Shown here: in pieces, positions 1 to 64,000 of the stretch
Position numbering within the stretch: the stretch's first letter is position 1
Layout: the number at the start of each line of letters is the position of its first letter
Source of the DNA: a candidate division WOR-3 bacterium
GTDB lineage: Bacteria > Hydrothermota > Hydrothermia > LBFQ01 > DSFT01
Reading direction: 5' to 3'
Length of the DNA: 64,000 bases
Assembly (NCBI GenBank): GCA_025060695.1
Contig: JANXBH010000002.1
Coordinates: 82,996 to 146,995, forward strand
Made by a program: the position numbers and the translations under genes
The notes under the pieces: model-generated
Told to the model about the DNA's origin: nothing
The model's database searches: none
What the model saw: only the letters and a program-made list of their open reading frames with translations

Positions 1-89
1 AATTCCAAAAAGCTTAATAGGAAAACCATTAAGGAGAATCTTAAGAGAAAGAGAAGAAAAAAGTAATATATAAGCAGGAGGTTTCAATA

Positions 90-2126
90 ATGAATATAGC
101 GAAGTTTTTAGATGAGCTAAATGATAAACAAAAAGAAGCAGTGCTAATTACTGAAGGACCTGTCTTAGTTTTAGCGGGGGCAGGAAGTGGAAAAACAAAA
201 GTTCTCACATACAGAGTAGCTTATATTCTAAAAACAGAACTTGCAGACAGTGAAAATATTCTAGCATTGACTTTCACAAATAAAGCAGCAAATGAAATGA
301 AAGAGAGAATCTGGAAAATTCTTGGAAAATTATCAAAAGACATATGGATTCACACTTTCCATGCAATGTGTCTTAGAATATTAAAAAAACATGCAAACTT
401 AATCAACTATCCATTAAATTTCGTAATATATGACCGAGATGACCAATTTAGAATAGTTAGAAGTATTATAAAAGATTTAAATTTAGAAAAAGAAGAATTG
501 AGAGCAGGAGAAGTAATTGATAGAATTATGGACTATAAAAGTATGCGTATTGAAAAGATTGATAACATTCATATGAAGATATACGAAGCATATCAAGAAA
601 AACTAAGGAAAAACAATGCTATGGACTTTGAAGACTTGATGTTAAACACAATAAAACTATTTAGCAAATATCCTGAAATAAGAGATTACTATGCAAAGAA
701 ATTTAAATATATTCATGTAGATGAATATCAAGATACAAATCACATTCAATATATCATTCTAAGAGAACTACTAACATATCACGATAATATATTCGTCGTA
801 GGAGATGAAGACCAAAGTATATATTCATTTAGAGGTGCGGACTTTAGAATAATACTCAATTTTGAAAAGGACTTCCCAAATGCAAAAGTTATTTATCTTG
901 AACAAAACTATCGCTCAACGAAGAAGATATTAAAATTAGCAAATATGGTTATAAAGAACAACAGGGAAAGAAGGGATAAAGTTCTATGGACAAATAATGT
1001 AGATGGCGAAGATCCAAAAATTCTAATAAATGAAGATGAAATAGAAGAATCAGAGAAAATTGCAAAAATCATTTTAAATTCAAAAAGACCATATTCCGAC
1101 TTTGCAATACTATTTAGAATAAATGCAATATCTAAATCTCTTGAAGAAACTTTCAATAAATATAGAATACCGTATAATGTTGTAGACGGTCAAAAGTTTT
1201 ATGAAAGAAGAGAAATAAAGGACTTAATAGCGTACTTAAGATTAATCTATAATCCTAACGATAACGTATCTTTTGAGAGAGCTATAAATTCACCACCAAA
1301 AGGTATAAGTGAGAAAACATTAGAAACTATTAAGCAAGTAGCAAATGAGCTAAATTGTTCATACTATGAAGCATTGAACTTAGCAAAGGAAAGAATAAAT
1401 AGGAAAAAGACAAGGGAAAGCATTGAACAATTTTTAAGAACTTTCGAAAACCTATTAAACTATTCAAAAGAACTAAATGTAAAGGAACTTGCAAAAAGAA
1501 TAATATTAGAAACTAATTACATTGATTATATACAGAAAAATGAGAGGACTAATACTTTAAGAGAAAGAATAGAAAATATAGAGGAATTCATAAATTCGTT
1601 AGATATCTATGAAAACCTTGAAGAATTCGTCCAGGATATATCCATTAAAATGGAAAGTGAAAATAAAAATAAAGAAAACTCAGTTTCAGTTATGACAATA
1701 CATTCTGCAAAGGGCTTAGAATTTCCAGTCGTGTTTGTAATTGGTCTTGAAGAGGATATACTGCCGCACAGATTAAGTATAGATGAAGGATTATTAGAAG
1801 AGGAAAGAAGGCTATTTTATGTATCTATTACGAGAGCAAAGGAAGAACTATATTTATCTTATTCAAGAATGAGATTTTTGAAAAATAGGCAAGAACTAAA
1901 AACATCAAGATTTTTGGAAGAAATAGGATATAAGGATGGAAAGATATATTTAAATAATTACACTGAAAACATGTTCAAATACAGAATTGGAGATTTAGTA
2001 AAGCATCAGAAATTTGGTTTAGGCAAAGTATTAGAGATAAAGGACAATAAAATCAAAATTATATTTAATGAACATGGAACTAAAACATTTTTACTAGATT
2101 TAGTAAGGCTCGAGAGAATAACTTAA
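90..2126 (+). CDS. uvrD: UvrD/PcrA-family ATP-dependent DNA helicase
   Basis: Walker A 'GAGSGKTKVLTYR', motif II 'DEYQDTN', 'VMTIHSAKGLEF' and a C-terminal Tudor-like tail; 678 aa. Confidence 0.9.
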   Translation: MNIAKFLDELNDKQKEAVLITEGPVLVLAGAGSGKTKVLTYRVAYILKTELADSENILALTFTNKAANEMKERIWKILGKLSKDIWIHTFHAMCLRILKKHANLINYPLNFVIYDRDDQFRIVRSIIKDLNLEKEELRAGEVIDRIMDYKSMRIEKIDNIHMKIYEAYQEKLRKNNAMDFEDLMLNTIKLFSKYPEIRDYYAKKFKYIHVDEYQDTNHIQYIILRELLTYHDNIFVVGDEDQSIYSFRGADFRIILNFEKDFPNAKVIYLEQNYRSTKKILKLANMVIKNNRERRDKVLWTNNVDGEDPKILINEDEIEESEKIAKIILNSKRPYSDFAILFRINAISKSLEETFNKYRIPYNVVDGQKFYERREIKDLIAYLRLIYNPNDNVSFERAINSPPKGISEKTLETIKQVANELNCSYYEALNLAKERINRKKTRESIEQFLRTFENLLNYSKELNVKELAKRIILETNYIDYIQKNERTNTLRERIENIEEFINSLDIYENLEEFVQDISIKMESENKNKENSVSVMTIHSAKGLEFPVVFVIGLEEDILPHRLSIDEGLLEEERRLFYVSITRAKEELYLSYSRMRFLKNRQELKTSRFLEEIGYKDGKIYLNNYTENMFKYRIGDLVKHQKFGLGKVLEIKDNKIKIIFNEHGTKTFLLDLVRLERIT

Positions 2127-3148
2127 GGTATGACTATAGCTCTTCCCCTTATTTTATTTTCTTTTAAGTTCTCAATCAACCTATTTATATCCTCAAGCTT
2201 ATAAAATTCTACATCTATAGGTGTAATAATATTATTTTCTGCAAGACTTAATAACTCTCTTAGTTCTTTTATATTTCCCCATAGACTAAATTCAAAGCTA
2301 ACCTCAAATCTTATATTCTCTAAGATTTTCAGGTTTGCACTACCGCCTGCAAGCCCAATCTGAACGACCTTACCACCTACTTTCGTGCTAACTACTGAGA
2401 GATTTAATGTTTCATTACTCCCCACAAAATCTAAACTTGCATCAACGCCTAAGTTATTAGTTATCTCCATTATTTTCGTAAGTGGATTTTCTTTATTTGA
2501 ATTTATAATAATATCCGCTCCATATTCTTTCGCTTTATTTAATTTTTCGTCGTTAATATCTACCGCTATAACCTTAGAAGGTGTTAGTGCCTTAATAATC
2601 TTTACACCAAACTGCCCAAGTCCTCCACAACCTATTATTAAAACATAGCTCTCACCATCTAAAAGATGCCTTATTTTCTTATATGCTCTATATGGTGTTA
2701 AACCTGCATCCGCATATATACAAGCAATTTTAGGCTCCAATTTGTCTATTCTTACTAAATACCTTTCATGAGGAACATATAGATATTCTGCATATCCACC
2801 GTCATTTAAAATCCCCACCCAATTAGGTCTGATACACAGATTTTCTTCTCCCTTTATACAAAAATCGCAATATCCGCAACCCCATCCACCATATACAACT
2901 ACTTTATCTCCTTCTTTTAAGTCTTTTACGTTCTTACCGACTTTATAAACAATACCAGCATTCTCATGACCAAGTGTCATAGGTAATTTAGGTAGTATCT
3001 TTATCTCTCCATCAATTATGTGCAAATCTGAATGACAAAAACCCGCTCCTTCTATCTTTACAATCACACCATTTTCATCAAGCTTAGGTTCTTCCACATC
3101 TTCAATAACTAAATCTTTTCCATATTCATATATTCTTGCAGTTTTCAT
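2123..3148 (-). CDS. Zn-dependent alcohol dehydrogenase (MDR family)
   Basis: 'GFCHSDLH', 'GHENAG' and a Rossmann 'IGCGGLG'; converges on uvrD with a 4-nt overlap. Confidence 0.8.
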   Translation of the reverse strand: MKTARIYEYGKDLVIEDVEEPKLDENGVIVKIEGAGFCHSDLHIIDGEIKILPKLPMTLGHENAGIVYKVGKNVKDLKEGDKVVVYGGWGCGYCDFCIKGEENLCIRPNWVGILNDGGYAEYLYVPHERYLVRIDKLEPKIACIYADAGLTPYRAYKKIRHLLDGESYVLIIGCGGLGQFGVKIIKALTPSKVIAVDINDEKLNKAKEYGADIIINSNKENPLTKIMEITNNLGVDASLDFVGSNETLNLSVVSTKVGGKVVQIGLAGGSANLKILENIRFEVSFEFSLWGNIKELRELLSLAENNIITPIDVEFYKLEDINRLIENLKENKIRGRAIVIP

Positions 3149-3166
3149 TTTTTTACCTCTTTTTTA

Positions 3167-3178
3167 AAAATTTTAAAG
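3167..3178 (-). promoter_or_regulatory. conserved intergenic palindromic promoter-like element (C)TTTAAAATTTT upstream of the adh start
   Basis: AAAATTTTAAAG on the plus strand; read on the gene strand it is CTTTAAAATTTT, then 21 nt containing GAGGT, then ATG. Confidence 0.5.
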
Positions 3179-3212
3179 TTAAAACAAATTTCCTACCACT
3201 TTAGTCAGAAAT

Positions 3213-3623
3213 TTAAATATCAAATATTACTATTGCATAAAAATTTCCATTTTCAGACCATATTTTCATCCTATGATAGGTCGGGCTTTTAATACCTATA
3301 CCTATCCTGTGTTTCTTTGCATTATAGTATTCTCCATATGCTCTGTAATTTAGTGTGTTATCCTTAATATTAACTTCAAAATCTTTGAATATAATTGCAC
3401 TTTTATCAAATTCAACTAAAAGGTTTTCTAAGAATAAATATAGCATTTCATTCATATCTTCAGAAACCACTTTTCCTTCTATAACTTCCTTATTTTCTAC
3501 ATCTTCTATATTTTCGCAGATAATTTTAAACATACCATATGCTGATAATTTAAACAATTCCTCAATACTTCTTGCAGATACCTTTATTCCAATATCTGCA
3601 GTATGCTCTATAAACTCAATCAT
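3213..3623 (-). CDS. archease
   Basis: N-terminal 'FIEHTADIGIKV' signature; about 136 aa. Confidence 0.65.
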   Translation of the reverse strand: MIEFIEHTADIGIKVSARSIEELFKLSAYGMFKIICENIEDVENKEVIEGKVVSEDMNEMLYLFLENLLVEFDKSAIIFKDFEVNIKDNTLNYRAYGEYYNAKKHRIGIGIKSPTYHRMKIWSENGNFYAIVIFDI

Positions 3624-4294
3624 ACTCCTGTAGTCCTATCCCATATAATAAGTTGTAGTCTCGGAGAAAAGTTAAACTTATACTTTTTACAAAGTTCAAC
3701 TACTATCAAACTCCTTTCTATAAATTCTTCCCTACTAGTTGAAAGCGGCATCAAGTAGATTAGTTCATTTGGTATATTAAATGGTTCTTTGTATGTTTCT
3801 ATCATTTCAATTACATCTTTTTCATTTTTTATTACGAATTTAAAAATAGCCCTTTTACTATTTAAAAAAAATTCTATTGCATCAGGATTTACTCTCAACT
3901 CTTCATTTACTAAACTATTTTTTAATTTTGGTGATGTATTAAAAAATACCTTATTCTCGTATGAAATAAGACCATAAGGCTTTCTTGTAGCTGATGTTTC
4001 TATTTCTATCATTCTAAAGCTATCCACAACTTCATATACAAGCTCATTTATGAAGTCATTATATATTAATGGTTCTCCACCTGTAATTACAAGATGAATA
4101 TCTTTATTAGACCTTTCTCTAATTGACTTAATAATTAATTCTCTATTTAATGGCTTTCCTCTCATCCAAATTTCCTTAGTATCGCACCAAATACATTTAA
4201 CGTCGCAACCTGCAAGTCTTAAAAAAAGTGCAGGAACTCCAGCAGTTTTACCTTCACCTTGAATTGAATAGAATATCTCTGAAACAGGTATCAT
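3620..4294 (-). CDS. queE: radical-SAM 7-carboxy-7-deazaguanine synthase (QueE-like)
   Basis: 'YSIQGEG...RLAGCDVKCIWCDT' cluster-binding N-terminus typical of QueE. Confidence 0.7.
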   Translation of the reverse strand: MIPVSEIFYSIQGEGKTAGVPALFLRLAGCDVKCIWCDTKEIWMRGKPLNRELIIKSIRERSNKDIHLVITGGEPLIYNDFINELVYEVVDSFRMIEIETSATRKPYGLISYENKVFFNTSPKLKNSLVNEELRVNPDAIEFFLNSKRAIFKFVIKNEKDVIEMIETYKEPFNIPNELIYLMPLSTSREEFIERSLIVVELCKKYKFNFSPRLQLIIWDRTTGV

Positions 4295-4920
4295 AAAAAT
4301 TTCCTTGAATAGTAATCCGCAAGTCTTATAGGCTCTGGCAATCTATAACCTCTTAAGGTATTAAGTACAACACTTAAAGCACTATTTAAATCAATAAGAT
4401 GACCCGGAGACACAAAGATTTCCTGTGTATCATCCTTACTTCTCAATGCATATGCAACAACTTTTCCATTAAAATACACTATTTCCGAACATCCTTTCTT
4501 CATACAGGGCTTTTTATATTTTCCTACAAGTAAACTCTTTGCGACACCAATAGTTGGTATATTCAATAGAACACCAAGATGACTTGCTATACCTAAACCT
4601 CTTGGATGACTAATACCATGTCCATCTACCATAATTAAATCAGGTTTTATACTTAGAGTTTTATAAACATTTAATAAATTAGGTGCTTCTCTAAAAGCTA
4701 AAAATCCTGGAATATACGGAAAATCTGTATGTGAAACTAAATTCTTAATCTCTACAACTCTTAGAGTTTTATATTCTAAAATAACAAATACAGAGTTTAT
4801 CAATTCTCCCCTAAATGCACTATCACATCCCGCAATATATTTAATTTCTGTATCCAAAGGCTTTAATATAACTTTTCTTCTTAACTCATTTTGCTTTTCT
4901 TTCAATACTTCAATGTCCAT
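4291..4920 (-). CDS. nfi: endonuclease V
   Basis: 'IAGCDSAF' plus overall length and pattern of the Nfi family. Confidence 0.7.
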   Translation of the reverse strand: MDIEVLKEKQNELRRKVILKPLDTEIKYIAGCDSAFRGELINSVFVILEYKTLRVVEIKNLVSHTDFPYIPGFLAFREAPNLLNVYKTLSIKPDLIMVDGHGISHPRGLGIASHLGVLLNIPTIGVAKSLLVGKYKKPCMKKGCSEIVYFNGKVVAYALRSKDDTQEIFVSPGHLIDLNSALSVVLNTLRGYRLPEPIRLADYYSRKFL

Positions 4921-5572
4921 AAAGACTTATAACCTGTCCTTTCACCATATATGCTTCATCTGAACATAAGTATGCTAAAAACTTTCCTACATCTTCAGCA
5001 CTTATATCTTTTCCAACTGTAGGAAGCAAAACTTCATTTATTCTAATTTTATACTCCTTTAACTCCTCAGATAATACCTTTGTTAGCATAATCTCACCTG
5101 CACCTGCAATAGAAATTAAACCTGCGTTTTTTAACGGTACATTTGCATGGAACCCACCAATGAGAACATATATACCCTCATTTCTCTCTACCATGTATTT
5201 TAAAAATGTTTTTGCACAAATGAAATGAGTAGTTAATCTATCAAACATTACATTTTCGTATGTTTTTAAATCCAAATCTATAATTCTAGCTCCTTCCCAC
5301 CAACTTCCGATTGAAGCTATTACTACATCAATTCTATTAAAGCTCTTTAATATCTCATCCCTTATCCTTATGGCATCCAATTCATCTCCTATATTTCCAT
5401 GAATAAGAAACAAGTTTTCAAAATCTTCTCTTAGCTTATCTAACTTTTCCTTAAATCTTGATGAAGTAATAACTTTTGCTCCCTCATCTAAAAAGACTTT
5501 TATAATACCTCTTCCTACTTTCCCGCTACCACCTGCAATATAAACAACCTTATCCTTTAGTTTCATAATCAT
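4910..5572 (-). CDS. SDR-family oxidoreductase
   Basis: N-terminal 'IAGGSGKVGRGI' dinucleotide-binding motif; about 220 aa. Confidence 0.65.
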   Translation of the reverse strand: MIMKLKDKVVYIAGGSGKVGRGIIKVFLDEGAKVITSSRFKEKLDKLREDFENLFLIHGNIGDELDAIRIRDEILKSFNRIDVVIASIGSWWEGARIIDLDLKTYENVMFDRLTTHFICAKTFLKYMVERNEGIYVLIGGFHANVPLKNAGLISIAGAGEIMLTKVLSEELKEYKIRINEVLLPTVGKDISAEDVGKFLAYLCSDEAYMVKGQVISLYGH

Positions 5573-5583
5573 AATTTTAAGGC

Positions 5584-6174
5584 TTATAGAATTTTAGTAG
5601 TATCTACCAAAAATATCACTTCTTTAAATCCAAAGCTTTTTATTAATTCCTTTAGAATTCTTCTTGCATTATCAACGGCAATTTTCTTAAAGTTGTCTTT
5701 TTCTAAGTCTTCCAATATAGCAATTTTTCCTTTTTGCAAGCTCTCGTTTATAAGTGCAATTCTATCACAAAAAAGAGTATTTTCTTTAAAAACTCTATGC
5801 GACTCAATTGAAACATCAAAATGAACATCTGGAACTGTTATATATACTGTATCCTCCTTAATCTTTATGTTGTCTTTTTTAACATTTTCTAAGTCTAAAT
5901 AAGCTATAACTATACCTTTTATAACAAGCGTTATACTACAAAAGTTTTCCTTCTTGTTCTTTACTATTTTTTGATATGGTATGGATAGTGAGCCTATTTT
6001 TTGAATTTTTTTAGCAGATGAAATTACTACATCTATATTTTGCACTTTTACTTGGTTCTTAAATTCTGAATAAAGTAGAATTAATATTACAAATGCCAAT
6101 ATTGATACATGTATTATATTTAGATTTTTTAATTTATTTTTCAAAAACCGCCTCCTTCTTAAAATTTGAAACAA
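5584..6174 (-). CDS. membrane-anchored hypothetical protein (DUF4230-like)
   Basis: basic N-terminus followed by a single TM helix; no catalytic motifs. Confidence 0.35.
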   Translation of the reverse strand: MFQILRRRRFLKNKLKNLNIIHVSILAFVILILLYSEFKNQVKVQNIDVVISSAKKIQKIGSLSIPYQKIVKNKKENFCSITLVIKGIVIAYLDLENVKKDNIKIKEDTVYITVPDVHFDVSIESHRVFKENTLFCDRIALINESLQKGKIAILEDLEKDNFKKIAVDNARRILKELIKSFGFKEVIFLVDTTKIL

Positions 6175-6643
6175 AAGCGGAGAGAAATTCTTTTAACCTA
6201 TCTCTCAGTTCGGACTGAATTTGAGAATCTGTTTCCATTAATGATAAATAAGCCCTTAAACTATCTTGAGCTATCTTTTCCACTTCCCTTCTGTTTTTTT
6301 GTGCACTAAGACTATAAAATAAAACATCTTCGTCATAGTTAGCAAGTTGAACATCATAATTACATACTTTAGCTTTTGGTAATTCTGAAAATATAACTTT
6401 TTTACCTTCAATTTTGTATTTTAAATCCTCAAGATTTACACAAAACCTTACATATGCTATTAGCTCAACTAAAAATCTATTCTCACCTATAAGCTTTGGA
6501 AAAGCTATATCCATGACGTACCTTGTCTTATACTCCATTAGGTATAGCTCCTTTATTTCTTTAATTTCATCAATTTTATCACTTTCCTCTCTACAAGCAT
6601 AAAAAGTAAAAAAACATAGAAATAACAAATTCAATTGTTTCAT
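6134..6643 (-). CDS. hypothetical lipoprotein
   Basis: signal peptide with lipobox 'FYAC'. Confidence 0.4.
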   Translation of the reverse strand: MKQLNLLFLCFFTFYACREESDKIDEIKEIKELYLMEYKTRYVMDIAFPKLIGENRFLVELIAYVRFCVNLEDLKYKIEGKKVIFSELPKAKVCNYDVQLANYDEDVLFYSLSAQKNRREVEKIAQDSLRAYLSLMETDSQIQSELRDRLKEFLSAFVSNFKKEAVFEK

Positions 6644-6697
6644 TAAATAAATTTTAAAGTAAATAGTCGCTATAACTGCTTTAAACTTTGAAAAATT

Positions 6698-7288
6698 ATG
6701 AGAGGATTTTTAATACTTTTAGGATTTTTTCTTCTTTTACTTTTTATTTTGATATTTCCAGTTATATCATTTTACAATGGTGCTATTAGTAAAAGAGAAG
6801 CAATTAAAAATCAGTTTTCTCAAATAGATGTTGTATTAAAAAGAAGATACGACCTAATACCTAATCTTATTCAAAGTGTAAAAGGAGTAGCTATACAAGA
6901 GCAAGAAGTATTTTTAAAAATAGCAGAAGCAAGAACTAAATATGGTTCTGCTATTACACCAGATGATAAAATAAAGGCAGCCAATGAATTAGAAGGATTA
7001 CTATCTAGACTTTTAGTGATAGTGGAAAATTATCCGCAACTTAGGTCATCTGAAAGTTTTTTAAAGCTTATGGATGAGTTAGCAGGGACAGAAAATAGAA
7101 TTTCAGTTGAAAGAAGAAGATATAATGAACTTGTAAGAGAATACAATACTTTTATTAAAACTTTTCCAAACAATATGTTAACAAAATTCTTTGGTTTTTC
7201 AGAGGCACAATATCTTGAAACACCAGAAGCAGAAAAAGAAGTACCAAAAGTTAATTTTGAAGATTTACGAGGAGGAACAAAAAAGTGA
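6698..7288 (+). CDS. lemA: LemA family protein
   Basis: N-terminal TM, then 'QIDVVLKRRYDLIPNLIQSVKG', the LemA core. Confidence 0.8.
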   Translation: MRGFLILLGFFLLLLFILIFPVISFYNGAISKREAIKNQFSQIDVVLKRRYDLIPNLIQSVKGVAIQEQEVFLKIAEARTKYGSAITPDDKIKAANELEGLLSRLLVIVENYPQLRSSESFLKLMDELAGTENRISVERRRYNELVREYNTFIKTFPNNMLTKFFGFSEAQYLETPEAEKEVPKVNFEDLRGGTKK

Positions 7289-8460
7289 TCAAAGTAGAAA
7301 CTTTGGACTTTCCTTATATTGGTGAGCAAGAAGTAGAGATTGTAGAAAGGAAAGGTATAGGACATCCAGATACTATGTGCGATAATATTGCTGAAAATCT
7401 TAGTATAGAGCTTTCAAGGTATTATTATGAAAATTTTGGCAAGATTTATCATCATAATGTAGATAAAGCAGTTCTAATAGGAGGTAGAGCAGTTCCTAAG
7501 TTTGGAGGCGGAGAACTATTAGAGCCTATAGAAATAAAAGTAGTTGGTAGAGCAATTTTAGAAGTGAGCGGAAAAGAAATACCAATAAGAGAAATATATG
7601 AAAAGAGTGTAAAAAGTTTCATAAAAAATAACTTCAAGGTTCTTGATCCTGAAAACCATATTAAATTGGAATATAAATTAAGACCGGGAAGTATTGATCT
7701 AATTGAGGTTTTTAATAGGAGAAATAGCGAAGTTCCTGAAGCTAACGACACATCATTTGGTGTAGGGTATGCTCCATTTTCAAAACTTGAAAGTATTGTA
7801 TATGGCATAGAAAGGTTATTATATAGTCTTAGAGAAAATCATCCATTTATTGGAGAGGATATTAAGGTAATGGGAGTAAGGCTCAAAAACCATATAAAAA
7901 TTACAATTGCACTTGCCTTCATAGACAAGTATGTAGAAAACATAGATGACTATATAGAAAAGAAAAAATTAATAAAAGATATTATTTTATATAACTTTGG
8001 TGATGAAATAGAGGTTTTCATAAATACTGCTGACAATTTTGAAAGTGGAGTAGTCTATATTACTACAACTGGGACAAGTGCGGAGGCGGGAGATGATGGA
8101 CAAGTTGGAAGAGGAAATAGAATAAATGGATTAATTACACCATATAGACCTATGTCATTAGAAGCACCTGCAGGTAAAAACCCCATAAGCCACGTAGGAA
8201 AACTATATAATATAACCGCAAACAGATTAGCAAATGAAATAGTTAATAGTTTTGATGAGGTAATTGAAGCATATGTTTATATTGTAAGTCAAATAGGAAA
8301 ACCAATTACACAACCTCAGATCTTAAATATAAAATTAAGGACAAAAAATAATAAAATAAGCACAATAAGAGAAAATGTGGAAAGACTATCAAGAAAATAC
8401 TTAGAAAGTATTACAGAATTGTGGAAGGAAATACTATACGAAAAAATTGAAATATGTTAA
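7285..8460 (+). CDS. mat: archaeal-type S-adenosylmethionine synthetase (methionine adenosyltransferase)
   Basis: 'VERKGIGHPDTMCD', 'ANDTSFGVGYAP', 'TGTSAEAGDDGQVGRGNR', 'NPISHVGKLYN'; near-collinear with archaeal MAT (recalled M. jannaschii sequence); GTG start overlaps the lemA stop (GTGA). Confidence 0.85.
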   Translation: MIKVETLDFPYIGEQEVEIVERKGIGHPDTMCDNIAENLSIELSRYYYENFGKIYHHNVDKAVLIGGRAVPKFGGGELLEPIEIKVVGRAILEVSGKEIPIREIYEKSVKSFIKNNFKVLDPENHIKLEYKLRPGSIDLIEVFNRRNSEVPEANDTSFGVGYAPFSKLESIVYGIERLLYSLRENHPFIGEDIKVMGVRLKNHIKITIALAFIDKYVENIDDYIEKKKLIKDIILYNFGDEIEVFINTADNFESGVVYITTTGTSAEAGDDGQVGRGNRINGLITPYRPMSLEAPAGKNPISHVGKLYNITANRLANEIVNSFDEVIEAYVYIVSQIGKPITQPQILNIKLRTKNNKISTIRENVERLSRKYLESITELWKEILYEKIEIC

Positions 8461-9596
8461 AAAAATACAAATATGCTATAATTGGTGGTGGTTTTGGTGG
8501 ATTGACAAGTGGTTTAAGATTAAGGGACTTTGTGATATTTGAAGCAACTGATAAACTTGGAGGCTGTGGTGGATATTTTATTAGAAATGGTAAAATTTTC
8601 AATGTGGGAGCAACCACAATAGCTTTTATGGGAAAGAATGAATATAGCAAAAAATTTTTTGAAAGTGTTGGATTAAAGCTAGACTTTTTGGAGCACAATA
8701 AGGCCTTTGATATTATTGAAAATGGTAAGATTTACAATAAGATTTCAGAACTAAAATCCAAAGGTATTTTTAATAAGCTATATGAAAACTTTTTTAGTAT
8801 TATAAAATACCTTGGACACTTTTTTAATTTAGTAAATGATAAAGAATTTGACGATATATTACTCATATCACTTCAGAGAAAAACCCCTGTATTTAGAATT
8901 TTTTACGAACTTAGTATAGATTACTATAAAAGTGTATGGGCAATATTTAAAAATGGATATTATGATTTAATTAGTCAAATTGAAAAGAAGCTTATGGAAA
9001 ACGGTGAGGTTTTAAAAAATACCAAAGTATTGAAAGTTATTGAAAACAAAATTATTACGAATAATGGAGAATACTACGCAGATAAGATTATATTTAATTT
9101 AGACCCTTGGCAAGTAAATCGCATTTTAGATAAAGAAATTATGAAAGTTCCAAATGAAGAGTTATTTAATGCTATTGTCATTTATCTTGAAATTGAAGAA
9201 GCAGAAAAGCTAAGTAATTTTTACTTTCTTATAAAGGATAACTTTAGAACAATCCACAGTCCGTTCATTTCCATATTTCAAAATGGAACAATTACCATTT
9301 CTGGGCATTATAAAAAATTCTACGAAGATAAAGAAATAGATAAAATACTTGAAATTGTGAAAGATGTATTGAAAATAAAATTTAAGCTTGTTTCCATAGC
9401 AGATAAAAGTGCCTTTGAAAAATATACAAGTAGATATAAAGGATATGTAGGTGGTCTTCCGATTAGTTATAAAAACTTAATATTTTCTCTATATAATGGT
9501 AGAAAAAGGGGAAACTACTACTTCGTAGGAGATTACTACTTTCCACTTCAAAGTCTTCCTAGTAGCATAATTAGGTCTTCTTTTTTTCTAAAGTAA
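8454..9596 (+). CDS. FAD-dependent oxidoreductase (amine-oxidase / phytoene-desaturase-like)
   Basis: 'YAIIGGGFGGLTSG' FAD-binding fold; translationally coupled to mat. Confidence 0.55.
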   Translation: MLKKYKYAIIGGGFGGLTSGLRLRDFVIFEATDKLGGCGGYFIRNGKIFNVGATTIAFMGKNEYSKKFFESVGLKLDFLEHNKAFDIIENGKIYNKISELKSKGIFNKLYENFFSIIKYLGHFFNLVNDKEFDDILLISLQRKTPVFRIFYELSIDYYKSVWAIFKNGYYDLISQIEKKLMENGEVLKNTKVLKVIENKIITNNGEYYADKIIFNLDPWQVNRILDKEIMKVPNEELFNAIVIYLEIEEAEKLSNFYFLIKDNFRTIHSPFISIFQNGTITISGHYKKFYEDKEIDKILEIVKDVLKIKFKLVSIADKSAFEKYTSRYKGYVGGLPISYKNLIFSLYNGRKRGNYYFVGDYYFPLQSLPSSIIRSSFFLK

Positions 9597-10998
9597 TTTC
9601 TCCACGTTTTACTTGAAAATAACATAAAAACTTATCATCTTTATTAGGAAAATCTATTCTATAGTGAACTCCCCTACTTTCCTCTCTTCTTAAGGCAAAT
9701 TCAAATATATATTTTATAAGGTTTTCATTCTTTATTTTCTTTAGGGCTCTTTTTAAATTATCTCCATCCCTTATTATGAAACAATATCTATCCAAAAGTT
9801 CTCTTTCCTCGTGTGATACAACATAACTTTCAATATTTTCATTATAGTAAATTTCCCTTAGTTTTACTCTTTTTAACTTTTTTGAAATATCCATAGCACA
9901 TAATTTTGCCATTACCAAACACTCAAGTAAAGAATTACTTGCAAGTCTATTTGCACCATGAATCCTTGTAGAGCTTACTTCACCAATAGTATATAAATTC
10001 TTTATTTCAGTAGTCCCATCCAAATTAGACTTTATGCCACCTATGAAATAGTGTGCGGATGGTTTTATTGGAATTTTATCTTTTGTCAAGTCATATCCGT
10101 AAAATTTCAATAGGTTATATAAATAACTGTATTTTTCTAATATTAGTCCTTTATCAATGTTTCCTGCATACAAATAAACCTTATTTTGTAAAACAATAGC
10201 TCTCGAGACTTTATCTCTTGTCTCTTTCTCATCTATAAATCTTTCACCTTTTTCATTCAATAATATTGCACCATCGCCCCTTATTGCTTCACTTATTAAA
10301 ATTCTTGAATTATCTGGTGCAAAGAATACTGTAGGATGAAATTGTATAAACTCTAAGTTTTCTAAAGTCAATCCACTTTTATATGCTATAAACATTGCAT
10401 CTCCTGTTGCAGTGTAAGGATTAGTTGTTCTTAAATAAAGTCCGGACGCTCCACCTGTTGCCAAAACCACAAATTTTGAATATATTCTAAAAATTTCATT
10501 ATCTCTTTGCAGTATAACTCCATATACCCTATTATTCTTTACTATTAGACCTAAAAGCTTTGTATTTTCCAAAAAGTTTACCTCTTTTAAACTTTGAATA
10601 AGGTAATTTGTTAAATTCTTTCCTGTTTGAATACCTCCAGAATGAATTATTCTTGCGACACTATGTCCACCTTCTATAGATAAGCCAATTTCATCATTAT
10701 CCCTATCAAATGGAGCACCCTCATTTATTAGTTCTAATACCACTTCCTTCCCAACATGAACAAACTTTTTAACTCTTTCTTCATCACAAAGACCATCTCC
10801 TGCCTTAATTGTATCTCTATAGTGAAATTCCAAACTATCTTTACTGCCAATAGCAACTGCAATACCACCCTGTGCCCAATACGAATTACTTAAATTTATG
10901 CTTCCTTTACTAATTACAAGTATATTCTTTGTAAATTTTGACAATTTATAAGCACAGAATAATCCCGAAATACCAGAACCTACTATAACAACATCCAC
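9571..10998 (-). CDS. nadB: L-aspartate oxidase
   Basis: 'VVIVGSGISG', 'AQGGIAVA' and the succinate-DH/fumarate-reductase flavoprotein fold; 475 aa. Confidence 0.85.
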   Translation of the reverse strand: MDVVIVGSGISGLFCAYKLSKFTKNILVISKGSINLSNSYWAQGGIAVAIGSKDSLEFHYRDTIKAGDGLCDEERVKKFVHVGKEVVLELINEGAPFDRDNDEIGLSIEGGHSVARIIHSGGIQTGKNLTNYLIQSLKEVNFLENTKLLGLIVKNNRVYGVILQRDNEIFRIYSKFVVLATGGASGLYLRTTNPYTATGDAMFIAYKSGLTLENLEFIQFHPTVFFAPDNSRILISEAIRGDGAILLNEKGERFIDEKETRDKVSRAIVLQNKVYLYAGNIDKGLILEKYSYLYNLLKFYGYDLTKDKIPIKPSAHYFIGGIKSNLDGTTEIKNLYTIGEVSSTRIHGANRLASNSLLECLVMAKLCAMDISKKLKRVKLREIYYNENIESYVVSHEERELLDRYCFIIRDGDNLKRALKKIKNENLIKYIFEFALRREESRGVHYRIDFPNKDDKFLCYFQVKRGEITLEKKKT

Positions 10999-11008
10999 TA
11001 CGAAAATT

Positions 11009-11680
11009 TTAAAATAATCTTAATAAATCCTCGCAATTTGAATACATGGTATAATACAAGGGAATTTCTAATAACTTCTTAAAAGTCTCAAAATTATAGA
11101 CTAATGCCCTCGTATTGTATAAACTTTCAAATATAGCCCTTTTTTTATCTTCAATATCCATCTCAAAAAGCACAAGTTTTGAACCATATTTAAAGTTAAT
11201 ATAGAACATCTTCTCAATCCTTGCACTATATGCAATTTTTGAAATATCCATAATCTTAAAAGCTGGTGAAAGGTAGCAAAATTCATCTTTTATAAATAAT
11301 AAATCCTCAGCAATATAAGAATAACCAAAATCCAATGACTTTCTTAAAATTGTAGTTTTTCCACTTGAAGGAGGTCCTATAAATACAATAGCATTTTTAT
11401 TATCCTTTGATATAGCAGATGCATGTAAAATTAAGTTTTCAGTAGAATTTATAGCATAAGCATTTCTCAAAAAATAAATCAGGTTTTGATATGCATTTTC
11501 TTTATAGTTAACATATACTACTTTCCTATCCTCATGAAATCTTGAAATTCCGTTATAACCTTTAACAAACACTATTTCATCAATACTTTGTGATTTTATT
11601 TCATAAAACCTTAAAAAAGAATTAGTTAAATCAAAATAGGAGCAAATTTTTATATTCTTTGAAAATAGTCTAACTTTCAA
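11009..11680 (-). CDS. HPr-kinase C-terminal-domain-like P-loop protein (standalone)
   Basis: 'LHASAISKDNKNAIVFIGPPSSGKTT' resembles the HprK P-loop region; there is no N-terminal HprK domain. Confidence 0.45.
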   Translation of the reverse strand: MKVRLFSKNIKICSYFDLTNSFLRFYEIKSQSIDEIVFVKGYNGISRFHEDRKVVYVNYKENAYQNLIYFLRNAYAINSTENLILHASAISKDNKNAIVFIGPPSSGKTTILRKSLDFGYSYIAEDLLFIKDEFCYLSPAFKIMDISKIAYSARIEKMFYINFKYGSKLVLFEMDIEDKKRAIFESLYNTRALVYNFETFKKLLEIPLYYTMYSNCEDLLRLF

Positions 11681-11785
11681 TCTTTTAAAATAATAGTGCT
11701 AAATTTTAAAGTATTTTCTAAATCTTCTTGTTAGTTAAAACTCAATACTTTATAATTTTCGGAAATCCTAACAGGAGGTCGCTGT

Positions 11786-12682
11786 ATGAAAGGTAAGGAC
11801 TTAAAACTACTCATAAAAATTCACAATTTAAAAAACTCAAAGTCAGTAGTCCTAAAACTTACAACACTCTCAATTAGTATAATGTTTGGTTTCTTTTCAA
11901 TCTTAATATTTTTATTAGTTTTTACGATTTTTACTTCATTTAAATTTGCATTTCTCTACTTAGAAAATATAACTTTAAAAAGGCAAAATCAAAGCCTAAG
12001 AAAATACATATCTCAAATAGAAGAAGAAATAAATATAGTAAAAAATAAACTAAAGGACATTTTTGAACTATCCAACAACTTTAGAATTATAGCAGGCATA
12101 AATCCTATACCACAGGATATAAAGTACTTTGGTATAGGCGGATATATTCAAACCAACGATAGCATAAGTAATTTAAAGTTTGAAATAAATAATATAAAAA
12201 GACTATTAGAACTTGAGATGAAAAATATTAAGGAAGTTGAAAGTATTCTAATTAAAAAGAGAGATGAGCTTTCAAGAATACCAAGTATTCTTCCAGCAAG
12301 AGGTATAATAGTTTCAAATTTTGGATATAGAAATGACCCATTTACAGGTGAGTGGAAAATGCATGAAGGTATTGATATATCTGCACCAATTGGAACACCT
12401 GTGTATGCAAGTGCGGATGGAACTGTGATTTTTGCTGGATATAAGGAAGGTTATGGACTTTGTATTGATATTTCACATGGAAATGGTATTATAACAAGGT
12501 ATGCTCATCTTTCAAGAATACTTGTAAGTGTAGGACAAAAAGTAAAAAGAAGTGAAATTATAGGTAAAGTGGGCTCAACTGGTCGTTCTACTGGCTCACA
12601 CTTACATTACGAAATAATAGTCAATGGAACTCCAAAAAATCCTTTAAATTACATAATACTATCGGATGTAGTATATGATTAG
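11786..12682 (+). CDS. M23 family metallopeptidase
   Basis: 'HEGIDISAPIGTPVYA...GSHLHYE'; N-terminal TM and coiled coil; strong SD (AGGAGGT). Confidence 0.8.
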   Translation: MKGKDLKLLIKIHNLKNSKSVVLKLTTLSISIMFGFFSILIFLLVFTIFTSFKFAFLYLENITLKRQNQSLRKYISQIEEEINIVKNKLKDIFELSNNFRIIAGINPIPQDIKYFGIGGYIQTNDSISNLKFEINNIKRLLELEMKNIKEVESILIKKRDELSRIPSILPARGIIVSNFGYRNDPFTGEWKMHEGIDISAPIGTPVYASADGTVIFAGYKEGYGLCIDISHGNGIITRYAHLSRILVSVGQKVKRSEIIGKVGSTGRSTGSHLHYEIIVNGTPKNPLNYIILSDVVYD

Positions 12683-14096
12683 CTTTATATTTCTTCTTTT
12701 AGAGGAAAACATAAAAAAACATGTATATTTTCTATCAAACGATTACTTAGAAGGAAGGCTTTGTGGTTATAATCAGAAGGCAAGAGACTACATTGAATTT
12801 CATCTAAAAAGATATGGTTATGAAGTAATTAAACAGGAATTTGAAGTAGAGGGGAAAATTAAAATAGATAGTTTTCAAACAAATTTAAGAATTCCAATAA
12901 AACCACTATATTTTACGAGTAGTGGATATGTAAAATCTGAAGAATTTTCCATTATTGATGGTGATAGCTTTGATAATATAGGTTTAATTCATAAGACTAT
13001 TGAAGAAAAAAATAAAAACAAAAAAGGTGTAATATTTTTACTATCCCATCCTATTTCAAAAAGCTACTTTGATAAGAACTTAGGAATAGTCGCCTTACAG
13101 CTTCCAAAAGAATATAAGGATAGTTTAAAAAATAAGAATTTCTTTGTATATCTAAAAGTTTCAAGAGAGAAAGTAAAGGGAGAGAATATATTTGCCGTTA
13201 AAAAGGGAAAAAGTTTAAAATATATAATAGTTGGTGCACATTATGACCATCTTGGATATGGAGATGTAAGTAGTTTAGATACTATATATGATATTCATAA
13301 CGGTGCGGACGACAATGCAAGTGGTGTTGCAGGGGTATTAGAGCTTGCCAATTACTATAAAAACAGGGATGTTAGCGATAATATAGTATTTGCATTTTGG
13401 GACTGTGAAGAAGTTGGGACAATTGGTTCAGAATACTATATTAAAAATCCAATATTTCCACTTGAAAATACAAAAATTTATATAAATTTTGATATGATTG
13501 GCAGATTAAAAGATAGTTCACTTTTAATTATAGGCTCAAAAACTGCTGTTGAAATTGAAGATATATTAAATAGAAGAAATAAACTCTTTAAATTAAAACT
13601 TTCCAATAGTGGTATAGGTTTTAGCGACCAAAATGCATTTTACAATGCTAAAATACCTGTTTTACACTTCTTTACAAATGTCCATCAAGAATATCATAGG
13701 ACAACTGATGATGCGGAACTTATAAATTATGAGGGACAAAAACAGATTTTACTTTATGCTATTGATGTAATAGATGAAATATTGAAGACTGAAACTTTAA
13801 CCTTTAATAAAGTTGAAGAGGAAAAACCTGCAAGAATTTCAAGAGGCGTTAGGCTTGGTATTATTCCAGATTATACTTATGAAGGAGAAGGAGTAAGAAT
13901 TTCAGGTGTTTTAAAGAATACACCTGCACAAAATATAGGTTTAACTCAAGGAGATATTATTTTAAAAATAGGAAAATATGAAACTAAGAATATATATGAA
14001 TTAACATATGCACTCTCAAAGTTTAAAAAATCACAAAGAACAACGATACTTTATAAAAGGGACAATAAAGTAATGAAATCTAATATTAAGTTCTAA
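12675..14096 (+). CDS. M28 family peptidase with C-terminal PDZ domain
   Basis: 'GAHYDHLG', 'GADDNASG' and 'FWDCEEVG' (M28); C-terminal 'GVRISGV...GDIIL' PDZ. Confidence 0.7.
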   Translation: MISFIFLLLEENIKKHVYFLSNDYLEGRLCGYNQKARDYIEFHLKRYGYEVIKQEFEVEGKIKIDSFQTNLRIPIKPLYFTSSGYVKSEEFSIIDGDSFDNIGLIHKTIEEKNKNKKGVIFLLSHPISKSYFDKNLGIVALQLPKEYKDSLKNKNFFVYLKVSREKVKGENIFAVKKGKSLKYIIVGAHYDHLGYGDVSSLDTIYDIHNGADDNASGVAGVLELANYYKNRDVSDNIVFAFWDCEEVGTIGSEYYIKNPIFPLENTKIYINFDMIGRLKDSSLLIIGSKTAVEIEDILNRRNKLFKLKLSNSGIGFSDQNAFYNAKIPVLHFFTNVHQEYHRTTDDAELINYEGQKQILLYAIDVIDEILKTETLTFNKVEEEKPARISRGVRLGIIPDYTYEGEGVRISGVLKNTPAQNIGLTQGDIILKIGKYETKNIYELTYALSKFKKSQRTTILYKRDNKVMKSNIKF

Positions 14097-14098
14097 AG

Positions 14099-14800
14099 AT
14101 GAAGAATATCGTATTCCTACATGCATTTCCATTAAATTCTAAAATGTGGAAGTATCAAGTTAGTAAATTTAAAACATATAATTGTTATGCAGTTGATTAT
14201 CAGAATTTAAGTATTAATACCTTAAAGGATATTTCTGACTTTGTTTACTCTTTTTGTAAAGAAAGTAGTATAGAAAAAGCAATATTCGTTGGTTTGAGTA
14301 TGGGTGGTTATGTAATATTTGAGATATTTAGGCATTACAAACAAATTGCTGAAGCTATTGTTCTTTGTAATACCAAAGCAACTTCTGATAGTGCTGAAAT
14401 GAGAGAGAAAAGACATAAAATTATTGAAAGAATAAAGAATGAAGGTACTTCATTTTTAGCAGATGAATATATAGCAAAGTTTTTAGAAAATAGAAACTTA
14501 GAAAACGAAAAATTTATTAGAGATATGATAAATGAGGCAAAGGCAGAAAATCTAATATCTATTCAATTGGCACTATCTAATAGAAGCGATAATGTAGATT
14601 TATTGGATAAAATTGATATTCCCACACTCATTATAGCATCAGAAAAGGATGAAATTTCTACTATAGAAGATGCAAAACTTATGAACGAAAAAATAAAAAA
14701 CTCAAAACTTGTAATTCTTAAAAATTGCAAGCATATAAGTAATATAGATTGTAAGGATGAATTTAATAGAACTTTAGATGAATTTCTAAAAAGTCTATAG
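14099..14800 (+). CDS. alpha/beta hydrolase
   Basis: nucleophile elbow 'GLSMGG'. Confidence 0.6.
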   Translation: MKNIVFLHAFPLNSKMWKYQVSKFKTYNCYAVDYQNLSINTLKDISDFVYSFCKESSIEKAIFVGLSMGGYVIFEIFRHYKQIAEAIVLCNTKATSDSAEMREKRHKIIERIKNEGTSFLADEYIAKFLENRNLENEKFIRDMINEAKAENLISIQLALSNRSDNVDLLDKIDIPTLIIASEKDEISTIEDAKLMNEKIKNSKLVILKNCKHISNIDCKDEFNRTLDEFLKSL

Positions 14801-15571
14801 TTACATCCCTGTTTCTTTAAGTGCTACACTACATGGACAGTTTCTTTGAGTTGGAATTTTTTCAATTGCATTAAATAATATTTTTTTTACTTTTTCCAAG
14901 TTTCTATTCATATTCTCAATTACTTCAGTAGTTGTTAATTTTTTCTCCTTAATACCTGCTGCATAGTTAGTAACTACATTTATACCCGCATAACATATTT
15001 CTAATTCTCTACTTAAAATTGCTTCACTTACTAATGTCATACCAACTACATCAGCACCAAGAATTTTTAGCATTCTTATTTCAGCTGGTGTTTCAAGCCT
15101 TGGACCTTGCATTTGCGCGTAAACTCCAAATTCGTAAATCTCAATATTTAAATTCTTAGAACTTTCTAAAATCGCTTCCCTTAATATTGGACAAAATGGT
15201 TCAGAAACATCTATATGAACAACTTTATCATTATAGAATGTATTTATTCTTCCACTTAAATCAATAAAATCTGATGTTAAAACTAAGTCTCCGGGTTTTT
15301 TGGTTATTCCACCAACTGCGGAAATACCAATAATTCTTTCAATATCTAATAATTTAAATCCATATATATTAGCTTTATAGTTAACTTCATGTGGTAAAAA
15401 TGAGTGTTTTCTTCCATGTCTTGGCAGGAAGTATATTTCAAAATTTTTATATCTTGCATGTAGATAACTATCAGATGGACTTCCATATGGAGTAATTAAA
15501 TTGATTTCTTCAATAATCTCAATGTTTTCTATTTTATAAAGACCACTTCCTCCAATTATTCCTATTTTCAT
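14801..15571 (-). CDS. mtnP: S-methyl-5'-thioadenosine phosphorylase
   Basis: 'IGIIGGSGLY' and the PNP/MTAP fold; 256 aa. Confidence 0.8.
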   Translation of the reverse strand: MKIGIIGGSGLYKIENIEIIEEINLITPYGSPSDSYLHARYKNFEIYFLPRHGRKHSFLPHEVNYKANIYGFKLLDIERIIGISAVGGITKKPGDLVLTSDFIDLSGRINTFYNDKVVHIDVSEPFCPILREAILESSKNLNIEIYEFGVYAQMQGPRLETPAEIRMLKILGADVVGMTLVSEAILSRELEICYAGINVVTNYAAGIKEKKLTTTEVIENMNRNLEKVKKILFNAIEKIPTQRNCPCSVALKETGM

Positions 15572-15954
15572 AGTTCTAATTTTCTTTTTAGTTCCTCTTT
15601 ATCCATGAAAACTTGAATTTGATAGCCTTCAGCTATTTTTTTCCCATCTTCATTATATCCTTCTATATCACATATAAATTTATTTCCTTCAACGCTTCTT
15701 AAAATTGCTATAATTTTTACTTTCTTTCCGATTTTTGTGGGTGCTAAGTGTTTAACAAAAATGCTATAGCCTATACCTTCCTCATTTTCTTTTAAGTACT
15801 TTTCAAGCAGTCTTCTTGATGCAAGCTCTGCATGATATACTAAACTCCACGTTGAATATAAATTATGAATAAGTTTTCCTTCGAATTTCGCTTGCATACT
15901 TTCATCAGTTATAACTTCAATTTCATAAGTATCTCCTATTTTATAGTCTTTCAT
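15568..15954 (-). CDS. hotdog-fold thioesterase-like protein
   Basis: size and pattern match a hotdog fold; overlaps neighbours on both sides. Confidence 0.4.
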   Translation of the reverse strand: MKDYKIGDTYEIEVITDESMQAKFEGKLIHNLYSTWSLVYHAELASRRLLEKYLKENEEGIGYSIFVKHLAPTKIGKKVKIIAILRSVEGNKFICDIEGYNEDGKKIAEGYQIQVFMDKEELKRKLEL

Positions 15955-16373
15955 TTTCTTCTTGCAGGTGGTTTTTCCTCGTGGTTCACCAACCAGTCTC
16001 CACTCCTATAGGGTTCATACTCCATGTGCATTGGAAAGTCCTTTCTTAATGGATGACCTTCGTAATCTTCAGGAAGTAGTATTCTTCTTAGGTCTGGGTG
16101 GTCTTGAAATACTATTCCAAACAGGTCATAAACTTCTCTCTCTTGCCAATTTGCTCCATAGAATATATCACTAATTGTAGGTATTTTGGGATTGTCTTTT
16201 GAAACTATGCATTTTATAAACTCTTCAGTATTTTCATTTAAGTTTCTAAAGAGATATATAACTTCAAAATTTTCATTTTTATCCACCGCGGTAATAAATG
16301 AAAGATAGTCAAAACCTTTTTCTTTTAAACTAATAACCTCTTGTCTTATATCCTCCTTTTGCACAACTTTCAT
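15951..16373 (-). CDS. nuoC: NADH-quinone oxidoreductase subunit C (30 kDa / Nqo5) homolog, orphan
   Basis: 'ANWQEREVYDLFGIVFQDHPDLRRILLPEDYEGHPLRKDFP' is the NuoC signature; no other nuo genes adjacent. Confidence 0.7.
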   Translation of the reverse strand: MKVVQKEDIRQEVISLKEKGFDYLSFITAVDKNENFEVIYLFRNLNENTEEFIKCIVSKDNPKIPTISDIFYGANWQEREVYDLFGIVFQDHPDLRRILLPEDYEGHPLRKDFPMHMEYEPYRSGDWLVNHEEKPPARRK

Positions 16374-16378
16374 AGTAC

Positions 16379-17272
16379 TTAAAGTTTAAAGTTATTCCTA
16401 ATATAATTTTTAAAAATTTGTATATCTTCACTAATTACTCTTATACTTCCTGTCTTATGCCTAAATATAAGAGTAAAATTTTTAGCTAAGACATCATCAG
16501 CGAAGTCCATGGCAACTTGCATATTCTTCGAGTTTGAATTTACTATGATTGAAGTGTTTTCCTCATTCATGCTATTTCTTTCTATAAGTATATCTATATC
16601 TTCTTTTTCTTCAAAAAATCTTGAGTGAAATGTTGAAAGACTTTGATTACTAATTGTGATTTTCAAAGTTTTTCCTTTATAGTCTAAGTTTAAATATTCT
16701 ATATTTTTAAGCTTTTCCTCATATATCTTTTCTTCTTCTTCTATTTCCTCTTGTGCTTTCTGGGTTAAACCCTTTGCCATTAATTCCTCATATAATCTTT
16801 CCACAAATTTAGAATAATCCAAATCTTGTGATAGTAAATTCAATATAATCCTTCCAATTTCTTCATTTGGTTCAATTCTCAATATAGTCTTTATTCTCTT
16901 TACGAGTAAACTATCCTTTTTTACTAAACCTTCAGATTCTGCCCTTGGAAAACCAAACCTATCTATAATATCTATTGCATGAAGTGCACTATTATTGATG
17001 TTAATTTCTGGAAAAAATTTTTTTAACACTAAAATAATACTGGAATTTATGTTTAAGTCTTGATGATGGTCAAAATTATTTAAATTAGGGTCATAAGAAT
17101 TCCCAACATCTATGAGTATAATTCCACTGTCGTTTAGATATTCTGATGGAACATTTTGAGGATAAATATATTCTATAGTTGCATCTGGATATAAATACTT
17201 TAAAATAGAAATTGCTAAGAAGTCATCTAAATGACGAGGTGGTAAATGACTAACTATTTTCTTTACTACCAT
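16379..17272 (-). CDS. MYG1/UPF0160 family metal-dependent hydrolase
   Basis: 'DVGNSYDPNLNNFDHHQ' motif. Confidence 0.55.
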   Translation of the reverse strand: MVVKKIVSHLPPRHLDDFLAISILKYLYPDATIEYIYPQNVPSEYLNDSGIILIDVGNSYDPNLNNFDHHQDLNINSSIILVLKKFFPEININNSALHAIDIIDRFGFPRAESEGLVKKDSLLVKRIKTILRIEPNEEIGRIILNLLSQDLDYSKFVERLYEELMAKGLTQKAQEEIEEEEKIYEEKLKNIEYLNLDYKGKTLKITISNQSLSTFHSRFFEEKEDIDILIERNSMNEENTSIIVNSNSKNMQVAMDFADDVLAKNFTLIFRHKTGSIRVISEDIQIFKNYIRNNFKL

Positions 17273-18756
17273 TATAGGAATTTTGTAATTATTTTTAAAT
17301 AATTTTCATATCTCTCTTTGTTTATTTTCCCCATGGAAACCGCTTCTACTATTGAGCATCCCTCTTCCTTGATATGAAAACAATCTCTAAATGCACACTT
17401 GTATTTACTAAACTCCCTAAAGCAATTTCTAACATCCTCCTTTTTCATGATTTCATTTAGTTCTATCTTTGAAAATCCCGGAGTATCTGCTATAAATGTT
17501 TCATTATCAATAGAATATAGTTTTACTTCAGTAGTAGTTTGGGTTCCTCTTTTTAACCTTTTGCTAACTTCACCTATTCTTATATCTACGTTAGCTAAAG
17601 CTTTAATTAGTGAACTCTTACCTACACCACTCGGTCCAGCTAACACTACCAAGTCCCCCCTTATTCTATTTAAAAGTATATCCAAGTTCATATTTTCTTT
17701 TACACTAACCGTAATCACTTCATACCCAGCATCTTTATAAATACTTACATATCTTTCTAATTCTTCATTTGGTGTAATATCTACTTTATTGAAAACTATT
17801 ATACTTGGAATATTTAAAAATTCACACGCACAAAGAATTTTATCTAACTGAATTTGAACAATTTCAGGTTCTCGTATTGTAAACATTAAAATACACTTAG
17901 ATACATTTGCAATAGGTGGTCTTGGTAATAAATTTGTCCTTTCTTTTATTTTTTCAATTACAAAAAACTCACCTTCTCTTTTCCCAACAACTATATCTCC
18001 TACATATATTTTTCTTTCAGATTTTAATAATTTTCCTCTTGGAATAGCCCTAAAGACCTTGCCTTTTGAGATTACACTTAATTTTTGACCCTCTCTTGAA
18101 ATAACAGTTCCTATACATAAGTTCTTTCTAATAATATCAAGTATTTCTTCAATAACTTCATCCTCCCTTAAATTAGTTGTGTCTATTATAAATGCATCAC
18201 GTGAAGGTCTAAGCGGTGATATTTCTCTATTTAAATCTGAAATATCTCTATTTTTTAGAATTTCCAGAATATCCTCATATGATACATTACTTTTATTTAA
18301 CTGCTTATATCTTCTCATTGCCCTTTCTTCTAATTTTGCGGTTATGTAGAACTTATAATCTGCATCTTTCAAAACAACTGTCCCAATATCCCTTCCCTCT
18401 ACTATTGCTCCATCTTTTGAAAGTTCACGTTGAATGTCAATTAAAAAATCTCTAACTTGCTTAAATTTAGAAATTTCAGATGCAAGATTTCCTACTTTTT
18501 CATCCTTAATATTATCAGTTATATCTTCTCCATTCAAGAATGTTCTTGCAGTTTTATTTATAAATTTTTGTTCTATCTTTAGATTTTTTAAAAATTCAAA
18601 ATTATTATAGTTTTGCATCTTATTCTGGATTATATAGTATGCAATCGCTCTGTATAAAGCCCCGGTTTCTACATACTTTATATTTAGAATCTCACTTAGT
18701 TTTTTTGCAATAGAACTTTTTCCCGAACCTGCTGGACCATCAATGGCAATAATCAT
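17272..18756 (-). CDS. cmk-rsgA: fused cytidylate kinase (N-terminal) and ribosome small-subunit-dependent GTPase RsgA (C-terminal)
   Basis: N-terminus 'IAIDGPAGSGKSS' (Cmk, about 210 aa). C-terminus has an OB domain, then permuted GTPase motifs 'VFNKVD', 'GPSGVGKSS' and 'DTPGF', and a Zn finger 'CAFRDCFHIKEEGC' (RsgA). One uninterrupted 494-aa ORF. Confidence 0.8.
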   Translation of the reverse strand: MIIAIDGPAGSGKSSIAKKLSEILNIKYVETGALYRAIAYYIIQNKMQNYNNFEFLKNLKIEQKFINKTARTFLNGEDITDNIKDEKVGNLASEISKFKQVRDFLIDIQRELSKDGAIVEGRDIGTVVLKDADYKFYITAKLEERAMRRYKQLNKSNVSYEDILEILKNRDISDLNREISPLRPSRDAFIIDTTNLREDEVIEEILDIIRKNLCIGTVISREGQKLSVISKGKVFRAIPRGKLLKSERKIYVGDIVVGKREGEFFVIEKIKERTNLLPRPPIANVSKCILMFTIREPEIVQIQLDKILCACEFLNIPSIIVFNKVDITPNEELERYVSIYKDAGYEVITVSVKENMNLDILLNRIRGDLVVLAGPSGVGKSSLIKALANVDIRIGEVSKRLKRGTQTTTEVKLYSIDNETFIADTPGFSKIELNEIMKKEDVRNCFREFSKYKCAFRDCFHIKEEGCSIVEAVSMGKINKERYENYLKIITKFL

Positions 18757-21008
18757 TAGTAGTATGGACCTAAATTAAAGTGAGTTTTAAATTCTTTGTA
18801 CTTTAAACTATATGCAAAATCAAATCCCATAATTCCTACTATCGGAACCTCTATTCTAAAACCTATACCAATTGCATCATAAAGGTTTCTAAAGTCTATA
18901 GTTTTAATTGCCCACCAGCTATTTCCTGTTTCGTAAAATAATGAGATATAAAATTGGTCAGCAGGTCTAATTCTTTCCTCAAATGTAAACCTAAAAAAGT
19001 GCTTTCCTCCAAGAACGCTTGCACCCACCCTTGTCCCGATTGACCTAAAATCATAACCCCTTAAGCCCAATGGTCCTACGTCTCCAAGTGCAAAATATTC
19101 ATATGGTGGAAGATCCTGCTTTGCCAATATTGAAAATATTGAACCCCAGTTTACTCTAAGAAATGATACTAACTTATCTTTGTAATTGGGAATTAGTATA
19201 ATTAGTTCGGGAATAAATTTTATATAATGCAAATTTCCACCAATTGGACCACCTGTAATAGTCCAAGGAAAACTAAATGAATATCCCTTTGAAGAATTAA
19301 ACACTCTGTCTCTTGTATCATAGCTAAAGGTTGTAGTTAGTGAGCTTGATAGAACCCTTGGATTTTTTGTCCAAAAATCATAAAATTGACTTCCTTCATA
19401 TAGTGGACTTATATCATAAACAGAAATGTACTCAAATGTATAGTCAAATTTTATTCTTGAAAATAAATTCCAAAGTCTTCTACCATAACTTATGGAAATC
19501 CCTGTATTTCTTTGATTAAAAGTAAAAAGATATCTATTTAGACTATAAATATTTATACCCACAAGAATAGGTTTTCCTCCGAACCAAGGTTCAGTAAACG
19601 AAATTTGAAAGTTTTGTCTTCTTGCTCCATACTCCGCTAAAAAACCAATAGTCCAGCCTCTTCCAAGAAAATTTGGCTGCTGTAAATTTACATTAAAAAA
19701 TAGTCCATCAAGCTGACTATAACTTGCACCTGCTCCAATTTGACCTGTAGGCTTTTCCTCAACTTTTATCTCTAAATCTACAAGACTAGAATCTTCTAAA
19801 ACTGGCTTAAAGTTTACTCCTATATTTGAAAAGTAGTTTAAATAGTAGAGATTTCTATAAGAAAGTAAGAGCAAGCTTCTATTAAAGTAGTCTCCAGGAA
19901 ATATATAAATTTCTCTTCTAATAATTTCATCCCAAGTTTTAGTATTTCCATATATATTTACAAGTCTAACTTTCACTTTCCAATTTTCCTTAATCTTAAA
20001 CTTCACATTAATTGTACTATCGTTTTTTTCTTCAATAGGTTCAACTTGTGCATATATATACCCGCTATCAGCATATAAACTACTTATATTATTTGAGCTT
20101 TCTAAAACTTTTGCCCTTGAATATAATTTAGAATTATACCAAATACCATAACCTAATCTATATCTAATTGAATTAAAGAAGTTTAGTGGCTTTTTAATAG
20201 TTATCGCATTTTCTAATTGACTATTTTTAAACTTACTGTTTCCTTCAAAATTAATACTACCAAAATAGTATTTTTTACCTTCATTTAGGAAAATTTTTAT
20301 TTTTACAAACTTTTCTTCATATTCAAACTTAAATGAATCCACTTTAAAGTCAGCAAAACCACTATTTTTATAAAAATCTTCTAATGTTATTAAGTCTTTA
20401 TCAAATTTTTCCTGCGAGAAATAGCCTCCCCTTAATATCTTTCTAATAAAATTAACCTCCTTATTTGATAGTAAATTCTTCAAGAGCCTATCAGAAAAAC
20501 TTCTATTTCCGTAAAATTCAATCTTTGATATTCTATACTTTTGTCCTACATTACCAGAGATTATTAATTCTACTTTTGAATTATCTATAAATTTTTCTCT
20601 GATTTCTATCTTTGGATTCACATAACCCTTAGTAATGTAAAATTTTTCTATTAACTTAGAAATTTTATATTTATTGTAATTACTTGCTGGAAGACCTTTA
20701 TAAAATGATATTGAATCTTCAAATTCTTTTGAAACTTTCTTAATTTCCCACTTAAAGCCATTTATTGTAGGATAGTCTGAAACTTTAAATATTAAATCAA
20801 GTGTATCCTTTTTAAACTTACCATATACTTCAAAACTATCCAAGAAACCCTTTTCATATACGTCATATAAATAGTTTCTAAAGAATGGTTCTTGAAATGG
20901 CATATTTTCCTTTAAGAGCAAATTGTAAAGAAAGCTACTTTTTGAACGATATTTTAACCCTTGAACTTCAATTTTCCCTATAAACTGACCTAAAATGATT
21001 ATTAGCAA
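18756..21008 (-). CDS. bamA: outer membrane protein assembly factor BamA (Omp85)
   Basis: 750 aa with POTRA-like repeats and a C-terminal aromatic-rich beta-barrel. Confidence 0.8.
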   Translation of the reverse strand: MLIIILGQFIGKIEVQGLKYRSKSSFLYNLLLKENMPFQEPFFRNYLYDVYEKGFLDSFEVYGKFKKDTLDLIFKVSDYPTINGFKWEIKKVSKEFEDSISFYKGLPASNYNKYKISKLIEKFYITKGYVNPKIEIREKFIDNSKVELIISGNVGQKYRISKIEFYGNRSFSDRLLKNLLSNKEVNFIRKILRGGYFSQEKFDKDLITLEDFYKNSGFADFKVDSFKFEYEEKFVKIKIFLNEGKKYYFGSINFEGNSKFKNSQLENAITIKKPLNFFNSIRYRLGYGIWYNSKLYSRAKVLESSNNISSLYADSGYIYAQVEPIEEKNDSTINVKFKIKENWKVKVRLVNIYGNTKTWDEIIRREIYIFPGDYFNRSLLLLSYRNLYYLNYFSNIGVNFKPVLEDSSLVDLEIKVEEKPTGQIGAGASYSQLDGLFFNVNLQQPNFLGRGWTIGFLAEYGARRQNFQISFTEPWFGGKPILVGINIYSLNRYLFTFNQRNTGISISYGRRLWNLFSRIKFDYTFEYISVYDISPLYEGSQFYDFWTKNPRVLSSSLTTTFSYDTRDRVFNSSKGYSFSFPWTITGGPIGGNLHYIKFIPELIILIPNYKDKLVSFLRVNWGSIFSILAKQDLPPYEYFALGDVGPLGLRGYDFRSIGTRVGASVLGGKHFFRFTFEERIRPADQFYISLFYETGNSWWAIKTIDFRNLYDAIGIGFRIEVPIVGIMGFDFAYSLKYKEFKTHFNLGPYY

Positions 21009-21013
21009 GTAAT

Positions 21014-21038
21014 AAAATTTTAAACTTTAAAATTTTAG
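21014..21038. promoter_or_regulatory. two overlapping copies of the palindromic element between divergent bamA and sod
   Basis: AAAATTTTAAACTTTAAAATTTTAG; each half-site sits 5-6 nt from its gene's start codon. Confidence 0.5.
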
Positions 21039-21040
21039 AC

Positions 21041-21754
21041 TTGAAAAGAAGAGAATTTTTAAAGATTATAGCTATAAGTAGTCTTTTAACCTTAATAAAA
21101 GTAAATACTTTAGAAGCAAAAAAAGGAGGTAAGAAGATGCCATTTACAGAATATAAAGCTAAGAACTATAAGGAAATAAGACCTCAACTTTGGAACATGG
21201 ATGGTATATCTCAAAAGACTATGGACGAACATATAAAACTATACGAAGGGTATGTTTCAAAATACAATGAAGCTATGAAACTCTTAGAAAATCTTAGTGA
21301 TGATGATTATACAAAGGCAAACCCTACTTATTCTACAATCAGAAGTATAAAGGTAGATATTACAAGAGCCATTGGTGGAATAAAAAATCACGAGCTATAT
21401 TTTGAACACTTAGGAGGAAAAGGCGGAAAACCAGAAGGAAAACTTCTTGAACAAATTGAAAAAGACTTTGGTAATTATGAAAGATTTTTAAAAGAATTGA
21501 GAGCTACTGCAATGGCAGCAAGAGGATGGGCATGGGTTTCATATGACCATAACTTTAAAAGGCTATTTATAGCTATAGGTGATGAGCAAAATACTTTTCC
21601 AATTTGGAACTCTACACCTATTTTAGGTATAGATGTATTTGAACATGCATATTTTATAGACTATGGAACTGCAAGGGCAAAGTATTTAGATGCATTCTTT
21701 CAAAATCTTGACTGGAAAGCTGTAGAAAAAAACTTTGAGAGCTTAAAGATATAA
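21041..21754 (+). CDS. sod: Fe/Mn superoxide dismutase with Tat-type signal peptide (alternative cytoplasmic start at about 21137)
   Basis: 'DVFEHAYFIDY' and 'GWAWV' (SOD). The TTG-start extension encodes 'KRREFLKIIAISSLL...LEA', a twin-arginine-like leader. An internal AAGGAGGT plus ATG lies at about 21137. Confidence 0.75.
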   Translation: MKRREFLKIIAISSLLTLIKVNTLEAKKGGKKMPFTEYKAKNYKEIRPQLWNMDGISQKTMDEHIKLYEGYVSKYNEAMKLLENLSDDDYTKANPTYSTIRSIKVDITRAIGGIKNHELYFEHLGGKGGKPEGKLLEQIEKDFGNYERFLKELRATAMAARGWAWVSYDHNFKRLFIAIGDEQNTFPIWNSTPILGIDVFEHAYFIDYGTARAKYLDAFFQNLDWKAVEKNFESLKI

Positions 21755-21758
21755 AAAC

Positions 21759-22106
21759 ATGGCAAAATCAACTAATCATAAATTTGAAGAGAAATTATTA
21801 CTTCAAGAGGTTATAAAAATAGAAACTGAAAAAGCAAGTAAGATTATAGAAGACGCAAATAAAAAAGCACAGGAAATTATAAATAGGGCACACTTGGAAG
21901 CACAAAATATAATAGAGGAAGCTCATAAAGATGCACAACTTGAAGCAAGTTTAATAGTAGAAAAAGCACTTAATGAAATTCAAAAAAAGTCAGAAGAGAT
22001 AAAGAGAAAGGGAATAGAAGAGATAGATTTATTTAAGAAAAAGGCAGAAAGTTCTATAGAAAGAGTTAGGAAATTAGCAATAGACTTAATTCTCGGAAAC
22101 TATTAG
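21759..22106 (+). CDS. coiled-coil hypothetical protein
   Basis: charged heptad-like sequence; first gene of a tightly coupled operon. Confidence 0.3.
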   Translation: MAKSTNHKFEEKLLLQEVIKIETEKASKIIEDANKKAQEIINRAHLEAQNIIEEAHKDAQLEASLIVEKALNEIQKKSEEIKRKGIEEIDLFKKKAESSIERVRKLAIDLILGNY

Positions 22107-23633
22107 ATGATAAGAGGTATTTATATTATTGGGCTTCCGGGTTCACATAGAAAATCTATATCTGAATATTTAAAAAACTGGCTTGATTGGAAAATTATAG
22201 ATTTACAAGAAGAAGTTGAAAGAAAACTTCACAAGACAATAATTGAAGTTATACAAGAAAACAAACTAAAGGAATTTGAAGAAGAACAGGAAAGGTTAAT
22301 GCTTGGCAATATATTTGCAGGTGAAATATTTATTTCCTCTGATATAATACCAAAACCGGAAATTATAGAAAAACTTAAAAATAATGGGATAATACCTATA
22401 TATTTAAGCTACTCCAGACAATCGCTTGAAAGAGAACTTGAAAAAAGTCAAGAACCACATACAATACTTAGAATACATCCATACGAGGATTATGAAAAGG
22501 AAATAGAATTAGCAAGTGAACTTCTAATTAAAGTTCCTACAGAAGGCTTTTCGGACAAAGAAATCGCACTAATGATAGTTAGAAGCCTTAAAGGTGAATA
22601 TGACCTTATTTTTAGCAATAATGATAAAGTATATAGTGGTATCAATTCCTTTCATTATATAGAAGAAATACTTGATTATGAAGGATTTATTAATGCACTA
22701 TTTATTACTTATAAAAGACACTTTCTTATAAACTTTAAGTGGGTATTTGATGTAATAAAAAAGTCAAGTTTTGAACCATATGTATTTTTTATTCCTGAAA
22801 AAGAAGAAATAAAAGAATTAGAATTTGTTAAGAAGATATGGCATGAAATTATAAATTTAAAGATAAGAAAGAATACCGCAATTGTTGGTATGGGTGGGGG
22901 AAGTTGTCTTGACTTGGTAGGATTTTCAGCATCAACATTTAGAAGAGGTTTTCCATTTGTTTCAATTCCAACAACATTTATATCTCAAATAGATGCAAGT
23001 ATTGGTGGGAGAAATTCGCTACACTATATAGGAAATAAAAATATACTTGGGACAATTTACTATCCAAGATTCATTCTAATTGACCCTGTTTTCATATTAA
23101 GCTATGACGATACTAAATTTTTATATTCATTAAGCGATGCGGTTAGATATGGACTTCTTTTTGATGAAAGCATATTAGATTTTCTTGAAAGAGAGGCAAA
23201 TAAGATAAAATTAAAGTACTTACCTACAATTGACAGTCTCGTAAGAAAATGTGCTCTTCATAAGCTAAACGTATCTTATTTAGATCCTTATGGTTGGTCT
23301 CAGCTTAGACCATTAGAATTCGGAAATACAATAGCTTACTTAATACAAGAAACATTACACTTAGACTATCAAAGAGCATTGACAAAAAGCATTTATTTAA
23401 TTTTAAAATTCCTATCAAGTCAAAATATACTAAAAGATAAGAAAATTTTTGAAAAGGTTATAGGTATATTTGATAATTATGGACTAGAATATAAGCTTGA
23501 AAATGGCGATATAGAAAAACTTTACAAAAAGTGCAATTTAGATGAAATTGAGATTTTTGGAATTGAGACTTATAAGTCTCCAATTCCACTAAGAATAAAT
23601 AAAGATGATTTCTTTAGAAGTTTAGAAAGTTGA
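22107..23633 (+). CDS. fusion of a degenerate shikimate-kinase-like domain and a 3-dehydroquinate-synthase-like domain (probable pseudoenzyme)
   Basis: The C-terminal half contains 'GMGGGSCLDLVGFSASTFRRGFPFVSIPTTFISQIDASIGG' (DHQS glycine-rich NAD site), but 'GGRN' replaces GGKT and 'GNTIAY' replaces the metal-binding His motif. The N-terminal 'GLPGSHRKS' is a broken Walker A. Confidence 0.5.
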   Translation: MIRGIYIIGLPGSHRKSISEYLKNWLDWKIIDLQEEVERKLHKTIIEVIQENKLKEFEEEQERLMLGNIFAGEIFISSDIIPKPEIIEKLKNNGIIPIYLSYSRQSLERELEKSQEPHTILRIHPYEDYEKEIELASELLIKVPTEGFSDKEIALMIVRSLKGEYDLIFSNNDKVYSGINSFHYIEEILDYEGFINALFITYKRHFLINFKWVFDVIKKSSFEPYVFFIPEKEEIKELEFVKKIWHEIINLKIRKNTAIVGMGGGSCLDLVGFSASTFRRGFPFVSIPTTFISQIDASIGGRNSLHYIGNKNILGTIYYPRFILIDPVFILSYDDTKFLYSLSDAVRYGLLFDESILDFLEREANKIKLKYLPTIDSLVRKCALHKLNVSYLDPYGWSQLRPLEFGNTIAYLIQETLHLDYQRALTKSIYLILKFLSSQNILKDKKIFEKVIGIFDNYGLEYKLENGDIEKLYKKCNLDEIEIFGIETYKSPIPLRINKDDFFRSLES

Positions 23634-24637
23634 ATATGTTGCTTTTTATAATTAATCTTGAAGAGATTAAAATAATGGCAGTTGGTGATATTATGCTTGG
23701 CTCACCATATCCAAATGCATCAAGAATGCCACCAAATGATGGAAAGGACTTACTTAAACCCGCATATAGTATATTTTCAAAGGGAGATATAGTTTTTGGA
23801 AATCTTGAGGGTCCGTTTTATGATAGTGGTTCTTCTGTTAAGTGTTCAGATGAAAGTGCAAGAGCTTTAAGATGCTTTGCATTTAGAATGCCTTCAAGAT
23901 ATGCAATATATTTAAAAGAAGCAGGATTTAACATATTAAGTCTTGCAAATAATCATATTATGGATTTTGGAATGGAAGGGGTAAGACATACTCAAAGATT
24001 ACTTGATAGTTTGGGTATTAATTATTGTGGTATAGGAAAGGAAATGAAAGTTATGAAAGTAAAAGACTTAAAAATAGGGTTTTTATGCTTTAATCATAAT
24101 CCTATATCTTTAAACATAAATGATATTGAAGGTGCAAGAAAAGTTGTAAGAGAAAATAGAGATAAGGTAGATATTTTAATTGTTTCTTTTCACGGTGGTG
24201 CGGAAGGTTCATCAAGACAAAGAGTTCCATATGAAACTGAATATTTCTACGGTGAAAAAAGAGGGAATTTAAGAGTATTTTCAAGAGCGGTAATTGATGA
24301 AGGTGCTGACTTAGTTATTGGTCATGGTCCGCATGTTTTAAGAGGAATGGAAATTTACAAAGATAGACTAATTGCATATTCACTTGGGAACTTTTTGACT
24401 TATGGATGGTTTAACTTATCTGGTCCTCAGTCCATAACTGCAATACTTGAAGTAAAAGTAGATAAACACGGTAAATTTTTAGAAGGTAAAATATATCCTT
24501 TTAAGCTTGAGGGGTTAGGAATATTAAAAGAAGATAATACGAACAGTGCAATAAAAATTATAAAACAACTATCAGAATTAGATTTCAAAGATACCTATCC
24601 TAATATTTTTGAAGATGGGACAATCAAGCCAAGGTAA
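23630..24637 (+). CDS. CapA/PgsA-family metallophosphatase
   Basis: 'MAVGDIMLG', 'GNLEGP', 'ANNHIMDFG' and 'SFHGG'. Confidence 0.7.
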   Translation: MNMLLFIINLEEIKIMAVGDIMLGSPYPNASRMPPNDGKDLLKPAYSIFSKGDIVFGNLEGPFYDSGSSVKCSDESARALRCFAFRMPSRYAIYLKEAGFNILSLANNHIMDFGMEGVRHTQRLLDSLGINYCGIGKEMKVMKVKDLKIGFLCFNHNPISLNINDIEGARKVVRENRDKVDILIVSFHGGAEGSSRQRVPYETEYFYGEKRGNLRVFSRAVIDEGADLVIGHGPHVLRGMEIYKDRLIAYSLGNFLTYGWFNLSGPQSITAILEVKVDKHGKFLEGKIYPFKLEGLGILKEDNTNSAIKIIKQLSELDFKDTYPNIFEDGTIKPR

Positions 24638-25283
24638 AAACATTGAAAAAATATTAAGTATTTTAAAAAAGGAATATAAAAATTGGGATGAAAATGTAGC
24701 AACGGTAAAACAAATGATAAAAGTACATAACTTTGAACCATTTAAAAGCCTAATTATGGCAATTATTTCAACTCAAACAAAAGATAGTATAACTTCCAAG
24801 GTGTCCGAAAAACTATTTCAAATTGCAAACAGTCCAAAAGAAATTTTAAAAATTCCTGATAAGGAATTAGAAAATACTTTAAAATCTGTTTCATTTTACA
24901 AAAGAAAAGCGAAGTATATAAAAGACACTTGTAGAATTATCATAGAAGAATACAAAAACAAAATACCCTCTAATTTTGACAAGCTAATAAAATTACCGGG
25001 TGTAGGAAGAAAAGTTGCAAATGTATTTCTATCGCATGTATATAAGAAAGATGTTATAGCTGTTGATACACATGTCCATAGAATATCAAATAGATTAAAA
25101 TGGGTAAATACAAAAAATCCTAACCAAACCGAAAAAGAGTTATATAAAGTAGTGCCAAAGCGTCTATGGAGAGATATAAATTTATATCTTGTAGCATTTG
25201 GACAAGCAATATGTTCATATAAACCAAAGTGTAGCATTTGTCCTATATATGAACTTTGTCCCTATGAAAATAAAAGACTTTAA
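24609..25283 (+). CDS. nth: endonuclease III-family HhH-GPD DNA glycosylase
   Basis: 'LPGVGRKVANVFL' HhH-GPD motif; C-terminal Cys cluster 'CSYKPKCSICPIYELC'. Confidence 0.7.
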   Translation: MKMGQSSQGKNIEKILSILKKEYKNWDENVATVKQMIKVHNFEPFKSLIMAIISTQTKDSITSKVSEKLFQIANSPKEILKIPDKELENTLKSVSFYKRKAKYIKDTCRIIIEEYKNKIPSNFDKLIKLPGVGRKVANVFLSHVYKKDVIAVDTHVHRISNRLKWVNTKNPNQTEKELYKVVPKRLWRDINLYLVAFGQAICSYKPKCSICPIYELCPYENKRL

Positions 25284-25294
25284 AATTTTTCTCT

Positions 25295-26017
25295 TTGGAT
25301 ATACTAAAAGCACAAGGACTCGTTAAAAAATATGGAAAGAGAACAGTAGTAAAAGGTATTAATATTGAAGTTTGTACAGGTGAAGTAGTAGCACTTCTTG
25401 GACCAAATGGTGCAGGAAAAACAACAACATTCTATATGATTATGGGAGCAATAAAACCAAACAAAGGGAAGGTATTTCTCGACGATAAAGAAATTACGAG
25501 ACTTCCAATGTACAAAAGAGCAAGACTTGGTATAGGTTATTTACCACAAGAAGCATCTATTTTTAGAAATCTTAAAGTATGGGATAATGTATATAGCGTC
25601 CTTGAAATGAAGAAAATGAAAAAAATAGAAAGAATAGAAAAGACCAAAAAGCTTTTAGAAATGTTGAATGTTTTAAAAGTAAAAGATAATAAGGGTTACC
25701 AGCTTTCGGGTGGTGAAAGAAGAAGAGTTGAAATAGCAAGAGCACTTGCATTAGACCCGAAGTTCTTACTATTAGATGAACCTTTTACAGGAATTGACCC
25801 AAAAACAAGAGAAGAAATACAAGATATCATAATTCAGTTAAAGAATATTGGAATTGGTATTTTAATTACAGACCATAACGTAAGGGAAACACTTGAAATT
25901 ACCGATAGGGCTTATATTATATACGATGGAGAGATTTTGATTGAGGGAACATCTAAGGAATTAATAGAAAATCCAAGAGTTAGAGAGCTATATATTGGTT
26001 GGAGATTTAAAATTTAG
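25295..26017 (+). CDS. lptB: LPS export ABC transporter ATP-binding protein
   Basis: 'GPNGAGKTT', 'LSGGERRRVEIAR' and 'LLLDEPF'; 240 aa. Confidence 0.8.
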   Translation: MDILKAQGLVKKYGKRTVVKGINIEVCTGEVVALLGPNGAGKTTTFYMIMGAIKPNKGKVFLDDKEITRLPMYKRARLGIGYLPQEASIFRNLKVWDNVYSVLEMKKMKKIERIEKTKKLLEMLNVLKVKDNKGYQLSGGERRRVEIARALALDPKFLLLDEPFTGIDPKTREEIQDIIIQLKNIGIGILITDHNVRETLEITDRAYIIYDGEILIEGTSKELIENPRVRELYIGWRFKI

Positions 26018-26022
26018 TATAG

Positions 26023-26559
26023 GTGGTATTTGGTATATTGTCTGTTATTATAGGTTCGGTTTTAGGAATTTATTCTATTTATTTAATGAGAGTAAAAAAT
26101 GATATAGTTCTTCCTTCAATACTGATAGTTTTTGTGCACTTTGCTATGATTTTGGGTATATTTCTTATTACAAAGAATATAGGACTTGGCTTTGTAGCAA
26201 TGATATTTTATAATATTCTCTTCGTTTCTGAAATTATCATCTATATTATTAGAAATAAGGATACAAGTGCGAAAATTGAGAAACTTAAAAGTGATGTAAA
26301 TGAGGAAATCAAGTTTTGGGAAAGTGTGTTTTTAGAAAATCACAGATTTGTAGACGATGAGGAATGTTTCCATCATTTGTTAAGAGTTAATAAACTCGTA
26401 GAAAGAGCAAGAGAACTTAATTTAATTGAAATAGTAAATCCGCTTCTAAATTTTATTGCAAAAAATAAGGACTATTTTAAAAACTATGGAGTATCAAGAA
26501 TTTCAGAAAATGCTAATATAGATAGAAATAGCTGGTGGCTATATGTAGATAAGATGTAA
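26023..26559 (+). CDS. hypothetical membrane protein
   Basis: three predicted TM segments at the N-terminus. Confidence 0.3.
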   Translation: MVFGILSVIIGSVLGIYSIYLMRVKNDIVLPSILIVFVHFAMILGIFLITKNIGLGFVAMIFYNILFVSEIIIYIIRNKDTSAKIEKLKSDVNEEIKFWESVFLENHRFVDDEECFHHLLRVNKLVERARELNLIEIVNPLLNFIAKNKDYFKNYGVSRISENANIDRNSWWLYVDKM

Positions 26560-26589
26560 GAATAATAATAGCATAACTATACTTTAGTG

Positions 26590-26601
26590 CTTTAAAATTT
26601 T
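26590..26601 (+). promoter_or_regulatory. CTTTAAAATTTT element 6 nt upstream of the ferredoxin ATG
   Basis: exact 12-mer with no SD between motif and ATG (leaderless-type configuration). Confidence 0.5.
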
Positions 26602-26607
26602 ATTACT

Positions 26608-26901
26608 ATGGCATACGTAATAACACAACCCTGCATAGGAACGAAGAGTGGAGAGTGTGTCCAAGTTTGTCCAGTAGACGCTATCCATCCAAGAAGAGAT
26701 GAAAATTGGGATGAAACTACACAGCTATATATAGACCCAAATACCTGTATAGAGTGTGGAGCTTGTGCTTCAGTATGCCCAGTAAGTGCAATATACCAAG
26801 AAAATGACGTTCCGGAAGAATGGAAACACTTCATAGAGAAAAATGCAGACTACTATAGAATGGATAAAGAAAGCTTTAAGGCTAAATGGAATTCACTATA
26901 A
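26608..26901 (+). CDS. fdxA: 7Fe-type ferredoxin
   Basis: 'CIGTKSGECVQVCPVD' and 'CIECGACASVCP'. Confidence 0.8.
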   Translation: MAYVITQPCIGTKSGECVQVCPVDAIHPRRDENWDETTQLYIDPNTCIECGACASVCPVSAIYQENDVPEEWKHFIEKNADYYRMDKESFKAKWNSL

Positions 26902-26919
26902 AAACTTGGGGGTTATGCT

Positions 26920-27243
26920 ATGTTTCAGGTTAAGTCTGAGGAAAAAGAAGTTTACATAAGAAAGTTATCACTTGAAAAAAAAGTCTCAAATGATGACTCT
27001 TCTACATATGAAATTGATTATACTATAAATCTTCTCTTTGCTCCTACTCGTTTTATAAAACCTGAAACCTATGATCCTGAAGGTGATGTAGGAAAATCTT
27101 TTACTGCCCGTCCTTTCCATTTTTCGAATACTTTGGTTGATATAAATTTGGTACGAGCAATAACGAAAGTTCTATCACAAAATGTGGAACACAGATTTTC
27201 CTCTGTTAAAAAAGATGATAAACCAAGAATAATTTTGTTTTAA
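26920..27243 (+). CDS. hypothetical protein
   Basis: ORF with an upstream GGGGG SD-like element; no recognisable motif. Confidence 0.3.
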   Translation: MFQVKSEEKEVYIRKLSLEKKVSNDDSSTYEIDYTINLLFAPTRFIKPETYDPEGDVGKSFTARPFHFSNTLVDINLVRAITKVLSQNVEHRFSSVKKDDKPRIILF

Positions 27244-27295
27244 AGATTTTAAATTTACTAATACTTTATTGTTATAAAACTTTGCTGAAGGCTAA

Positions 27296-29029
27296 GTGGG
27301 GTTCGCTATAGGGACCATTGGTCCCTTTTTACTAAGTATTTCTGACTATTACTATTTTTCAAGAGCATTAAGTCATTATGGATTAAATTTTTCTGACTTA
27401 GGATATTTTAAAGATATTTCTGTTGAAACCAATTTAAAACCCCTTGGCTTTTTAAATTTCCTAAAAAGTCCCTTTAAAATTGATACGTTTGGTTATAAAA
27501 TATTAAGCAATATTCCTATCATAACTCTTGAAACTATTATAAATGAGTATTATGACATTAAGCTAATCGGACCTTATTCCATTGTATTTGATTTGAATGA
27601 TACGCTCTTTAATGAATTTGAAATGAATATTAAATATCATCTTCAAAAAATTTTAAAAACTGCAGAAATATATTCTTTTTACATGGAACACTCAAACATA
27701 ACCTTAGATGAGATTGAAACTTTGTTAAAATTTGCAAAAGAGAATATAATGGAAGATAGTTCTAATATATCGAAAGACAGTGTCGTAAGTTATTTAAAAA
27801 AAATAAATTTTAGGGATTTTTTTTATGCACATTTGACACTATTAAATACATTTCTTGAGCTAAGAGACGTAATAAAGGTATTAAAGGGAAAAAGTATAAA
27901 TTTGGTATATGAAACGCAGTTTGGAAAAGTTATAATTACTGATAGCCTTTTGCCTTCAGACAGCGATTTTATATATATAAATACAAGAGGAAGTCAAAAA
28001 TATAGTAAAATATGCAATAGTAATATTAGAATTTGTGCATTTTTTGACCTTGAGGGAAACGATATTTATAACTTCGATAGTTTTTCTGTTCATACCGAGT
28101 ATGGCTTAGTATTTTTCTATGAAGATGGAGGTGATGATATTTACAAATGTTTAGGATTTTGTCTTTCTTCTTCAATTTTAGGACTTAGTTATTTTGAGGA
28201 TAATAGTGGAAATGACTACTACGATAGTGGCAAGTTTTCAATTTCTGCAAGCTATTATGGAATTTCAGTATTTTTAGATAAAACGGGGGATGATATTTAT
28301 AGGGCTGTAAACTCATCTTTGGGTTTTAGTAGTATATGGGGAATTAGTGTATTTAAGGATGAAAGTGGAAATGATAGTTATTATCTTGGTAGATATTTTG
28401 AACATAAGCCACTTTGGAAAAACGAATATTTTGGCTTAGGTCTTGGTTTCTCCATAGGCATGAGAGAAGATATAGCTGGTGGTATTTCTGTTTTTGTAGA
28501 TTATGATGGAAATGACCTTTACAGCTGTGGGACATATTGTTTAGGCAGTGCATACTGGTATTCAACGGGAATATTTATAGATTTAAAGGGTAATGATAGG
28601 TATATTGGAGTTCAATATGGTATTGGTTCAGGCATTCATATTGGTATAGGTGGTTTTTTTGATTTAGAAGGAAATGATATATATATATTTAGAGCTGGAC
28701 CTTCTATTGGAAGTGCACATGATTTTGGAACGGGTTTTTTTTACGATAAACTTGGAGATGATATTTACTATGTTTCAGGCGGTATTGGAAATAGTATAGC
28801 AAACGGTCTTGGTATATTTATTGATTCTCATGGTAATGATATTTACAATTTTACTGAATTTAACCTAAGTTGCGGTGCAAGTCAAAAGTTAGATAAGCAA
28901 AGAGAATTTCTTGGACTTGGTATATTTATAGATAAAGAAGGTAATGATAGTTATCCAACAGTTTCTAAATGTAAAAATAATTCTACTTGGAAAGTTGGTG
29001 ATATTGGCATTGGTTTTGATGGTTTTTAA
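27296..29029 (+). CDS. tandem-repeat protein with about 11 copies of a 26-28 aa unit (F-x-D-x-x-G-[ND]-D-x-Y ...); true start probably downstream (about 27602 or 27629)
   Basis: the units 'FDLEGNDIY', 'DGGDDIY', 'SGNDYY', 'TGDDIY', 'SGNDSY', 'DGNDLY', 'KGNDRY', 'EGNDIY', 'LGDDIY', 'HGNDIY' and 'EGNDSY' recur at regular spacing; the GTG at 27296 is upstream of a terminator-like hairpin. Confidence 0.5.
   Translation: MGFAIGTIGPFLLSISDYYYFSRALSHYGLNFSDLGYFKDISVETNLKPLGFLNFLKSPFKIDTFGYKILSNIPIITLETIINEYYDIKLIGPYSIVFDLNDTLFNEFEMNIKYHLQKILKTAEIYSFYMEHSNITLDEIETLLKFAKENIMEDSSNISKDSVVSYLKKINFRDFFYAHLTLLNTFLELRDVIKVLKGKSINLVYETQFGKVIITDSLLPSDSDFIYINTRGSQKYSKICNSNIRICAFFDLEGNDIYNFDSFSVHTEYGLVFFYEDGGDDIYKCLGFCLSSSILGLSYFEDNSGNDYYDSGKFSISASYYGISVFLDKTGDDIYRAVNSSLGFSSIWGISVFKDESGNDSYYLGRYFEHKPLWKNEYFGLGLGFSIGMREDIAGGISVFVDYDGNDLYSCGTYCLGSAYWYSTGIFIDLKGNDRYIGVQYGIGSGIHIGIGGFFDLEGNDIYIFRAGPSIGSAHDFGTGFFYDKLGDDIYYVSGGIGNSIANGLGIFIDSHGNDIYNFTEFNLSCGASQKLDKQREFLGLGIFIDKEGNDSYPTVSKCKNNSTWKVGDIGIGFDGF
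27311..27330 (+). terminator. putative Rho-independent terminator (GGGACC-ATT-GGTCCC followed by TTTTT)
   Basis: perfect 6-bp stem, 3-nt loop and T5 tract, 68 nt after the 26920..27243 stop; it lies inside the longest-ORF version of the next gene. Confidence 0.5.
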
Positions 29030-29418
29030 ACCACTTTAATCCATACTTCTCTTTGTCTTGGTCCATCAAATTCACAAAATAAAATCCCTTGCCACCTTCC
29101 AAGCTTTATTTCTCCATTCTCTAATATAAGCATTATGCTTGAACCTATTAAACTTGATTTTATATGAGCATCCGCGTTCCCCTCCAAGTGTTTATAATTC
29201 CCATTTCTTGGAACAAGCTTATTTAGAAAGTCCAAAATATCTTCTTTAACAGAAGGGTCATAATTCTCATTTATAGTTATTCCCGCAGTAGTATGTGGAA
29301 CATATAGTATTAAAATTCCATCCTTTTTTTCTAATGTTTTTATAGAAGATGAAACTATGTCCGTAATATCAACAATTTGATATTTCTGATAAGTCTTTAT
29401 ATTAATCTTTAACATCAC
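29026..29418 (-). CDS. yjbQ: YjbQ/UPF0047 family protein (secondary thiamine-phosphate synthase-like)
   Basis: 'HTTAGITINEN' and 'EGNADAHIKSSL'. Confidence 0.7.
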   Translation of the reverse strand: MMLKINIKTYQKYQIVDITDIVSSSIKTLEKKDGILILYVPHTTAGITINENYDPSVKEDILDFLNKLVPRNGNYKHLEGNADAHIKSSLIGSSIMLILENGEIKLGRWQGILFCEFDGPRQREVWIKVV

Positions 29419-30313
29419 TAAATTTTAATGCTCTTTTAAAAAAGCTATATGCGTTATTGTAGAAGAAATTGTTTACATATTCATCAGGTAAATATTTTTT
29501 TAGCTCTAAGTATAGATTTTTTAAATCATTTGGCTTACTTAAATTTTCTATCTTATGCTCTTGTGAAATTCCATAAAAATCACTTCCTATACATAAGGTA
29601 TTTGGGTATTTTTCAATGAGTTTCGAAACATACTTTGCTATGTCTGTCAGTGTTGCTTTTGAGAGAAATATATCCGCAAACGCTATACCAACGATACCAT
29701 TTATCTTTGAAATTTCATAAATCATATCTTCACTAACATTTCTTTTTATATTAGAAATTTCTCTTATACCAGTATGCGATACGAAGATATTTTGTTTAAA
29801 GTTTTCTATTACATTGAAGAAAGTTCTATCGCTTGCATGCGAAAGGTCAATAGTCATATTTAAACTAATAGCTGTTTTGACTACATCATAGCCTAAATCA
29901 GTTAATCCATAGTCATTTTTACTATTCCAATGAGGACAAATTAAATTATCCTTATTCCAAACAAGCCCTAAAACTTTTATTCCAAGTCTATTCATTATCC
30001 TAACTTCATAAGTACTTCTTACAAAATAAAGTCCCTCAACTGCTAATATTATATTTCCTTCATCAAACTCCTCTATACCTTTAATAATTTTCAAATTGAA
30101 CTCTTTTTCTATTTCATATGCAATTTCAATACCTCTTAATGTATAAATTAGTGGCTCTTCCACGTCCAATATTTTATAAAAACCCCTAAAAGGGAATATA
30201 GCAAATACGAATTTATCTATATTTAAGTTCTTATATTCATTCAGAATACTTACGTTATTAGGATTGTCAATAATATAGTAAAGTAAGTCCTGATGCAAAT
30301 CAAAAACTTTCAT
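29402..30313 (-). CDS. membrane dipeptidase (peptidase M19)-like
   Basis: 'DLHQDL', 'DLSHAS', 'VSHTG' and 'GSDFYG' parallel the M19 motifs. Confidence 0.55.
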   Translation of the reverse strand: MKVFDLHQDLLYYIIDNPNNVSILNEYKNLNIDKFVFAIFPFRGFYKILDVEEPLIYTLRGIEIAYEIEKEFNLKIIKGIEEFDEGNIILAVEGLYFVRSTYEVRIMNRLGIKVLGLVWNKDNLICPHWNSKNDYGLTDLGYDVVKTAISLNMTIDLSHASDRTFFNVIENFKQNIFVSHTGIREISNIKRNVSEDMIYEISKINGIVGIAFADIFLSKATLTDIAKYVSKLIEKYPNTLCIGSDFYGISQEHKIENLSKPNDLKNLYLELKKYLPDEYVNNFFYNNAYSFFKRALKFSDVKD

Positions 30314-31188
30314 GAGGAAAGATTTTCATAAATCTGCACTATCTGAAATTTATTAAATATATAGCTCTTTCTGCAATACCTACATACAACCTCAATTTTA
30401 TTATTTAGTTCAAATTCCTTAAGCATTTCTTCTTTTGGAATAAACGAAATCGCATCTTTTATACTACTTTCATTACACCAGCATTTATAGTATGCATAAG
30501 TTTGGTTGATAAAATTCCAACTTTTTGTAATATTTGAAATTAAATCATATTCATCACTTTCTTCCTCTATTAGTTTCGTAATAGGCCCTATACTTTTTAT
30601 TCTTTTCTCAATATCCAACAATTCACTCTCACTTGTCCCCGGTCTTGCATATAGAAGAATACCTCCTGAGTTTTTTATAGAACCGTCTACATCCACTAAT
30701 ACTCCAAGTGATACCGCACACGGTAATTGTTCAGAACTATATAGAAAATAAGCTATATCCTCTGCAATTTCACCACTCACTATTTCTGAAATACTTTGAT
30801 ATATCTCATTTTCAAAATACCTATAAAAATAGATTAAACCACCACCTACTACATCACTAACTGGCAACTTTTTATCTTTAATTTCATAGTTTGGATTGGG
30901 ATTTCTTATGAAAGCCCTATAGTTCTGCTTCATATCTGTCTCAGTAGTAATTTCTGAAATTTCACCACTTGTTATAAATTGCATTACTAATCTTCTGACA
31001 TTGGTATAGCTAAATGCATTTGACAGTAAAACAAGTCCTGTCAATGCTCTCCCAAGCGCTGCGGAGGCAGGAGGATTCGTCTTGTGAATACTACAAGCTT
31101 CTTTAATTATATCTGTAGTTATAGTACTAACTATTATAAAGCTTCCATACTTAACTTTTAAAACTTTAGCCATAAATAGTGTATTCAA
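30310..31188 (-). CDS. hslO: redox-regulated chaperone Hsp33
   Basis: 'AALGRALTG' and C-terminal zinc centre 'CWC...CRYC'; the likely true start is the ATG at about 31173 (the TTG at 31188 overlaps the promoter motif). Confidence 0.8.
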   Translation of the reverse strand: MNTLFMAKVLKVKYGSFIIVSTITTDIIKEACSIHKTNPPASAALGRALTGLVLLSNAFSYTNVRRLVMQFITSGEISEITTETDMKQNYRAFIRNPNPNYEIKDKKLPVSDVVGGGLIYFYRYFENEIYQSISEIVSGEIAEDIAYFLYSSEQLPCAVSLGVLVDVDGSIKNSGGILLYARPGTSESELLDIEKRIKSIGPITKLIEEESDEYDLISNITKSWNFINQTYAYYKCWCNESSIKDAISFIPKEEMLKEFELNNKIEVVCRYCRKSYIFNKFQIVQIYENLSS

Positions 31189-31277
31189 ATTTTAAAGTAA
31201 TTCTTTACTTTTACACTATCTACCCCCCTCTTGATAATATCTTACCTTTGCCTTAAAATTTAAAACTGAGTGGAGGG

Positions 31278-33122
31278 ATGGAAAAAATGACCGACGTGAA
31301 ACTTGGTTCCTGGTACAGGGACCTTTTAAAGAAGTTAGAGAGTGGGGAAAAAGTAATTATTTTTGCACATGAAATATTATATAATGCCATAGTATCAAAA
31401 GGAGTTGAGAAAAGACCCGAAGGTTATCTAAAATACAAAGCATTTGAAAGTGAGATTTTTGGCATTGACTATATTCTTGATAGAATAATGCAATACTTTC
31501 ATGCTGCTGCACAAGGTCAAGATATAGCTAAAAGAATATTGCTACTGATAGGTCCTCCTGGTTCTGCAAAATCCACAATAGTAAATATGTTCAAAGTTAT
31601 ACTTGAAGAATGGACGCGAAAGAATCCTATTCCTGCAATTAAGGATTGTCCTGTTCATGACAATCCTCTATATGCAATACCATATAGTAAAAGACAAGAA
31701 CTAAGAAAGTATGGGATAAATGTAGGTGATGAACTATTACCTTGTCCTGTATGTCAAAAGAAATTACAAGAAATTGAATGGGAAGAACTTGAAATTCAAT
31801 ATATAAGCTTTTCAAGGACAAAAGGTATAGGCATTTCAACTTACGCACCTATGGACCCTAATACCGCAGATGACTCAGTATTAATTGGCAATATTTCACT
31901 TGCAAAACTTGCATATTATAAGGAAGAAACTGATCCAAGAGTTTGGAGTTATACGGGAGTTTTACAAATAGGAAATAGAGGAATAGTGGAATTTGTAGAG
32001 ATGTTAAAGGCAAAAACTGAACATCTAAATATATTACTTACTGCAAGTCAAGATAAAATGATAGTTTTAAAGAACTTACCTGCTATGTATCTTGATTTAA
32101 TAATAGTCGGACATACTAATCAACCGGAATATGAAAAATTTGCTTCAAGACCTGATACTGAAGCATTTAGAGATAGACTATATATAGTAAAAGTTCCATA
32201 TAATTTAGACTACAGGTCGGAAATAAAAATCTTAAGAAAATTGGTTCATCCTTCTATACCAGTTGACCCACTCGTGTATATTACACTTGCATACTACACA
32301 GTAGCAACAAGATTAGTAAAATATGCAGAAGATTTAAATACACTTAAAAAGTTAATAGAACTAATGGATCAGGAAAACAATTCAGAAGAGGCACTTAAAA
32401 TAAGGAAAAAAGCTATACAAGAAGAATGGGGGTTTTCAGGACTTTCACCGAGAAAAAGTGCTGAATTGCTTTCAACCCTAATGGTAAAATATCCAGAAGG
32501 CTTATCAGTTGTTGATGTGATGGAGGGAATAAAAAATGAGTTTGTAAATTCTCCTAAATATAAAAATAATCCTGAAAATAAGCAAGCATACGATGCAGTA
32601 ATAAGTTATGTAGATGAACAACTTTCAAACTACGTAATGGAGGCTTTTCTTGGAACTTCAATAGAAGAGGAAGTTAAAAGCTACTTTCAAAACTATCTAA
32701 AGAACTTAGAAGCATACGTTAAGAAAAAGAAAATAGTTGATCCTGCAACAAATGAAGAAAGAGAACCTGATGAAAATATATTACAAGTTGTAGACTCATC
32801 ACTAAACCAAATATCTACATTTGAAAGAAGAAAAGAATTATATGAAAGAATTGCAAGTGTAATAGCAAGTTCAGTAATAAGAGGAAAAACATTTGAACTA
32901 AAGGACGAACTTCCTGAGCTATATGAAGCGATTAAGAGAGTATTCTTTAAAGAGAAAATTAAACTTGTGGGAGGTTCAATAGACGTAGATATGCCACTTC
33001 CTGAAACTAAGGGTATAGTAAGGGATATGATTGAAAACTTGAAAAAAGTTGGATTTCCTGAGAGGTCGGCAAAACTTGTAATAAAGAGACTTGAGCATAT
33101 GTTTAGAAAAGAAAGAAAGTGA
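31278..33122 (+). CDS. prkA: PrkA family serine protein kinase (AAA+)
   Basis: 'LLLIGPPGSAKSTIV'; 614 aa with PrkA-like collinearity. Confidence 0.8.
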   Translation: MEKMTDVKLGSWYRDLLKKLESGEKVIIFAHEILYNAIVSKGVEKRPEGYLKYKAFESEIFGIDYILDRIMQYFHAAAQGQDIAKRILLLIGPPGSAKSTIVNMFKVILEEWTRKNPIPAIKDCPVHDNPLYAIPYSKRQELRKYGINVGDELLPCPVCQKKLQEIEWEELEIQYISFSRTKGIGISTYAPMDPNTADDSVLIGNISLAKLAYYKEETDPRVWSYTGVLQIGNRGIVEFVEMLKAKTEHLNILLTASQDKMIVLKNLPAMYLDLIIVGHTNQPEYEKFASRPDTEAFRDRLYIVKVPYNLDYRSEIKILRKLVHPSIPVDPLVYITLAYYTVATRLVKYAEDLNTLKKLIELMDQENNSEEALKIRKKAIQEEWGFSGLSPRKSAELLSTLMVKYPEGLSVVDVMEGIKNEFVNSPKYKNNPENKQAYDAVISYVDEQLSNYVMEAFLGTSIEEEVKSYFQNYLKNLEAYVKKKKIVDPATNEEREPDENILQVVDSSLNQISTFERRKELYERIASVIASSVIRGKTFELKDELPELYEAIKRVFFKEKIKLVGGSIDVDMPLPETKGIVRDMIENLKKVGFPERSAKLVIKRLEHMFRKERK

Positions 33123-33499
33123 TAAAAAGCCTTGTTTTCTTAATTTTAACCTTTTCTTGCATCCCAAAATACAAGAATTTTAAAGTAATTCAAAAAGGAG
33201 AAATTAAAGTTTCTATTCTCACAGAAACAGGAAATATAAAAGTAGGAAACAATAAATTTCAAATAGTTGTAGAACCTAAAGAAAATATTATAAAAGAGGT
33301 TTTTTTATATATGCCACCTACGAATAGTAGCGATGAAAGTAGAATAGTCGCAAAATTTGAATATAAAAACTATGGAATTTACGAAGGTTCTATAGATGTA
33401 AATAAAAAGGGTATTTGGGATCTTGTAATTATATTAAACGATGGCTCAAGTATATCGGAAAACATTGCCATAGGCATGCATGATGAATTTGGCTTTTAG
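33119..33499 (+). CDS. hypothetical lipoprotein
   Basis: lipobox 'FSC'; coupled to prkA. Confidence 0.35.
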   Translation: MIKSLVFLILTFSCIPKYKNFKVIQKGEIKVSILTETGNIKVGNNKFQIVVEPKENIIKEVFLYMPPTNSSDESRIVAKFEYKNYGIYEGSIDVNKKGIWDLVIILNDGSSISENIAIGMHDEFGF

Positions 33500-34079
33500 T
33501 CTTACTATTGAATTAGAAAATGCAATGTATCAAAATAGTAAAAACTTCTTTTTAATTGAAAAAAATGATAGTATTGTAAATCTTTTTATAAAAAATTTCA
33601 CAAGAACATATAAAAAACCGTCTATACCTACCCTTATTGAAATCAGAGATTCTATATATAAACTAAACCAAAATCAGAAAACATATGCTAAACTAAGTGA
33701 TACCCTTAAGATACAGGATATAGCAAAGTCTATTTCTAATCAAAAATTACACGATATTCATATAATTTACTTGCTTTCATACATAAGCTATAACTTCAAT
33801 TTAAATTTTGACGTTTATTGTGTAGTAAAGTATAGCAAGACTTTTAAAGATGCTATGCTGTTTGATTTAACATTACTTTATGGAAACTCAATGTATGGAT
33901 GTTATCCTCTGCTTGTAATTGATAATTATCATATTATTGGTCCGAGAAAAATTTATGTATTAAATAGAGTTTCTGATTTTGAGAGATTTCCTGATGAACT
34001 ATTTTCGAAAGAAATTCCGGAGTTAAATGCTCAAATGAAAGGATATAAAGTAAAACTTATTAAGGGAAACAAAAATTAA
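33480..34079 (+). CDS. hypothetical protein
   Basis: ORF only. Confidence 0.3.
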   Translation: MMNLAFSLTIELENAMYQNSKNFFLIEKNDSIVNLFIKNFTRTYKKPSIPTLIEIRDSIYKLNQNQKTYAKLSDTLKIQDIAKSISNQKLHDIHIIYLLSYISYNFNLNFDVYCVVKYSKTFKDAMLFDLTLLYGNSMYGCYPLLVIDNYHIIGPRKIYVLNRVSDFERFPDELFSKEIPELNAQMKGYKVKLIKGNKN

Positions 34080-34091
34080 CTTTAAAATTTT
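34080..34091 (+). promoter_or_regulatory. CTTTAAAATTTT element 3 nt upstream of the pncA ATG
   Basis: exact 12-mer. Confidence 0.5.
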
Positions 34092-34094
34092 TAC

Positions 34095-37370
<3,276 letters not shown>

Positions 37371-38723
37371 TTACTGATAAATCTTTATATACATATCTTT
37401 TTTGTGCTTTTCGTAGATTTCTGAAATTTTTTCCTCTATTTTCTTATTAGTTAATAATAACTTGATTTGCTCTCTTACTTCATCGTAAGTGGTAATTTTC
37501 TCAGGTATAAACTCCTTTACTCTTAAAATTGCATAAAATCCATCTTTATATATTGGTCCTATTATGGAATTTTGCTTCGCGTCTTTAAAATAGGGTTTAA
37601 AATCGTTTGGAAGTGCATCTTCTGGGATATAACCAATGTCCAATGGTGCTACTGAATATTCCCTCGCTATTTTCTCAAAGTCGCTCTTTGCACCTTCTAA
37701 TATGGAAATTACTTTTTCCCTTGCATTTTCAATATCCTTACTTGAAGGCCTTACTTTTACTAAAATATGACTAATTTTAATAGAGTCAGCAATTCTATCT
37801 TCAATTTTGAATATATTATATCCCAGTGGAGTTCTTATTGGTCTTGTATAAGAATTTTTAGGTTGTGAAAAAAGTTCAATTATAATATCTTGACTTAAGA
37901 ACTGACTTAAATAGTCTCTCTTTACCCATCCAATTTGAACTATACTATCATCAGATAGTGTTTTTGCAAGTTTATTAAAATTTTCACCTTTCTGAAGTCT
38001 TTTGTATATACTTTTAATTTTATCATATGCCTTTTCTTCTTGCTCAAATGAAACTTGAACTGGAATAATAATTTGTTGTAAATAATAAATATTGGGCTGT
38101 CTTGGAAACGAGTCTTTATGCGTTTGATAAAACTCCCTTATCTCGTTTTCAGTTACACTAATATATGGAGATATATACTTTGAAATATACTTCTGGATTA
38201 AAATCTGCTTGCTTATAAAACTTCTTTGGCTTTCAATAAATTCAGTTATTGTCATTTTGCTATTTTTTAGCTCTTGTTCAAATACATTCCTTCCAATTAT
38301 CAAAAATACTTTGTTTGCAAGTTCAGGGTCAGAAAAGTTAATTAGGCTATCAGGTATATTAAAATCTCTCAGTATTCTCCTTAATGCAGTTGTATCATTT
38401 GGATTTATTCCCTCATCCTGTATCTTTCTAAAAACCTCAATTCTACCATACTGAAAATAAATATTATTTATGTAAGTCTTTGAGAAGTTTTGAAATTCAT
38501 CTTCTGATATATTTAAGGTTGTATCAATTTTTGCAAGTGCTAAAATCACCCTTTGTTTAATAAGATTTTCCAAAATTGCCCTTTTTATAGAGTCGTTTTC
38601 AGTAAGTGTAGTCGCCCTATAAAGCTCTTCTAATTCTGAATAAAATATAGGTTCATCATTTACAACAGCAATAACTTTATCAATTAGTTTTAAGGTATCA
38701 GAAAATAGAAATATAAATAACAT
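37371..38723 (-). CDS. SurA-like periplasmic chaperone / parvulin PPIase
   Basis: SurA N-terminal-like domain followed by a parvulin domain ('ISHILVK'). Confidence 0.6.
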   Translation of the reverse strand: MLFIFLFSDTLKLIDKVIAVVNDEPIFYSELEELYRATTLTENDSIKRAILENLIKQRVILALAKIDTTLNISEDEFQNFSKTYINNIYFQYGRIEVFRKIQDEGINPNDTTALRRILRDFNIPDSLINFSDPELANKVFLIIGRNVFEQELKNSKMTITEFIESQRSFISKQILIQKYISKYISPYISVTENEIREFYQTHKDSFPRQPNIYYLQQIIIPVQVSFEQEEKAYDKIKSIYKRLQKGENFNKLAKTLSDDSIVQIGWVKRDYLSQFLSQDIIIELFSQPKNSYTRPIRTPLGYNIFKIEDRIADSIKISHILVKVRPSSKDIENAREKVISILEGAKSDFEKIAREYSVAPLDIGYIPEDALPNDFKPYFKDAKQNSIIGPIYKDGFYAILRVKEFIPEKITTYDEVREQIKLLLTNKKIEEKISEIYEKHKKDMYIKIYQ

Positions 38724-39368
38724 CTATTGTTCCTTCTTTTTCCAGTCTTCTAAGAACTTTTCAATACCAATGTCAGTTAAAGGATGTTTTATCATTTGAT
38801 GAAAAACATTTGGTGGAATAGTTGCTATATGTGCTCCGTATAGTGCTGAAAGCAAAACATGTCTTGGATTTCTAATACTTGCTGCAATTACCTCAGTTTC
38901 AATATCATGTATAGTAAATATCTCTACTATCTCTTTAACAATAGAAAGACCATCATGACCTATATCATCAAGTCTTCCAACAAACGGGGACACATATCTT
39001 GAACCCACTCTTGCGGCAACCAATGCTTGAATAGGATTAAAAATCAGTGTAGTATTTACTAAAATGCCTTTTTCAGAAAGATACTTAATAGCCTTTATAC
39101 CGTCTTCTGTAAATGGAATTTTTACTACTATGTTTGGATGTATATCAGCAAGTCTTTGAGCTTCTTCTATCATTTCATTAAATTCAAGTGAGGTTACTTC
39201 AGCGGAAACAGGACCTTTCACAATTTCACATATTTGTTTTAATACTTCATAAGGTTTACCTTTCTCTTTAGAAAGTAATGAAGGATTAGTTGTAACACCA
39301 CTAATTATACCCCATTCATTTAACTTCTTTATTTCATCAATATTTGCACTATCTACAAAGAATTTCAT
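38724..39368 (-). CDS. tal: transaldolase / fructose-6-phosphate aldolase
   Basis: '[15 protein letters not shown]', 'GVTTNPSL' and 'KIP'. Confidence 0.85.
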
Positions 39369-39374
39369 AGTTTG

Positions 39375-39386
39375 AAAATTTTAAAG
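39375..39386 (-). promoter_or_regulatory. CTTTAAAATTTT element 6 nt upstream of the tal ATG
   Basis: exact 12-mer on the gene strand. Confidence 0.5.
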
Positions 39387-39390
39387 TGTT

Positions 39391-39759
39391 TTAGTAAATA
39401 TCTATTGGCAAATTCTTATCTTTCCAATCCTGTAAGCTTCCCTTATAGTGCTTTACATTATAACCTAATGCTTTTAAAATCTCATATGCTTTTGAAGATA
39501 GAATACCTTTTTGACAATATACAACAATTGTATCTTCCTTATTTATTTTTATATTACCTCTTACAAACTCTTCTCTTAGTCTATCCATTGGAATGTTATA
39601 TTTCGTGCCGGGTATATGTCCTTTTTCAAACTCTTGATTACTCCTCACATCTATTAAGATAATGTTTGGATTATCTTTATTTTTTAGAATATAGTCCGCA
39701 TCTACTACATCTTGATTATAATTACACGATAAAACAAATAGAATTATCAGTCTTTTCAT
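39391..39759 (-). CDS. rhodanese-domain lipoprotein
   Basis: signal peptide with lipobox 'LSC' and a rhodanese active-site Cys in 'VYCQKG'. Confidence 0.65.
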   Translation of the reverse strand: MKRLIILFVLSCNYNQDVVDADYILKNKDNPNIILIDVRSNQEFEKGHIPGTKYNIPMDRLREEFVRGNIKINKEDTIVVYCQKGILSSKAYEILKALGYNVKHYKGSLQDWKDKNLPIDIY

Positions 39760-40652
39760 TTTCTAAAAAGGTTTTTAAGTAAAAATATTACATTTGCAGG
39801 TCTTTCAGCAAGTCTTCTCATAAAGTATGGATACCATTGACTACCATATGGAAGATAAATTCCACAATTATATCCTTCATCTTTTAGTCTTAAGAGGAGC
39901 TCAAATTTTATTCCATATAACATCTGAAATTCAAACTTAGTTTTATCTATATTCAAATTTTTAACATGATTTATTATTTTCTCATCATGAGTAGCAATTA
40001 AAGTATATTGAGTATTCTTTAGCAAAATTTCCGCAATTTCAATAAATTTTCTATCTACCTCCTTTTTACTTTCATACGCTATTTCCCTTGGTTCTTTGTA
40101 TGCACCTTTTACTAATCTAATAATGGGATTGTATTTTATAAGCTCATTAACATCCTCAATACTTCTTTTTAAATAAGATTGTATTGCAAGGGCTATTTTC
40201 TTGGTAGGATAATCAGTTTTAATTTTTTTGTAAATTTCAATTGTTGCATCTACGTAATTTGAACTTTCCATGTCAATTTCAATAAAATTAGAAACTTCTA
40301 CAAGTTGTCTTAAATAGTCATAAGTTAAATTTTTGTCAATATCAAGACCAATACTTGTTAGCTTAACTGATATAGAATTATTCCCACTTATATATGAGAG
40401 TATATTTTTATATTCCAAGAAAGTATTTTCTACTTCTTGTTTGTCTATTACACTTTCTCCCAAGTAATCAATAGTAATTCTTATACCTCTTTGATTTAAA
40501 TTTTCCAAAACCTTTAGTGCGTCCTCCAAGTTATAACCTGCTATGAACCTGTTTACAAGTGGTTTTGTGATTCTTGAACTTACTATGAACTTTTCAAAAT
40601 TTCTATTTTTTGAAAGATAGAAAAATAAATTTTTAAAAACTCCATTAAGCAT
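39756..40652 (-). CDS. proline dehydrogenase
   Basis: 'RFIAGYNLEDALKV' and 'IDYLGE', like monofunctional PRODH. Confidence 0.6.
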   Translation of the reverse strand: MLNGVFKNLFFYLSKNRNFEKFIVSSRITKPLVNRFIAGYNLEDALKVLENLNQRGIRITIDYLGESVIDKQEVENTFLEYKNILSYISGNNSISVKLTSIGLDIDKNLTYDYLRQLVEVSNFIEIDMESSNYVDATIEIYKKIKTDYPTKKIALAIQSYLKRSIEDVNELIKYNPIIRLVKGAYKEPREIAYESKKEVDRKFIEIAEILLKNTQYTLIATHDEKIINHVKNLNIDKTKFEFQMLYGIKFELLLRLKDEGYNCGIYLPYGSQWYPYFMRRLAERPANVIFLLKNLFRK

Positions 40653-41916
40653 TGAATGTTACTTCCTTCTCAATATCCTCCGTCGGCAACACAAGTATCG
40701 GTATTTCTATAGGTTGTTTTATTAAGTGATTTGAAAGCTTGTCCTTTACTTGAACTTTTATGTTTATAGTACCATAGTAGTCTTTCGGTGTGGTAAGCTT
40801 AAGAACAAACTCTCTCTTATTAGACTTATATCCTCCATCAAATTTAACTTGGGGATTTACAGTTATATCTATGACATAATCGCAAAGATTATTAAATTTT
40901 ATGTTAATTTCTCCTTCACTTCCTGAAGCAATAAATATAGGGACTTGAATTTCAGTAATCTTTGCATCAAATGTTTCATTTATGTATACTTCCCTTTTTA
41001 TCCTTTTACCATTTCTTATTTCTGTTATAATATAAGGCAGAAAATTTTGAACTTCCGAAAATGCTAAATATAACTCTTCAAGCATTTCACTTGCGCTATT
41101 AAATGTCTCATCCTCCATTTCTAAGGCTTTGAGAATAAACCTTTCAACTTTTTCTGGTATGTTTTGATTTATATATCTCGGAAGCTCTAATTTATTTGAA
41201 AGTTTCTCCGCATGTGTCCTTGCAATATCCTCTTCATCATATGGTGGCTTTCCTGTAAGCATGTAGTATAACAAAGCTCCAACACTATATAAATCCGCCT
41301 CATATGGAGTAATATCTAAACCCCTTAGGACTCTTGGAGAAATATACACAGGAGCACTAAGGAAACCTGATAACTTCAATCTTCTTATAGCCTTTTGAGC
41401 AATATGCCCAAGTCCAAAATCAGTTATAACAACATTCCCATCTTTAAATCTAATATTTTCAGGTTTTAAATTTTTATGTGCAATACCATGACCGTGAGCA
41501 TAAACCAATGCATTTAATATGTCCTCTGTAATACGAAGTGCATCTTCCAAAGATAACTTTCCCTTTTTCTTAACTAAGCTCCTTAAATCCTCCTCTAAAT
41601 AATCCACTACAAAGTAAAATATCTTACCTTCCATTTCCTTATCAATATCTAAAATCCAATTTATATTGGGATGACTTTCAAGAGCTGTGATATGCCTTAT
41701 TTGTTCCAAAATCTCACCTGCAATCTCCTTTAATATTTGAACATCCTTTTGGTCTCTTATTAGGTCAATTCTTAATATTTTAACTATTACGTCTTTATGT
41801 AAAAACTGATGTACAGCCTTATATACATGAAATATTGGACTTACCGCAATCTCTTCCTTTAATAAGTATTTTCCACTAAAAACTTTGTTTGCAAACAAAT
41901 TTTTATGCATTTTCAA
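40645..41916 (-). CDS. Hanks-type serine/threonine protein kinase with C-terminal domain of unknown function
   Basis: 'HKNLKPENI', 'DFGLG' and 'APE'-like 'SPR'; the likely true start is the ATG at 41910. Confidence 0.8.
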   Translation of the reverse strand: MKMHKNLFANKVFSGKYLLKEEIAVSPIFHVYKAVHQFLHKDVIVKILRIDLIRDQKDVQILKEIAGEILEQIRHITALESHPNINWILDIDKEMEGKIFYFVVDYLEEDLRSLVKKKGKLSLEDALRITEDILNALVYAHGHGIAHKNLKPENIRFKDGNVVITDFGLGHIAQKAIRRLKLSGFLSAPVYISPRVLRGLDITPYEADLYSVGALLYYMLTGKPPYDEEDIARTHAEKLSNKLELPRYINQNIPEKVERFILKALEMEDETFNSASEMLEELYLAFSEVQNFLPYIITEIRNGKRIKREVYINETFDAKITEIQVPIFIASGSEGEINIKFNNLCDYVIDITVNPQVKFDGGYKSNKREFVLKLTTPKDYYGTINIKVQVKDKLSNHLIKQPIEIPILVLPTEDIEKEVTFNA

Positions 41917-41946
41917 AATTTTAAAGTTTATGCTGTAAAATTTTAG
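41915..41946. promoter_or_regulatory. element copies for the divergent Ser/Thr kinase (CTTTAAAATTTTG, 4 nt from ATG 41910) and the surface-redox operon (TAAAATTTTAG, 4 nt from ATG 41949)
   Basis: sequence read directly. Confidence 0.45.
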
Positions 41947-41948
41947 TT

Positions 41949-43727
41949 ATGATTTACATTTTATTATCTAATATAATATTTTCTGAAAGTTTTGAAGGGG
42001 GAAGTTTTCCTCCAACTGGATGGGTAAAACTAGATCTTGGAACTTCAAATAGCGATGGATGGCAAAGAACTACTTCAAAAAAGAGAAGTGGTAACTATTC
42101 TGCATATGTAAGCTATCAGCCTTCTGCCAATACAAAAAACGAATGGCTTATAACACCTGCTATTAATCTATCAAATTATACAAAAGCATTTTTAATATTT
42201 TATGAAGATGAGAATTGGTGGTTCAGTTATGGAGGAGTACATAGGATAAGAATCTCTACAACTTCTCAAACTGATACTAATTCTTTCGTAATAGTAAGAG
42301 AAATGACACCTGCAAATCATTCAATAACAGGTTTTTCAGGTGATCCTGTAATGGTTGATATTTCCTCCTTTGTGGGAAATTCTACTGTATATATAGCATT
42401 TCAATATCAGGGTAAAGATAGAGATGACTGGTTCATAGACGATGTTAGAGTTTTTGTGCCATATCATTATGATGTAAAACCTGTTAAGATTCTAAATCCA
42501 AAACCATTTGTAGGTTCTAATATTATACTTCCAAATGTGCAAATAATGAATTATGGTGTAAATAATCTAACGAATATTCCAGTAAGACTTATAATAAGGG
42601 ACTTCAATAATAATATAGTATATAATGAAATTAAATATGTTAACTCACTTAATTCCTTTGAGTATAGTAATGTTTCATTCCCTCAATTTACAGGTTTAAA
42701 CAATAAAATCTATAAACTTGAAGTTATAACGGAACTTCAAAATGACCAAGACAGAAGTAATGATACAATAAGAATGAACGCATATACTTACATAACTTCA
42801 CAAAAACCACTATTTGAGAGATTTACTAACACCTCATGTGGTCCCTGTGGTCCTGCAGACAACTACATGCACCAGATATACCAAACCTATCTATATAATG
42901 TGGGAATAGTGGTTTATCATACCTGGTGGCCTTCAAGTTCCGATCCAATGTATGTCTATAATACTTCTCAAAACCAGCAAAGGACCAATTACTATAGTGT
43001 AAATGCAGTACCATGGGCTTGGATAAATGGTACAGTAAATGCATCATCCAGTTATACTCAATGGATGAACTTAGTAAATAGTGAAATGAACTATAGAAAA
43101 ACTCCCATACTATTTGCGTTTGATAATACAAATAGTTATGTAAGCTTGAGTGGAAATGGTCAAATAGCTTTTCATATAAACCAAGTAGGTGAAATGGAAA
43201 GTGGAAACTATAAAATAAGAATAGCAATACTTGAAGATAGTATTTACTACAGTGCTGCAAATGGAACACAATTTCATCCCATGACATTTAGGCATTTAAT
43301 TGAGGATAACTTTTCACCGTCTACAAACCAGAATATATACAAAACTTATACATTTACATTTAGACCTGATAAAGCACCACCTGATAATATTGATAGTGTA
43401 AATGTAGATAAGATGGTGGCTGTAGTATTTATCCAAAGAGATGACGATAAGAGCGTATGGGCAGTTGATGTGTATAAGTTCGTAAATGTAAATGTTTCCG
43501 AAGATAAAAAAGATAGTAATTTTTATTTAAAGGGTAATAGTTTCATACTTATAGGTAATAATTTAGCAAATTTAAAAATATATGATGTTTCAGGTAAACT
43601 ATTAATAGATAGGAGTTTTAATCTAAAGGGTAAAATTGAGTTTATTCCAAAGCTTAAAAGAGGGCTATATATTTATAAAGCTGAAATCGGGAGTAAAACA
43701 TGGGAAGGAAAATTCTTATATTATTAG
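41949..43727 (+). CDS. secreted multidomain protein: N-terminal cleaved-adhesin/choice-of-anchor-like domain, CARDB-like domain, thioredoxin-motif (CGPC) domain, T9SS-type C-terminal sorting domain
   Basis: 'ESFEGGSFPPTGW', 'FTNTSCGPCGPAD', and a C-terminal 'KIYDVSGKLL...LKRGLYIYKAEIGSKTWEGKFLYY' typical of Por/T9SS CTDs. Confidence 0.55.
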   Translation: MIYILLSNIIFSESFEGGSFPPTGWVKLDLGTSNSDGWQRTTSKKRSGNYSAYVSYQPSANTKNEWLITPAINLSNYTKAFLIFYEDENWWFSYGGVHRIRISTTSQTDTNSFVIVREMTPANHSITGFSGDPVMVDISSFVGNSTVYIAFQYQGKDRDDWFIDDVRVFVPYHYDVKPVKILNPKPFVGSNIILPNVQIMNYGVNNLTNIPVRLIIRDFNNNIVYNEIKYVNSLNSFEYSNVSFPQFTGLNNKIYKLEVITELQNDQDRSNDTIRMNAYTYITSQKPLFERFTNTSCGPCGPADNYMHQIYQTYLYNVGIVVYHTWWPSSSDPMYVYNTSQNQQRTNYYSVNAVPWAWINGTVNASSSYTQWMNLVNSEMNYRKTPILFAFDNTNSYVSLSGNGQIAFHINQVGEMESGNYKIRIAILEDSIYYSAANGTQFHPMTFRHLIEDNFSPSTNQNIYKTYTFTFRPDKAPPDNIDSVNVDKMVAVVFIQRDDDKSVWAVDVYKFVNVNVSEDKKDSNFYLKGNSFILIGNNLANLKIYDVSGKLLIDRSFNLKGKIEFIPKLKRGLYIYKAEIGSKTWEGKFLYY

Positions 43728-44752
43728 TCTTAATTTTCGCTTGTAAAAAGAAAGAAGTTAGTGAAGATACTACTTTGATTAATCCCATTCTTGTAGAACA
43801 ATTTACTAACTATAAGTGTTTTCCGTGCAATGGTGCAAACGAGATAGTTGACTCATTTCAGAGAGTTTATAGTGATAAAGTCTTTGTTGTAAGGTATCAT
43901 GTAAATGTCCCGTATCCAAATGACCCAATATATATTCCATACTCAGATAGCATGGTAAATTACTATAATTTGGACCTTAGCTCAGGTGTTCCAATTACTA
44001 TAATCTCAGGAGGCTTTAAGGATATAGGATATGATGATACTCAAAGGGAAGACTATAAACAAAGATGGTTGAATAAAATGAGGGAGTTTTCAAAGATAGA
44101 ATATCAATATAAAGCCAATGGAAATGTGGAACATTTTGGAAATAGTGCAAATGTAAATATTACTCTTGATAAAAGTTTATCACCAAATCATAGGGCAAAT
44201 ATATATATAACTGAATACGACGTGAAACTTCCGCAAGGAAGCTCAAAACCATATTCTCACTTTGCCTTAAGAAGTGCATCTACTGGTTTAAGTGCAAACT
44301 TTACAATAAATGAAAGCTGGAATAAAAACAACTTGTATATACTCTTTGTCATAAGAGATGAAAACAAAAAGGTAATTTCACTATGGCAAGGAAAATTACC
44401 TAATGAAATTTTGACTTATTATCTTCAAAACGACTCAATTCTTAATGTGAACCAAAATGAAACAGGTAAGTTCTATTTAAAATTAAAAAATAATACTAAT
44501 CAAGTTCAAAGAATACTAATTGACATTTCAGGTGTTCCTAAAACTTGGACCCCAATACTTTGCTTTAGAGGTGTTTGCAGAAATACAACCACCTTAGAGG
44601 ATAGTATACTACCAAACTATGAAACCGCTGACAGTGCCTTTTATTTTGGTTTTATACCTACTACAAGTGAAAATGTTATTATTGAAATGAAAGTTTCCAT
44701 TGAAGGTAAAAACTTATATAAGACTATAAACGGAAGGGTTATTGTCCCATGA
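43700..44752 (+). CDS. lipoprotein paralogous to the central domains of the preceding protein (CFPC thioredoxin-like motif)
   Basis: lipobox 'FAC'; 'FTNYKCFPCNGAN...VVRYHVNVPYPNDPIY' aligns with 'FTNTSCGPCGPAD...VVYHTWWPSSSDPMY' of the upstream gene. Confidence 0.5.
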   Translation: MGRKILILLVLIFACKKKEVSEDTTLINPILVEQFTNYKCFPCNGANEIVDSFQRVYSDKVFVVRYHVNVPYPNDPIYIPYSDSMVNYYNLDLSSGVPITIISGGFKDIGYDDTQREDYKQRWLNKMREFSKIEYQYKANGNVEHFGNSANVNITLDKSLSPNHRANIYITEYDVKLPQGSSKPYSHFALRSASTGLSANFTINESWNKNNLYILFVIRDENKKVISLWQGKLPNEILTYYLQNDSILNVNQNETGKFYLKLKNNTNQVQRILIDISGVPKTWTPILCFRGVCRNTTTLEDSILPNYETADSAFYFGFIPTTSENVIIEMKVSIEGKNLYKTINGRVIVP

Positions 44753-45150
44753 TATTTTTTATTGGCTTTTCAATAACAGATATTTATGGCAAAAGTTATA
44801 ATCTTGCGGATTTTAATAGTTATATTATTTTAGATTTTTGGGCGACTTGGTGCGCCCACTGTGATGAAGAGCTTGATAAATTAAATAAAGAATTTTATAA
44901 TGACAGCTTATTTAAGGTTGTTGCAATAAGCCTTGATACCAAGAGAGATGTTGAAAAAATTAAACAAATTGCAAAAAGTAGAAATTGGAACTTTATAATA
45001 AGTATTGATGAGGGGAAAAAAATTGCATCCAAGTATGGTATTGTAGGGCTTCCTACAGTTGTCATTTTAGATAAGAACTTAAAAGTAAAAAAGAAAATTA
45101 CTGGTTATCATCCAAATCTTTTAGAACTAATAAGAAAAGCAGTTAAATGA
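44749..45150 (+). CDS. TlpA-like thiol:disulfide oxidoreductase (thioredoxin fold)
   Basis: 'DFWATWCAHCDEE' CxxC and 'GIVGLPTVVIL'. Confidence 0.75.
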   Translation: MIFFIGFSITDIYGKSYNLADFNSYIILDFWATWCAHCDEELDKLNKEFYNDSLFKVVAISLDTKRDVEKIKQIAKSRNWNFIISIDEGKKIASKYGIVGLPTVVILDKNLKVKKKITGYHPNLLELIRKAVK

Positions 45151-46319
45151 TTTTTTTCATATCCATAGGTAATAACTTTTGGTTCTCCGATAGTATTAGA
45201 AATTTTTTTAGTTTAAACACCAACCTTAATTTTAAGGACATTCAAGGTTATGTAGAACTAAGGGACTATCGAAGTCCATCCATTATTTATGGACAAAACT
45301 ACAACTTCAATATTTTCAGAGCATACTTAAAATATAAACTATTAACTATAGGGGATAATACCATCTCTTTTGGAAGAGGGCTATCGTTATTTTTGTCATA
45401 TGACGAAAAAGCCATATTGGAAAGTTATTTAAGGGGTATTGTGCTTGAGTTTAATAAAATTTCAATTTATGGAGGTATTAAAAGAAAATGGTTATACTAT
45501 TCTTCTGATAATGATACGACCTATATTTTAGGCTCATACTTTCAATATAGGTTTTTTGGAGTAAATGGACTATATTATAAGAACCAAGATTACGGTTTTT
45601 TGACCTCTTCTTACTTGGATTTTTCTAATTTTTATGTAGAAATTGCGTATAGAAATGGATATGACATATTTACATTTTCAAACAATGAGGGATATGGATT
45701 ATTTTCTTCAATTTCATTTTTTGGAATAAAGCTTGAGTATTGCTATTATGATAAAATATATGAAAGTTTTAATTTACCTGCCACTATAAATAGCTATGGA
45801 CTACTTTCTTCATCTGCGAGAAATGAAACAGGCTTATCCTTAAGTTATGCCTATAAAAATTTTTTAGCAGAAATTTCAAGAACATACGATATTAAATGGA
45901 GTAAAAATTTACTTAATTACTACAATATTAGTTTCTATAACGAATTTTCAAAAATCAGAGCTTATAGAGTATTTTCTATAAACCAAAATTTGGACGATTA
46001 CGTTTTAAGCTTAGATTTAAAAATAAAAAGTCTTATGGGAGCAATTGAATACAGAAATAGAAAGAATGAAGCTCAACCATTTATTTCTGTTGGTTATATA
46101 TATGAATTTCTAAATATTGCCGTAAATTATCGTAGGTTTTTCAATAGTAATAAATTTGACTATTTTTTTGAGTTAAAATACGATAATACGAAAAATATGA
46201 TTATTTCTATAGGATATGGTGAGTTTTCAGGTGATATTGTATGCTCCTCTGGTATTTGTAGATACGAACCACCATTTAAGGGTCTAAAAAGCTCCATAAA
46301 TTTCAATTATTCTTTTTAA
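45147..46319 (+). CDS. putative outer-membrane beta-barrel protein
   Basis: aromatic-rich alternating pattern with a C-terminal 'NFNYSF' (terminal Phe). Confidence 0.4.
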   Translation: MIFFISIGNNFWFSDSIRNFFSLNTNLNFKDIQGYVELRDYRSPSIIYGQNYNFNIFRAYLKYKLLTIGDNTISFGRGLSLFLSYDEKAILESYLRGIVLEFNKISIYGGIKRKWLYYSSDNDTTYILGSYFQYRFFGVNGLYYKNQDYGFLTSSYLDFSNFYVEIAYRNGYDIFTFSNNEGYGLFSSISFFGIKLEYCYYDKIYESFNLPATINSYGLLSSSARNETGLSLSYAYKNFLAEISRTYDIKWSKNLLNYYNISFYNEFSKIRAYRVFSINQNLDDYVLSLDLKIKSLMGAIEYRNRKNEAQPFISVGYIYEFLNIAVNYRRFFNSNKFDYFFELKYDNTKNMIISIGYGEFSGDIVCSSGICRYEPPFKGLKSSINFNYSF

Positions 46320-46335
46320 AACTTTAAAATTTAGC

Positions 46336-47334
46336 TTGATAATGGAACTTAGTTTAATTTTCAAATTGGACTTTTATCCATTTTTTTCTTTTACTGAAAA
46401 TAACTATATTTACTTTGTAGGAAATAAAGTTGAGGCATATAATAATAACAGAAAAATTTATAGCTATAGACTAAATTCAAGGTTTATAAGTGCTTGTAAG
46501 TTGGGTAATTCGCTATTTATTTTAACTGATAACCAAGTCATAAATTTTAGCTACAAGAACAATAAAGTGATTAATTCTATAAAATCTTCCTTCTCAAGCA
46601 TAAATTGTTATAAAAATAACATAGCTCTAAGTAATAACACTCAAACTTACATTTTTGATACAAATTTTAAAAATCTTTCAGTTATATCTTTAAATAACCT
46701 CATAGGAGATTTCATTTCTGACGCTGATACAGTTTCAAAAAGGGTTAGACTTATTTCTATATCTAACTTAGATACTTTGACCATAAGAAACTTTGAGGGT
46801 TTTATACCATACTTTGGTAAAAAGGATAGCATATATAGTTTAATTGCCGGATTTTCAAAAAGAAACTTCTATTTATACTTTTTTGAAAATAAAAGCTTGC
46901 GATGGTATAATAAAATATCAGTTAAAATAATACTTTCAAATGCTATAATTAATCCAAAAGATAGAACGATTTTACTATATGGTTCATCACAAAGAACATT
47001 TTATATAAATCTAAAAGACATTTCAGGAGAGGACATATGGATATATAATCCAAGAGTTTTAGGTATATACCTACTTGATGAGAGTTTTAAAGATGTACTA
47101 ATAGAGAATAAAAAGATAATTGCGGTAGGTTATTCAATGAGGGAAGGTGAAAAGGTTGGAGTTATTAAAGTTTTAGATTATACAACAGGAGAAGAAATAT
47201 TACATTATCAAGATCAAGAAGTTGAAGATTTTATAAGGATACTTAAGGTAAAGGAGGAAATGTATTTAATTGGACTATCTAAGAAGTTCATAGGTGTTTA
47301 TAGATTAGATTTTAAACCTAAGACTATTTACTAA
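46336..47334 (+). CDS. hypothetical protein (possible beta-propeller)
   Basis: ORF only; last gene of the operon. Confidence 0.3.
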   Translation: MIMELSLIFKLDFYPFFSFTENNYIYFVGNKVEAYNNNRKIYSYRLNSRFISACKLGNSLFILTDNQVINFSYKNNKVINSIKSSFSSINCYKNNIALSNNTQTYIFDTNFKNLSVISLNNLIGDFISDADTVSKRVRLISISNLDTLTIRNFEGFIPYFGKKDSIYSLIAGFSKRNFYLYFFENKSLRWYNKISVKIILSNAIINPKDRTILLYGSSQRTFYINLKDISGEDIWIYNPRVLGIYLLDESFKDVLIENKKIIAVGYSMREGEKVGVIKVLDYTTGEEILHYQDQEVEDFIRILKVKEEMYLIGLSKKFIGVYRLDFKPKTIY

Positions 47335-47339
47335 ATTTC

Positions 47340-47351
47340 CTTTAAAATTTT
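47340..47351 (+). promoter_or_regulatory. CTTTAAAATTTT element 5 nt upstream of the proS ATG
   Basis: exact 12-mer. Confidence 0.5.
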
Positions 47352-47356
47352 CTTTT

Positions 47357-49036
47357 ATGAGATATAGTAATGCATTTATTCCTACACTGAGAGAAGAGCC
47401 ACAGGACGCTGAAAATATTAGTCATAAACTATTAGTTAGAGGTGGTTTTATAAAACAGTTGTCTTCGGGTATATTTATATTTTTACCAGTTGGCTGGAAA
47501 GTAATTAGCAAGATATATAGAATTATTAAAGAAGAAATGGATAGAATAGGAGCGCAAGAACTTTTCATGCCCTCATTAACACCTTCGCAAATATGGAAAG
47601 AGAGTGGAAGGTGGGAAGAATATGGAGATGATATGCTTAGAGTAAAGGATAGAAAAAATAGGGAATATGCCTTATCACCAACACATGAAGAAATCATTAC
47701 AGAAATAGCAAGAAAGCATATTCATTCATATAAAGACCTACCCCAGATTTGGTATCAGGTTCAAACTAAATTTAGAGATGAACTTAGACCAAGGGGAGGT
47801 TTACTTAGGGTAAGAGAATTTTTAATGAAGGATTCTTATTCGCTTGATGAAAGTTGGGAAGGTTTAGATAGAAGTTATGAATTGCATAAACAAGCATATA
47901 TAAGAATTTTCAAGAGATGTGGTCTTAAATTTGTGCATCTTAGAGCTTCAAGCGGACTAATGGGAGGAAGTTTATCGGAAGAATTTGCAATAATATCGGA
48001 TGCAGGTGAAGATGAAGTAGCTATATGTGAAAATTGCGGATATAGTGCAAACTTAGAAGTAGCAATTTCAAAAGTCCCTAACTATGCAATCTCAAAATAT
48101 GACGAATTTAAAAAAGTCTATACACCTGATAAAACTACTGTTGAAGAGTTGGCAGAATTTTTGAAAATTGGCAAGGAGCATATAATAAAGAGCTTAGTAT
48201 ACTACGTAAATAATAAACCTTATTTAGTGCTTATTAGAGGAGATTATGAGGTAAATGAGGAAAAACTTAGAAAGATAATAGGGAATTTTCAATATGCAAC
48301 TGATGAGGATATTTTAAGTCTTGGTTCATATCCCGGCTTTATCGGTCCACATAATTTAAACATTGAAATTATTAGTGATGAATCCATAAAGCATATGGAC
48401 GATGGAATCATCGGTGCAAATGAAAAAGATTATCATTATATCGGTTATAAAATCAATTTTGATAGATACTACGATATAAGAAAAGTAAAAGAAAAAGACT
48501 TATGTCCCGAGTGTGGAAAAGAGATAAGTATTAAAAGAGCAATTGAAATAGGGCATATATTTAAGCTTGGGACAAGATACTCAATTAGTATGGGCGCATA
48601 CTTTCAGGATAAGGATGGTTCCTTAAAGCCCATTATTATGGGAAGTTATGGTATAGGTCTTGGAAGAATCATGTCAGGTGCAATAGAAATATATAATGAC
48701 GAAAATGGCATTATCTGGCCTATTAGTATAGCGCCATTTGAAGCTGTTATTATTGATATTTTAGGAAATAATTTTGCATCTGAAATATATGAAAAGTTAA
48801 GAAATGAAGTAGATATTTTATTAGACGATAGAAAGGACATTTCAGCAGGTGTAAAATTTAATGACGCGGACCTTATTGGTATCCCATTTAAAATAATTGT
48901 AGGTAAAAAGTTCAACGAAGGAAAGATAGAGGTTCAAAGAAGAGATAAAACCGCAGTTTATGAAGTAAATATAAATCAGGCTGTTGATACAATTAAGAAA
49001 ATTATATTAGATGAAAGAAGGAAGTTTGAAATATAA
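47357..49036 (+). CDS. proS: proline--tRNA ligase
   Basis: class II aaRS motifs 'FRDELRPRGGLLRVREF' and 'GSYGIG', with an editing-domain insertion. Confidence 0.95.
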   Translation: MRYSNAFIPTLREEPQDAENISHKLLVRGGFIKQLSSGIFIFLPVGWKVISKIYRIIKEEMDRIGAQELFMPSLTPSQIWKESGRWEEYGDDMLRVKDRKNREYALSPTHEEIITEIARKHIHSYKDLPQIWYQVQTKFRDELRPRGGLLRVREFLMKDSYSLDESWEGLDRSYELHKQAYIRIFKRCGLKFVHLRASSGLMGGSLSEEFAIISDAGEDEVAICENCGYSANLEVAISKVPNYAISKYDEFKKVYTPDKTTVEELAEFLKIGKEHIIKSLVYYVNNKPYLVLIRGDYEVNEEKLRKIIGNFQYATDEDILSLGSYPGFIGPHNLNIEIISDESIKHMDDGIIGANEKDYHYIGYKINFDRYYDIRKVKEKDLCPECGKEISIKRAIEIGHIFKLGTRYSISMGAYFQDKDGSLKPIIMGSYGIGLGRIMSGAIEIYNDENGIIWPISIAPFEAVIIDILGNNFASEIYEKLRNEVDILLDDRKDISAGVKFNDADLIGIPFKIIVGKKFNEGKIEVQRRDKTAVYEVNINQAVDTIKKIILDERRKFEI

Positions 49037-50039
49037 GTTATGGTTTGATATTTCAAATAGTCCTCACGTGCTATTTTTCAAGCCCATCATAGACATTTTA
49101 AGCAATGAGTATGAAATTGTTATAACTTCAAGGGACTTTAGTCATACTATTGAGCTTCTTAGGAGTTTTGGGATAAATTCAACGATAATTGGAAAACACG
49201 ATGGAAAAAATAAATTTAGAAAAATTTTGGGACTATTTAAAAGAGCTTTTGAACTAAGGAGTTATATAAAAGATAAAGGGAATATTTCCTTGTCAATATC
49301 ACATAATTCTTACCATCAAATATTAGCATCAAAAATACTAAAAATTAAAAGCATTACATTTATGGATTTTGAAGGACAAATAGCAAACCATATTGCATTT
49401 AGACTTTCTGATAAGGTAGTTGTCCCAAAATATTTTAAAAGAGAATATTTAAAAATTTATGGTGCTAAAAATGTAAGATTTTATAGTGGTTTAAAGGAAG
49501 AAGTTTATCTCTGGAATTTTTACGATAGTAAAGACTACATTTTAGAACTTGGTATAAGTAGGGACTTGCCCGTATGTGTAGTTCGGCCTCCTGCAATTTC
49601 TTCTTTATACTATAAAAATAATAACTTGTTCTATGAGGTTTTAAAATATGTTTCAAAATTTTCAAAAGTAATTCTAATACCAAGAGAAAAGAACGATATT
49701 TATAAGCTTGGTATATCAAAATTATTAAATGAAAATATTTTTATACCAAATAAAGCACTAAATGGACCAAGGCTTTTATATTGGTCTGATTTTGTAATTT
49801 CAGGGGGTGGAACTATGAATAGAGAAAGTGCATTGCTTGGAACAAAAGCATATAGTATTTTTCAAGGTATAAAAAGTGGGGTAGATGAATACTTAGAAAG
49901 TATTGGAATGTTAAAATATATAAATCATCCAACTGAAATAAAAATAGAGAAAAAAACAAAATTTGAAAAACTTGTAAATGAACCAACGGTTTTAAACGAA
50001 ATTGTTGAAATTATAAGAGAAACTATAAAAACAACTTAA
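49011..50039 (+). CDS. DUF354 family protein
   Basis: 'YKLWFDISNSPHVLFF', the characteristic DUF354 N-terminus. Confidence 0.55.
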   Translation: MKEGSLKYKLWFDISNSPHVLFFKPIIDILSNEYEIVITSRDFSHTIELLRSFGINSTIIGKHDGKNKFRKILGLFKRAFELRSYIKDKGNISLSISHNSYHQILASKILKIKSITFMDFEGQIANHIAFRLSDKVVVPKYFKREYLKIYGAKNVRFYSGLKEEVYLWNFYDSKDYILELGISRDLPVCVVRPPAISSLYYKNNNLFYEVLKYVSKFSKVILIPREKNDIYKLGISKLLNENIFIPNKALNGPRLLYWSDFVISGGGTMNRESALLGTKAYSIFQGIKSGVDEYLESIGMLKYINHPTEIKIEKKTKFEKLVNEPTVLNEIVEIIRETIKTT

Positions 50040-50075
50040 ATATTTCTTACTCTTTTAGTAGTAAATAAAATTTAG

Positions 50076-50087
50076 CTTTAAAATTTT
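50076..50087 (+). promoter_or_regulatory. CTTTAAAATTTT element about 28 nt upstream of the cbaA ATG, with an intervening AGGAGG SD
   Basis: exact 12-mer; the spacing fits a -10-like element plus a short 5' UTR. Confidence 0.5.
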
Positions 50088-50115
50088 TTTCGTTGTTTAA
50101 ACAGGAGGTTGAAAA

Positions 50116-51735
50116 ATGAAAATTGCAAGGAGCTTAAAAAACCTTCTCTTTTGGGAGTTAACTATACCAATTATTCTTTTGGTGCTCGGAATTTACCATG
50201 GTCTAATGCAAGTTCTCTATAGAGCTGGAATTATAAAATCAATGGAATTTCTCGGAATAAACTACTATCAAGGTTTGACTTTACATGGTGTAGTAAATGC
50301 GATTGCTCTTACTACATTTTTTGCAGTGGCTTTTGGAAATGCGATAATAGTATACTTCCTAAAAAGAGAGATAAATTTAAAAGTTGCATGGCTTTCATTT
50401 TGGACAATGTTAATAGGAACACTCTTAGTTGCATATGCTATACTTATTCAAAAAACAGACGTGTTATATACTTTCTATCCTCCACTTGTTGCACCACCTG
50501 CATTTTATATAGGTGCAGTTTTATTAGTAGTGGGCTCTTGGATAGCTTTTTTCAATTGGATACCCACATATTTAGCTTATAAAAAGGAGAATAAAGAAAC
50601 ACCACTTGCAGTATACGGAATCTTAACCACTTTCTTAATTTGGTTTCTTTGCACTATACCTGTTGCAATTGAAATTCTATTTATGCTACTTCCAAAATCG
50701 TTAGGTCTTGTAGAGGAAATAAATAATCTACTTGCAAGAACACTATTTTGGATGTTTGGTCATGCACTTGTATATTTTTGGTTATTACCTATATACGTGG
50801 CCTTATATGCAATGCTACCTAAAATTATAAATTCAAAGCTATTTTCGGATACATTCGCAAGAATTTCTTTTGTTCTATTTATAATATTTTCAATACCTGT
50901 TGGAGTTCATCATCAATATGCTGATCCAGGTATAGGTACATCTTGGAAACTAATTCAAGGTTTCTTAACATTCGCCGTAGCAATTCCTTCATTTATTACC
51001 GCATTTACTGTTTCAGCAACGCTTGAATATGCTGGAAGAAAAAATGGAAGCAACGGTCTTTTCGGGTGGCTATTTAAATTACCATACTTCGATAAGGAAA
51101 AGTGGCTCTTTGCATACTTCATAAGTGGTTTATTCGTATTTATAATTGGAGGTATAACAGGTATAGTCAATGCTTCATACAATGTTAATCTTGTAGTTCA
51201 TAATACATCTTATGTACCGGGCCACTTTCACCTTACAGTTGGAGGTCTTGTATTTCTTGGAATTATTGGAATAACACTATATTTAATTTCTGAAATTACA
51301 GGAAAGGAAGTAAAGTTTAAAACATTAAACTTACTATCCCCATATCTTTGGCTAATAGGTTCAATAATTTTTGGCTTCGGTATGATGGGTGGTGGTATAT
51401 TGGGTATCCCAAGAAGAACACACATGGGTTTAACCTATTCAAATCCTGATAGTCCTTTATATAATCCAGATTGGATGATATGGAATCACATATCAGTTAT
51501 AGGTGGTGTTATTATGTTCATTTCTATGGTTCTGTACTTTATTGTATTCTTTGCTACAGTATTTTCTAAAAAGGAGAGAGAAGAGAAATTAGAAATAATG
51601 GATAGTGAGGCACTTGAAAAAACAGATAATAAAGTTTTACACGAGTTTAAACTGTGGATAGCTATTGCTCTAATTCTCATAGTTATTGCATACACATTCG
51701 TATATTATGACGTATTTAGATCAACAGGAGGCTAA
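50116..51735 (+). CDS. cbaA: ba3-type (B-family) cytochrome c oxidase subunit I
   Basis: 'FWMFGHALVYFWLLPIYVALYAMLPK' matches ba3 CbaA 'WWFGHPIVYFWLLPAY'; about 13 TM helices; strong SD. Confidence 0.85.
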   Translation: MKIARSLKNLLFWELTIPIILLVLGIYHGLMQVLYRAGIIKSMEFLGINYYQGLTLHGVVNAIALTTFFAVAFGNAIIVYFLKREINLKVAWLSFWTMLIGTLLVAYAILIQKTDVLYTFYPPLVAPPAFYIGAVLLVVGSWIAFFNWIPTYLAYKKENKETPLAVYGILTTFLIWFLCTIPVAIEILFMLLPKSLGLVEEINNLLARTLFWMFGHALVYFWLLPIYVALYAMLPKIINSKLFSDTFARISFVLFIIFSIPVGVHHQYADPGIGTSWKLIQGFLTFAVAIPSFITAFTVSATLEYAGRKNGSNGLFGWLFKLPYFDKEKWLFAYFISGLFVFIIGGITGIVNASYNVNLVVHNTSYVPGHFHLTVGGLVFLGIIGITLYLISEITGKEVKFKTLNLLSPYLWLIGSIIFGFGMMGGGILGIPRRTHMGLTYSNPDSPLYNPDWMIWNHISVIGGVIMFISMVLYFIVFFATVFSKKEREEKLEIMDSEALEKTDNKVLHEFKLWIAIALILIVIAYTFVYYDVFRSTGG

Positions 51736-51736
51736 A

Positions 51737-52486
51737 ATGATATTTTTTCTTGTTTCTCACTGTCCTGCTTGCGTAGGAGCCTTAAATGTGCCAACATCAC
51801 TTTCCACTACAAGCTTTAAAAACTATGAATTTTTCATAAATTATAACTACTCTTTTGGTTCAAGTGCAGACGTAAAACTAAACGCTCATACTTTTAATTT
51901 GACATTTGTAAGAAACTTTAGTAAATTCTCTCTTATTTCAGTGCTTCCTTTTACTTTATCAAGGAGTACTCATCATTCCTCTATAGATAATATAAACACA
52001 CTTTATGGTATAGACATGGGTTTTAGGTATTTTCCTGTATATTCAAAATACTCCAAAACAAGAAGCACTCTATCTATATTAGTTTCATACAAATTTCCTA
52101 TTGGTTTTTATTCCTTAAATAATGAAAACTTAAGGATAAGTGAATACATTAGTTTTGGAACAGGATATGCATTTATTATGAATAAAATTATAAGCTATGG
52201 TGAAGCAATTTATTCAAGGGCTTTAAAAAGAGATCATATGCAGTTAGATAAAGCAAGGGGTATTCTTGGTTTTTACTACGTTTTTGAGAATTTTGAGCTT
52301 GGACCAATTTTAAATTATGTATATCAGGAGGCATTAAGTTCAGATGAAATAAGCCTTGGTTTAAGTTATGGATTTTCTGTAAATAAACTGAATATAAACC
52401 TAAATGCACATAAAAGTGTGTTTTACAAAGGTCATGGAGTGGAAAATGAGTTTTCTTTTGAAATAAGCTTAAAGGGAGGTTTTTAG
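51737..52486 (+). CDS. putative outer-membrane beta-barrel protein
   Basis: The ATG at 51737 follows immediately after the cbaA stop, preceded by GGAGG; signal-like N-terminus and C-terminal '...SLKGGF'. The longer ORF from 51686 would overlap cbaA. Confidence 0.45.
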   Translation: MIFFLVSHCPACVGALNVPTSLSTTSFKNYEFFINYNYSFGSSADVKLNAHTFNLTFVRNFSKFSLISVLPFTLSRSTHHSSIDNINTLYGIDMGFRYFPVYSKYSKTRSTLSILVSYKFPIGFYSLNNENLRISEYISFGTGYAFIMNKIISYGEAIYSRALKRDHMQLDKARGILGFYYVFENFELGPILNYVYQEALSSDEISLGLSYGFSVNKLNINLNAHKSVFYKGHGVENEFSFEISLKGGF

Positions 52487-52487
52487 C

Positions 52488-52598
52488 ATGGAAGAGAAAT
52501 TCTTCCCAAAAGGTTCAATTGCATTTATGGTGCTAATGCTTGTTTTTTATGCTGTAGTGTGGCTTTTAGTTTACATAGTAATGCTAAATAGGGGGTAA
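52488..52598 (+). CDS. cbaD: ba3-type cytochrome oxidase subunit IIa (single-TM, 36 aa), unannotated small ORF
   Basis: Translation 'MEEKFFPKGSIAFMVLMLVFYAVVWLLVYIVMLNRG' matches the recalled Thermus CbaD 'MEEKPKGALAVILVLTLTILVFWLGVYAVFFARG'; AGGGAGG SD 8 nt upstream. Confidence 0.7.
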   Translation: MEEKFFPKGSIAFMVLMLVFYAVVWLLVYIVMLNRG

Positions 52599-52601
52599 AG
52601 C

Positions 52602-53411
52602 ATGAGGTCAATACTCTGTGCATTCGATTTCACAAAACAGAGTGAAAGCGCCTTAATAACATCCTATACCATCTCAAGAGCTATGGATGCAGAATTTCAC
52701 GTTGTATACTTTATTTCTTCAGAAGTTTTAGGCTTATCTACGCCAGATGTAGAAAAGAGTGAAAAGGAAAAGAAAATAAGTGAGTTTCTTAATAGCAAAG
52801 GGATAAGTTCAAAAATTCACGTGCAAATTGCTAAAGAAGCTATACCTATTGAGATATTGAGATTAGCAAAGGAAATAGATGCAGGCATGATTGCAGTTGG
52901 AAGGTCAAGCTACGATGTTTCTGATGTAAATTTCATAGGTTCTAATACTCTTTCATTGAAAAAAATATCTGAAATTCCACTACTTATAGGAGCCTATAAG
53001 GCAAAGGATGCGTTTAAAAATATCTTAATTACTTTAAATGAAAAATCCTATTCGCTTGATCCCCTAAGTTTTGGTATCAAACTCTCTAAAAATACAGATG
53101 CAAAACTTCATTTACTGAATGTTATTGAAAGTCCGTATCCAGTCGCCTTAGAAGAAAGAGAATTACAAGAGGCAAAAGTAAGGCAGAACATAAAAGACTA
53201 CGAACCATTTTTAAAGGAAGTAGAACACTCCCTAAGTATAATCGTATCTGAAAGTGCAAGTAAGGGTATTTTAGAGTATGCTAACAATAACGAAATTGAC
53301 CTTATTATGATGTCAAGGAAAAAAAGCTTAAATCTAATAGAAAGACTGTTATATAGTTCTACAACGCTGAGGATTATGAGAGGAACCATAGTCCCAGTTA
53401 TTCTCTTTTAG
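52602..53411 (+). CDS. tandem universal stress protein (UspA family)
   Basis: two USP domains; 'GRSSYD' and 'IMMSRKK' ATP-binding-like segments. Confidence 0.7.
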   Translation: MRSILCAFDFTKQSESALITSYTISRAMDAEFHVVYFISSEVLGLSTPDVEKSEKEKKISEFLNSKGISSKIHVQIAKEAIPIEILRLAKEIDAGMIAVGRSSYDVSDVNFIGSNTLSLKKISEIPLLIGAYKAKDAFKNILITLNEKSYSLDPLSFGIKLSKNTDAKLHLLNVIESPYPVALEERELQEAKVRQNIKDYEPFLKEVEHSLSIIVSESASKGILEYANNNEIDLIMMSRKKSLNLIERLLYSSTTLRIMRGTIVPVILF

Positions 53412-53422
53412 GGGAATATCGT

Positions 53423-53803
53423 ATGGAAGGAGTAATTTCTAAAATTAGAAGCGAGGCGGAAAGGTTTATACCCGGTTTACTTGGAATTATTTTAGTTGAC
53501 GAATATGGTTTTCCGATAGCTTACTCATTTTCTACTATTCTTCAAGACCCTATAGTTGTCTCTGGTCTTCTTGCAAGTGCAACTAGTATGTTAGAAAATC
53601 TTTTAAAAGAACTATCTGATGCAAAATTTGAACTTGTATACGTTCAAGGAGATAAGATTGCACTTTTCATAGGTTCAATCAAAAATATATACCTTGGATT
53701 TATAATAACTCCATCTACTAAAGTGGGTTCAGTATTTATGGAATATAAGATTTTAAAACCTAAAATAGAAGAAACAATGAAAGGCATATTGGAGGTAGAA
53801 TAA
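53423..53803 (+). CDS. roadblock/LC7 (MglB-like) domain protein
   Basis: 'GLLGIILVDEYGFPIAYSF' plus later core; 126 aa. Confidence 0.6.
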   Translation: MEGVISKIRSEAERFIPGLLGIILVDEYGFPIAYSFSTILQDPIVVSGLLASATSMLENLLKELSDAKFELVYVQGDKIALFIGSIKNIYLGFIITPSTKVGSVFMEYKILKPKIEETMKGILEVE

Positions 53804-53804
53804 C

Positions 53805-54239
53805 ATGGAGGAAAAAATAAAAGAGTTTTTAAAAGAAGAAGGATTAGTCCTACCTAAAGAACTAATTTTTGAAGCATATAAAGAAACTCTAAAATTTGCA
53901 GGAGCTTTGTCAGGGATATTACAAGCAGGTTCTAAAAGAGCAGGTAAAAGAGCAGGTGAAATTTTTAGAAATTGGCTAAAGCAAACTAATTTTGAAACAA
54001 CTGAAATTTTGGAAACATTTTTAAGAGAGTCTGGTGTAGCAAAGGTAAAAGTCTTAAAATTAGAAAATGGCTTTAGTATTAAGATAATTGATAGCTTTTT
54101 ACTTAAAGCACATGATAAATTTGAGGTTGCCATAAGACCAATTATAGGAGCCATTGAAGGTTTTCTTGAAGGTTTTGAAGGCAAAGCTTATACATCTAAA
54201 ATTAAGAATGGGGAAATAATAGTGGAAGAAAAATTATGA
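53805..54239 (+). CDS. hypothetical protein (possibly V4R-like small-ligand-binding domain)
   Basis: size and Gly-rich 'GALSGILQAGSKRAGKRAG' segment; weak call. Confidence 0.3.
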   Translation: MEEKIKEFLKEEGLVLPKELIFEAYKETLKFAGALSGILQAGSKRAGKRAGEIFRNWLKQTNFETTEILETFLRESGVAKVKVLKLENGFSIKIIDSFLLKAHDKFEVAIRPIIGAIEGFLEGFEGKAYTSKIKNGEIIVEEKL

Positions 54240-54682
54240 ATGCAATTCACCTTCATCTAATTCTAAATCATTTTCCAACGGTTGGATTTATAATAGTTCT
54301 ATTTATTTTTCTTCACGGTTTATATAGAAAGAATGAAGAATTTAACTTTGTTTCCTTATGGTTCATAATTGTACTTTCAGTAATTACTATTTTTGTATAT
54401 CTTTCAGGAGAGGGTGCGGAGGAATTACTTAAAAACAAATTGGATAAAGAACACATAGAAATTCACGAGAGTTTTGGTAAAATTTCTTTATACCTTTCAA
54501 TTGTTCTTGGTTTACTCTCAGCATTTTCACTTATTACAAAAAAGCTTAGATGGTTAGTTTTAATTTTACTAATAATAAATATCTTGTCTTTGGGCATTAC
54601 AAGCTTTTATGGGGCACAAATAAGGCATGAAGAAATAAGGAATTTACCAATTAAAAAGGAGGTAAGAAACTATGAACGCTGA
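54236..54682 (+). CDS. His-rich 4-TM membrane protein coupled to cbaB (possible oxidase accessory subunit)
   Basis: 'HLHLILNHFP' at TM1; overlaps the cbaB start by 11 nt. Confidence 0.35.
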   Translation: MNAIHLHLILNHFPTVGFIIVLFIFLHGLYRKNEEFNFVSLWFIIVLSVITIFVYLSGEGAEELLKNKLDKEHIEIHESFGKISLYLSIVLGLLSAFSLITKKLRWLVLILLIINILSLGITSFYGAQIRHEEIRNLPIKKEVRNYER

Positions 54683-55106
54683 AAAACTTGCATTGAGTTT
54701 ATCAAGTATCTTACTTTTGCTATTTTTCGCACTAATTTTATATGGTGCATACGTAAGGGGTATAGACTTACCAACTTGCATAACTAATGTAAAGCCCTTT
54801 GATAAAGACACAGTAATTAAAATTTCTGAAAATAGATATGAGATTAGATATATCGCAAGACAATTTAGTTTCTTCCCTATGGAAGTAAAAATACCTAAGA
54901 ATTCCATAGTGGACATATACTTAACAAGTCCGGATGTTACACATGGAATGCAAATTGAAAATACTAACGTAAATCTAATGGCTATTCCCGGAGCTATTAC
55001 TTATTACAGGGTAAAGTTTGATAAACCTGGAGAATACAGAGTAGTTTGTCATGAATACTGTGGACTTGGGCATCAGAATATGATGAGCAAAATTATCGTA
55101 TATTAG
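54672..55106 (+). CDS. cbaB: ba3-type cytochrome c oxidase subunit II (CuA)
   Basis: 'TSPDVTHGMQIENTNVNLMAIPG' and CuA ligands 'CHEYCGLGHQNM' match Thermus CbaB. Confidence 0.85.
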   Translation: MNAEKLALSLSSILLLLFFALILYGAYVRGIDLPTCITNVKPFDKDTVIKISENRYEIRYIARQFSFFPMEVKIPKNSIVDIYLTSPDVTHGMQIENTNVNLMAIPGAITYYRVKFDKPGEYRVVCHEYCGLGHQNMMSKIIVY

Positions 55107-55126
55107 GGGGGTTCCCCCCTTTCTTT
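55106..55126. terminator. GC-rich hairpin GGGGGG-TT-CCCCCC followed by TTTCTTT, between convergent cbaB and kpsF
   Basis: perfect 6-bp G:C stem in an otherwise AT-rich genome, immediately after the cbaB TAG. Confidence 0.6.
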
Positions 55127-56102
55127 AGAATATACCTGCTCTTAGTATATCATGTAAATGAACTATTCCAACGAGTTTATCATTATCATCCAAAACTAAA
55201 AGGACTGTAATTTTATACTTTTCCATCAAATTCAAGGCATCAGCTACACTATCTTTATAACTTATAGTTTTTGGTGATGTTGTCATTGCAAGTTTTACAC
55301 TACCATTATTTAAATCACCTCTTCTCTCCACGTATCTTCTTAAATCTCCATCTGTTATAATACCTACAAGTTTTCCATCTCTATCTAATACTGCGGTTGC
55401 CCCAAAACCCTTACTTGTAATTTCTATAATAGCATCCCTTATACTCATATCCTCACGTACAATAGGTATTTTTTCACCTTTATGCATTATCTCATAAACT
55501 TTTTTTAATCTTTTCCCTATTATGCCACCAGGATGTAGTTTTGCAAATTGCTCCTTTGAAAAACCTTTCATTTCCATTAGAACTACAGCTATTGCATCAC
55601 CAAGTATCATTTGTGCAGTTGTTGAAGAGGTTGGGGATAAGTTAAATGGACATGCTTCTCTTTTAACTTTTATATCTATCGCAACATCACTGTTTTTTGC
55701 TATAGTTGACTCAGGATTTCCTGTTATACAAATTATAGGAACTTTTAAAAATTTAATATATGGGATGATATTTATAATTTCATCGGTTTCTCCGCTATTT
55801 GAAAGAATTATTATAACATCATTTCTATCAATCATTCCTAAATCACCATGAACTGCCTCTGACGGATGTAAAAAGATAGAAGGCGTTCCTGTACTTGATA
55901 AGGTTGAAGAGATTTTCCTTGCAACATGACCAGATTTTCCTATACCGATTAAAATTACCTTACCTTTGCAACTACCTAAAATTTCTATAGCCTTTACAAA
56001 TGAACTATTCAAACTTTCCTTTAGGTTAATTATAGTTTCTAATTCTATATCAATAACTTTCTTTGCAATTTCTATAATACTACTATCATTCAATAACTTC
56101 AT
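55125..56102 (-). CDS. kpsF: arabinose-5-phosphate isomerase (SIS + tandem CBS)
   Basis: 'GKVILIGIGKSGHVARKI' and 'ITGNPEST' (SIS), with C-terminal CBS pairs. Confidence 0.8.
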   Translation of the reverse strand: MKLLNDSSIIEIAKKVIDIELETIINLKESLNSSFVKAIEILGSCKGKVILIGIGKSGHVARKISSTLSSTGTPSIFLHPSEAVHGDLGMIDRNDVIIILSNSGETDEIINIIPYIKFLKVPIICITGNPESTIAKNSDVAIDIKVKREACPFNLSPTSSTTAQMILGDAIAVVLMEMKGFSKEQFAKLHPGGIIGKRLKKVYEIMHKGEKIPIVREDMSIRDAIIEITSKGFGATAVLDRDGKLVGIITDGDLRRYVERRGDLNNGSVKLAMTTSPKTISYKDSVADALNLMEKYKITVLLVLDDNDKLVGIVHLHDILRAGIF

Positions 56103-57390
56103 ATATTAGGGGTTGAGGTTGAATTCTTCTTTTCACGGTTTTATATGAAGTCTCAAGTATTTCAATTGCATGGTTCATATTTTTTTCATCACTTGCCATA
56201 ACTTCAAATATTACATCATTTTCTTCAATCCTATCACCAACTTTTTTATGAAGAATAATGCCCGCTTTATGGTCTATTACATCATCCATCTTACTTCTTC
56301 CTGCTCCAAGTATTTGTGCAGCTAAACCAATTGCATAAGTATCAAATTGAGATATATAACCAGATGTATGTGCTCTTATATAGTATCTATATTTGGTTCT
56401 TGTAAATTCTTCAGAATTTACGTAATTCCAATCACCTCCATGCAATTCTATCATACTTCTTAATCTTCTTAGACCTTCACGATTATACAGATTTTCCTTC
56501 AGCTTCTTATATCCTTCATCTACACTTTTTACTACATCTACTATATATAGCATATACGCACCAAGTTTTAATGTAAGCTCTGTAACATCAGGTGGTCCAC
56601 TACCTTTTAAAACTTCTATTGCCTCTTTTACTTCTATTGCATTACCTATTGCTTTTCCTAATGGTTCATCCATATTTGTAATTAATGCTATTACCCTTTT
56701 ATTCATTTTTCTCCCTATTTCTACAAGTAGCATAGCTAACTCTTTTGCATCTCTATACCTTTGCATAAATGCACCTGAACCTGTCTTTACATCAAGAACT
56801 ATTGCATCTACACCTTCTGCAAGTTTCTTGCTCATAATACTTGAAGCAATTAAAGGAATGCTCTCAATCGTTGCAGAAGTATCTCTAATAGCATATAGTT
56901 TCTTGTCTGCAGGGACAAGATTTTCAGTTTGACCTATAATTGAACAACCAACTTTTTCAACTATAGTTTTAAATTCCTTAATTGATAAGTCCGTTCTATA
57001 ACCTTTAATTGATTCTAACTTATCCAATGTCCCTCCTGTATGACCAAGTGCTCTACCTGATATCATTGGAACAGCTACTAAATTAGTAGATGCTACAAGT
57101 GGTGCAAGCGCTATAGATACTTTATCTCCTACACCTCCCGTTGAGTGTTTGTCCACAGTAGGTTTCTTTAGAAATTTCCAATCTAATACTTCCCCGCTTT
57201 TCATCATAGCCTCAGTTAAGTATGCAGTTTCCATACTATCCATACCTCTATAGTATATTGCCATAAGAAGTGCTGAAGCTTGATAGTCCAAAATTTCTCC
57301 ATTCAGTATTCCTTCTATAAAAAATTCTATTTCTTTTTTGCCAAGCTTTTCTCCATCTCTCTTTTTTCTTATAATATCAACTATTCTCAT
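56086..57390 (-). CDS. deoA: thymidine / pyrimidine-nucleoside phosphorylase
   Basis: 'KHSTGGVGDK' and 'TGGTLDKLESI'; 434 aa. Confidence 0.85.
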   Translation of the reverse strand: MRIVDIIRKKRDGEKLGKKEIEFFIEGILNGEILDYQASALLMAIYYRGMDSMETAYLTEAMMKSGEVLDWKFLKKPTVDKHSTGGVGDKVSIALAPLVASTNLVAVPMISGRALGHTGGTLDKLESIKGYRTDLSIKEFKTIVEKVGCSIIGQTENLVPADKKLYAIRDTSATIESIPLIASSIMSKKLAEGVDAIVLDVKTGSGAFMQRYRDAKELAMLLVEIGRKMNKRVIALITNMDEPLGKAIGNAIEVKEAIEVLKGSGPPDVTELTLKLGAYMLYIVDVVKSVDEGYKKLKENLYNREGLRRLRSMIELHGGDWNYVNSEEFTRTKYRYYIRAHTSGYISQFDTYAIGLAAQILGAGRSKMDDVIDHKAGIILHKKVGDRIEENDVIFEVMASDEKNMNHAIEILETSYKTVKRRIQPQPLIYEVIE

Positions 57391-57713
57391 GACTTAATCT
57401 TTAATTGAACTCCAAGCGACATTCTTATAACCTCACTTATTTGCTCCTCTACTGAAACCTTGTGCTTAGTATCAAAGCTAAGCAGAAAAAACAAAGGGTT
57501 AGTGCTTTCATATACTATCAATTTTGTTCTATGATCAAAATACTTTTCATAATCGTCTTCTATAATTACAAGACCATAGTTTTTTTCTTCATAAATCTTT
57601 CTTAATAATTTTCTAACTTCAGATGGCTCACTCAGAGTGATATAATCTACACCTACAAGTGAAAACCCGGGTTTATAATCACTTTGACCTATTACTAAAA
57701 CTTTTTGTTTCAA
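57387..57713 (-). CDS. hypothetical protein
   Basis: ORF coupled to deoA. Confidence 0.3.
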   Translation of the reverse strand: MKQKVLVIGQSDYKPGFSLVGVDYITLSEPSEVRKLLRKIYEEKNYGLVIIEDDYEKYFDHRTKLIVYESTNPLFFLLSFDTKHKVSVEEQISEVIRMSLGVQLKIKS

Positions 57714-57739
57714 AGTGTGAAAATTTTAAAGCACAAAAA

Positions 57740-58927
57740 TTATTCTATAATTTTAAATGAACTTATATCTTCGTTTTTATCTATCATTCCAATAATTTTT
57801 TCAATATTTGCTATAACTTTTTTAACATCAATAACTTGATTTTCCTCTAAATATTTAGAGAGATAATTTTTAGCATTTATAAATATGTTCCTTGCACCAT
57901 TTGGATTTCTTTGCTCAATGTGCTTATAGTATCCTGCACATATTTGTATTATCCCTTTAATGAAATTTCTATACTTGTTTTCAACTGGCATTTCGCGCCA
58001 TAAGTCTTCCAAAACTTCGTGTGCTTCAAAATAATCGCCAGTTCTTAGTAATTCTAAACCTTTTATAAACCTTTCATCGTTAAATATATTCTTCTTTAAA
58101 ACAAGATAAACTCCGCTTATGTCAAGACTACCATGGTTTAAATTTACTGCTCTCTCAAGTATTTTATTAGTTGGTTCTAATATATGAGAATATAGATGAA
58201 AGTCATTTATTAGTTCAAAAAAATAATTTAAGTCTTTGTGTAATAATTCAATAGAGAATTGCGGTGAAAAGTCCTCATTTAAAATTTTTTCCTTTTTCAC
58301 TTCTAAAAAATAACTTCTTCCTGCACCGTTTGAAAGAATTTCCAAAATTAAGTCCTTTCTTATTCCCATATTCTCACCTATAGTTATAGTTTCCATAATA
58401 GACTGTAATATCCCTGCAAGAGCAAAGTTATTTAATAGTTTAAGTTTTGTAGGCTCACCTATGTTATCAAAATAGTAAAATTTCTTTGTAAATGTTTCTA
58501 TAATGTGCTCTATAAGCTTTAGTCTGGACTTATCACCTGAAATTAACATTACAAGACTTCCTGTATTTGCAGCGGGAATACTACCAAGCAATGGTGCTTC
58601 AAAGTAGTATCCATTTAGCTCCCTTACTTTCTGATAAAACTTTTTTACAAAACTATAACTATTTGTAGTCATATCTACAATTATTTTATTTTCAATATTT
58701 TGAGGTTCAATCCTCTTGAAAAGAAGTTCTTCCACTGCTTTAGAGTCTCTTATTATGATAAATATAACATCTGAATTATAAAATAGTTCGTTTGGGTCTA
58801 AAAAGTGATTGTAATTTTTTGCTTTTTCAACTGCTCTATTATATACATAAAGATTTATACCTTGAGAAATCATCCTATCTACTATAGCTTTTCCAAGATT
58901 TCCTAAACCAACAAAACCCACTTTCAT
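57740..58927 (-). CDS. NAD(P)-binding 6PGDH/HIBADH-like dehydrogenase with C-terminal DUF309-like domain
   Basis: 'KVGFVGLGNLGKAIV' and C-terminal 'FEAHEVLEDLWRE'. Confidence 0.55.
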   Translation of the reverse strand: MKVGFVGLGNLGKAIVDRMISQGINLYVYNRAVEKAKNYNHFLDPNELFYNSDVIFIIIRDSKAVEELLFKRIEPQNIENKIIVDMTTNSYSFVKKFYQKVRELNGYYFEAPLLGSIPAANTGSLVMLISGDKSRLKLIEHIIETFTKKFYYFDNIGEPTKLKLLNNFALAGILQSIMETITIGENMGIRKDLILEILSNGAGRSYFLEVKKEKILNEDFSPQFSIELLHKDLNYFFELINDFHLYSHILEPTNKILERAVNLNHGSLDISGVYLVLKKNIFNDERFIKGLELLRTGDYFEAHEVLEDLWREMPVENKYRNFIKGIIQICAGYYKHIEQRNPNGARNIFINAKNYLSKYLEENQVIDVKKVIANIEKIIGMIDKNEDISSFKIIE

Positions 58928-58928
58928 A

Positions 58929-59387
58929 TTATCCTCTCCTTACATAGTCAACCCAATAAAATATTATTCCAAATGCAACAGAAACGTTCAAACTTTGTAC
59001 TTTTCCATATTGAGGTATTTTAATAAGAACATCAGACAAGTCAAGAATTTCCTTATCTATACCTTTACTTTCGTTCCCAAAGATAATTATAGTTTTTTGA
59101 TTGTAGTTATAGTTCCTATAGTTTATCGCATTTTCGGACAAACTCGTGGCGACAATTTTATATTCTTGTTTTTTCATATCTAAGAGAAATTCCATAGGTT
59201 CCTCTACAATTTCAATCCTTACCCATTTATGTGAACCTTTGCTAATTTTTTCATTTATCACAAACGGTTTATCTTCAGTTATATAAACTTTTTCTATACC
59301 AACAGCATCTGCTGTCCTTACAATTGCAGAACAATTTTGAGGATTTTCAAGCTTGTATAAATATGGAAATATACCAACTAATTTCAA
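58929..59387 (-). CDS. trmL: SpoU-class tRNA/rRNA 2'-O-methyltransferase (TrmL-like)
   Basis: 152 aa with a SPOUT-knot C-terminus ('IPQYGKVQSLNVSVAFGI'). Confidence 0.65.
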   Translation of the reverse strand: MKLVGIFPYLYKLENPQNCSAIVRTADAVGIEKVYITEDKPFVINEKISKGSHKWVRIEIVEEPMEFLLDMKKQEYKIVATSLSENAINYRNYNYNQKTIIIFGNESKGIDKEILDLSDVLIKIPQYGKVQSLNVSVAFGIIFYWVDYVRRG

Positions 59388-59393
59388 GAGCTT

Positions 59394-59405
59394 AAAATTT
59401 TAAAG
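59394..59405 (-). promoter_or_regulatory. CTTTAAAATTTT element 6 nt upstream of the trmL start
   Basis: exact 12-mer on the gene strand. Confidence 0.45.
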
Positions 59406-59409
59406 TTTA

Positions 59410-59907
59410 CTAAATAATAACTATTTTTCCTTCAGTACCTACAATAATTCCGGCTTTATTTTCTAAATAAAGTTTTCCAGCTAAAAGGCAAATTATAGCA
59501 TCTTTCTCATCCTTGATTAAATTTTGTTTCTCTAAACTATAACCAAGACCATTTATAAATTCAAAAAAATGCCCATTAAAAGCAGATGGAAATGTTTCAA
59601 AAACCAAAATACCATGCATTTCTAAAATATTCTTAATGCTAATTCCTCTCAGTGCAAGTTCTTTCATATGTTTAAAAGTTATAGGCAGAACATTTATTCT
59701 CCTTTTCTTTAAGTAAATATCAATATCCCTAAAGTGTTTGTTTTTTCTTGGAAGTGAAAGAGGAGCATCTATTAGGACTATACTAAAGTTTTTCGAAAAA
59801 TTAATAATTTCTTCATCATGAAACAGAGATTTCAACCTTATTGTCTTGTTATCAAAGTATGCTAAATAAGAGTATCTCTTTACCGAAAGGTCTATACCAA
59901 GCACCAC
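59410..59907 (-). CDS. hypothetical protein (RNase-H-like fold, DUF429-like)
   Basis: N-terminal 'VLGIDLS'; weak call. Confidence 0.3.
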   Translation of the reverse strand: MVLGIDLSVKRYSYLAYFDNKTIRLKSLFHDEEIINFSKNFSIVLIDAPLSLPRKNKHFRDIDIYLKKRRINVLPITFKHMKELALRGISIKNILEMHGILVFETFPSAFNGHFFEFINGLGYSLEKQNLIKDEKDAIICLLAGKLYLENKAGIIVGTEGKIVII

Positions 59908-60088
59908 TTTTAAATTTTAAATTACTAAGGAAAAATTTAACCTTCCTATTGAGTTTAAAGTGATTTTTAAAGTTTTTGATGAAGATTTGGAAATTGCTTT
60001 TTAAAAATTAATAATTAGTCTAAAGACCTTCCAAGGGCGAAAATTTGTAGCGAGTAAAAAAGAGTTAGAAAACTTAAAAAATTGTATA

Positions 60089-60100
60089 ACTTTAAAATTT
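60089..60100 (+). promoter_or_regulatory. CTTTAAAATTTT element 3-4 nt upstream of the dnaX GTG
   Basis: exact 12-mer. Confidence 0.5.
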
Positions 60101-60104
60101 TAAT

Positions 60105-61493
60105 GTGAGTTTAGCTGTAAAGTATAGACCTAAAACATTTGATGAACATATTGGACAAGAGCACATTGTAAAAGCTTTAAGAAAAGCACTTAAAGAAGGA
60201 AAAATTTCTCAGGCATATCTATTTGCAGGTCCAAAAGGAGTCGGAAAAACTACAACTGCAAGAATATTGTCTAAAGCACTTAATTGCGAAAGTTCGAGCA
60301 AAATAACAGATAATCCTTGCGGAATATGTAAATCCTGTATAGACATAGAAAATTCAAGACATGTAGATGTTATAGAAATAGATGGTGCAAGTAATAGAGG
60401 TATAGATGAAGTAAGGAATATTAGAGAAAACATAAAGAACCTGCCAATAAGAGGAAGATATAAAGTATACATAGTAGACGAAGTGCACATGCTAACAATA
60501 GAAGCCTTCAATGCACTATTAAAAACACTTGAAGAACCACCAAAACATGTAGTATTTATATTCGCTACAACTGACCCACAAAAAATACCTCCAACTGTCC
60601 TATCAAGACTCCAAAGATACGACTTTAGACCAATTCCCATATTTGAAATTATTCAAAGATTAAATTACATAGTAAAGAAGGAAAATATAGATATTGAAGA
60701 TAGAGCAATTGAGGAAATTGCAAGAAGGAGTGATAGTAGTCTAAGAGATGCTATATCTATACTTGAACAGATGACTATGTTTATTGATGGAAAGATTACT
60801 CATAAGGATGTTATTAATATTTTAGGTTCAGTAGAATCAGAACTAATGGAAGACTTACTAAGTAGTATTCTTTCAGGAAATGTAAATAGAGCAATAGATA
60901 TAACGAATGAAATTTTACAAAAGAACCTGTCTATATTAGATTTTATTAGGGAGTTTAATACTTTTCTATTTGAAAAGTTCAAGGAAATTATCAATAATCC
61001 TTCTAAAGACTATACAAAGGAAGACCTAATGCAACTTCTAAATACCGCACTTGAAATGGAAAAAGTAGTAAAATACTCTATAACACCAAAAATATGGTTA
61101 GTGTTTTTTATATCTAAAATGTGCTATATACCAAGAACTGTTCAGCTATTACAAATACTTCAAGATTATAATTTAGTGTATAGGAAAACTAAAAGGGAAG
61201 AAGAAAAGAAAAAAGAAACCATTAAAGATAAGCTATATAACCATGTTATAAATCATAAGAAATCTCAAATTGATATATTTCTTACCGCTCAAATAGAAGA
61301 AGAAAAAGAAAGTATTATTTTTACGTTTAGTGATGCCAATTCATATAGTGAAGCAAAATTGAAATTAGATGAAATAAGAAAGGAACTAAGCGCTTTGGGA
61401 TATAACTATAAAAATGTTGAAATTAAACTAAAAGAAGAAAATCCAAAGAAAGTAAAACTTATAAATGAGCTTTCTCTAAGGAGGATATCATAG
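60105..61493 (+). CDS. dnaX: DNA polymerase III subunit gamma/tau
   Basis: 'YRPKTF', 'GPKGVGKTT', Zn module 'CGICKSC', 'VYIVDEVHML' and 'SRLQRYDF'; GTG start. Confidence 0.9.
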   Translation: MSLAVKYRPKTFDEHIGQEHIVKALRKALKEGKISQAYLFAGPKGVGKTTTARILSKALNCESSSKITDNPCGICKSCIDIENSRHVDVIEIDGASNRGIDEVRNIRENIKNLPIRGRYKVYIVDEVHMLTIEAFNALLKTLEEPPKHVVFIFATTDPQKIPPTVLSRLQRYDFRPIPIFEIIQRLNYIVKKENIDIEDRAIEEIARRSDSSLRDAISILEQMTMFIDGKITHKDVINILGSVESELMEDLLSSILSGNVNRAIDITNEILQKNLSILDFIREFNTFLFEKFKEIINNPSKDYTKEDLMQLLNTALEMEKVVKYSITPKIWLVFFISKMCYIPRTVQLLQILQDYNLVYRKTKREEEKKKETIKDKLYNHVINHKKSQIDIFLTAQIEEEKESIIFTFSDANSYSEAKLKLDEIRKELSALGYNYKNVEIKLKEENPKKVKLINELSLRRIS

Positions 61494-62104
61494 AGAGTAT
61501 TATAAAAGATTGGCAAGAAAATAACTATAAAATCATAGGAAATATAAGGAAAGTAATAAAAGATGAGAAAATAATTAATGCCTTTGAAAAAATTCCAAGA
61601 AATCTTTTTGTTGAAAATGAACCATTTGAAGATAAGGCGGTTCACCTGAAATTAAATCAAACATCTTCTCAGCCAAGCTTAATAGCAAAGATGCTTGAAC
61701 TACTTGAAATTAAACCTACAGATACTATCCTTGAAATTGGTACAGGAAGCGGTTATTTAACAGCTATTTTATGTGAAATTTCTCATTTTGTTTATTCTAT
61801 TGATATATTTAGTGAGTTCATAGAAGAAACGGACAAAAAGTTAAAACTATTAGGTTATAAGAACTATAAACTACTTGTAAGAGACGGAAATTATGGTTTA
61901 GCAGAATTTTCACCGTATGAAAAAATAATAGCTTCCGCATATTTTGAAAGTATTCCGACGGCATTGTTAGAGCAGTTAACTATTGATGGTATATTAGTTT
62001 TACCTGTTGGTAATAAACAATTGCAATATATTTACAAGGTTATAAAAAAAGAAGCTGTTTTATTTGTACCTATTGTTCCTTTTGATAAACAAGGTCAAAA
62101 CTAA
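61490..62104 (+). CDS. pcm: protein-L-isoaspartate O-methyltransferase; no canonical start for the conserved N-terminal about 65 codons (candidate ATA/ATT start after AGGAGG)
   Basis: Between 61496 and 61690 the frame reads '...IPRNLFVENEPFEDKAVHLKLNQTSSQPSLIAKMLELL...EIGTGSGY', continuous into the ORF-track ATG at 61691. The frame opens at 61469 with no ATG, GTG or TTG. Confidence 0.6.
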   Translation: MESIIKDWQENNYKIIGNIRKVIKDEKIINAFEKIPRNLFVENEPFEDKAVHLKLNQTSSQPSLIAKMLELLEIKPTDTILEIGTGSGYLTAILCEISHFVYSIDIFSEFIEETDKKLKLLGYKNYKLLVRDGNYGLAEFSPYEKIIASAYFESIPTALLEQLTIDGILVLPVGNKQLQYIYKVIKKEAVLFVPIVPFDKQGQN

Positions 62105-62555
62105 TATTTACAGTATCAGAAACCTCTATAAATCCAAACTTTGGACGAGTTATTTGAAAGTCCGAAAGTAAAATCTTAAACTCACCACTAACAAATGTGA
62201 AGTTATTTTCAAATTTCATATTTATTGGGACAGATATATATCTTTCTATACCTGAGATTTTCAATTTTCCAAAAATTGCATTTTTTACTAAACTATCTGG
62301 GAAAAATTCAATATACTCATATTTATCCGCTTTTATTGACCTATACATTTGAGCATCCCTAATACCATTTCCTGTTTTTAATGACTTTGAAACCACTCTT
62401 ACATAACCTGAAATATAAATACTATCGTATTGAATTTTTGAATCTATACTATTTGCTATACCGTTTACTTGATGAAGTGTAGCATTAAGAAAAAATGAAA
62501 TTTTTGATTTTGCATTAAGAAGAGTATAGGTTTGACTAATAAAAAAAATTAGCAT
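62070..62555 (-). CDS. YceI-like domain protein
   Basis: signal peptide plus beta-barrel lipid-binding-like pattern. Confidence 0.5.
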   Translation of the reverse strand: MLIFFISQTYTLLNAKSKISFFLNATLHQVNGIANSIDSKIQYDSIYISGYVRVVSKSLKTGNGIRDAQMYRSIKADKYEYIEFFPDSLVKNAIFGKLKISGIERYISVPINMKFENNFTFVSGEFKILLSDFQITRPKFGFIEVSDTVNISFDLVYQKEQ

Positions 62556-62921
62556 TTATTGTATATATAAATATCTTCCTGCTTGACCACCGGGATAATG
62601 ACAAGCTCTACAACCATTAGCATTACTCACTGATACATTCATCTGTAAGTATGAAGAACCATCTATTTTCTCAATCCTTGCCTGATAAGGAAAACATATA
62701 TTACCTACTATATTAAATCTTCCAAGTGTATCAGTTGTATCGGAAAATATATTGTCTTTAGCATCTATTACTTTTACAACTACATTCTTTGCCCTTTTAC
62801 TATAAGATGAGTCAATTGGGTCGGTCGACACAAAGTATTCAAAACTTACACTTTGACAATTGTCAGATGACTGTCTTGAGCAAGCAAGAAAAAATACAAA
62901 AAATAGAAAAATCCTATGCAT
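62556..62921 (-). CDS. small lipoprotein with a CxxCH haem-c binding motif
   Basis: lipobox 'FLAC'; 'NGCRACHYPGG'. Confidence 0.45.
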   Translation of the reverse strand: MHRIFLFFVFFLACSRQSSDNCQSVSFEYFVSTDPIDSSYSKRAKNVVVKVIDAKDNIFSDTTDTLGRFNIVGNICFPYQARIEKIDGSSYLQMNVSVSNANGCRACHYPGGQAGRYLYIQ

Positions 62922-62923
62922 AA

Positions 62924-62960
62924 TTTAAATTTTAAAGTTAGTTTTGGCTTTAAAATTTTT
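62924..62960. promoter_or_regulatory. inverted pair of elements serving the divergent cytochrome-c lipoprotein (minus) and lipoprotein 62966 (plus)
   Basis: TTTAAATTTTAAAG ... CTTTAAAATTTTT, each 5-8 nt from its ATG. Confidence 0.5.
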
Positions 62961-62965
62961 GGACC

Positions 62966-63349
62966 ATGTTTTATATACTTTTGATATTTATTTCTGGATG
63001 TGCAATTTTTAGCACACAAACAACTTATACTAATGAGAACGAAAAAGAGCTAACACCTGCAACTATAAGGAAAGAGATAAAAGTGGGTATGACATCCTCT
63101 GAAGTTGTCCAAGCTCTTGGCTCACCTAACATTCTTACATATGATAGCAAAGGTAGGGAAGTATGGGTTTATGATAGAATTTCTGCTGAGATAGAAACAA
63201 AAACTGATGCTCAATATGGAACAATATTAATCTTAGGCTTCTTTAGCGAAAGAAAAAGAGTAAAGCAAACTCAAAAGACACTAACACTAATTATTACTAT
63301 GAGTGATAATAAAGTAGAGAGTTTTAGCTATCATTACTCAAAGTTCTAA
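62966..63349 (+). CDS. hypothetical lipoprotein
   Basis: lipobox 'ISGC'. Confidence 0.35.
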   Translation: MFYILLIFISGCAIFSTQTTYTNENEKELTPATIRKEIKVGMTSSEVVQALGSPNILTYDSKGREVWVYDRISAEIETKTDAQYGTILILGFFSERKRVKQTQKTLTLIITMSDNKVESFSYHYSKF

Positions 63350-63352
63350 GCT

Positions 63353-63970
63353 ATGAGAAGGTTATTTAATATCTTTATTACACTGCTTTTTTTCAATGCG
63401 TGTGCAACAACCGAACAAAGACCAAGAACTCAGTTAGAAATAAGGGAATATCAAACAAGATACTTTCAAGTAAATGATAAGAAAACCATCTCAAAAGCTA
63501 TATTAAATGTTTTACTTGATGAAGGCTTCGTTATAAAAAATAGTGATTTAGAATTAGGAATTATAACAGCTGAAAGAGCTATGGATGCTAAAGAAAAAAT
63601 AGAAGAAGATTCAAAAACTAACTGGGCAGGAGTATTACTAATAGGAGCTTTAGTTATACTTACAGTTGGACTAATTCTACTACTTTCAAAAGATAAAGAC
63701 AAAGATGAAGATAGAAAGGATAGTGGCTCAGGTAGCACAAGTAGTCCATCAAACACAACATATGAAAAAAGTAAGATTTTGGAAACCACAGTAAGTTTTA
63801 GTGAATATTCAGATGGTTATAAAGTAAGAGCGGTATTTCAATATAAAGTTTATGACAATGAAGGTAAGTTAGTTCGTGTTAAGAACTTAGACGATGCAAA
63901 CTATTACCAAAATTTCTTTTCCAAGCTTGACAAAAGTATATTCTTGCAAAAGGAATTAGAAAATAAATAG
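63353..63970 (+). CDS. hypothetical lipoprotein with an internal TM segment
   Basis: lipobox 'FNAC', hydrophobic 'WAGVLLIGALVILTVGLILLL', then a DKDKDEDRKD low-complexity linker. Confidence 0.35.
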   Translation: MRRLFNIFITLLFFNACATTEQRPRTQLEIREYQTRYFQVNDKKTISKAILNVLLDEGFVIKNSDLELGIITAERAMDAKEKIEEDSKTNWAGVLLIGALVILTVGLILLLSKDKDKDEDRKDSGSGSTSSPSNTTYEKSKILETTVSFSEYSDGYKVRAVFQYKVYDNEGKLVRVKNLDDANYYQNFFSKLDKSIFLQKELENK

Positions 63971-64000
63971 TGCGGTGTGTATATTTAGTAAATGGTAAAA

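Follow-up and report, generated by a model that had tools for sequence, protein, structure and literature searches.

The stretch of WOR-3 DNA considered here is 64,000 nt long (contig JANXBH010000002.1 of GCA_025060695.1, 82,996-146,995 of the forward strand; hereafter the window), and many of its genes are preceded by one nearly unchanging 12-mer, CTTTAAAATTTT. The question is what this element is for. An earlier note on this DNA had proposed a -10-like promoter element with many leaderless mRNAs. That reading agrees with every computational test run, and we consider it probable that the element acts as housekeeping promoter in the low-GC WOR-3 lineage, the class Ca. Hydrothermia (Caldifarciminia in the current NCBI taxonomy), -10-like in character and leaving many mRNAs leaderless.

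The 12-mer is made up of A, T and one C only, in a window of 29-31% GC. It is nevertheless enriched well beyond chance, as the earlier note had estimated, with 13 exact matches in the window against 0.44 expected and none of 100 dinucleotide-preserving shuffles reaching 13; allowing up to 1 mismatch gives 29 matches against 9.5 expected. The genome is very compact, the non-coding share of the window being 1,447 bases (2.3%), and all 13 exact matches lie there, as do 11 of the 16 one-mismatch matches. Two of those 11 arise from reading the palindromic core in mirror orientation and were subtracted, leaving 22 independent intergenic sites, every one of which faces the adjacent downstream gene start, the orientation that had been claimed. 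With variants counted, gene starts in the window are preceded by 29 sites (Table 1), and roughly one gene in three has the element close upstream. As read from the gap list of the window, 25 gaps are 10 nt or longer, and 20 of these contain it. The 19 approximate positions first given are all real sites, within 0-3 nt, and the gene names attached to them were largely correct (adh, nicotinamidase-like, dnaX, proS, fsa/tal, ferredoxin, Ser/Thr kinase, SpoU/TrmH-type methyltransferase, cytochrome oxidase I, bamA, sod, and hslO), but that list missed the exact match at 25278 and the sites at 46322, 11003, 11748, 26005, 29419, 16380, 6679, 5571, and 31251.

Table 1. Sites of the element in the window, with the gene each one precedes; rows with CTTTAAAATTTT are exact matches. 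SD, Shine-Dalgarno.
Sequence	Position	Strand	Gene (coordinates)	Spacing and remarks
CTTTAAAATTTT	3167..3178	-	adh (2123-3148)	18 nt before ATG; AAGAGG SD between; leadered class
CCTTAAAATTAT (variant)	5571..5582	-	SDR oxidoreductase (4910-5572)	overlaps first ATG; second ATG, 4 nt past motif, agrees with profile N-terminus
CTTTAAAATTTA	6648..6659	-	DUF4230 (6134-6643)	4 nt before ATG; one of two copies, divergent gap
CTTTAAACTTTG (variant)	6679..6690	+	weak NCBIfam MamQ match (6698-7288)	7 nt before ATG
TTTTAAAATTTT	11003..11014	-	nadB (9571-10998)	4 nt before GTG; contains upstream gene's TAA stop
CTTTAAAATTTA	11700..11711	-	HprK-related (11009-11680)	19 nt before TTG; no SD found in this leader
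CTTTATAATTTT (perfect TATAAT)	11748..11759	+	M23 peptidase (11786-12682)	26 nt before ATG; GGAGG SD between
CTTTAAACTTTA (variant)	16380..16391	-	nuoC (15951-16373)	6 nt before ATG; overlaps upstream gene's end
GTTTAAAATTTT	21014..21025	-	bamA (18756-21008)	5 nt before TTG; 32-nt divergent gap with sod
CTTTAAAATTTT	21025..21036	+	sod (21041-21754)	4 nt before TTG; separate from, and abutting, the bamA copy; product N-terminus KRREFLK, Tat-type signal
CTTTAAAATTTT	25278..25289	+	lptB (25295-26017)	5 nt before TTG; motif positions 4-6 are upstream TAA stop
ATTTAAAATTTA	26005..26016	+	hypothetical (26023-26559)	6 nt before GTG; within lptB end
CTTTAAAATTTT	26590..26601	+	ferredoxin (26608-26901)	6 nt before ATG
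CATTAAAATTTA	29419..29430	-	yjbQ (29026-29418)	abuts GTG-ATG; ATG 3 nt past motif
CTTTAAAATTTG	31186..31197	-	hslO (30310-31188)	TTG within motif; next ATG 12 nt downstream
CCTTAAAATTTA	31251..31262	+	prkA-like (31278-33122)	15 nt before ATG; GGAGGG SD between
CTTTAAAATTTT	34080..34091	+	nicotinamidase/isochorismatase family (34095-34679)	3 nt before ATG; directly after upstream stop codon
CTTTAAAATTTT	39375..39386	-	fsa/tal (38724-39368)	6 nt (CAAACT) before ATG
CTTTAAAATTTT	41915..41926	-	Ser/Thr kinase	TTG 41916 within motif; ATG 41910 4 nt past motif
CTGTAAAATTTT	41933..41944	+	T9SS-tail protein (41949-43727)	4 nt before ATG; second copy, 32-nt divergent gap
CTTTAAAATTTA	46322..46333	+	gene 46336-47334	2 nt before TTG or 8 nt before ATG
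CTTTAAAATTTT	47340..47351	+	proS (47357-49036)	5 nt before ATG
CTTTAAAATTTT	50076..50087	+	cytochrome oxidase subunit I (50116-51735)	28 nt before ATG; AGGAGG SD between
CTTTAAAATTTT	57720..57731	-	V-type ATPase subunit F (57387-57713)	6 nt before TTG
CTTTAAAATTTT	59394..59405	-	SpoU/TrmH-type methyltransferase (58929-59387)	6 nt before TTG
ATTTAAAATTTA	59911..59922	-	gene 59410-59907	3 nt before GTG
CTTTAAAATTTT	60090..60101	+	dnaX (60105-61493)	3 nt before GTG
CTTTAAAATTTA	62926..62937	-	gene 62556-62921	4 nt before ATG
CTTTAAAATTTT	62948..62959	+	BamE-like lipoprotein (62966-63349)	6 nt before ATG; second copy, 44-nt divergent gap

The logo of the 29 window sites gives a block of about 13 bp, R-CTT-TAAAAT-TT(T/A), with an information content of about 14.8 bits confined to 13 positions, and pooling 156 sites brings out no signal beyond that 13-nt block. 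Three bases of TAAAAT, namely T-12, A-11, and T-7, do not vary across the 29 sites and are those expected of a -10 hexamer, TAnnnT; the variants include TAAACT and, at 11748, a perfect TATAAT. The conserved flanks are CTT at -15 to -13 and TTT at -6 to -4. There is no -35 element, the mean best match to TTGACA being 2.59 upstream and 2.58 at random positions, and canonical bipartite promoter sites show no enrichment (105 versus 109.7±10.9). The element had been described as palindromic with an AAAG extension, which does not hold: the 14-mer extension TTTAAAATTTTAAA has no exact match in the window, the logo of the 29 sites has no AAAG signal after the 12-mer, and the palindrome is limited to the 8-nt core AAAATTTT. 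Housekeeping -10 elements are normally degenerate, and the near-invariance of the 12-mer is unusual for one.

A lineage-specific DNA-binding protein, be it a global activator, a nucleoid protein, or an unusual initiation factor, might recruit RNA polymerase to such a block, so that the primary sigma factor would not read it directly as an extended -10. The low degeneracy in a single block, the palindromic core, which resembles many protein-binding sites, and the missing -35 would all suit a protein of that kind. We think it unlikely, since the element is strictly directional with asymmetric CTT and TT(T/A) flanks, its variation obeys the TAnnnT rule, its distance to gene starts agrees with -10-to-start geometry, and the housekeeping genes behind it are of every kind, rRNA and tRNA genes included, as they would be for a primary-sigma promoter.

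Each of the 7 divergent gaps in the gap list of the window contains two oriented copies. The idea that one palindrome serves both genes has to be given up, the copies being separate, for example at 21014(-)/21025(+), 41915(-)/41933(+), and 62926(-)/62948(+). Among relatives, the element is conserved over a range of 26-54% GC, and the motif upstream of proS is kept in L001-L004 and in L047 (54% GC). In the distant WOR-3 genomes L005, L007, L009, and L072, the equivalent proS position has TTGACT-N17-TATAAT or TATACT-N7-ATG, and TTGACT-N17-TATAAT-N7-ATG also stands before other genes in distant WOR-3 genomes. MAFFT pairs the TATAAT of the distant relatives with AATTTT and not with TAAAAT; the register of the -10 inside the block is not fixed.

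An AU-rich signal at which an endonuclease cuts polycistronic precursors upstream of each mRNA, tRNA, and rRNA would also be found before both coding and non-coding genes, and between co-directional genes that lie close together, where the element is often seen at spacings of only 11-26 nt. Intrinsic terminators are rare (3 versus 6.6 expected), so long read-through transcripts are plausible. Processing does not explain, however, why divergent genes 32-54 nt apart own outward-facing copies with no other conserved promoter signal between them, why the invariant positions are exactly those of the -10 hexamer with one variant a perfect TATAAT, or why, in distant WOR-3 genomes, genuine -35/-10 promoters stand at the corresponding position, and we regard it as very unlikely.

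The motif ends within 9 nt of the start codon in 25 genes of the window, typically at 3-6 nt, and lies 15-28 nt upstream in five (adh, HprK-related, M23 peptidase, prkA, and cox I). A GGAGG-type Shine-Dalgarno stands between motif and start in four of those five (adh, M23 peptidase, prkA, and cox I); the scan itself scored three, the prkA GGAGGG falling just beyond the scanned interval. None of the 25 motif-proximal genes has a Shine-Dalgarno site, compared with 13 of the 42 genes that lack the motif (Fisher test, p=0.0012). The two distance classes reported earlier stand, and with the element masked, Shine-Dalgarno k-mers alone are still enriched upstream of genes. Counting over 97 non-redundant sites from the window and relatives, a long-ORF start lies 2-9 nt downstream in 56, with peaks at 4 and 6, compared with 4.5% for random positions. 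Family profiles match the motif-adjacent N-termini from residue 1-3 (ProS, Fsa, FdxA, LptB, V-ATPase F, NadB, and DnaX). Read case by case, no fewer than 4 TTG and 2 GTG starts adjoin the motif with the backing of profile alignments or a Tat signal.

The same spacing could be produced by a non-Shine-Dalgarno initiation signal in the RNA, an AU-rich site for the ribosome or S1, with promoters elsewhere. An end 3-6 nt before the start is the usual Shine-Dalgarno position, the two kinds of site exclude each other, the element often sits in the short co-directional gaps, and TTG and GTG, which leaderless translation usually disfavors, are common among the adjoining starts. Against it, the element precedes genes that are not translated. 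An exact motif lies 6 nt upstream of the L004 tRNA-Thr, and many tRNAs on motif-rich low-GC metagenome contigs have the element 6-9 or 12-13 nt upstream, some as mismatch variants for which the search pattern did not select; one set of these contigs was chosen for having both motif and tRNA, and the cases free of this bias are the tRNA of L004, the tRNAs with mismatch variants, and a 16S rRNA operon. In that operon (L154), an exact motif stands 10 nt ahead of the processing stem, 61 nt upstream of the mature 16S end. Besides these non-coding genes, preceded at the same distance, there are the five distal genes, four with GGAGG in between, the absence of the element from internal genes whose stop and start codons overlap, the 32-nt divergent gaps, which have no other promoter-like motif, and the full sigma-70 promoter that distant relatives have at the corresponding place. 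Hence, we hold a translation signal to be highly improbable.

A chance low-complexity word in an AT-rich genome is refuted for practical purposes by the shuffles, by the confinement of all 13 copies to 2.3% of the sequence in co-orientation with the downstream gene, and by conservation before proS and other genes in the relative with 54% GC.

For the promoter reading, TAAAAT would play the -10 hexamer within the single block of about 13 bp, and the CTT and TTT flanks would provide binding energy that usually comes from a -35 box. We infer that the RNA polymerase holoenzyme, recognizing the block through its primary sigma factor, starts about 6-8 nt after TAAAAT, which is 3-5 nt after the 12-mer. 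Since the start codon is at most 9 nt past the 12-mer, some 25 of the approximately 30 transcription units in the window would have a leader of 0-3 nt without a Shine-Dalgarno and would probably be translated by the leaderless route, a status drawn from this geometry. Five units would have the same promoter with a leader of roughly 10-25 nt, four of them with a normal GGAGG ribosome-binding site, and operon-internal genes would rely on Shine-Dalgarno sites or on coupling through overlapping stop and start codons. This arrangement matches the group C bacterial leaderless genomes of GeneMarkS-2, in which a Pribnow box lies 6-8 nt from first-gene starts and ribosome-binding sites are on internal genes (PMC6028130). 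Such leaderless genomes are already known, and so are promoters lacking a -35; new here are the consensus, how little it varies, the lineage, and the proportion of starts that are TTG or GTG.

In E. coli, leaderless translation has a strong preference for AUG, and the TTG and GTG starts beside the motif count against the leaderless reading. In the TAAAAT register, the 6-nt distance class puts 9 nt between hexamer and start codon, a long gap if the start is to be strictly leaderless. Where a possible start falls inside the element, the earlier note had favored the downstream ATG for both hslO and the Ser/Thr kinase. The choice is ambiguous for hslO; for the kinase, ATG 41910 is plausible and the likelier start over TTG 41916 because 4 nt past the motif fits the distance class.

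The 12-mer CTTTAAAATTTT occurs 13 times in the window against 0.44 expected from dinucleotide-preserving shuffles, and with one mismatch allowed there are 29 matches against 9.5. A greedy longest-ORF gene call finds 72 genes covering about 98% of this sequence of 29-31% GC and leaves 1,447 bases non-coding. That 2.3% holds all 13 exact copies and also 11 of the 16 one-mismatch matches, 2 of the 11 being mirror readings of the palindromic core. All 22 independent non-coding sites face the start of the adjacent gene. Inspection of each gene start, tolerating up to 2 mismatches, raises the total to 29 sites. Of the gaps measuring 10 nt or more, 20 of 25 have the element by our own tally. The positions listed in the earlier note are all real sites, with about 10 more having been missed, but its proposal that a palindrome is shared by divergent genes is refuted, since in the seven divergent gaps each gene has a separate oriented copy, as at 21014 (-) and 21025 (+) within a 32-nt gap. 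The 14-mer taken there as the palindromic extension, TTTAAAATTTTAAA, has no match in the window and the flanks are asymmetric, and we reject this palindrome. Genes with overlapping stop and start codons lack the element. In several places promoter and coding sequence overlap or adjoin, and two real gaps lie before genes without a good copy of the block (see table); those two genes may depend on another sigma factor or promoter class.

Alignment of the 29 window sites limits the information to 13 contiguous positions, R-C-T-T-T-A-A-A-A-T-T-T-(T/A), with about 14.8 bits against the AT-rich background. T-12, A-11 and T-7 of TAAAAT (motif positions 4, 5 and 9) are invariant in 29 of 29, which is the TAnnnT pattern of a sigma-70-type -10 (Pribnow) element, and positions -15 to -13 read C-T-T in 25-28 of the 29. 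The natural hexamer variants TATAAT (11748) and TAAACT (6679 and 16380), together with the invariant bases, favor TAAAAT as the hexamer register, with residual uncertainty left by MAFFT, which places the TATAAT of distant relatives opposite AATTTT of the block. No conservation is found 5' of the block (-44 to -1), either in the window sites or in 156 pooled sites from relatives. At a distance of 16-18 nt the best TTGACA match averages 2.59 of 6 as compared with 2.58 at random positions, and a generic bipartite sigma-70 scan returns 105 sites against 109.7 in shuffles. With no -35 hexamer detected, we reject the canonical bipartite promoter (-35 TTGACA, 16-18 nt, -10), and any -35 or UP-like element fails likewise for want of upstream information, TTGACA excess or bipartite enrichment. 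Masking the element leaves GGAGGT and AGGAGG as the sole k-mers with enrichment 5' of genes. Hairpins resembling terminators are few, 3 as compared with 6.6 expected.

The distance to the start codon separates two classes of gene. A first class of 25 genes has no more than 9 nt, typically 3-6, between the end of the element and the start codon, and a Shine-Dalgarno site is found in none of them, against 13 of the 42 genes without the element (Fisher p = 0.0012). Five leadered genes have the element 15-28 nt upstream, and in 4 of these (adh, M23 peptidase, prkA-like and cytochrome oxidase I) a GGAGG-type site lies in between, the fifth, an HprK-related gene, having no Shine-Dalgarno; a scan for GGAG-type sites recovers 3 of the 5. 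In 56 of 97 non-redundant sites from the window and its relatives, a long-ORF start lies 2-9 nt after the 12-mer (5-12 after TAAAAT), a placement reached by 4.5% of random positions, with peaks at 4 and 6 nt (7 and 9 after TAAAAT). Thus the short fixed spacing claimed in the earlier note is borne out, as is its division into close starts without a Shine-Dalgarno and farther starts with a GGAGG in between.

By their NCBIfam profiles, which align from residue 1-3 for ProS, Fsa/TalC, FdxA, LptB, V-ATPase F, NadB and DnaX, and by the twin-arginine signal at the N-terminus of Sod, the starts adjoining the element are real N-termini. Non-ATG starts are more common beside the element (14 of 25) than elsewhere (7 of 47). 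Some, among them the TTG within the motif at 41916 and at 31188, are artifacts of calling the longest ORF, and this rule probably gives the wrong start for several genes, including the kinase at 41916 and yjbQ. The suggestion that a downstream ATG is the true start in such cases probably holds for the kinase; the start of hslO, with its TTG in the motif, is ambiguous. On a case-by-case reading at least 4 TTG starts (sod, lptB, V-ATPase F and bamA) and 2 GTG starts (dnaX and nadB) look genuine. Such a strong excess of TTG and GTG 3-6 nt after the block would be surprising if these mRNAs are leaderless.

The window has no tRNA genes and no RNA genes overall. Rfam finds zero families over the window at gathering thresholds and zero matches at E ≤ 1 in 59800-61800, and without Rfam matches a structured RNA or known RNA family is rejected as the identity of the element. 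In relatives, stable RNA genes do occur beside it. Locus L004, fetched for proS and hence unbiased for tRNA plus motif, includes a tRNA-Thr with a perfect copy of the 12-mer 6 nt before its 5' end. A metagenome scan for the motif plus a tRNA D-arm word gave, among the matches listed, many low-GC, motif-rich contigs with the element 6-9 or 12-13 nt upstream of tRNAs; because this pattern is biased toward co-occurrence, and gap classes 7-13 have exactly three matches each among the matches listed, we use the sequences and discard the distance histogram. Three tRNAs that the pattern could not select (Thr-cgt on L110, Ala-ggc on L152 and Arg-cct on L200) carry blocks with 1-2 mismatches at the same distance. 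Orthologs of genes in the window, on L118 (73% identity) and L151 (52%), link the motif-rich contigs with the lineage.

Contig L154 of a relative holds a full-length 16S rRNA gene and, 61 nt before its mature 5' end, a perfect copy of the 12-mer. This copy is only 10 nt upstream of a long stem pairing the 5' and 3' flanks of the 16S, so that transcription must begin in that interval. This 16S ends in CACCTCCTTT, and hence the lineage has a normal anti-Shine-Dalgarno, a point that the earlier note had proposed to check. The tRNA-Ala(cgc) after the 16S has no promoter block of its own, consistent with co-transcription. In L183 the motif is missing immediately 5' of an RNase P RNA gene, which is preceded by a coding gene and is probably co-transcribed with it. 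Indirect limits on the transcription start come from distances after TAAAAT, which are 6-9 nt for start codons, 9 nt or more for the 5' ends of tRNAs and 13 nt for the processing stem of the 16S. The element therefore precedes units of all kinds, housekeeping protein genes and, in relatives, tRNA genes and a 16S rRNA operon, and it is accompanied by an ordinary Shine-Dalgarno when far from the start, all of which makes it a transcription signal rather than a translation signal.

The loci closest by ProS, L001-L004, come from MAGs labeled candidate division WOR-3 or Candidatus Hydrothermia (75-79% protein identity, 26-28% GC) and keep the block 5' of proS. In the WOR-3 MAG L047, where ProS is 70% identical, proS has CTGTAAAATTTC, then 5 nt, then ATG, despite 54% GC, and several other genes also carry the block; an AT-rich signal thus survives a large shift in base composition. 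At the same position in L005, L007, L009 and L072 (44-50% GC) stands TTGACT, 17 nt, TATAAT or TATACT, 7 nt, ATG, and other genes in these loci have the same layout with 5-8 nt from -10 to start codon. They resemble the window in the spacing of the -10 from ATG, in the overlapping gene set (proS) and in having no Shine-Dalgarno there, and differ in having a clear TTGAC(T/A/G) -35, spaced by 16-18 nt from a -10 of the usual TATAAT or TATACT form. The element studied here probably descends from a canonical promoter of this type.

In a control set of 55 proS loci across phyla, most phyla other than WOR-3 have a GGAGG site, among them Goldbacteria, the majority of the Aquificota loci and several of those from Acidobacteria. 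A start-proximal TAnnnT without a Shine-Dalgarno is found only in Actinobacteria, already known as a leaderless group, and in all WOR-3 loci. Taken with the promoters of the distant WOR-3 loci, this makes leaderless expression, that of proS above all, look like a phylum-wide trait of WOR-3, with a standard bipartite promoter in members other than the low-GC clade. This Hydrothermia clade seems to have swapped that promoter for one block, losing the -35 and fixing the flanks of the -10. A primary sigma gene was sought in all compared loci, with none in the WOR-3 loci and a sole match in an Aquificota locus. The idea that the element is a -10-like promoter gains from the invariance of TAnnnT, from its position before tRNA and 16S genes, and from the canonical promoters at the same place in distant WOR-3.

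The block is unusually invariant, and there is a small probability that a dedicated DNA-binding protein that recruits polymerase reads it, although such a protein fits poorly with the strict directionality of the element and with its use by every class of housekeeping gene. An RNA processing site would leave the 32-nt divergent gaps with no promoter, and it explains neither the TAnnnT rule of variation nor the equivalence to real promoters in relatives. The tRNA and rRNA genes, and the genes with a Shine-Dalgarno in their leader, contradict a ribosome-binding element acting in the RNA; a non-Shine-Dalgarno ribosome-binding site (group B, Bacteroidetes type) is rejected as well, the element being absent at stop/start-overlap genes and present before tRNA and rRNA genes. 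A chance word is excluded by the copy number, by the confinement to non-coding DNA and by retention in the 54% GC relative.

In the reading as a housekeeping promoter, which we prefer, the primary RNA polymerase holoenzyme would recognize the 13-bp block, with TAAAAT as the -10 hexamer and with CTT (-15 to -13) and TTT (-6 to -4) as compensating contacts. Transcription would start about 6-8 nt after the hexamer, which in the 3-4-nt distance class would be the first base of the start codon, and in the 5-6-nt class would leave a leader only 1-3 nt long, with ...ACT frequently preceding the start codon. Precursors of tRNA would have leaders of about 3-10 nt, and RNase P RNA exists in the lineage (L183). 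A stronger version, which we put forward as tentative and rather unlikely, is that the primary holoenzyme gave up -35 recognition altogether and reads one near-invariant 13-bp block, with over 80% of units starting within 3 nt of the start codon, bona fide UUG and GUG genes (lptB, sod, V-ATPase F, dnaX and nadB) included. If it were true, the block would be small enough for gaps of 11-30 nt, with upstream stop codons even inside it, and leaderless or near-leaderless initiation would tolerate non-AUG codons, at odds with rules established in E. coli.

Promoters that rely on the -10 without a -35 occur in AT-rich bacteria, and examples are the extended -10 of E. coli (TGnTATAAT) and the -10-only promoters of Mycoplasma, whose genomes are small, Helicobacter and Campylobacter. 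The block is similar in that strength rests on the -10 and adjoining bases in an AT-rich genome, and unlike them in its upstream CTT, its conserved T-rich discriminator TTT and its much tighter conservation. It is not of the E. coli extended type, because TG is absent at -15/-14 and the only TG variants (CTGTAAAAT at 41933, and one in L047) are in a different register. The primary-sigma promoter of Bacteroidetes has TTTG at -33 and TAnnTTTG at -7, and shares with the block the TA start and a T-run into the discriminator; it is rejected as TAAAATTT(T/A) mismatches TAnnTTTG and there is no TTTG at -33, and the lineage, unlike Bacteroidetes, keeps the anti-Shine-Dalgarno (by the 16S of a relative) and uses GGAGG sites. 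The window also encodes a large secreted protein with a T9SS tail (see table), a secretion system typical of Bacteroidetes. An archaeal TATA/BRE promoter (TATA about 22-27 nt upstream) is rejected since the element ends 3-6 nt from starts and the organism is bacterial, as seen from window genes for BamA and LptB and from bacterial 16S rRNA in relatives.

The closest known description is group C of GeneMarkS-2, with a Pribnow box about 6-8 nt from first-gene starts and ribosome-binding sites on internal genes, frequent in Actinobacteria and Deinococcus-Thermus and with a typical leaderless share of 25-50% (PMC6028130). Here too a box at fixed distance is found (56 of 97 sites), as are Shine-Dalgarno sites on other genes (13 of 42, and 3 of 5 leadered) and the 16S anti-Shine-Dalgarno of L154. 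The TAnnnT box lies about 6-9 nt before first-gene starts without a Shine-Dalgarno, internal and leadered first genes use one, and the Actinobacterial loci of the proS control show the same -10-proximal pattern. The differences are a nearly invariant 12-13-nt block where group C has a degenerate hexamer, the missing -35, frequent TTG and GTG starts, and about 25 of 30 motif-driven units start-proximal in the window as compared with the typical 25-50%. By this comparison the architecture, which matches the group C description, and -35-less promoters were already known. New are the lineage, the consensus with its very low variation, the total lack of a -35 as against sister lineages, the very high start-proximal share and the TTG/GTG starts.

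The phylum and class are named Caldifarciminota and Caldifarciminia in current NCBI taxonomy, and the first pure culture, strain sy37 (60.6% GC), was reported in 2025 in a paper that does not mention promoters or leaderless mRNAs (PMC12285271). A literature search pairing WOR-3 with "leaderless" found no paper, and one with the 10-mer gave, among the 15 listed of 153 matches, unrelated papers only. The element offers a first testable model of gene switching and translation in this candidate phylum, and the motif can serve to place gene starts and to delimit transcription units in these MAGs, where gene finders assuming a Shine-Dalgarno could misplace such starts. The lineage is thermophile-associated and highly compacted. 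Comparison within WOR-3 suggests a shift from a bipartite promoter to a single block, accompanied by low GC and a very high coding density, a natural experiment on promoter architecture under shrinking intergenic space. The rules of leaderless translation could be put to a concrete test on the frequent TTG/GTG starts beside the promoter.

Coordinates of features in the window and in loci of relatives
Sequence	Coordinates	Strand	Feature
Window	11006-11008; 25281-25283		upstream-gene stop codons within the block, supplied by TAA of CTTTAAAATTTT
Window	34080		example of block beginning right after an upstream stop codon
Window	21008; 21041; 25295; 57713; 59387		TTG gene starts near block
Window	10998; 60105		GTG gene starts near block
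Window	27244-27295		gap before gene at 27296; degenerate GATTTTAAATTTA only
Window	52487-52601		gap before universal stress protein gene at 52602; GGGGG site
Window	41949-43727	+	large secreted protein; choice-of-anchor J domain, C-terminal T9SS (Por_Secre_tail) sorting domain
Window	59908-60104		divergent gap 5' of dnaX, 197 nt
Window	61491-61493		dnaX stop codon
Window	61494-62104	+	pcm, protein-L-isoaspartate O-methyltransferase
Window	61499; 61502		pcm start candidates, ATT or ATA
Window	61691		first in-frame ATG/GTG/TTG of pcm (residue 66)
L047	3439-3485; 4006-4050; 5144-5190; 7065-7081	+	block sites; blocks CCTTTAAAATT, CTGTAAAATTTC, CCTTATAATTTC, CATTAAAATTTC before several genes, some with GGAGG leader
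L047	5361	-	block site
L005	2365-2427		TTGAC(T/A/G)-N16-18-TAnnnT ending 5-8 nt before ATG/GTG starts, as in mid-GC WOR-3 and Stahlbacteria MAGs; further genes in the locus likewise
L007, L009, L072	9941-10003		same promoter layout; further genes in those loci likewise
L154	9720-9742 / 11352-11372		processing stem of about 21 bp flanking 16S
L154	11391-11463		tRNA-Ala(cgc)
L112	3465		promoter block near CRISPR-DR2 match
L112	3613-3642		Rfam CRISPR-DR2 (CRISPR direct-repeat family) match
L187	5709-5738		Rfam CRISPR-DR2 match

As the table indicates, CRISPR direct repeats are matched in two of the motif-rich relatives. No other true non-coding stretch in the window comes close in length to the divergent gap 5' of dnaX. 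A promoter block stands at either end of this gap, which also contains a short AAGG...CCTT hairpin and gives no Rfam match at E ≤ 1. On the other side of dnaX, pcm is apparently without a canonical start codon. Its frame is open right after the dnaX stop, with the alignment to Pfam PCMT beginning at residue 18 of the frame, so that an apparent 197-nt "gap" after dnaX is coding; initiation could be at an ATT or ATA, or by re-initiation coupled to termination of dnaX.

Follow-up and report, generated by a model that had tools for sequence, protein, structure and literature searches.

How does a bacterium of candidate division WOR-3 come to encode an S-adenosylmethionine (SAM) synthetase of the archaeal type, and do the genes whose ends overlap this gene form one functional unit with it? 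The locus lies in a stretch of DNA of 64,000 nucleotides (64 kb), hereafter the window, in which the following features were considered.

6698..7288, plus strand: lemA, encoding a LemA-family protein of 196 aa (PF04011); hydrophobic segment at the N-terminus, followed by a soluble domain of helices
7270..7275, plus strand: AGGAGG, putative Shine-Dalgarno sequence for MAT, within the 3′-terminal lemA codons for Arg-Gly-Gly
7285..8460, plus strand: MAT, predicted methionine adenosyltransferase (SAM synthetase; PF01941/COG1812, 'archaeal-type'), GTG start, 391 aa
8454..9596, plus strand: flavoprotein of predicted CrtI/amine-oxidase fold, 380 aa, NAD_binding_8 and Amino_oxidase
9571..10998, minus strand: nadB (L-aspartate oxidase; TIGR00551 and FAD_binding_2), convergent, downstream boundary of the unit
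18756..21008: BamA (Omp85 and POTRA)

Judged by its sequence, the 391-aa product is a SAM synthetase of the archaeal PF01941 class and not a MetK. PF01941 was its only Pfam match and covered the full length of the protein (residues 2–386 on profile positions 3–394 of 395; E = 3e-158, 527.2 bits against a cut-off of 27), and none of the MetK domains PF00438, PF02772 and PF02773 was found on it in the Pfam search. The protein likewise passed the NCBIfam subfamily model NF003366 of the PRK04439 set (541 bits against a cut-off of 435) and remained below the cut-off of each of the four PRK04439 equivalog models NF003362–NF003365; it is therefore a member of the family, yet not an equivalog of those branches. 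A phmmer search of the PDB yielded full-length, colinear matches to solved archaeal MATs deposited under the name S-adenosylmethionine synthase (E = 4e-111 to 2e-102), and no MetK structure at E <= 0.01. We take the matched structures to be those of M. jannaschii, P. furiosus, T. kodakarensis and S. solfataricus, the entries 6S83 and 4HPV being known from the literature. The initial annotation had identified an archaeal-type MAT outside the MetK family from four motif blocks, and all four (VERKGIGHPDTMCD, NDTSFGVGYAP, GTSAEAGDDGQVGRGNR and KNPISHVGKLYN) are present in the translation, in agreement with the profile and PDB searches. Moreover, GHPD, NDTSFG, GTSAExGDDGxVGRGNR and AGKNPxSHVGK occur in the translation and are invariant in the 12 homologues aligned.

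The residues that bind SAM point in the same direction. In the P. furiosus enzyme (PfMAT, 6S83) SAM is contacted by H30, H59, N61, D141, L142, D168, Y268 and D280 (PMC8727953). Seven of these contacts (H30, H59, N61, D141, L142, Y268 and D280) correspond to the identical residues H27, H56, N58, D138, L139, Y258 and D270 of the window protein. For D168 no counterpart could be assigned by sequence index, since the aligned chain has a Pro at index 168; the Asp of ANDTSFG, which lies near this index in PfMAT, is conserved as D155. From knowledge of the family, the enzyme would convert ATP and L-methionine to SAM and triphosphate, and would in a second step hydrolyse the triphosphate to PPi and Pi, probably as a homodimer like the characterised archaeal MATs. 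A protein 100% identical to it, from the WOR-3 MAG GCA_026416795.1 (contig JAOAEM010000002.1), already carries the NCBI name 'methionine adenosyltransferase'. This match, together with the BamA gene, agrees with the earlier description of the host as a diderm bacterium.

The start of the MAT gene called by NCBI is a TTG at position 7303, six codons downstream of the GTG at 7285. The N-terminus obtained with the latter, MIKVE, aligns with the MIRV of homologues, so that GTG 7285 rather than TTG 7303 is the probable start codon. Such a correction of the deposited annotation would be of practical use.

As described in the initial annotation, the start codon overlaps the lemA stop codon: the GTG (7285–7287) and the TGA (7286–7288) share two bases within GTGA at 7285–7288, and the two ORFs overlap by 4 nt. 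The AGGAGG at 7270–7275 is located 9 nt upstream of the GTG, and GAGGAGG or GGGAGG is found at equal spacing ahead of the MAT start in five related loci (L002, L005, L007, L009 and L011). In L001–L009, L011, L093 and L094 lemA is located directly upstream of MAT with overlapping ends, while the outer flanks vary, and the junction is conserved in every relative with at least 65% identity, the MATs of the clade being 65–85% identical. No lemA was detected near MAT within the flank examined in L010 and the other 79 loci (L012–L090), or beside the MAT of L095. The conservation of the junction throughout the WOR-3/Hydrothermia clade argues for lemA and MAT as a conserved expression unit, and the data support a translationally coupled pair, kept throughout this clade, in which translation of MAT would be coupled to that of lemA via the AGGAGG in the final codons of lemA and the overlap between the stop codon of lemA and the start codon of MAT. 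Such tight coupling over a whole bacterial clade is the one mildly new point, and is of practical use. The literature searched contained no description of a lemA-MAT arrangement in which the ribosome-binding site for MAT lies within the 3′-terminal part of lemA, and nothing was found there on WOR-3 MATs or on a link between LemA and MAT.

The lemA product itself is typical of its family, with a hydrophobic N-terminal anchor (residues ~4–25, as read from the translation) followed by a helical domain, as in the T. maritima protein 2ETD. It matched PF04011 over profile positions 1–149 of 149 in the Pfam search (E = 3.5e-56, 189.6 bits) and the PDB entry 2ETD, 'lemA protein', with E = 1e-45. MamQ of magnetosomes also belongs to the LemA family; this identity was rejected for the window protein because it scored 100.9 bits with the equivalog model NF040966, below the cut-off of 250. 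In the window and in the five loci listed above, the C-terminal Arg-Gly-Gly codons of LemA double as the ribosome-binding site of MAT. One could speculate that LemA and MAT are made in fixed proportion and work together, for instance if MAT were held at the membrane, or regulated there, by LemA. We consider this improbable; if true, MAT would be the first metabolic partner for the functionally obscure LemA family. The persistence of the lemA-MAT pair amid changing genes on either side would be in line with such a partnership.

The third ORF presents a different picture. Its product starts with MLKKYKYAIIGGGFGG, including a GxGxxG dinucleotide-binding motif, and its Pfam matches, NAD_binding_8 (29.4 against 21.9) and Amino_oxidase, are confined to the N-terminus. 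A Foldseek search with an AF2 model of moderate confidence (pLDDT 67, pTM 0.71) returned the gamma-carotenoid desaturase 4REP as best match (E = 4e-16), followed by the archaeal oxidoreductases 3NRN (E = 2e-15) and 3KA7. This model thus places the protein in the superfamily of CrtI/phytoene desaturases and flavin amine oxidases, with a predicted two-domain fold. An assignment as CrtI, CrtD or protoporphyrinogen oxidase was rejected (TIGR02733, 55.8 against 549.7; TIGR02734, 19.6 against 238). The protein is ~90 aa shorter than its relatives of 468–471 aa, and its C-terminal FAD motif (canonically PGxG) reads FPLQS in place of FPGQG. A search of 5.8 billion proteins yielded no more than 5 homologues, which makes it a near-orphan.

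The ATG of the flavoprotein gene (8454–8456) lies 2 nt before the MAT TAA (8458–8460), and the ORFs overlap by 7 nt. The overlap claimed by the initial annotation therefore exists between the ORFs, but no bases of the stop codon are shared. At its 3′-end the flavoprotein gene overlaps the convergent nadB by 26 nt. The latter scored just under the equivalog cut-off of TIGR00551 (418 bits against 453; E = 6e-125) and 261 bits with FAD_binding_2. Between positions 6100 and 11100, predicted sigma-70 promoters and intrinsic terminators were at or below the numbers expected from shuffled sequences; such scans are uninformative in DNA of 29% GC, and co-transcription was thus inferred from the overlaps only. 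Owing to the 7-nt overlap, the flavoprotein gene is probably co-transcribed with MAT.

Do lemA, MAT and the flavoprotein gene then constitute one pathway operon, in which SAM or LemA would be the target or partner of the flavoprotein? All three ORFs run in the same direction and overlap at their ends (4 nt and 7 nt), a relative with 85% identity has the same three-gene order, and comparison with this relative indicates purifying selection on all three genes (dN/dS 0.07 for lemA, 0.115 for MAT and 0.105 for the flavoprotein gene). However, the adjacency of MAT and flavoprotein genes is restricted to the window and this one relative. In every more distant member of the clade with the lemA-MAT pair, the gene directly after MAT is nadB or a Complex1_49kDa gene: the flavoprotein gene is absent after MAT in L005, L007, L009, L093 and L094, and in L005, L007 and L094 the convergent nadB follows directly. 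Moreover, the homologue with 53% identity resides in a cluster of phytoene/squalene synthase, photolyase, methyltransferase and DUF1722 genes without MAT, and that with 28% identity adjoins a MerR/B12-binding regulator. Apart from the genes themselves, the window contains no paralogues of lemA or the flavoprotein gene and no homologues of the genes of the L091 cluster. Since the flavoprotein gene stands beside MAT only in the window's lineage, the comparison lends no support to a functional operon of three genes, which we regard as very improbable. Of the lemA-mat-oxidoreductase unit proposed initially, the lemA-MAT pair holds, whereas the oxidoreductase, going by gene order, is not a conserved functional partner of MAT. 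Its gene would rather have been inserted recently, and in this lineage only, between MAT and the convergent nadB. That the family otherwise occurs next to genes for phytoene/squalene synthase, photolyase and DUF1722 provides a useful pointer.

As to the origin of MAT, PF01941 is the standard MAT of archaea, and the identity of 47–50% to archaeal enzymes is high, as would be expected if the gene had been acquired recently from an archaeon. The neighbour-joining (NJ) tree points elsewhere. It comprises 86 sequences, a sample biased by two search motifs and similarity ranking, and places the window protein within a WOR-3/Hydrothermia clade that has 100% bootstrap support and includes L010. The nearest sequence outside this clade is that of a 'Nanobdellati' MAG (distance 0.60), which groups with bacteria, followed by Aquificota (0.64–0.69), while other archaea are at distances of at least 0.73. 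Correspondingly, the relatives are bacterial down to ~52% identity, the 'Nanobdellati archaeon' MAG (56%) being the sole exception. Furthermore, synteny with the bacterial lemA extends over the clade, the GC content of the lemA-MAT-flavoprotein region (0.28–0.29) is the same as in the remainder of the window and cannot be distinguished from the flanks, and no mobile-element genes were found adjoining the region. Composition, nearest neighbours and synteny effectively refute a recent archaeal origin, to which we assign a negligible likelihood. The tree is less informative on older events. The best split between bacteria and archaea misplaces 3 of the 86 sequences and has a bootstrap of 41.5%, and a Desulfuromonadales sequence groups with archaea rather than on the WOR-3/Aquificota side; because bootstrap values of deep nodes are below 50%, the tree speaks neither for nor against an ancient transfer, with which the initial annotation had considered the gene consistent. 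Membership in the archaeal-type MAT family, as proposed initially, stands. In the tree the protein falls with other bacterial PF01941 proteins (WOR-3/Hydrothermia and then Aquificota) and not inside an archaeal lineage, in part the outcome that the initial annotation had named as refuting its reading. We suggest that MAT descended within a branch of the PF01941 family that is bacterial and has Aquificota as its nearest outside relatives.

Is this MAT the housekeeping enzyme of its host, and probably its sole SAM synthetase as the initial annotation proposed, or an accessory second SAM synthetase beside a canonical MetK encoded elsewhere in the genome? Many Proteobacteria and Bacteroidota are among the PF01941 carriers found, and these phyla normally have MetK. 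In addition, the search for MetK in the host genome covered 64 kb, and Geobacter species possess an archaeal-type isozyme in addition to MetK (Rodionov et al. 2004, PMC545781), which would be in keeping with an accessory role. Within these 64 kb, a tblastn search with E. coli MetK gave nothing significant (best E = 0.42), as the initial annotation had stated for the window, and no MetK signal was observed in any relative's locus examined either. No SAM riboswitch or other RNA family was matched in an Rfam scan of the whole window. This lack of a MetK signal in the window and the loci examined speaks against an accessory role. So do the purifying selection on MAT, which matches in strength that on its neighbours, and the retention of the gene with a fixed expression junction throughout a deep clade. 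Likewise, the activated methyl cycle as reconstructed for Thermovibrio ammonificans contains a single MAT, Theam_1075, whose class is not stated there (PMC5441870). An accessory role thus appears rather unlikely, though less so than the other alternatives considered here.

Taken together, the locus very probably encodes a WOR-3 SAM synthetase of the PF01941 class that is coupled to lemA and belongs to a bacterial branch of the family, the flavoprotein gene being a lineage-specific insertion and not a conserved partner. The presence of an archaeal-class MAT in a bacterium is already known, and the WOR-3 case is not unusual, since PF01941 occurs in many bacterial phyla (Aquificota, Proteobacteria, Bacteroidota and Acidobacteria in our contig search), bacterial carriers were reported in 2004, and the NCBI name was already given. 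The gene is probably an ordinary housekeeping gene for the synthesis of S-adenosylmethionine, and the significance of the finding is small.

The archaeal MAT class was defined by Graham et al. (2000, J Biol Chem 275:4055, as cited in PMC545781). With the archaeal enzymes MjMAT, PfMAT, TkMAT and SsMAT the window protein shares the signature motifs and the length class of ~390–405 aa; in contrast to them, its host is bacterial and its sequence falls in the bacterial branch, and it lacks short insertions of MjMAT such as that after residue 98. MetK catalyses the same reaction and has the overall fold and an ancient origin in common with the archaeal-type class, at ~20% identity (PMC3853416). The archaeal-type SAM synthase of Geobacter and Desulfuromonas, which in Geobacter coexists with MetK, is a published precedent for such an enzyme in a bacterial genome (PMC545781). 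A paper on lateral transfer in Aquifex does not mention the MAT gene. The nearest outside group is formed by the MATs of Aquificota (Aquifex aeolicus aq_1226, Thermovibrio, Persephonella and Desulfurobacterium; 53–56% identity), which are likewise from bacterial hosts of hot environments and already annotated as methionine adenosyltransferase. They differ from the 391-aa window protein in length (392–400 aa, with small extra segments) and, in the loci examined, in having no lemA upstream. WOR-3 bacteria, like Aquificota, thus use the PF01941 class, which adds one more point to what is known of how unevenly the two MAT classes are spread among bacteria.

The ORF list of the window gives the following arrangement, in which lemA, the methionine adenosyltransferase (MAT) gene and the oxidoreductase gene lie exactly where the initial annotation had placed them.

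6698-7288, + strand: lemA, 196 aa
7285-8460, + strand: MAT, 391 aa, GTG start
8454-9596, + strand: flavoprotein (third ORF), 380 aa
9571-10998, - strand: nadB-like gene, 475 aa, convergent (TIGR00551, E = 6e-125, score just under the NCBIfam equivalog cut-off)

As read at the junctions, the MAT start codon GTG (7285-7287) does overlap the lemA stop codon TGA (7286-7288), and is located 9 nt downstream of a perfect AGGAGG (7270-7275). The ATG of the third ORF (8454-8456) is placed 2 nt ahead of the MAT TAA (8458-8460), resulting in an overlap of 7 nt. A protein 100% identical to MAT is deposited at NCBI as 'MAG: methionine adenosyltransferase [candidate division WOR-3 bacterium]', and its contig JAOAEM010000002.1 (GCA_026416795.1) displays the same gene order. 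The NCBI MAT start is TTG 7303, yielding 385 aa. Since the N-terminus read from GTG 7285 (MIKVE) aligns with the MIRV of the homologues, the aligned start is ATG or GTG in five relatives, and a Shine-Dalgarno sequence lies upstream, GTG 7285 is favoured and the deposited start is probably six codons too short. When compared with the 85% identical relative, the genes gave dN/dS values of 0.07 (lemA), 0.115 (MAT), 0.105 (third ORF) and 0.14 (nadB); therefore, all four are kept by selection.

MAT matched PF01941 (AdoMet_Synthase) end to end with 527 bits as the sole Pfam family, and passed the NCBIfam subfamily NF003366 (541 versus a cut-off of 435), while scoring under every cut-off of the four other PRK04439 equivalog models. 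The four motifs quoted in the initial annotation are all present in the translation. A PDB search (E <= 0.01) returned six chains, 7P83, 7P82, 6S81, 4L4Q, 4HPV and 4WS9 (E 4e-111 to 2e-102), all deposited as 'S-adenosylmethionine synthase', and no MetK structure at this threshold. We take 7P82 and 7P83 to be variants of the M. jannaschii enzyme, and 4L4Q presumably represents that of T. kodakarensis. The assignment to the archaeal-type family rather than to MetK is thus confirmed. The structures 6S83 and 4HPV are the MATs of P. furiosus and S. solfataricus, respectively (PMC8727953, PMC3853416). Seven of the eight SAM-contacting residues given for the P. furiosus enzyme (PMC8727953) are identical in the window MAT (H27, H56, N58, D138, L139, Y258 and D270), the eighth, D168, not being placeable by sequence index. 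Characterised archaeal MATs are homodimers that form SAM from ATP and L-methionine and then hydrolyse the triphosphate (PMC3853416); by analogy with the family, the window enzyme would likewise form SAM prior to triphosphate hydrolysis.

A neighbour-joining tree was calculated from 86 MATs (374 columns, Kimura distances, 200 bootstraps), a sample biased by two search motifs and by ranking according to similarity to the query. The window MAT and its 85% relative group together with 100% bootstrap within a six-member WOR-3/Hydrothermia clade (likewise 100%), and a 59% relative forms the next branch (88%). The deeper nodes are weak (37-44%): the split that best separates the domains places 27 archaea and 2 bacteria opposite 56 bacteria and one 'Nanobdellati' MAG with a bootstrap of 41.5%. 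By distance, Aquificota are the nearest groups beyond the clade (0.64-0.69), followed farther out by other archaea (at least 0.73) and Proteobacteria (at least 0.76), and no archaeal lineage in this tree is specifically sister to the window MAT. Therefore, although of the archaeal type, the protein is placed with the bacterial members of that family. A recent transfer was ruled out. The ancient lateral transfer proposed in the initial annotation may have occurred, the tree being compatible both with such an event and with none. Within the bacterial branch, MAT appears to descend vertically. The MAT of the 'Nanobdellati archaeon' MAG (JALTKB010000045.1, 1075-2226; 56% identical to the window protein) groups among bacterial sequences, beside HR37 and Bacteroidota, which could be due to binning contamination or to a transfer from bacterium to archaeon.

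The gene context was analysed by reading the loci of the relatives and by a phmmer run across all loci. In every examined relative at least 65% identical to the window MAT, lemA directly precedes MAT, and its stop codon overlaps the MAT start codon.

Loci with the lemA-MAT pair (identity to the window MAT)
L001: the window
L002-L004: 85%
L005, L006: 69%
L007, L008, L094: 66%
L009, L093: 65%
L011: 66%

At the conserved junction, the LemA C-terminus reads ...NFEDLRGG..., and its Arg-Gly-Gly codons spell GAGGAGG, 6-9 nt upstream of a MAT start that overlaps the lemA stop. The flanks vary, with DUF4230 genes, an M24 peptidase, mutS or ribosomal protein L21 upstream, and the flavoprotein, nadB or a Complex1_49kDa gene downstream. 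No lemA adjoins MAT in L010 and L095 (58-59% identity), in the 52% WOR-3 locus L021, or in the other 78 loci (L012-L020, L022-L090; Aquificota, Proteobacteria, archaea and others). As judged from these gene arrangements, lemA and MAT therefore constitute a conserved, translationally coupled pair limited to one clade. We consider it unlikely that the pairing reflects a functional partnership. LemA itself matched PF04011 with 190 bits; an assignment as MamQ was rejected, the score being under the NCBIfam cut-off. Divergent from lemA, two tandem overlapping DUF4230 genes are located at 5584-6643 (-). L007 and L094 have instead, in this position, two or three small genes for which no Pfam hit is on record.

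MAT is repeatedly found near NAD-biosynthesis genes: a convergent nadB lies just downstream in the window (9571-10998), L005, L007 and L094, and in L010 and L095, which make up the sister group at 58-59% identity, nadA lies two genes upstream and is accompanied by an unassigned gene. A functional link is not evident, and the proximity may have survived from an ancestral gene order.

Of the proposed lemA-mat-oxidoreductase unit, lemA and MAT are the part kept across the clade; the flavoprotein gene follows MAT solely in the window and in the 85% relative. Five hits (100, 85, 53, 28 and 23% identity) were found among 5.8 billion proteins, making the family almost an orphan. The 53% homologue resides in a cluster (L091, 1-4820) with squalene/phytoene synthase, photolyase, a SAM-dependent methyltransferase and DUF1722, without a MAT; the 28% homologue (in the region 5001-9394 of L092) adjoins a MerR/B12-binding regulator and a 2-thiouracil-desulfurase/DUF1722 gene. 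These look like light or photo-oxidative-stress clusters. Given the restricted adjacency and the MAT-free cluster, a functional link to MAT is unsupported. The flavoprotein matches only NAD_binding_8 and Amino_oxidase, weakly and N-terminally; it lacks about 90 middle-domain residues present in its 468-471-aa relatives, and its C-terminal FAD motif reads FPLQS as opposed to FPGQG. An AlphaFold model from a shallow alignment (moderate confidence; pLDDT 67, pTM 0.71) best resembled the gamma-carotenoid desaturase 4REP (E = 4e-16), followed by the uncharacterised archaeal oxidoreductases 3NRN and 3KA7 and then amine oxidases. The designation as FAD oxidoreductase thus holds at the superfamily level; from the context of the homologues, the substrate may be an isoprenoid or lipid.

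BamA (Omp85 and POTRA) is encoded at 18756-21008, so that the description of the host as a diderm bacterium stands, and the GC content is 0.28-0.32 throughout, with no deviation at MAT. Elsewhere in the window, a PNP_UDP_1 phosphorylase about 5 kb downstream of MAT (14801-15571, -) is possibly an MTA or purine nucleoside phosphorylase and a candidate for SAM salvage. In a single 494-aa ORF (17272-18756, -), a complete cytidylate kinase domain (residues 3-210) is fused to an RsgA ribosome-assembly GTPase domain (270-433), which is unusual. A 508-aa protein (22107-23633, +) opens with about 225 residues that match no Pfam family at E <= 1e-5, and its 3-dehydroquinate synthase domains do not start before residue 228. 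Genes for archease, a small radical-SAM protein and endonuclease V lie back to back with overlapping ends at 3213-4920 (-); the trio also occurs in L002, the 85% relative. Heme-copper oxidase subunit I (539 aa) and a short COX2-like protein, separated by universal-stress and unassigned small genes (50116-55106, +), suggest that this WOR-3 lineage respires or detoxifies oxygen.

In line with the initial annotation, tblastn with an approximate E. coli MetK query detected no metK in the window (best E = 0.42), nor in loci L001-L010. MetK is so highly conserved that small errors in the query would be harmless. MAT may be the sole SAM synthetase, as had been proposed; we estimate that a MetK elsewhere in this genome is rather unlikely. 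There are precedents both ways: for Thermovibrio ammonificans, a single MAT gene appears in the reconstructed metabolism (PMC5441870), whereas Geobacter contains both MetK and the archaeal-type enzyme (PMC545781).

Minor new points are that lemA and MAT are coupled across the clade, that the deposited MAT start probably needs correcting, and the genomic surroundings in which the near-orphan flavoprotein family occurs. A PF01941 MAT in a bacterium is not unusual. Among the 120 best protein matches, the named entries are exclusively bacterial (WOR-3, Candidatus Hydrothermia, Aquificota including Aquifex aeolicus aq_1226, and Thermovibrio). Scanning GTDB at one genome for each species yielded at least 600 pattern matches, at least 593 of them confirmed MAT relatives; the best 80 of these comprise many archaea as well as Aquificota, Acidobacteria, Burkholderiales, Gamma- and Alphaproteobacteria (including the cultured Ensifer, Chelatococcus and Actibacterium), Myxococcota, Planctomycetota and Bacteroidota. 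Taken together, the case is ordinary: the class is known, the phylum is already annotated with it, and archaeal-type MATs in bacteria, on record from Rodionov et al. 2004 (PMC545781), have been in the literature for two decades.

Follow-up and report, generated by a model that had tools for sequence, protein, structure and literature searches.

The cytidylate kinase Cmk and the 30S maturation GTPase RsgA are joined in one polypeptide in a candidate division WOR-3 bacterium, and this fusion is real and evolutionarily maintained. The cmk::rsgA gene lies on the minus strand of the window, i.e., the whole stretch of 64,000 nucleotides that was analysed, at 17272..18756, and comprises 494 codons followed by a TAA stop at 17272-17274; reading of the window sequence gave an ATG start, a product of 494 amino acids and no internal stops. 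The continuous 494-aa ORF described in an earlier note on this DNA, in which the strand was absent, is therefore uninterrupted. An identical protein has been deposited at NCBI under three accessions (MCS7244799.1, MCX7947331.1 and MDW8150113.1). We consider it probable that this is a genuine, maintained fusion of single origin, yielding one bifunctional polypeptide in which Cmk and RsgA keep their ordinary, separate activities; the activities of the two halves, their independence and the single origin are what we infer.

Structure of the fused protein

The layout of the protein is a full Cmk (aa 1-212) followed by a full RsgA (aa 213-494), with no linker in between; the RsgA part runs, in this order, through an OB fold, a circularly permuted GTPase and a zinc finger. 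All the motifs quoted in the earlier note were found in the translation, namely IAIDGPAGSGKSS at aa 3-15, NKVD at 323-326, GPSGVGKSS at 374-382, DTPGF at 424-428 and CAFRDCFHIKEEGC at 454-467, and its claim that both enzymes are complete agrees with the NCBIfam equivalog cut-offs, which the two halves pass in TIGR00017 and TIGR00157, respectively. All the features given below are on the minus strand.

The Cmk domain (18121..18756) was recognised by Pfam Cytidylate_kin PF02224 at aa 3-210, over profile positions 1-210 of 211 (E 6e-68), as well as by the cmk equivalog TIGR00017, which scored 218.8 bits (cut-off 135.55) over profile positions 3-215 of 217. The AF2 model of this half has the Cmk fold, with TM 0.87-0.88 to 2h92, 2cmk and 3r20 when compared with the PDB by Foldseek. 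The P-loop GPAGSGKS, read from the sequence at aa 7-14 (18715..18738), is conserved among the 12 orthologues, position 10 being G or A, and the CMP-binding residues T31, Y35, R36, R102, R122, D123, D174 and R177, which correspond to S36, Y40, R41, R110, R131, D132, D185 and R188 of E. coli Cmk, whose roles have been reported (PMC3603445), are invariant in 12/12 orthologues. This half thus appears to be a canonical bacterial CMP/dCMP kinase, with a predicted ATP:CMP/dCMP phosphotransferase activity.

As for RsgA, the OB-fold domain (about aa 213-283, 17908..18120) is formed in the model by beta strands spanning residues 213-283, can be aligned to the N-terminal domains of 2yv5, 1u0l and 1t9h, and is where the NCBIfam PRK12288 match begins, at residue 214. 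The GTPase domain (about aa 284-435, 17452..17907), matched by Pfam RsgA_GTPase PF03193 at aa 270-433 (E 3e-48), has the circularly permuted motif order, with G4 NKVD at aa 323-326 (17779-17790), G1 GPSGVGKS at aa 374-381 (17614-17637) and G3 DTPG at aa 424-427 (17476-17487), all read from the sequence; a disordered stretch of the model at 393-408 is in the place expected for switch I. The C-terminal zinc-finger domain (aa 436-494, 17275..17451) carries the ligands C454, C459, H461 and C467 (17356-17397). These four residues, as well as N323, K324, G374, S376-S381, D424, P426 and G427 of the GTPase, are invariant in 54/54 fusion and stand-alone RsgA sequences. The RsgA equivalog TIGR00157 gave 214.6 bits (cut-off 100), covering profile positions 3-246 of 247 and extending through residue 490, and the modelled half superposes on solved whole RsgA structures with TM 0.82-0.87 (Foldseek). 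We take it as a complete RsgA/YjeQ 30S maturation GTPase, predicted to perform 30S-stimulated GTP hydrolysis.

The two domains meet in the residues K-N-L-C-I (aa 211-215, 18112..18126), within the interval of about 18100-18150 named in the earlier note. The linker has zero length, and no indel occurs at the junction among 12 orthologues, down to 65% identity. In the AF2 model, the helix 198-210 passes straight into the strand 213-222 with pLDDT 94-96, and residue 3 of Aquifex YjeQ (2yv5) aligns to residue 210 of the fusion. The model built on a deeper alignment reached pLDDT 88 and pTM 0.83, with only 12 alignment rows covering both domains; the alignment of fusions only produced a poor model (pLDDT 64, pTM 0.55). 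Weak PDB matches of the fusion model to Fap7-Rps14 were also obtained, and were ascribed to the generic NMP-kinase fold.

Conservation and selection

The same architecture was found in 12 protein clusters (90% identity), drawn from NCBI, ENA, JGI and Logan assemblies, whose members are 65-100% identical with 99-100% coverage; GTDB genomes and metagenomes yielded more fusion loci. At the DNA level, the frame is open, with no internal stop, in nine loci representing seven distinct sequences (two loci, L102 and L002, are identical), and the synonymous divergence among these seven spans the junction. In unsaturated pairs, the dN/dS values of the Cmk and RsgA halves were 0.080 and 0.077, 0.111 and 0.130, and 0.162 and 0.195, respectively; purifying selection is, therefore, similar on both halves (dN/dS 0.08-0.20). 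When 1.84 billion representative proteins were searched exhaustively with phmmer, the fusion was represented by only one full-length 50%-identity cluster and one junction-spanning fragment. Within WOR-3 (Candidatus Hydrothermia), it is confined to a lineage that is narrow and AT-rich.

The earlier note had contemplated an artefactual read-through, or relatives in which the two genes are split; neither was found, because the 12 clusters from independent assemblies and the nine DNA loci keep one uninterrupted architecture. A sequencing or assembly error that created a false read-through of two adjacent genes has, in our opinion, a practically negligible chance of explaining the data, since the identical protein occurs under three NCBI accessions, the clusters come from four data sources, the seven distinct DNA sequences are in frame with synonymous divergence over the junction, and the composition is uniform there (GC 0.28-0.31); this explanation was, hence, rejected.

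Gene neighbourhood and origin

The gene immediately upstream of the fusion, at every orthologous locus, is bamA (Omp85/POTRA by Pfam; 18756..21008 in the window), whose TAA stop overlaps by 1 nt the ATG of the fusion (TAATG, 18754-18758). An identical 1-nt overlap (TAATG, 17270-17274) is formed downstream by the TAA of the fusion and the ATG of a MYG1-like gene (16379..17272), which is kept only in the closest relative (L099). The premise of the earlier note that cmk usually sits beside rpsA holds, as an S1-domain gene was found within 3 kb downstream of cmk in 44/57 background cmk loci; no S1 gene was found near cmk in the fusion clade. With the RsgA half as tblastn query, no rsgA was found near cmk among about 88 background cmk loci, and no cmk lies beside the closest stand-alone rsgA genes (P0039 and P0040). 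In the sister lineages L104, L105 and L106, for which BamA served as a marker, neither cmk nor rsgA was found downstream of bamA; a truncated gene after bamA in L105 turned out to be unrelated. A pre-fusion state, with cmk and rsgA adjacent and separate, was thus not found at the background, stand-alone rsgA or BamA-sister loci.

We suggest that the fusion arose once in the WOR-3 lineage. There, cmk has left its usual rpsA neighbourhood, and the fused gene follows bamA directly, in a row of closely packed genes whose translation is probably coupled. As a speculation drawn from the nucleotide sequences, the fusion might have been made by the loss of 2 nt from an overlapping stop and start, TAATG, which turned ...AAT TAATG AAA ATT GGA into AAT TTG AAA ATT GGA; the latter is the sequence present in one orthologue (L103), and the idea is compatible with this sequence and with the TAATG borders of the fusion gene.

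Function of the fused protein

In the reading that we prefer, the Cmk module would catalyse the ATP-dependent phosphorylation of CMP/dCMP and the RsgA module would hydrolyse GTP, upon stimulation by the 30S, during late maturation of the decoding centre. The main effect of the fusion, by analogy with the pattern of the Bifidobacterium CMK-EngA, would be to enforce 1:1 co-expression. In favour of this reading, Cmk joins many other partners, as would be expected of opportunistic fusions between neighbouring genes.

The covalent tie proposed in the earlier note is borne out as far as the physical linkage of the domains is concerned; that the halves are also functionally coupled seems to us unlikely. 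In such a case Cmk, rigidly joined to the first OB strand, would ride onto the 30S with RsgA, where it could substitute for the RsgA N-terminal extension, plug the A-site/shoulder or sense the nucleotide state; conversely, 30S binding could gate the CMP kinase activity, and either way the supply of pyrimidine nucleotides would become linked to the maturation of the small subunit. The zero-length linker, unvarying in orthologues down to 65% identity, and the high pLDDT across the junction are in line with coupling, as is the fact that OB is the anchoring domain of RsgA on the 30S. In E. coli RsgA, the N-terminus of OB leads into the h18/h44 decoding-centre cleft of the 30S, and the chain preceding it heads to the A-site, passing over h18 and between this helix and h44, and competes with a uS12 loop; a simple independence of the modules is consequently not guaranteed, because the linker-free Cmk sits at the OB N-terminus facing this cleft. 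Coupling would also accord with the recurrent ties of Cmk to the ribosome, i.e., cmk-rpsA at 44 of 57 loci, the Cmk-S1 fusion P0194 and the Cmk-Der family. On the other hand, in CMK-EngA, the sole characterised analogue, the kinetics of kinase and GTPase are equal in the fused and in the isolated domains, and the relative orientation of the domains is poorly modelled, as indicated by the pTM of the fusion-only alignment. Moreover, a fusion by itself does not imply coupling, because Cmk is joined to many unrelated partners, among them PlsC, cupin, MiaA, GT9 and HI0933. A stronger form, in which Cmk was co-opted into a 30S assembly checkpoint, looks quite improbable; here Cmk would bind the immature 30S on its interface side, in the vicinity of the A site, h18 and uS12, and would either take the role of the N-terminal extension or make the action of RsgA, or the CMP kinase activity, follow the CMP/CDP or ATP state.

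It is very improbable that two separate proteins are made from this gene, by internal initiation at the junction or by proteolytic cleavage. Codon 213 aligns with the start of stand-alone RsgA proteins and is TTG, a possible start, in two orthologues (L103 and L018), but it is TTA in the window, where no in-frame ATG, GTG or TTG was found between codons 186 and 290; the first in-frame start after the junction is M291, whose use would remove the OB domain. No internal start conserved among the orthologues was found, and the junction is predicted to be ordered, unlike a flexible linker that could be cleaved. Shine-Dalgarno motifs are generally absent from the genes in the window, and a test of internal initiation based on them is uninformative for this reason. 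Equally, we find it scarcely credible that one half is a degenerate passenger (Cmk as a structural appendage, or an inactive RsgA) with a functional copy elsewhere in the genome. The search for a second copy covered the 64-kb window, which leaves some room for this idea, and no second cmk or rsgA was found in it; furthermore, dN/dS is low and equal in both halves, all the catalytic and ligand residues examined are invariant in both, and both score above the equivalog cut-offs. Two autonomous modules in one chain remain our preferred reading.

Annotation and significance

We found no description of a Cmk-RsgA fusion in the literature, including two papers on WOR-3 genomics. The statement of the earlier note that the arrangement is undescribed stands as regards publications; however, one IMG automated annotation, 'cytidylate kinase/ribosome small subunit-dependent GTPase A', names both functions, and CMK-EngA is a close precedent. 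The pairing is undescribed, yet it resembles the known CMK-EngA/Der fusion. The database names are otherwise those of one function, being only "(d)CMP kinase" at NCBI and only "ribosome biogenesis GTPase" in most IMG entries; as a consequence, surveys of gene content in WOR-3/Hydrothermia miss one function unless the gene is annotated as bifunctional.

After the cmk-rpsA operon with the Cmk-S1 fusions, and after Cmk-Der, Cmk-RsgA provides the third physical connection of Cmk with ribosome biogenesis that is independent of the others, and it adds a little weight to the view that this association, noted long ago, is no accident. If the co-option of Cmk into 30S assembly were true, it would suggest, together with Cmk-Der, Cmk-S1 and the widespread cmk-rpsA operon, that Cmk has a physical role at the ribosome which is general and has gone unrecognised.

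Comparison with known systems

The closest known system is CMK-EngA (Cmk-Der, NF007071) of Bifidobacterium and some Actinobacteria, which likewise combines an N-terminal Cmk and a ribosome-assembly GTPase in one polypeptide, is lineage-restricted and has conserved kinase residues; it has been reported to keep both activities, each working largely independently of the other (Suresh, Prakash & Kulkarni 2022, PMC9791819). Its GTPase part is the 50S factor Der/EngA, which has tandem G domains and a KH domain, whereas RsgA is a 30S factor; its linker is of 50 aa, compared to zero in Cmk-RsgA; and its genes are adjacent in relatives (Mycobacterium), while for Cmk-RsgA such an adjacency was not found. 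Against NF007071 the fusion scored 151.9 bits (cut-off 953), through its Cmk part only (profile positions 6-227 of 706); since the Der part is unmatched, membership in this family was rejected and Cmk-RsgA is regarded as an analogue.

PanC-Cmk (NF010004), AroA-Cmk (NF008816), Cmk-PlsC, MiaA-Cmk and Cmk-Cmk indicate that Cmk fuses readily, as it does here, but their partners are unrelated and Cmk is C-terminal in several of them. The fusion matched NF010004 with 202.7 bits (cut-off 524) and NF008816 with 153.9 bits (cut-off 943), in both cases in the Cmk region only, and is a member of neither. The stand-alone Cmk of cmk-rpsA loci and the Cmk-S1 fusions (P0194, 799 aa) belong to the same enzyme family and are also tied to small-subunit biology; in Cmk-S1 the partner is a ribosomal protein, in Cmk-RsgA it is an assembly GTPase.

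Finally, the stand-alone RsgA/YjeQ/YloQ proteins (2yv5; E. coli RsgA in 5NO2, 5UZ4 and 7BOI) have the same three domains, G4-G1-G3 order and zinc ligands, and the RsgA half is 41% identical to the Aquifex aeolicus protein 2yv5 (TM 0.82). They start at the OB domain or with a short N-terminal extension that is unstructured (residues 1-33 in E. coli), whereas the fusion has a folded domain of ~24 kDa in that position. It represents a natural experiment, in which such a domain has been attached to the RsgA N-terminus, the part that in E. coli is threaded into the decoding centre.

Structure of the cmk::rsgA gene

The continuous 494-aa frame at 17272–18756 that the earlier note had described is the cmk::rsgA gene. 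It lies on the minus strand without interruption, with an ATG start, 494 codons and a TAA stop, and all the motifs quoted in the note were found in it. A complete Cmk followed by a complete RsgA, also claimed in that note, was recovered by Pfam, NCBIfam and PDB alignments. In Pfam, Cytidylate_kin is complete at residues 3–210 (profile 1–210 of 211, E 6e-68) and RsgA_GTPase lies at residues 270–433 (E 3e-48); in NCBIfam, the equivalogs TIGR00017 (Cmk, 218.8 bits, cut-off 135.55) and TIGR00157 (RsgA, 214.6 bits, cut-off 100) were both passed, and the E. coli-type RsgA model aligned from residue 214 onward. Solved Cmk structures aligned to residues 1–210, and residues 210–493 corresponded to residues 3–291 of Aquifex YjeQ (2yv5); no PDB chain spans both halves. 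These PDB and profile alignments place the end of a whole Cmk and the start of a whole RsgA within residues 210–214 (nt 18112–18126), where the junction had originally been put.

The AlphaFold2 model, built from a 54-sequence alignment, reached pLDDT 88, and its Cmk and RsgA halves matched PDB structures of Cmk and RsgA with TM 0.87–0.88 and 0.82–0.87, respectively. The last Cmk helix (198–210) runs directly into the first OB strand (213–222) with pLDDT 94–96; the linker is effectively zero and its length is constant across the aligned orthologues. The sole disordered stretch of the model, 393–408, is where GTPase switch I would be expected.

Judging from the sequence, internal initiation cannot yield a separate RsgA from the window gene, because codons 186–290 contain no in-frame ATG, GTG or TTG and codon 213 is TTA. 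In two orthologues codon 213 is TTG, at the same position as the start of stand-alone RsgAs.

Conservation, distribution and neighbourhood

The fusion is real, conserved and lineage-specific. An assembly or sequencing artefact was ruled out by independent clusters, open-frame DNA loci and flat GC content along the gene. No artificial read-through was found at the junction: the nine DNA loci compared amount to seven distinct sequences, and all stay in frame with synonymous changes across it, and the orthologue alignment has zero indels nearby (mean column identity 83%). The exact protein is in NCBI under three accessions, named "(d)CMP kinase [candidate division WOR-3 bacterium]", and a search of relatives returned the same architecture in eleven further 90%-identity clusters (65–87% identical, 493–500 aa, coverage 99–100%), the fusion clusters being drawn from NCBI, ENA, JGI and Logan assemblies. 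Further fusion loci are present in a GTDB species representative (L002) and in metagenomes, on contigs L018, L019 and L087, the last of them truncated.

When 1.84 billion representatives clustered at 50% identity were searched exhaustively with phmmer, one full-length match was returned (protein P0012, query 1–491), together with one junction-spanning fragment of 172 aa (P0136, confirmed by Pfam); the remaining top matches each cover one half only. Any diverged fusion, whichever half came first, would have scored above the single-half matches, so the architecture does not extend beyond one narrow clade. Database labels assign the cluster members to candidate division WOR-3 or Candidatus Hydrothermia, WOR-3 being the phylum Caldifarciminota in NCBI taxonomy.

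In every orthologous locus bamA lies directly upstream of the fusion, and the downstream genes vary. In L001, the contig of protein P0007, two IS1-family copies (InsA zinc ribbon and DDE_Tnp_IS1) at 331–1058 and 10050–10777 flank the bamA-cmk::rsgA pair, the upstream one at a distance of about 7 kb and the downstream one at 0.6 kb, and stand in place of the downstream synteny of the window. The arrangement that preceded the fusion was not recovered: cmk does not adjoin the nearest stand-alone rsgA genes, a check of about 88 background cmk loci showed no rsgA close by, and neither gene follows bamA in lineages with BamA 57%, 45% and 42% identical (GC 44–57% vs. 30% here). That cmk normally adjoins rpsA held in 44 of 57 background cmk loci, which carry an S1/rpsA-like gene at most 3 kb downstream; the fusion loci, and the 64-kb window as a whole, lack any S1 gene. 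Both borders of cmk::rsgA are 1-nt TAATG stop/start overlaps, and loss of 2 nt from an overlap of this kind would produce the exact junction of the L103 locus, a plausible origin of the fusion.

The gene belongs to a close-packed run of six on the minus strand (14801–21008) comprising bamA, cmk::rsgA and genes for a MYG1-like protein, a NuoC-like protein, an FlK-like thioesterase and a PNP/MTAP-like phosphorylase. At four of their five junctions start and stop overlap by 1–4 nt, which suggests that translation is coupled in this compact genome of 30% GC; the MYG1-like and NuoC-like genes are 5 nt apart. The NuoC-like ORF (Complex1_30kDa, 140 aa, 15951–16373, minus), between the MYG1-like and thioesterase genes, has no other nuo genes adjoining it, an arrangement shared by locus L099.

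On the plus strand, 3.4 kb from cmk::rsgA, a 508-aa ORF (22107–23633) joins a weak match to shikimate kinase (PF01202, residues 17–118, 22.9 bits, gathering score 22.1) to 3-dehydroquinate synthase (residues 228–479); it looks like an AroK-AroB-type fusion, a second P-loop-kinase fusion, and the same gene is present in locus L098. Between it and a Fe/Mn superoxide dismutase ORF (21041–21754, plus) lies a conserved 115-aa ORF (21759–22106, plus) with only sub-threshold coiled-coil-type matches (ATP-synt_B, V-ATPase G). The dismutase ORF has 237 aa from a TTG start, its L098 homologue is called at 205 aa and Sod_Fe_N begins only at residue 56; the called start is probably too far upstream. A 577-aa ORF (27296–29029, plus) had no Pfam match at E ≤ 0.01, and Rfam gave no family at gathering score in the whole 64 kb, with no tRNA, rRNA or riboswitch matches.

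Selection and catalytic residues

Nei-Gojobori dN/dS values for the Cmk and RsgA halves, calculated separately, were 0.080 and 0.077 (window vs. L098), 0.111 and 0.130 (L001 vs. L018) and 0.162 and 0.195 (L100 vs. L103), more distant pairs being saturated at synonymous sites; by this measure both halves are maintained. The Cmk P-loop is conserved in the fusion orthologues. The CMP-binding residues of E. coli and Yersinia Cmk are S36, Y40, R41, R110, R131, D132, D185 and R188, and the Yersinia mutants R110A, R131A and R188A are inactive (PMC3603445); all eight equivalents in the fusion (T31, Y35, R36, R102, R122, D123, D174, R177) are invariant. Also invariant, even with 42 stand-alone RsgAs added, are G4 (N323, K324), G1 (G374–S381), G3 (D424, P426, G427) and the zinc ligands C454, C459, H461 and C467.

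Function and known analogues

On the best-supported view, the protein is bifunctional, its two catalytic modules would be autonomous, and their fusion would enforce co-expression. Among characterised proteins, Bifidobacterium CMK-EngA comes closest; it keeps both activities with kinetics essentially unchanged between fused and isolated domains; in Mycobacterium, cmk and engA are adjacent genes (PMC9791819). A functional coupling of Cmk and RsgA at the 30S subunit is a hypothesis that we keep alive. In the E. coli RsgA-30S structure, the OB domain does the anchoring, and the chain leading into it heads to the A site; it passes over h18 and between h18 and h44, and competes with a uS12 loop (PMC5499641). 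In the fusion, Cmk, as a folded domain of some 24 kDa, is joined without a linker at this very position, so that it must travel with RsgA to the side of the 30S that bears the decoding centre. A fusion-only alignment modelled poorly (pTM 0.55), so any interdomain orientation is tentative.

Our literature search, in line with the earlier note, found no account of a Cmk-RsgA fusion, and two recent papers on WOR-3 genomics are silent about it. The proteins are already in public databases, mostly named after one half, with one IMG entry named "cytidylate kinase/ribosome small subunit-dependent GTPase A". The main value of the fusion is as a third independent link of Cmk to ribosome biogenesis, as an RsgA variant with a natural N-terminal cargo, and as grounds for correcting the annotation.

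Other Cmk fusions in the representative search included Cmk-Cmk (a tandem of about 453 aa that forms a large family), Cmk-PlsC acyltransferase (three clusters), Cmk-cupin, MiaA-Cmk, Cmk-GT9, HI0933-Cmk and Cmk-S1 (P0194, 799 aa, from another organism, RpsA-like with several S1 domains); P0122, P0139 and P0185 are among the Cmk-Cmk, Cmk-PlsC and MiaA-Cmk proteins. NCBIfam holds PanC-Cmk, AroA-Cmk and Cmk-Der families, and the Cmk-Der precedent makes Cmk-RsgA one more Cmk-GTPase fusion rather than the first of its kind.

Follow-up and report, generated by a model that had tools for sequence, protein, structure and literature searches.

A fused shikimate kinase-dehydroquinate synthase pseudoenzyme retained in thermophilic WOR-3 bacteria

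Within the window, the whole 64,000-nucleotide stretch of WOR-3 DNA analyzed here, there is an open reading frame on the plus strand at 22107-23633 that encodes a protein of 508 amino acids, in which a shikimate kinase fold is fused to a dehydroquinate synthase (DHQS) fold. There is strong support for the conclusion that this protein is catalytically dead in both halves and is kept for a role other than shikimate synthesis, since the catalytic motifs have been lost, equivalog cut-offs passed by intact controls are not reached, both folds are kept, the gene is under purifying selection, and the context of an aro operon has gone. We think it probable that the protein is a non-catalytic descendant of an AroK-AroB fusion that acts by binding, likely as a ligand sensor or scaffold.

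The two domains lie in the order shikimate kinase then DHQS. The N-terminal domain (residues 1-165, 22107-22601) matches the Pfam family SKI with 22.5 bits against a cut-off of 22.1, and the C-terminal domain (residues 166-508, 22602-23633) matches DHQ_synthase with 103 bits and DHQS_C with 33.6 bits. An earlier note on this DNA had described the C-terminal half as AroB-like, which these matches confirm, and the coordinates it gave for three open reading frames were borne out. Against the aroB equivalog model TIGR01357 the protein scores 168.9 bits and fails the cut-off of 305. All the members of its family lie below this value, in the range 165-191 bits (P0045 at 165 and P0044 at 191), whereas intact fusions used as controls exceed it, with 338 bits for P0046 and 319 bits for P0048. 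The cut-off of NF010556, the model for bifunctional AroK/AroB, does not discriminate here because the intact controls (318 and 371 bits) also fall below its value of 560; the window protein scores 146 bits.

We compared the catalytic motifs of 12 family members with those of 14 intact fusions. The intact-invariant positions G14, D34, R59, GGG77-79, R110, R118, R133, K302, E344, N404, H407, H411, H421 and K480 are all replaced in the family, except for an arginine at R59 in L019, L020 and P0045, and the retention of E344 in P0045. The suggestion that both halves are catalytically dead is thus upheld by the motif comparison together with the failed equivalog cut-offs, and the losses go beyond those in the earlier note, extending to the DxD and GGG motifs, the equivalents of MtSK Arg58, Arg117 and Arg136, the metal-binding Glu, the third metal-binding His and the lysine of the DKK segment. 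The profile-HMM alignment to DHQ_synthase and SKI that the note had proposed as a check matched both families, and the catalytic residues were absent.

The P-loop of the window protein reads GLPGSHRKS, and does not satisfy GxxxxGK[ST], so that the Walker A motif is indeed broken as had been claimed. Across the family the sequence is GLPGSH[RK]x, or GLPGTPKL in P0045. In the 12 members G14 has become H or P, and the Ser/Thr position is occupied by K, D, Y, H or L; all 14 of the intact fusions have G[SA]GK[ST]. Replacement of D34 by Q and of GGG by SSD is found in 12 of 12 members, and the window protein accordingly has DLQ in place of DxD and SSD in place of GGG. The LID arginine and the other arginines are gone from the window protein. 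In the family R59 is replaced by E, N, Q or G in nine of the 12, with Arg aligned there in the three exceptions given above, while R118 has become H, S, N or Y, and R133 has become I, V, L or E. The roles of the P-loop and of Arg58, Arg117 and Arg136 in shikimate kinase have been described (PMC7144000), as have those of the DxD and GGG motifs and the essential arginines (PMC7144000 and PMC2593004). The new residues in the kinase cleft are themselves invariant within the family, comprising H14 (P at this position in P0045), Q34 and S77-S78-D79. An AlphaFold2 (AF2) model of the isolated kinase domain has a pLDDT of 79, and its top 17 fold matches in the PDB are shikimate kinases, with TM scores of 0.6-0.73. 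As modeled, the shikimate kinase fold of five parallel strands flanked by helices is preserved in the N-terminal half.

Alignment to solved DHQS structures (3okf, 6lk2 and 3zok) shows residue by residue that GGKT has become GGRN, AEVIKYG has become SDAVRYG, and GHTFGHA has become GNTIAYL. Two losses reported in the earlier note, those of the GGKT lysine and of the histidine-containing metal motif, are therefore seen directly. In the window protein the phosphate-binding lysine is R302, the metal ligand positions are D344, N407 and Y421, the catalytic histidine is Y411, the asparagine is E404, and the DKK lysine is gone. The three metal ligands of DHQS, as in the 1DQS structure, are a Glu within AExxK, the leading His of GHxxGH and that of HGEA. 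All three are invariant in the 14 intact fusions. In the 12 members of the family the metal Glu E344 has become D, or T in Type B loci, and is kept as E only in P0045, H407 has become N, W or R, and H421 has become Y or F. The proton-accepting H411 is replaced by Y, F, N, S or D, and K302 by R, V or S, while position 280 is R or G. The metal dependence of DHQS and the function of His275 of the A. nidulans enzyme (the second His of GHxxGH) as the proton acceptor have been reported (PMC7144000). Unlike those in the kinase cleft, the replacements in the old DHQS site differ between clades.

The NAD-binding elements have not shared this fate. The window protein keeps E233..K236, GGG263-265, D269 and T289, and within the family K236, GGG263-265, D269, P288, T289, G300, G301, N312 and K386 of the NAD pocket are present in 12 of 12 members; position 233 is E in ten and Q in two. 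From the substrate pocket D296, N312 and K386 are kept, and K347 is present as K or R. Here the AF2 model has a pLDDT of 85.6 and a pTM of 0.83, and its top PDB fold matches are DHQS, with a target TM of ~0.8. The two-domain DHQS fold is therefore retained, together with the NAD-binding motifs (E..K, GGGxxxD and PTT). The retention of these motifs suggests that the protein possibly binds NAD(H), although the GGG turn could serve folding alone.

We propose that the pseudoenzyme would work through binding and not through catalysis. Ligand sensing or scaffolding would be the likeliest role, because the dinucleotide pocket is intact and the kinase cleft has gained new invariant residues, and NAD(H) would be the obvious candidate ligand. 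In the loci of the window's own clade (Type A) some residual or altered activity could conceivably persist, given the conservative nature of the replacements of K by R and of E by D.

The dead family comprises 12 species-level members and is confined to thermophilic WOR-3 of the class Hydrothermia. It is monophyletic in 200 of 200 bootstraps, with a stem branch of 0.79. When 1.84 billion representatives were searched exhaustively, only three clusters of the family (at 50% identity) came before the first intact fusions, which match the family profile from position 3-5 as far as ~480. The identity of the family to intact fusions is ~24%, compared with ~35% among the intact fusions. One relative is labeled 'iron-containing alcohol dehydrogenase' by NCBI. 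The reading frame is unbroken at ~500-520 codons in ~20 or more independent loci, in genomes of 26-53% G+C. Measured against a 90% relative, dN/dS is 0.066 overall, with dS ~0.8, and 0.056, 0.055 and 0.078 for three segments, corresponding to 0.056 for the kinase half and 0.055-0.078 for the DHQS half; the values for neighboring housekeeping genes are 0.03-0.10. The family has a single origin in thermophilic WOR-3 (Hydrothermia), followed by inheritance under strong purifying selection.

It has also left the shikimate operon. The nearest intact fusion, P0046, sits in an aroC-aroKB-aroQ operon, while no aro gene adjoins a family member in ~20 loci and the 64-kb window as a whole contains none. 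In the window plus one further contig region, together ~85 kb of this genome, we found no aroB, aroK or other aro or trp genes elsewhere. A search of the literature on WOR-3 for the biosynthesis of shikimate or of aromatic amino acids found nothing.

The gene lies within a short conserved unit. It is preceded by a gene for a soluble coiled-coil protein of 115 amino acids (21759-22106, plus strand), the TAG stop codon of which abuts the ATG of the pseudoenzyme at 22104-22109, as the earlier note had reported. Upstream of this is an Fe-type superoxide dismutase (Fe-SOD) gene on the same strand, ending at 21754, with two candidate start codons. A TTG at 21041 would give a protein with a twin-arginine signal peptide, and an ATG at 21137, following AAGGAGG, would give the 205-amino-acid mature domain. 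The protein matches Sod_Fe_C with 98.9 bits, and Sod_Fe_N with 23.5 bits, below the cut-off of 27. Its best match in the PDB is the Aquifex Fe-SOD 1COJ (E = 3.8e-39, full length), with the His of 'EH', NHELYF and D..EHAY all aligned, so that the gene is predicted to encode an Fe/Mn superoxide dismutase complete with its His/His/Asp/His metal ligands. The order Fe-SOD, coiled-coil protein, pseudoenzyme is that of every Type A locus, and is kept while both flanks rearrange. The coiled-coil protein is present in all Type A loci and absent elsewhere. Only two homologs were found among 5.8 billion proteins, and its dN/dS is 0.17. The pseudoenzyme would be made together with the coiled-coil protein in Type A, and is probably bound to it, and both would share one transcription unit with Fe-SOD. 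No terminator-like site was found in a scan of the plus strand between 20800 and 27310. A promoter scan gave 43 promoter-like sites against 33.7 expected, which is uninformative in DNA of 29% G+C. None of the four proteins has a PADLOC match to a known defense system.

The downstream gene (23636-24637, plus strand) belongs to the CapA family, as had been proposed, matching PGA_cap (PF09587) with 168.5 bits against a gathering score of 27. The ATGA overlap described for its junction with the pseudoenzyme is not there, however; the sequence reads AGT TGA AT ATG. A TTG at 23630 overlaps the stop codon as TTGA, and the ATG at 23636, chosen by the gene callers, lies two bases past the stop. CapA adjoins the pseudoenzyme only in the genome of the window and in the 90% relative L006, and is absent downstream in all other loci. 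It is a lineage-specific neighbor that lies outside the conserved unit, and for this reason was rejected as a functional partner. An endonuclease III-like HhH-GPD glycosylase gene (24615-25283, plus strand, 92.9 bits) accompanies CapA, solely in the window and L006. Of the operon proposed in the earlier note, therefore, the coiled-coil partner stands, conserved within the window's clade only, while CapA does not, and Fe-SOD as the conserved first gene had been overlooked.

In the deeper clades the pseudoenzyme is found with Trm112 and a C25 peptidase, and in one clade also with V-ATPase subunit D. None of these partners accompanies every branch of the family, the coiled-coil protein and SOD being limited to the clade of the window, the C25 peptidase occurring in deeper clades and subunit D in one, and a complex of the coiled-coil protein with the pseudoenzyme is therefore not the ancestral mode of action.

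Several other explanations of these data merit consideration. The protein might still catalyze a reaction, but one of a new kind. As an oxidoreductase or cyclase of the DHQS/Fe-ADH superfamily it would depend on NAD but not on a metal and would take another substrate, probably a phosphorylated one, while the kinase-like domain would serve to regulate it or to deliver the substrate. Strong purifying selection is consistent with this, as is retention of the NAD motifs with D296, N312, K347 (as K or R) and K386, and in Type A the replacements K302R and E344D are conservative. We nevertheless consider it unlikely. The old catalytic and metal positions vary within the family (K302 as R/V/S, E344 as D/T/E, H407 as N/W/R, H411 as Y/F/N/S/D and R280 as R/G), there is no shared alternative catalytic constellation, the DKK segment is gone, and on all the curated DHQS-like models, TIGR04425 among them, the scores of the family fall far short. 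It is very improbable that the protein is a divergent but working AroK-AroB enzyme of the organism. The architecture and length resemble those of intact fusions, both folds are kept, and the 64-kb window contains no other aroB or aroK, but the metal ligands, the catalytic His, the P-loop Gly and Ser/Thr, DxD, GGG and the essential arginines have gone from the window protein, which stays under the equivalog threshold cleared by intact fusions and, unlike the nearest of these, has no aro neighbors. A pseudogene in decay, or an artefact of annotation or assembly, might also show a loss of the catalytic residues of both enzymes. We have effectively dismissed this reading, given a dN/dS of ~0.06, a frame that is unbroken across the ~20 or more loci, residues that are invariant specifically within the family, and a confident AF2 model.

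A further possibility is that the pseudoenzyme is an accessory or regulator of the A/V-type ATPase through stalk-type partners, with the coiled-coil protein as an H/G-like stator in one clade and subunit D in another. All five coiled-coil orthologs find their best match in NF006256, 'V-type ATP synthase subunit H' (best E = 3.5e-11), in alignments that cover almost the whole protein, followed by weak resemblance to other rotary-ATPase stators (V/A-type H/G/E, F-type b, and SctL/FliH). Three Type B lineages have a genuine subunit D gene (156 bits) starting 13-27 nt after the pseudoenzyme. Subunit D is solitary both in the genome of the window and in one from the Hydrothermales, so that chance adjacency to any given gene would be unlikely. 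WOR-3 bacteria do use a V-type ATPase (PMC4791363 and PMC12285271). Yet the scores of the coiled-coil protein, 36.8 bits against 107 for NF006256 and 32.2 against 48.5 for TIGR02926, are typical of compositionally biased helices, and its profile finds nothing significant in the PDB, where designed helical repeats rank first. With these sub-threshold scores, and no V-ATPase genes in the window, the coiled-coil protein was rejected as a true V-ATPase subunit. Adjacency to subunit D was similarly rejected as a general rule, because in the window's genome (on another contig, among unrelated genes) and in the Hydrothermales genome the gene is located elsewhere. The P0045 lineage has neither partner beside the pseudoenzyme, and no V-ATPase gene other than subunit D occurs near family members. 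No coiled-coil-like reading frame was found near subunit D or in Type B or C loci, and no similarity was found between the coiled-coil protein and subunit D. We regard a role with the ATPase as distinctly improbable, and give the same slight weight to its specific form, in which the NAD(H) pocket would couple redox state to the rotary ATPase, through the H/G-like coiled-coil in the low-GC clade and subunit D in the high-GC clade.

On the preferred reading, as a binding protein descended from AroK-AroB, two fused enzymes have lost catalysis together, yet throughout a deep thermophilic lineage the protein has stayed as constrained as housekeeping genes, which implies a selectively important function. 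To our knowledge there are few examples of bacterial pseudoenzymes that arose from metabolic enzymes, such pseudoenzymes being recognized as regulators or scaffolds, and we found no description of one derived from DHQS in the searchable literature. The family could easily be scored as AroB and AroK in pathway reconstruction, whereupon an auxotrophic WOR-3 would appear to have two steps of the shikimate pathway. With a representative of WOR-3 now in culture (PMC12285271), the function of the pseudoenzyme may become testable if that strain carries the family.

It is instructive to compare these proteins with known systems. The coiled-coil protein is like subunit H/G of the A/V-ATPase (AhaH, TIGR02926; NF006256) in its length (~100-115 amino acids), solubility and all-helical character, but it falls far below the cut-offs, has no V-ATPase neighbors, and no homologs were detected outside its clade. 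SKL1 and SKL2 of plants (PMC2593004) follow a like evolutionary logic, by analogy and not by membership. Their origin is independent, as plant gene duplicates without a DHQS domain. SKL1 retains its ATP-binding residues, where the P-loop of the window protein is broken, and SKL2 carries its own protein-interaction module. The sugar phosphate cyclases (DOIS 2D2X, EEVS ValA 4P53 and DDGS 5TPR, with the AroB-related phospholyase of TIGR04425) share the fold in our fold search and have the NAD-binding N-terminal domain. The structures recovered have Zn2+ or Co2+ bound, according to the titles of the entries. In this superfamily the Glu/His/His metal site is generally kept, as is the catalytic His. 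The dead family, by contrast, lacks the catalytic His and the Glu/His/His site (E344 being kept only in P0045), with replacements that depend on the clade. The closest comparison is with the intact AroK-AroB fusions (NF010556; P0046 and P0007 of Marinitoga), which have the same domain order, a length of ~500-530 amino acids, both folds, and the DHQS NAD motifs in common with the family. The dead family differs in the replacement of the catalytic, metal, Mg-ATP and shikimate-binding residues (with the exceptions of Arg at R59 in L019, L020 and P0045, and E344 in P0045), and in never lying within an aro operon. It is clearly derived from the architecture of the AroK-AroB fusion.

The three reading frames described in the earlier note are all present on the + strand: a 115-aa coiled-coil protein (21759-22106), the 508-aa pseudoenzyme (22107-23633) and a CapA protein (23630/23636-24637; 335/333 aa, depending on the choice of start). 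The TAG of the coiled-coil gene directly abuts the pseudoenzyme ATG. The ATGA overlap proposed between pseudoenzyme and CapA is absent; this junction reads AGT-TGA-AT-ATG, which leaves two possible starts for CapA, a TTG that overlaps the pseudoenzyme stop and an ATG located two bases past it. The window has a G+C content of 29-30% and contains COX1/COX2 genes. In both respects it resembles the Yellowstone 'Pyropristinus Type 2' population, an aerobic thermophilic heterotroph with a small genome and a V-type ATPase (PMC4791363). The analysis assigned the window to contig JAOAEM010000002.1 of assembly GCA_026416795.1. Relatives are labeled candidate division WOR-3 or 'Candidatus Hydrothermia'.

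The pseudoenzyme matches Pfam DHQ_synthase (103 bits), DHQS_C (33.6 bits) and, marginally, SKI (22.5 bits against a cut-off of 22.1). It scores 168.9 bits with the aroB equivalog model TIGR01357, under the cut-off of 305, and family members score 165-191 bits with this model and no more than 31 bits with shikimate-kinase models. The intact AroK-AroB fusions P0046 and P0048, used as controls, pass TIGR01357 at 338 and 319 bits and reach 132-143 bits with the shikimate-kinase models. An AlphaFold2 model of the full-length protein is confident (pLDDT 85.6, pTM 0.83), and its best matches in the PDB are dehydroquinate synthase (DHQS) structures, with a target TM of ~0.8 and an identity of 17-21%. 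When residues 1-165 were modeled separately (pLDDT 79), all the top 17 PDB matches were shikimate kinases, with TM 0.6-0.73. These fold matches confirm both ancestries independently of the weak sequence scores, and both folds are retained in the predicted structure.

We compared the motifs of 12 species-level family members with those of 14 intact AroK-AroB fusions. Every catalysis-linked position that is invariant among the intact enzymes is replaced in the family. In the kinase half, Walker-A Gly14 becomes H/P, the Ser/Thr following the lysine becomes K/D/Y/H/L, and D34 of DxD and GGG77-79 are replaced by Q and SSD, respectively, in all 12 members. The equivalents of MtSK Arg58, Arg117 (LID) and Arg136 are non-basic in most or all of them. 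Within the DHQS half, Lys302 of GGK is changed to R/V/S, Asn404 to E/K and the proton-accepting His411 to Y/F/N/S/D, and the lysine of DKK is lost. Of the three zinc ligands, named after the A. nidulans DHQS structure 1DQS, Glu344 is D/T (Glu remains solely in P0045, the Type C member), His407 is N/W/R and His421 is Y/F. Alignment to solved DHQS structures bears out the replacements GGKT to GGRN and GHTFGHA to GNTIAYL reported earlier, and adds AEVIKYG to SDAVRYG. The roles of the P-loop, of the three arginines and of His275, and the need for a metal, are documented in PMC7144000, and those of the DxD and GGG motifs of shikimate kinase in PMC2593004. The earlier proposal that both halves are catalytically dead is thus well supported, given the loss of catalytic motifs and the passing of TIGR01357 by the controls, and the degeneracy is wider than was first noted.

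The motifs of the predicted NAD pocket are nevertheless retained. K236, GGG263-265, D269, P288, T289, G300, G301, N312 and K386 are kept in 12 of 12 members, and position 233 is E in ten and Q in two. The new residues of the kinase cleft are in turn invariant across the family, or nearly so (H14 in 11/12; Q34 and S77-S78-D79 in 12/12), which suggests a remodeled site under continuing constraint. Replacements in the DHQS site vary from clade to clade, suggesting that this active site was simply abandoned. The same variation at former catalytic positions makes the main alternative, an enzyme with a new, metal-independent chemistry, unlikely. We favor a pseudoenzyme whose role, sensing or scaffolding, would rest on binding; NAD(H) is the obvious candidate ligand, and the remodeled kinase cleft is a second candidate binding site.

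The family is small. When 1.84 billion representative proteins were searched exhaustively with a profile, just three 50%-identity clusters were recovered (P0001, P0044 and P0045), beyond which scores fall to intact AroK-AroB fusions. Further members, found in GTDB species genomes and metagenomes with a family-specific N-terminal profile, are all from WOR-3. One 506-aa protein on a 2.3-kb ENA contig (P0006) has 71% identity to the pseudoenzyme past residue ~130, preceded by a radical-SAM-like region (PF04055); the alternatives are a genuine domain swap and an assembly chimera, the contig being very short. The family is monophyletic in 200/200 NJ bootstraps, with a long stem branch (0.79). Such a tree is consistent with catalysis having been lost once and the protein conserved from then on.

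Comparison of the window with its 90%-identical relative L006 (dS ~0.8) gives a dN/dS of 0.066 for the whole pseudoenzyme, and values of 0.056, 0.055 and 0.078 for the kinase-like part (residues 1-165), the DHQS N-domain (166-340) and the DHQS C-domain (341-508). The neighboring Cmk-RsgA, CapA and LptB-like genes give 0.079, 0.10 and 0.03, and the coiled-coil gene 0.167. By this measure the pseudoenzyme gene is a working gene under strong constraint and no relic. The low-GC Type A clade (26-30% G+C), which includes the window, and the high-GC Type B clade (47-53%) share a mean of 42% pseudoenzyme identity. This is close to the genome-wide AAI of 46.6% given for the two 'Pyropristinus' types (PMC4791363); should the clades correspond to those types, the pseudoenzyme would evolve at roughly the proteome-average rate.

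Every Type A lineage covered (window, L006, L001/L015, L003, L004/L018, L016, L017 and metagenome loci) has a tightly packed unit of Fe-SOD, coiled-coil and pseudoenzyme genes, with differing flanks on either side. Of the operon proposed earlier, the coiled-coil and pseudoenzyme genes therefore stand; Fe-SOD is to be added and CapA removed. CapA and endonuclease III follow the pseudoenzyme in the window and L006 only; at other Type A loci the genes that follow run on the opposite strand. In the window (23636-26559) and L006, CapA and endonuclease III are followed on the + strand by genes for an LptB-like ABC ATPase and then a small membrane protein, while in the other Type A genomes compared (L001, L003 and L004) the LptB-like gene immediately succeeds the pseudoenzyme region and runs on the - strand. 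The arrangement points to a local inversion accompanied by acquisition of CapA and Nth.

The Fe-SOD gene (21041-21754, +) encodes a protein that looks competent from its sequence; Aquifex Fe-SOD 1COJ is its top match (E 3.8e-39) and the ligand motifs align. Two conserved starts are apparent, seen also in L001, L004, L006, L016, L017, L026 and L029. The upstream start (TTG, or ATG in L004) is retained in 8/10 lineages and adds a twin-arginine signal peptide, in which [KL]RR[ED/K]F[LI]K is combined with a hydrophobic segment; L003 and L027 have lost this extension. All 10 keep an internal ATG with a perfect AAGGAGG ahead of it. One gene could yield exported and cytoplasmic isoforms. Elsewhere in the window, a 494-aa reading frame (17272-18756, -), conserved in L006 (78-1562), joins a complete cytidylate kinase (Cmk, 229 bits) to the ribosome-assembly GTPase RsgA (164 bits), a fusion that is not known to have been described. 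Another of 577 aa (27296-29029, +), likewise conserved in L006 (9912-11645), lacks a Pfam match. A short motif of the [GD][GN]D.[YI]Y type recurs in it about a dozen times (for example EGNDIYNF, GGDDIYKC, SGNDYYDS and TGDDIYRA), which suggests a repeat or beta-solenoid protein of an undescribed kind.

In Type B (P0044, L019, L020) the order is Trm112, C25 peptidase (~1160 aa), pseudoenzyme and a genuine V-ATPase subunit D (PF01813, 156 bits); Type C (P0045) has the same order without subunit D. The gene ahead of the gingipain-like C25 peptidase (L010 6519-10004, L012 6537-10004; also L019, L020) is Trm112-like with a zinc finger, and in L010 and L012 the pseudoenzyme start overlaps the peptidase stop by 4 nt. 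The L010 peptidase has a faint match to a Por (T9SS) secretion tail; the protease is probably secreted, though translationally coupled to a cytoplasmic pseudoenzyme.

WOR-3 uses a V-type ATPase (PMC12285271, PMC4791363), and subunit D adjoins the pseudoenzyme in Type B. The coiled-coil protein matches no Pfam family over threshold and has only two detectable homologues among 5.8 billion proteins; its profile finds nothing significant among PDB sequences, where designed helical repeats rank first. 'V-type ATP synthase subunit H/AhaH' is the top match for all five orthologues tested, followed by the rotary-ATPase stators V-type E, F-type b and SctL/FliH, though at 36.8 bits against a curated cut-off of 107. 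Together these point to a possible V-ATPase link, to which we give a low probability. Three findings speak against the link. Subunit D (P0205) of the window's own genome lies on a separate contig among unrelated genes (L023 10001-10636, JAOAEM010000003.1), and a Hydrothermales genome also has it as a solitary gene (L021 10001-10621). Its neighbors are OmpA-like, PTPS and RuvC/RuvA genes, or SurA-like, with no other V-ATPase gene within 10 kb, so that V-ATPase genes seem scattered in these genomes rather than in an operon. No coiled-coil-like reading frame is found next to subunit D or at the loci of Types B and C, and the coiled-coil protein has no detected similarity to subunit D. The core function of the pseudoenzyme is probably autonomous, since no partner is conserved across the whole family; in Type A, where its gene is closely coupled to those of the coiled-coil protein and Fe-SOD, it would likely act in complex with the former.

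Among known families, the intact AroK-AroB fusion is the nearest; the pseudoenzymes descend from it but are not functional members. The nearest intact fusion, P0046, is flanked by chorismate synthase and type II dehydroquinase genes. No aro gene adjoins the pseudoenzyme at any family locus examined, and no shikimate or aromatic amino-acid gene was found within the 64-kb window; the family has left the aro operon. Outside the family, the 499-aa fusion P0051 (2.4-kb ENA contig) has an intact kinase half (GSGKS, GGG) and a partly damaged DHQS half (GGK to GGE, D296 to E, the second His of GHxxGH to Y, and a deletion ahead of the LNFGH motif), and may represent an independent half-way degeneration of the DHQS domain.

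PADLOC matched none of the four proteins, and no account of a pseudoenzyme derived from DHQS turned up in a full-text literature search. Here two fused enzymes have been retired jointly, yet the protein is conserved like a housekeeping gene, and it is liable to be miscalled in automated pathway reconstruction. Conceptually, the nearest precedent is that of plant SKL1/SKL2, shikimate-kinase duplicates that lack shikimate kinase activity and are kept for other roles (PMC2593004).
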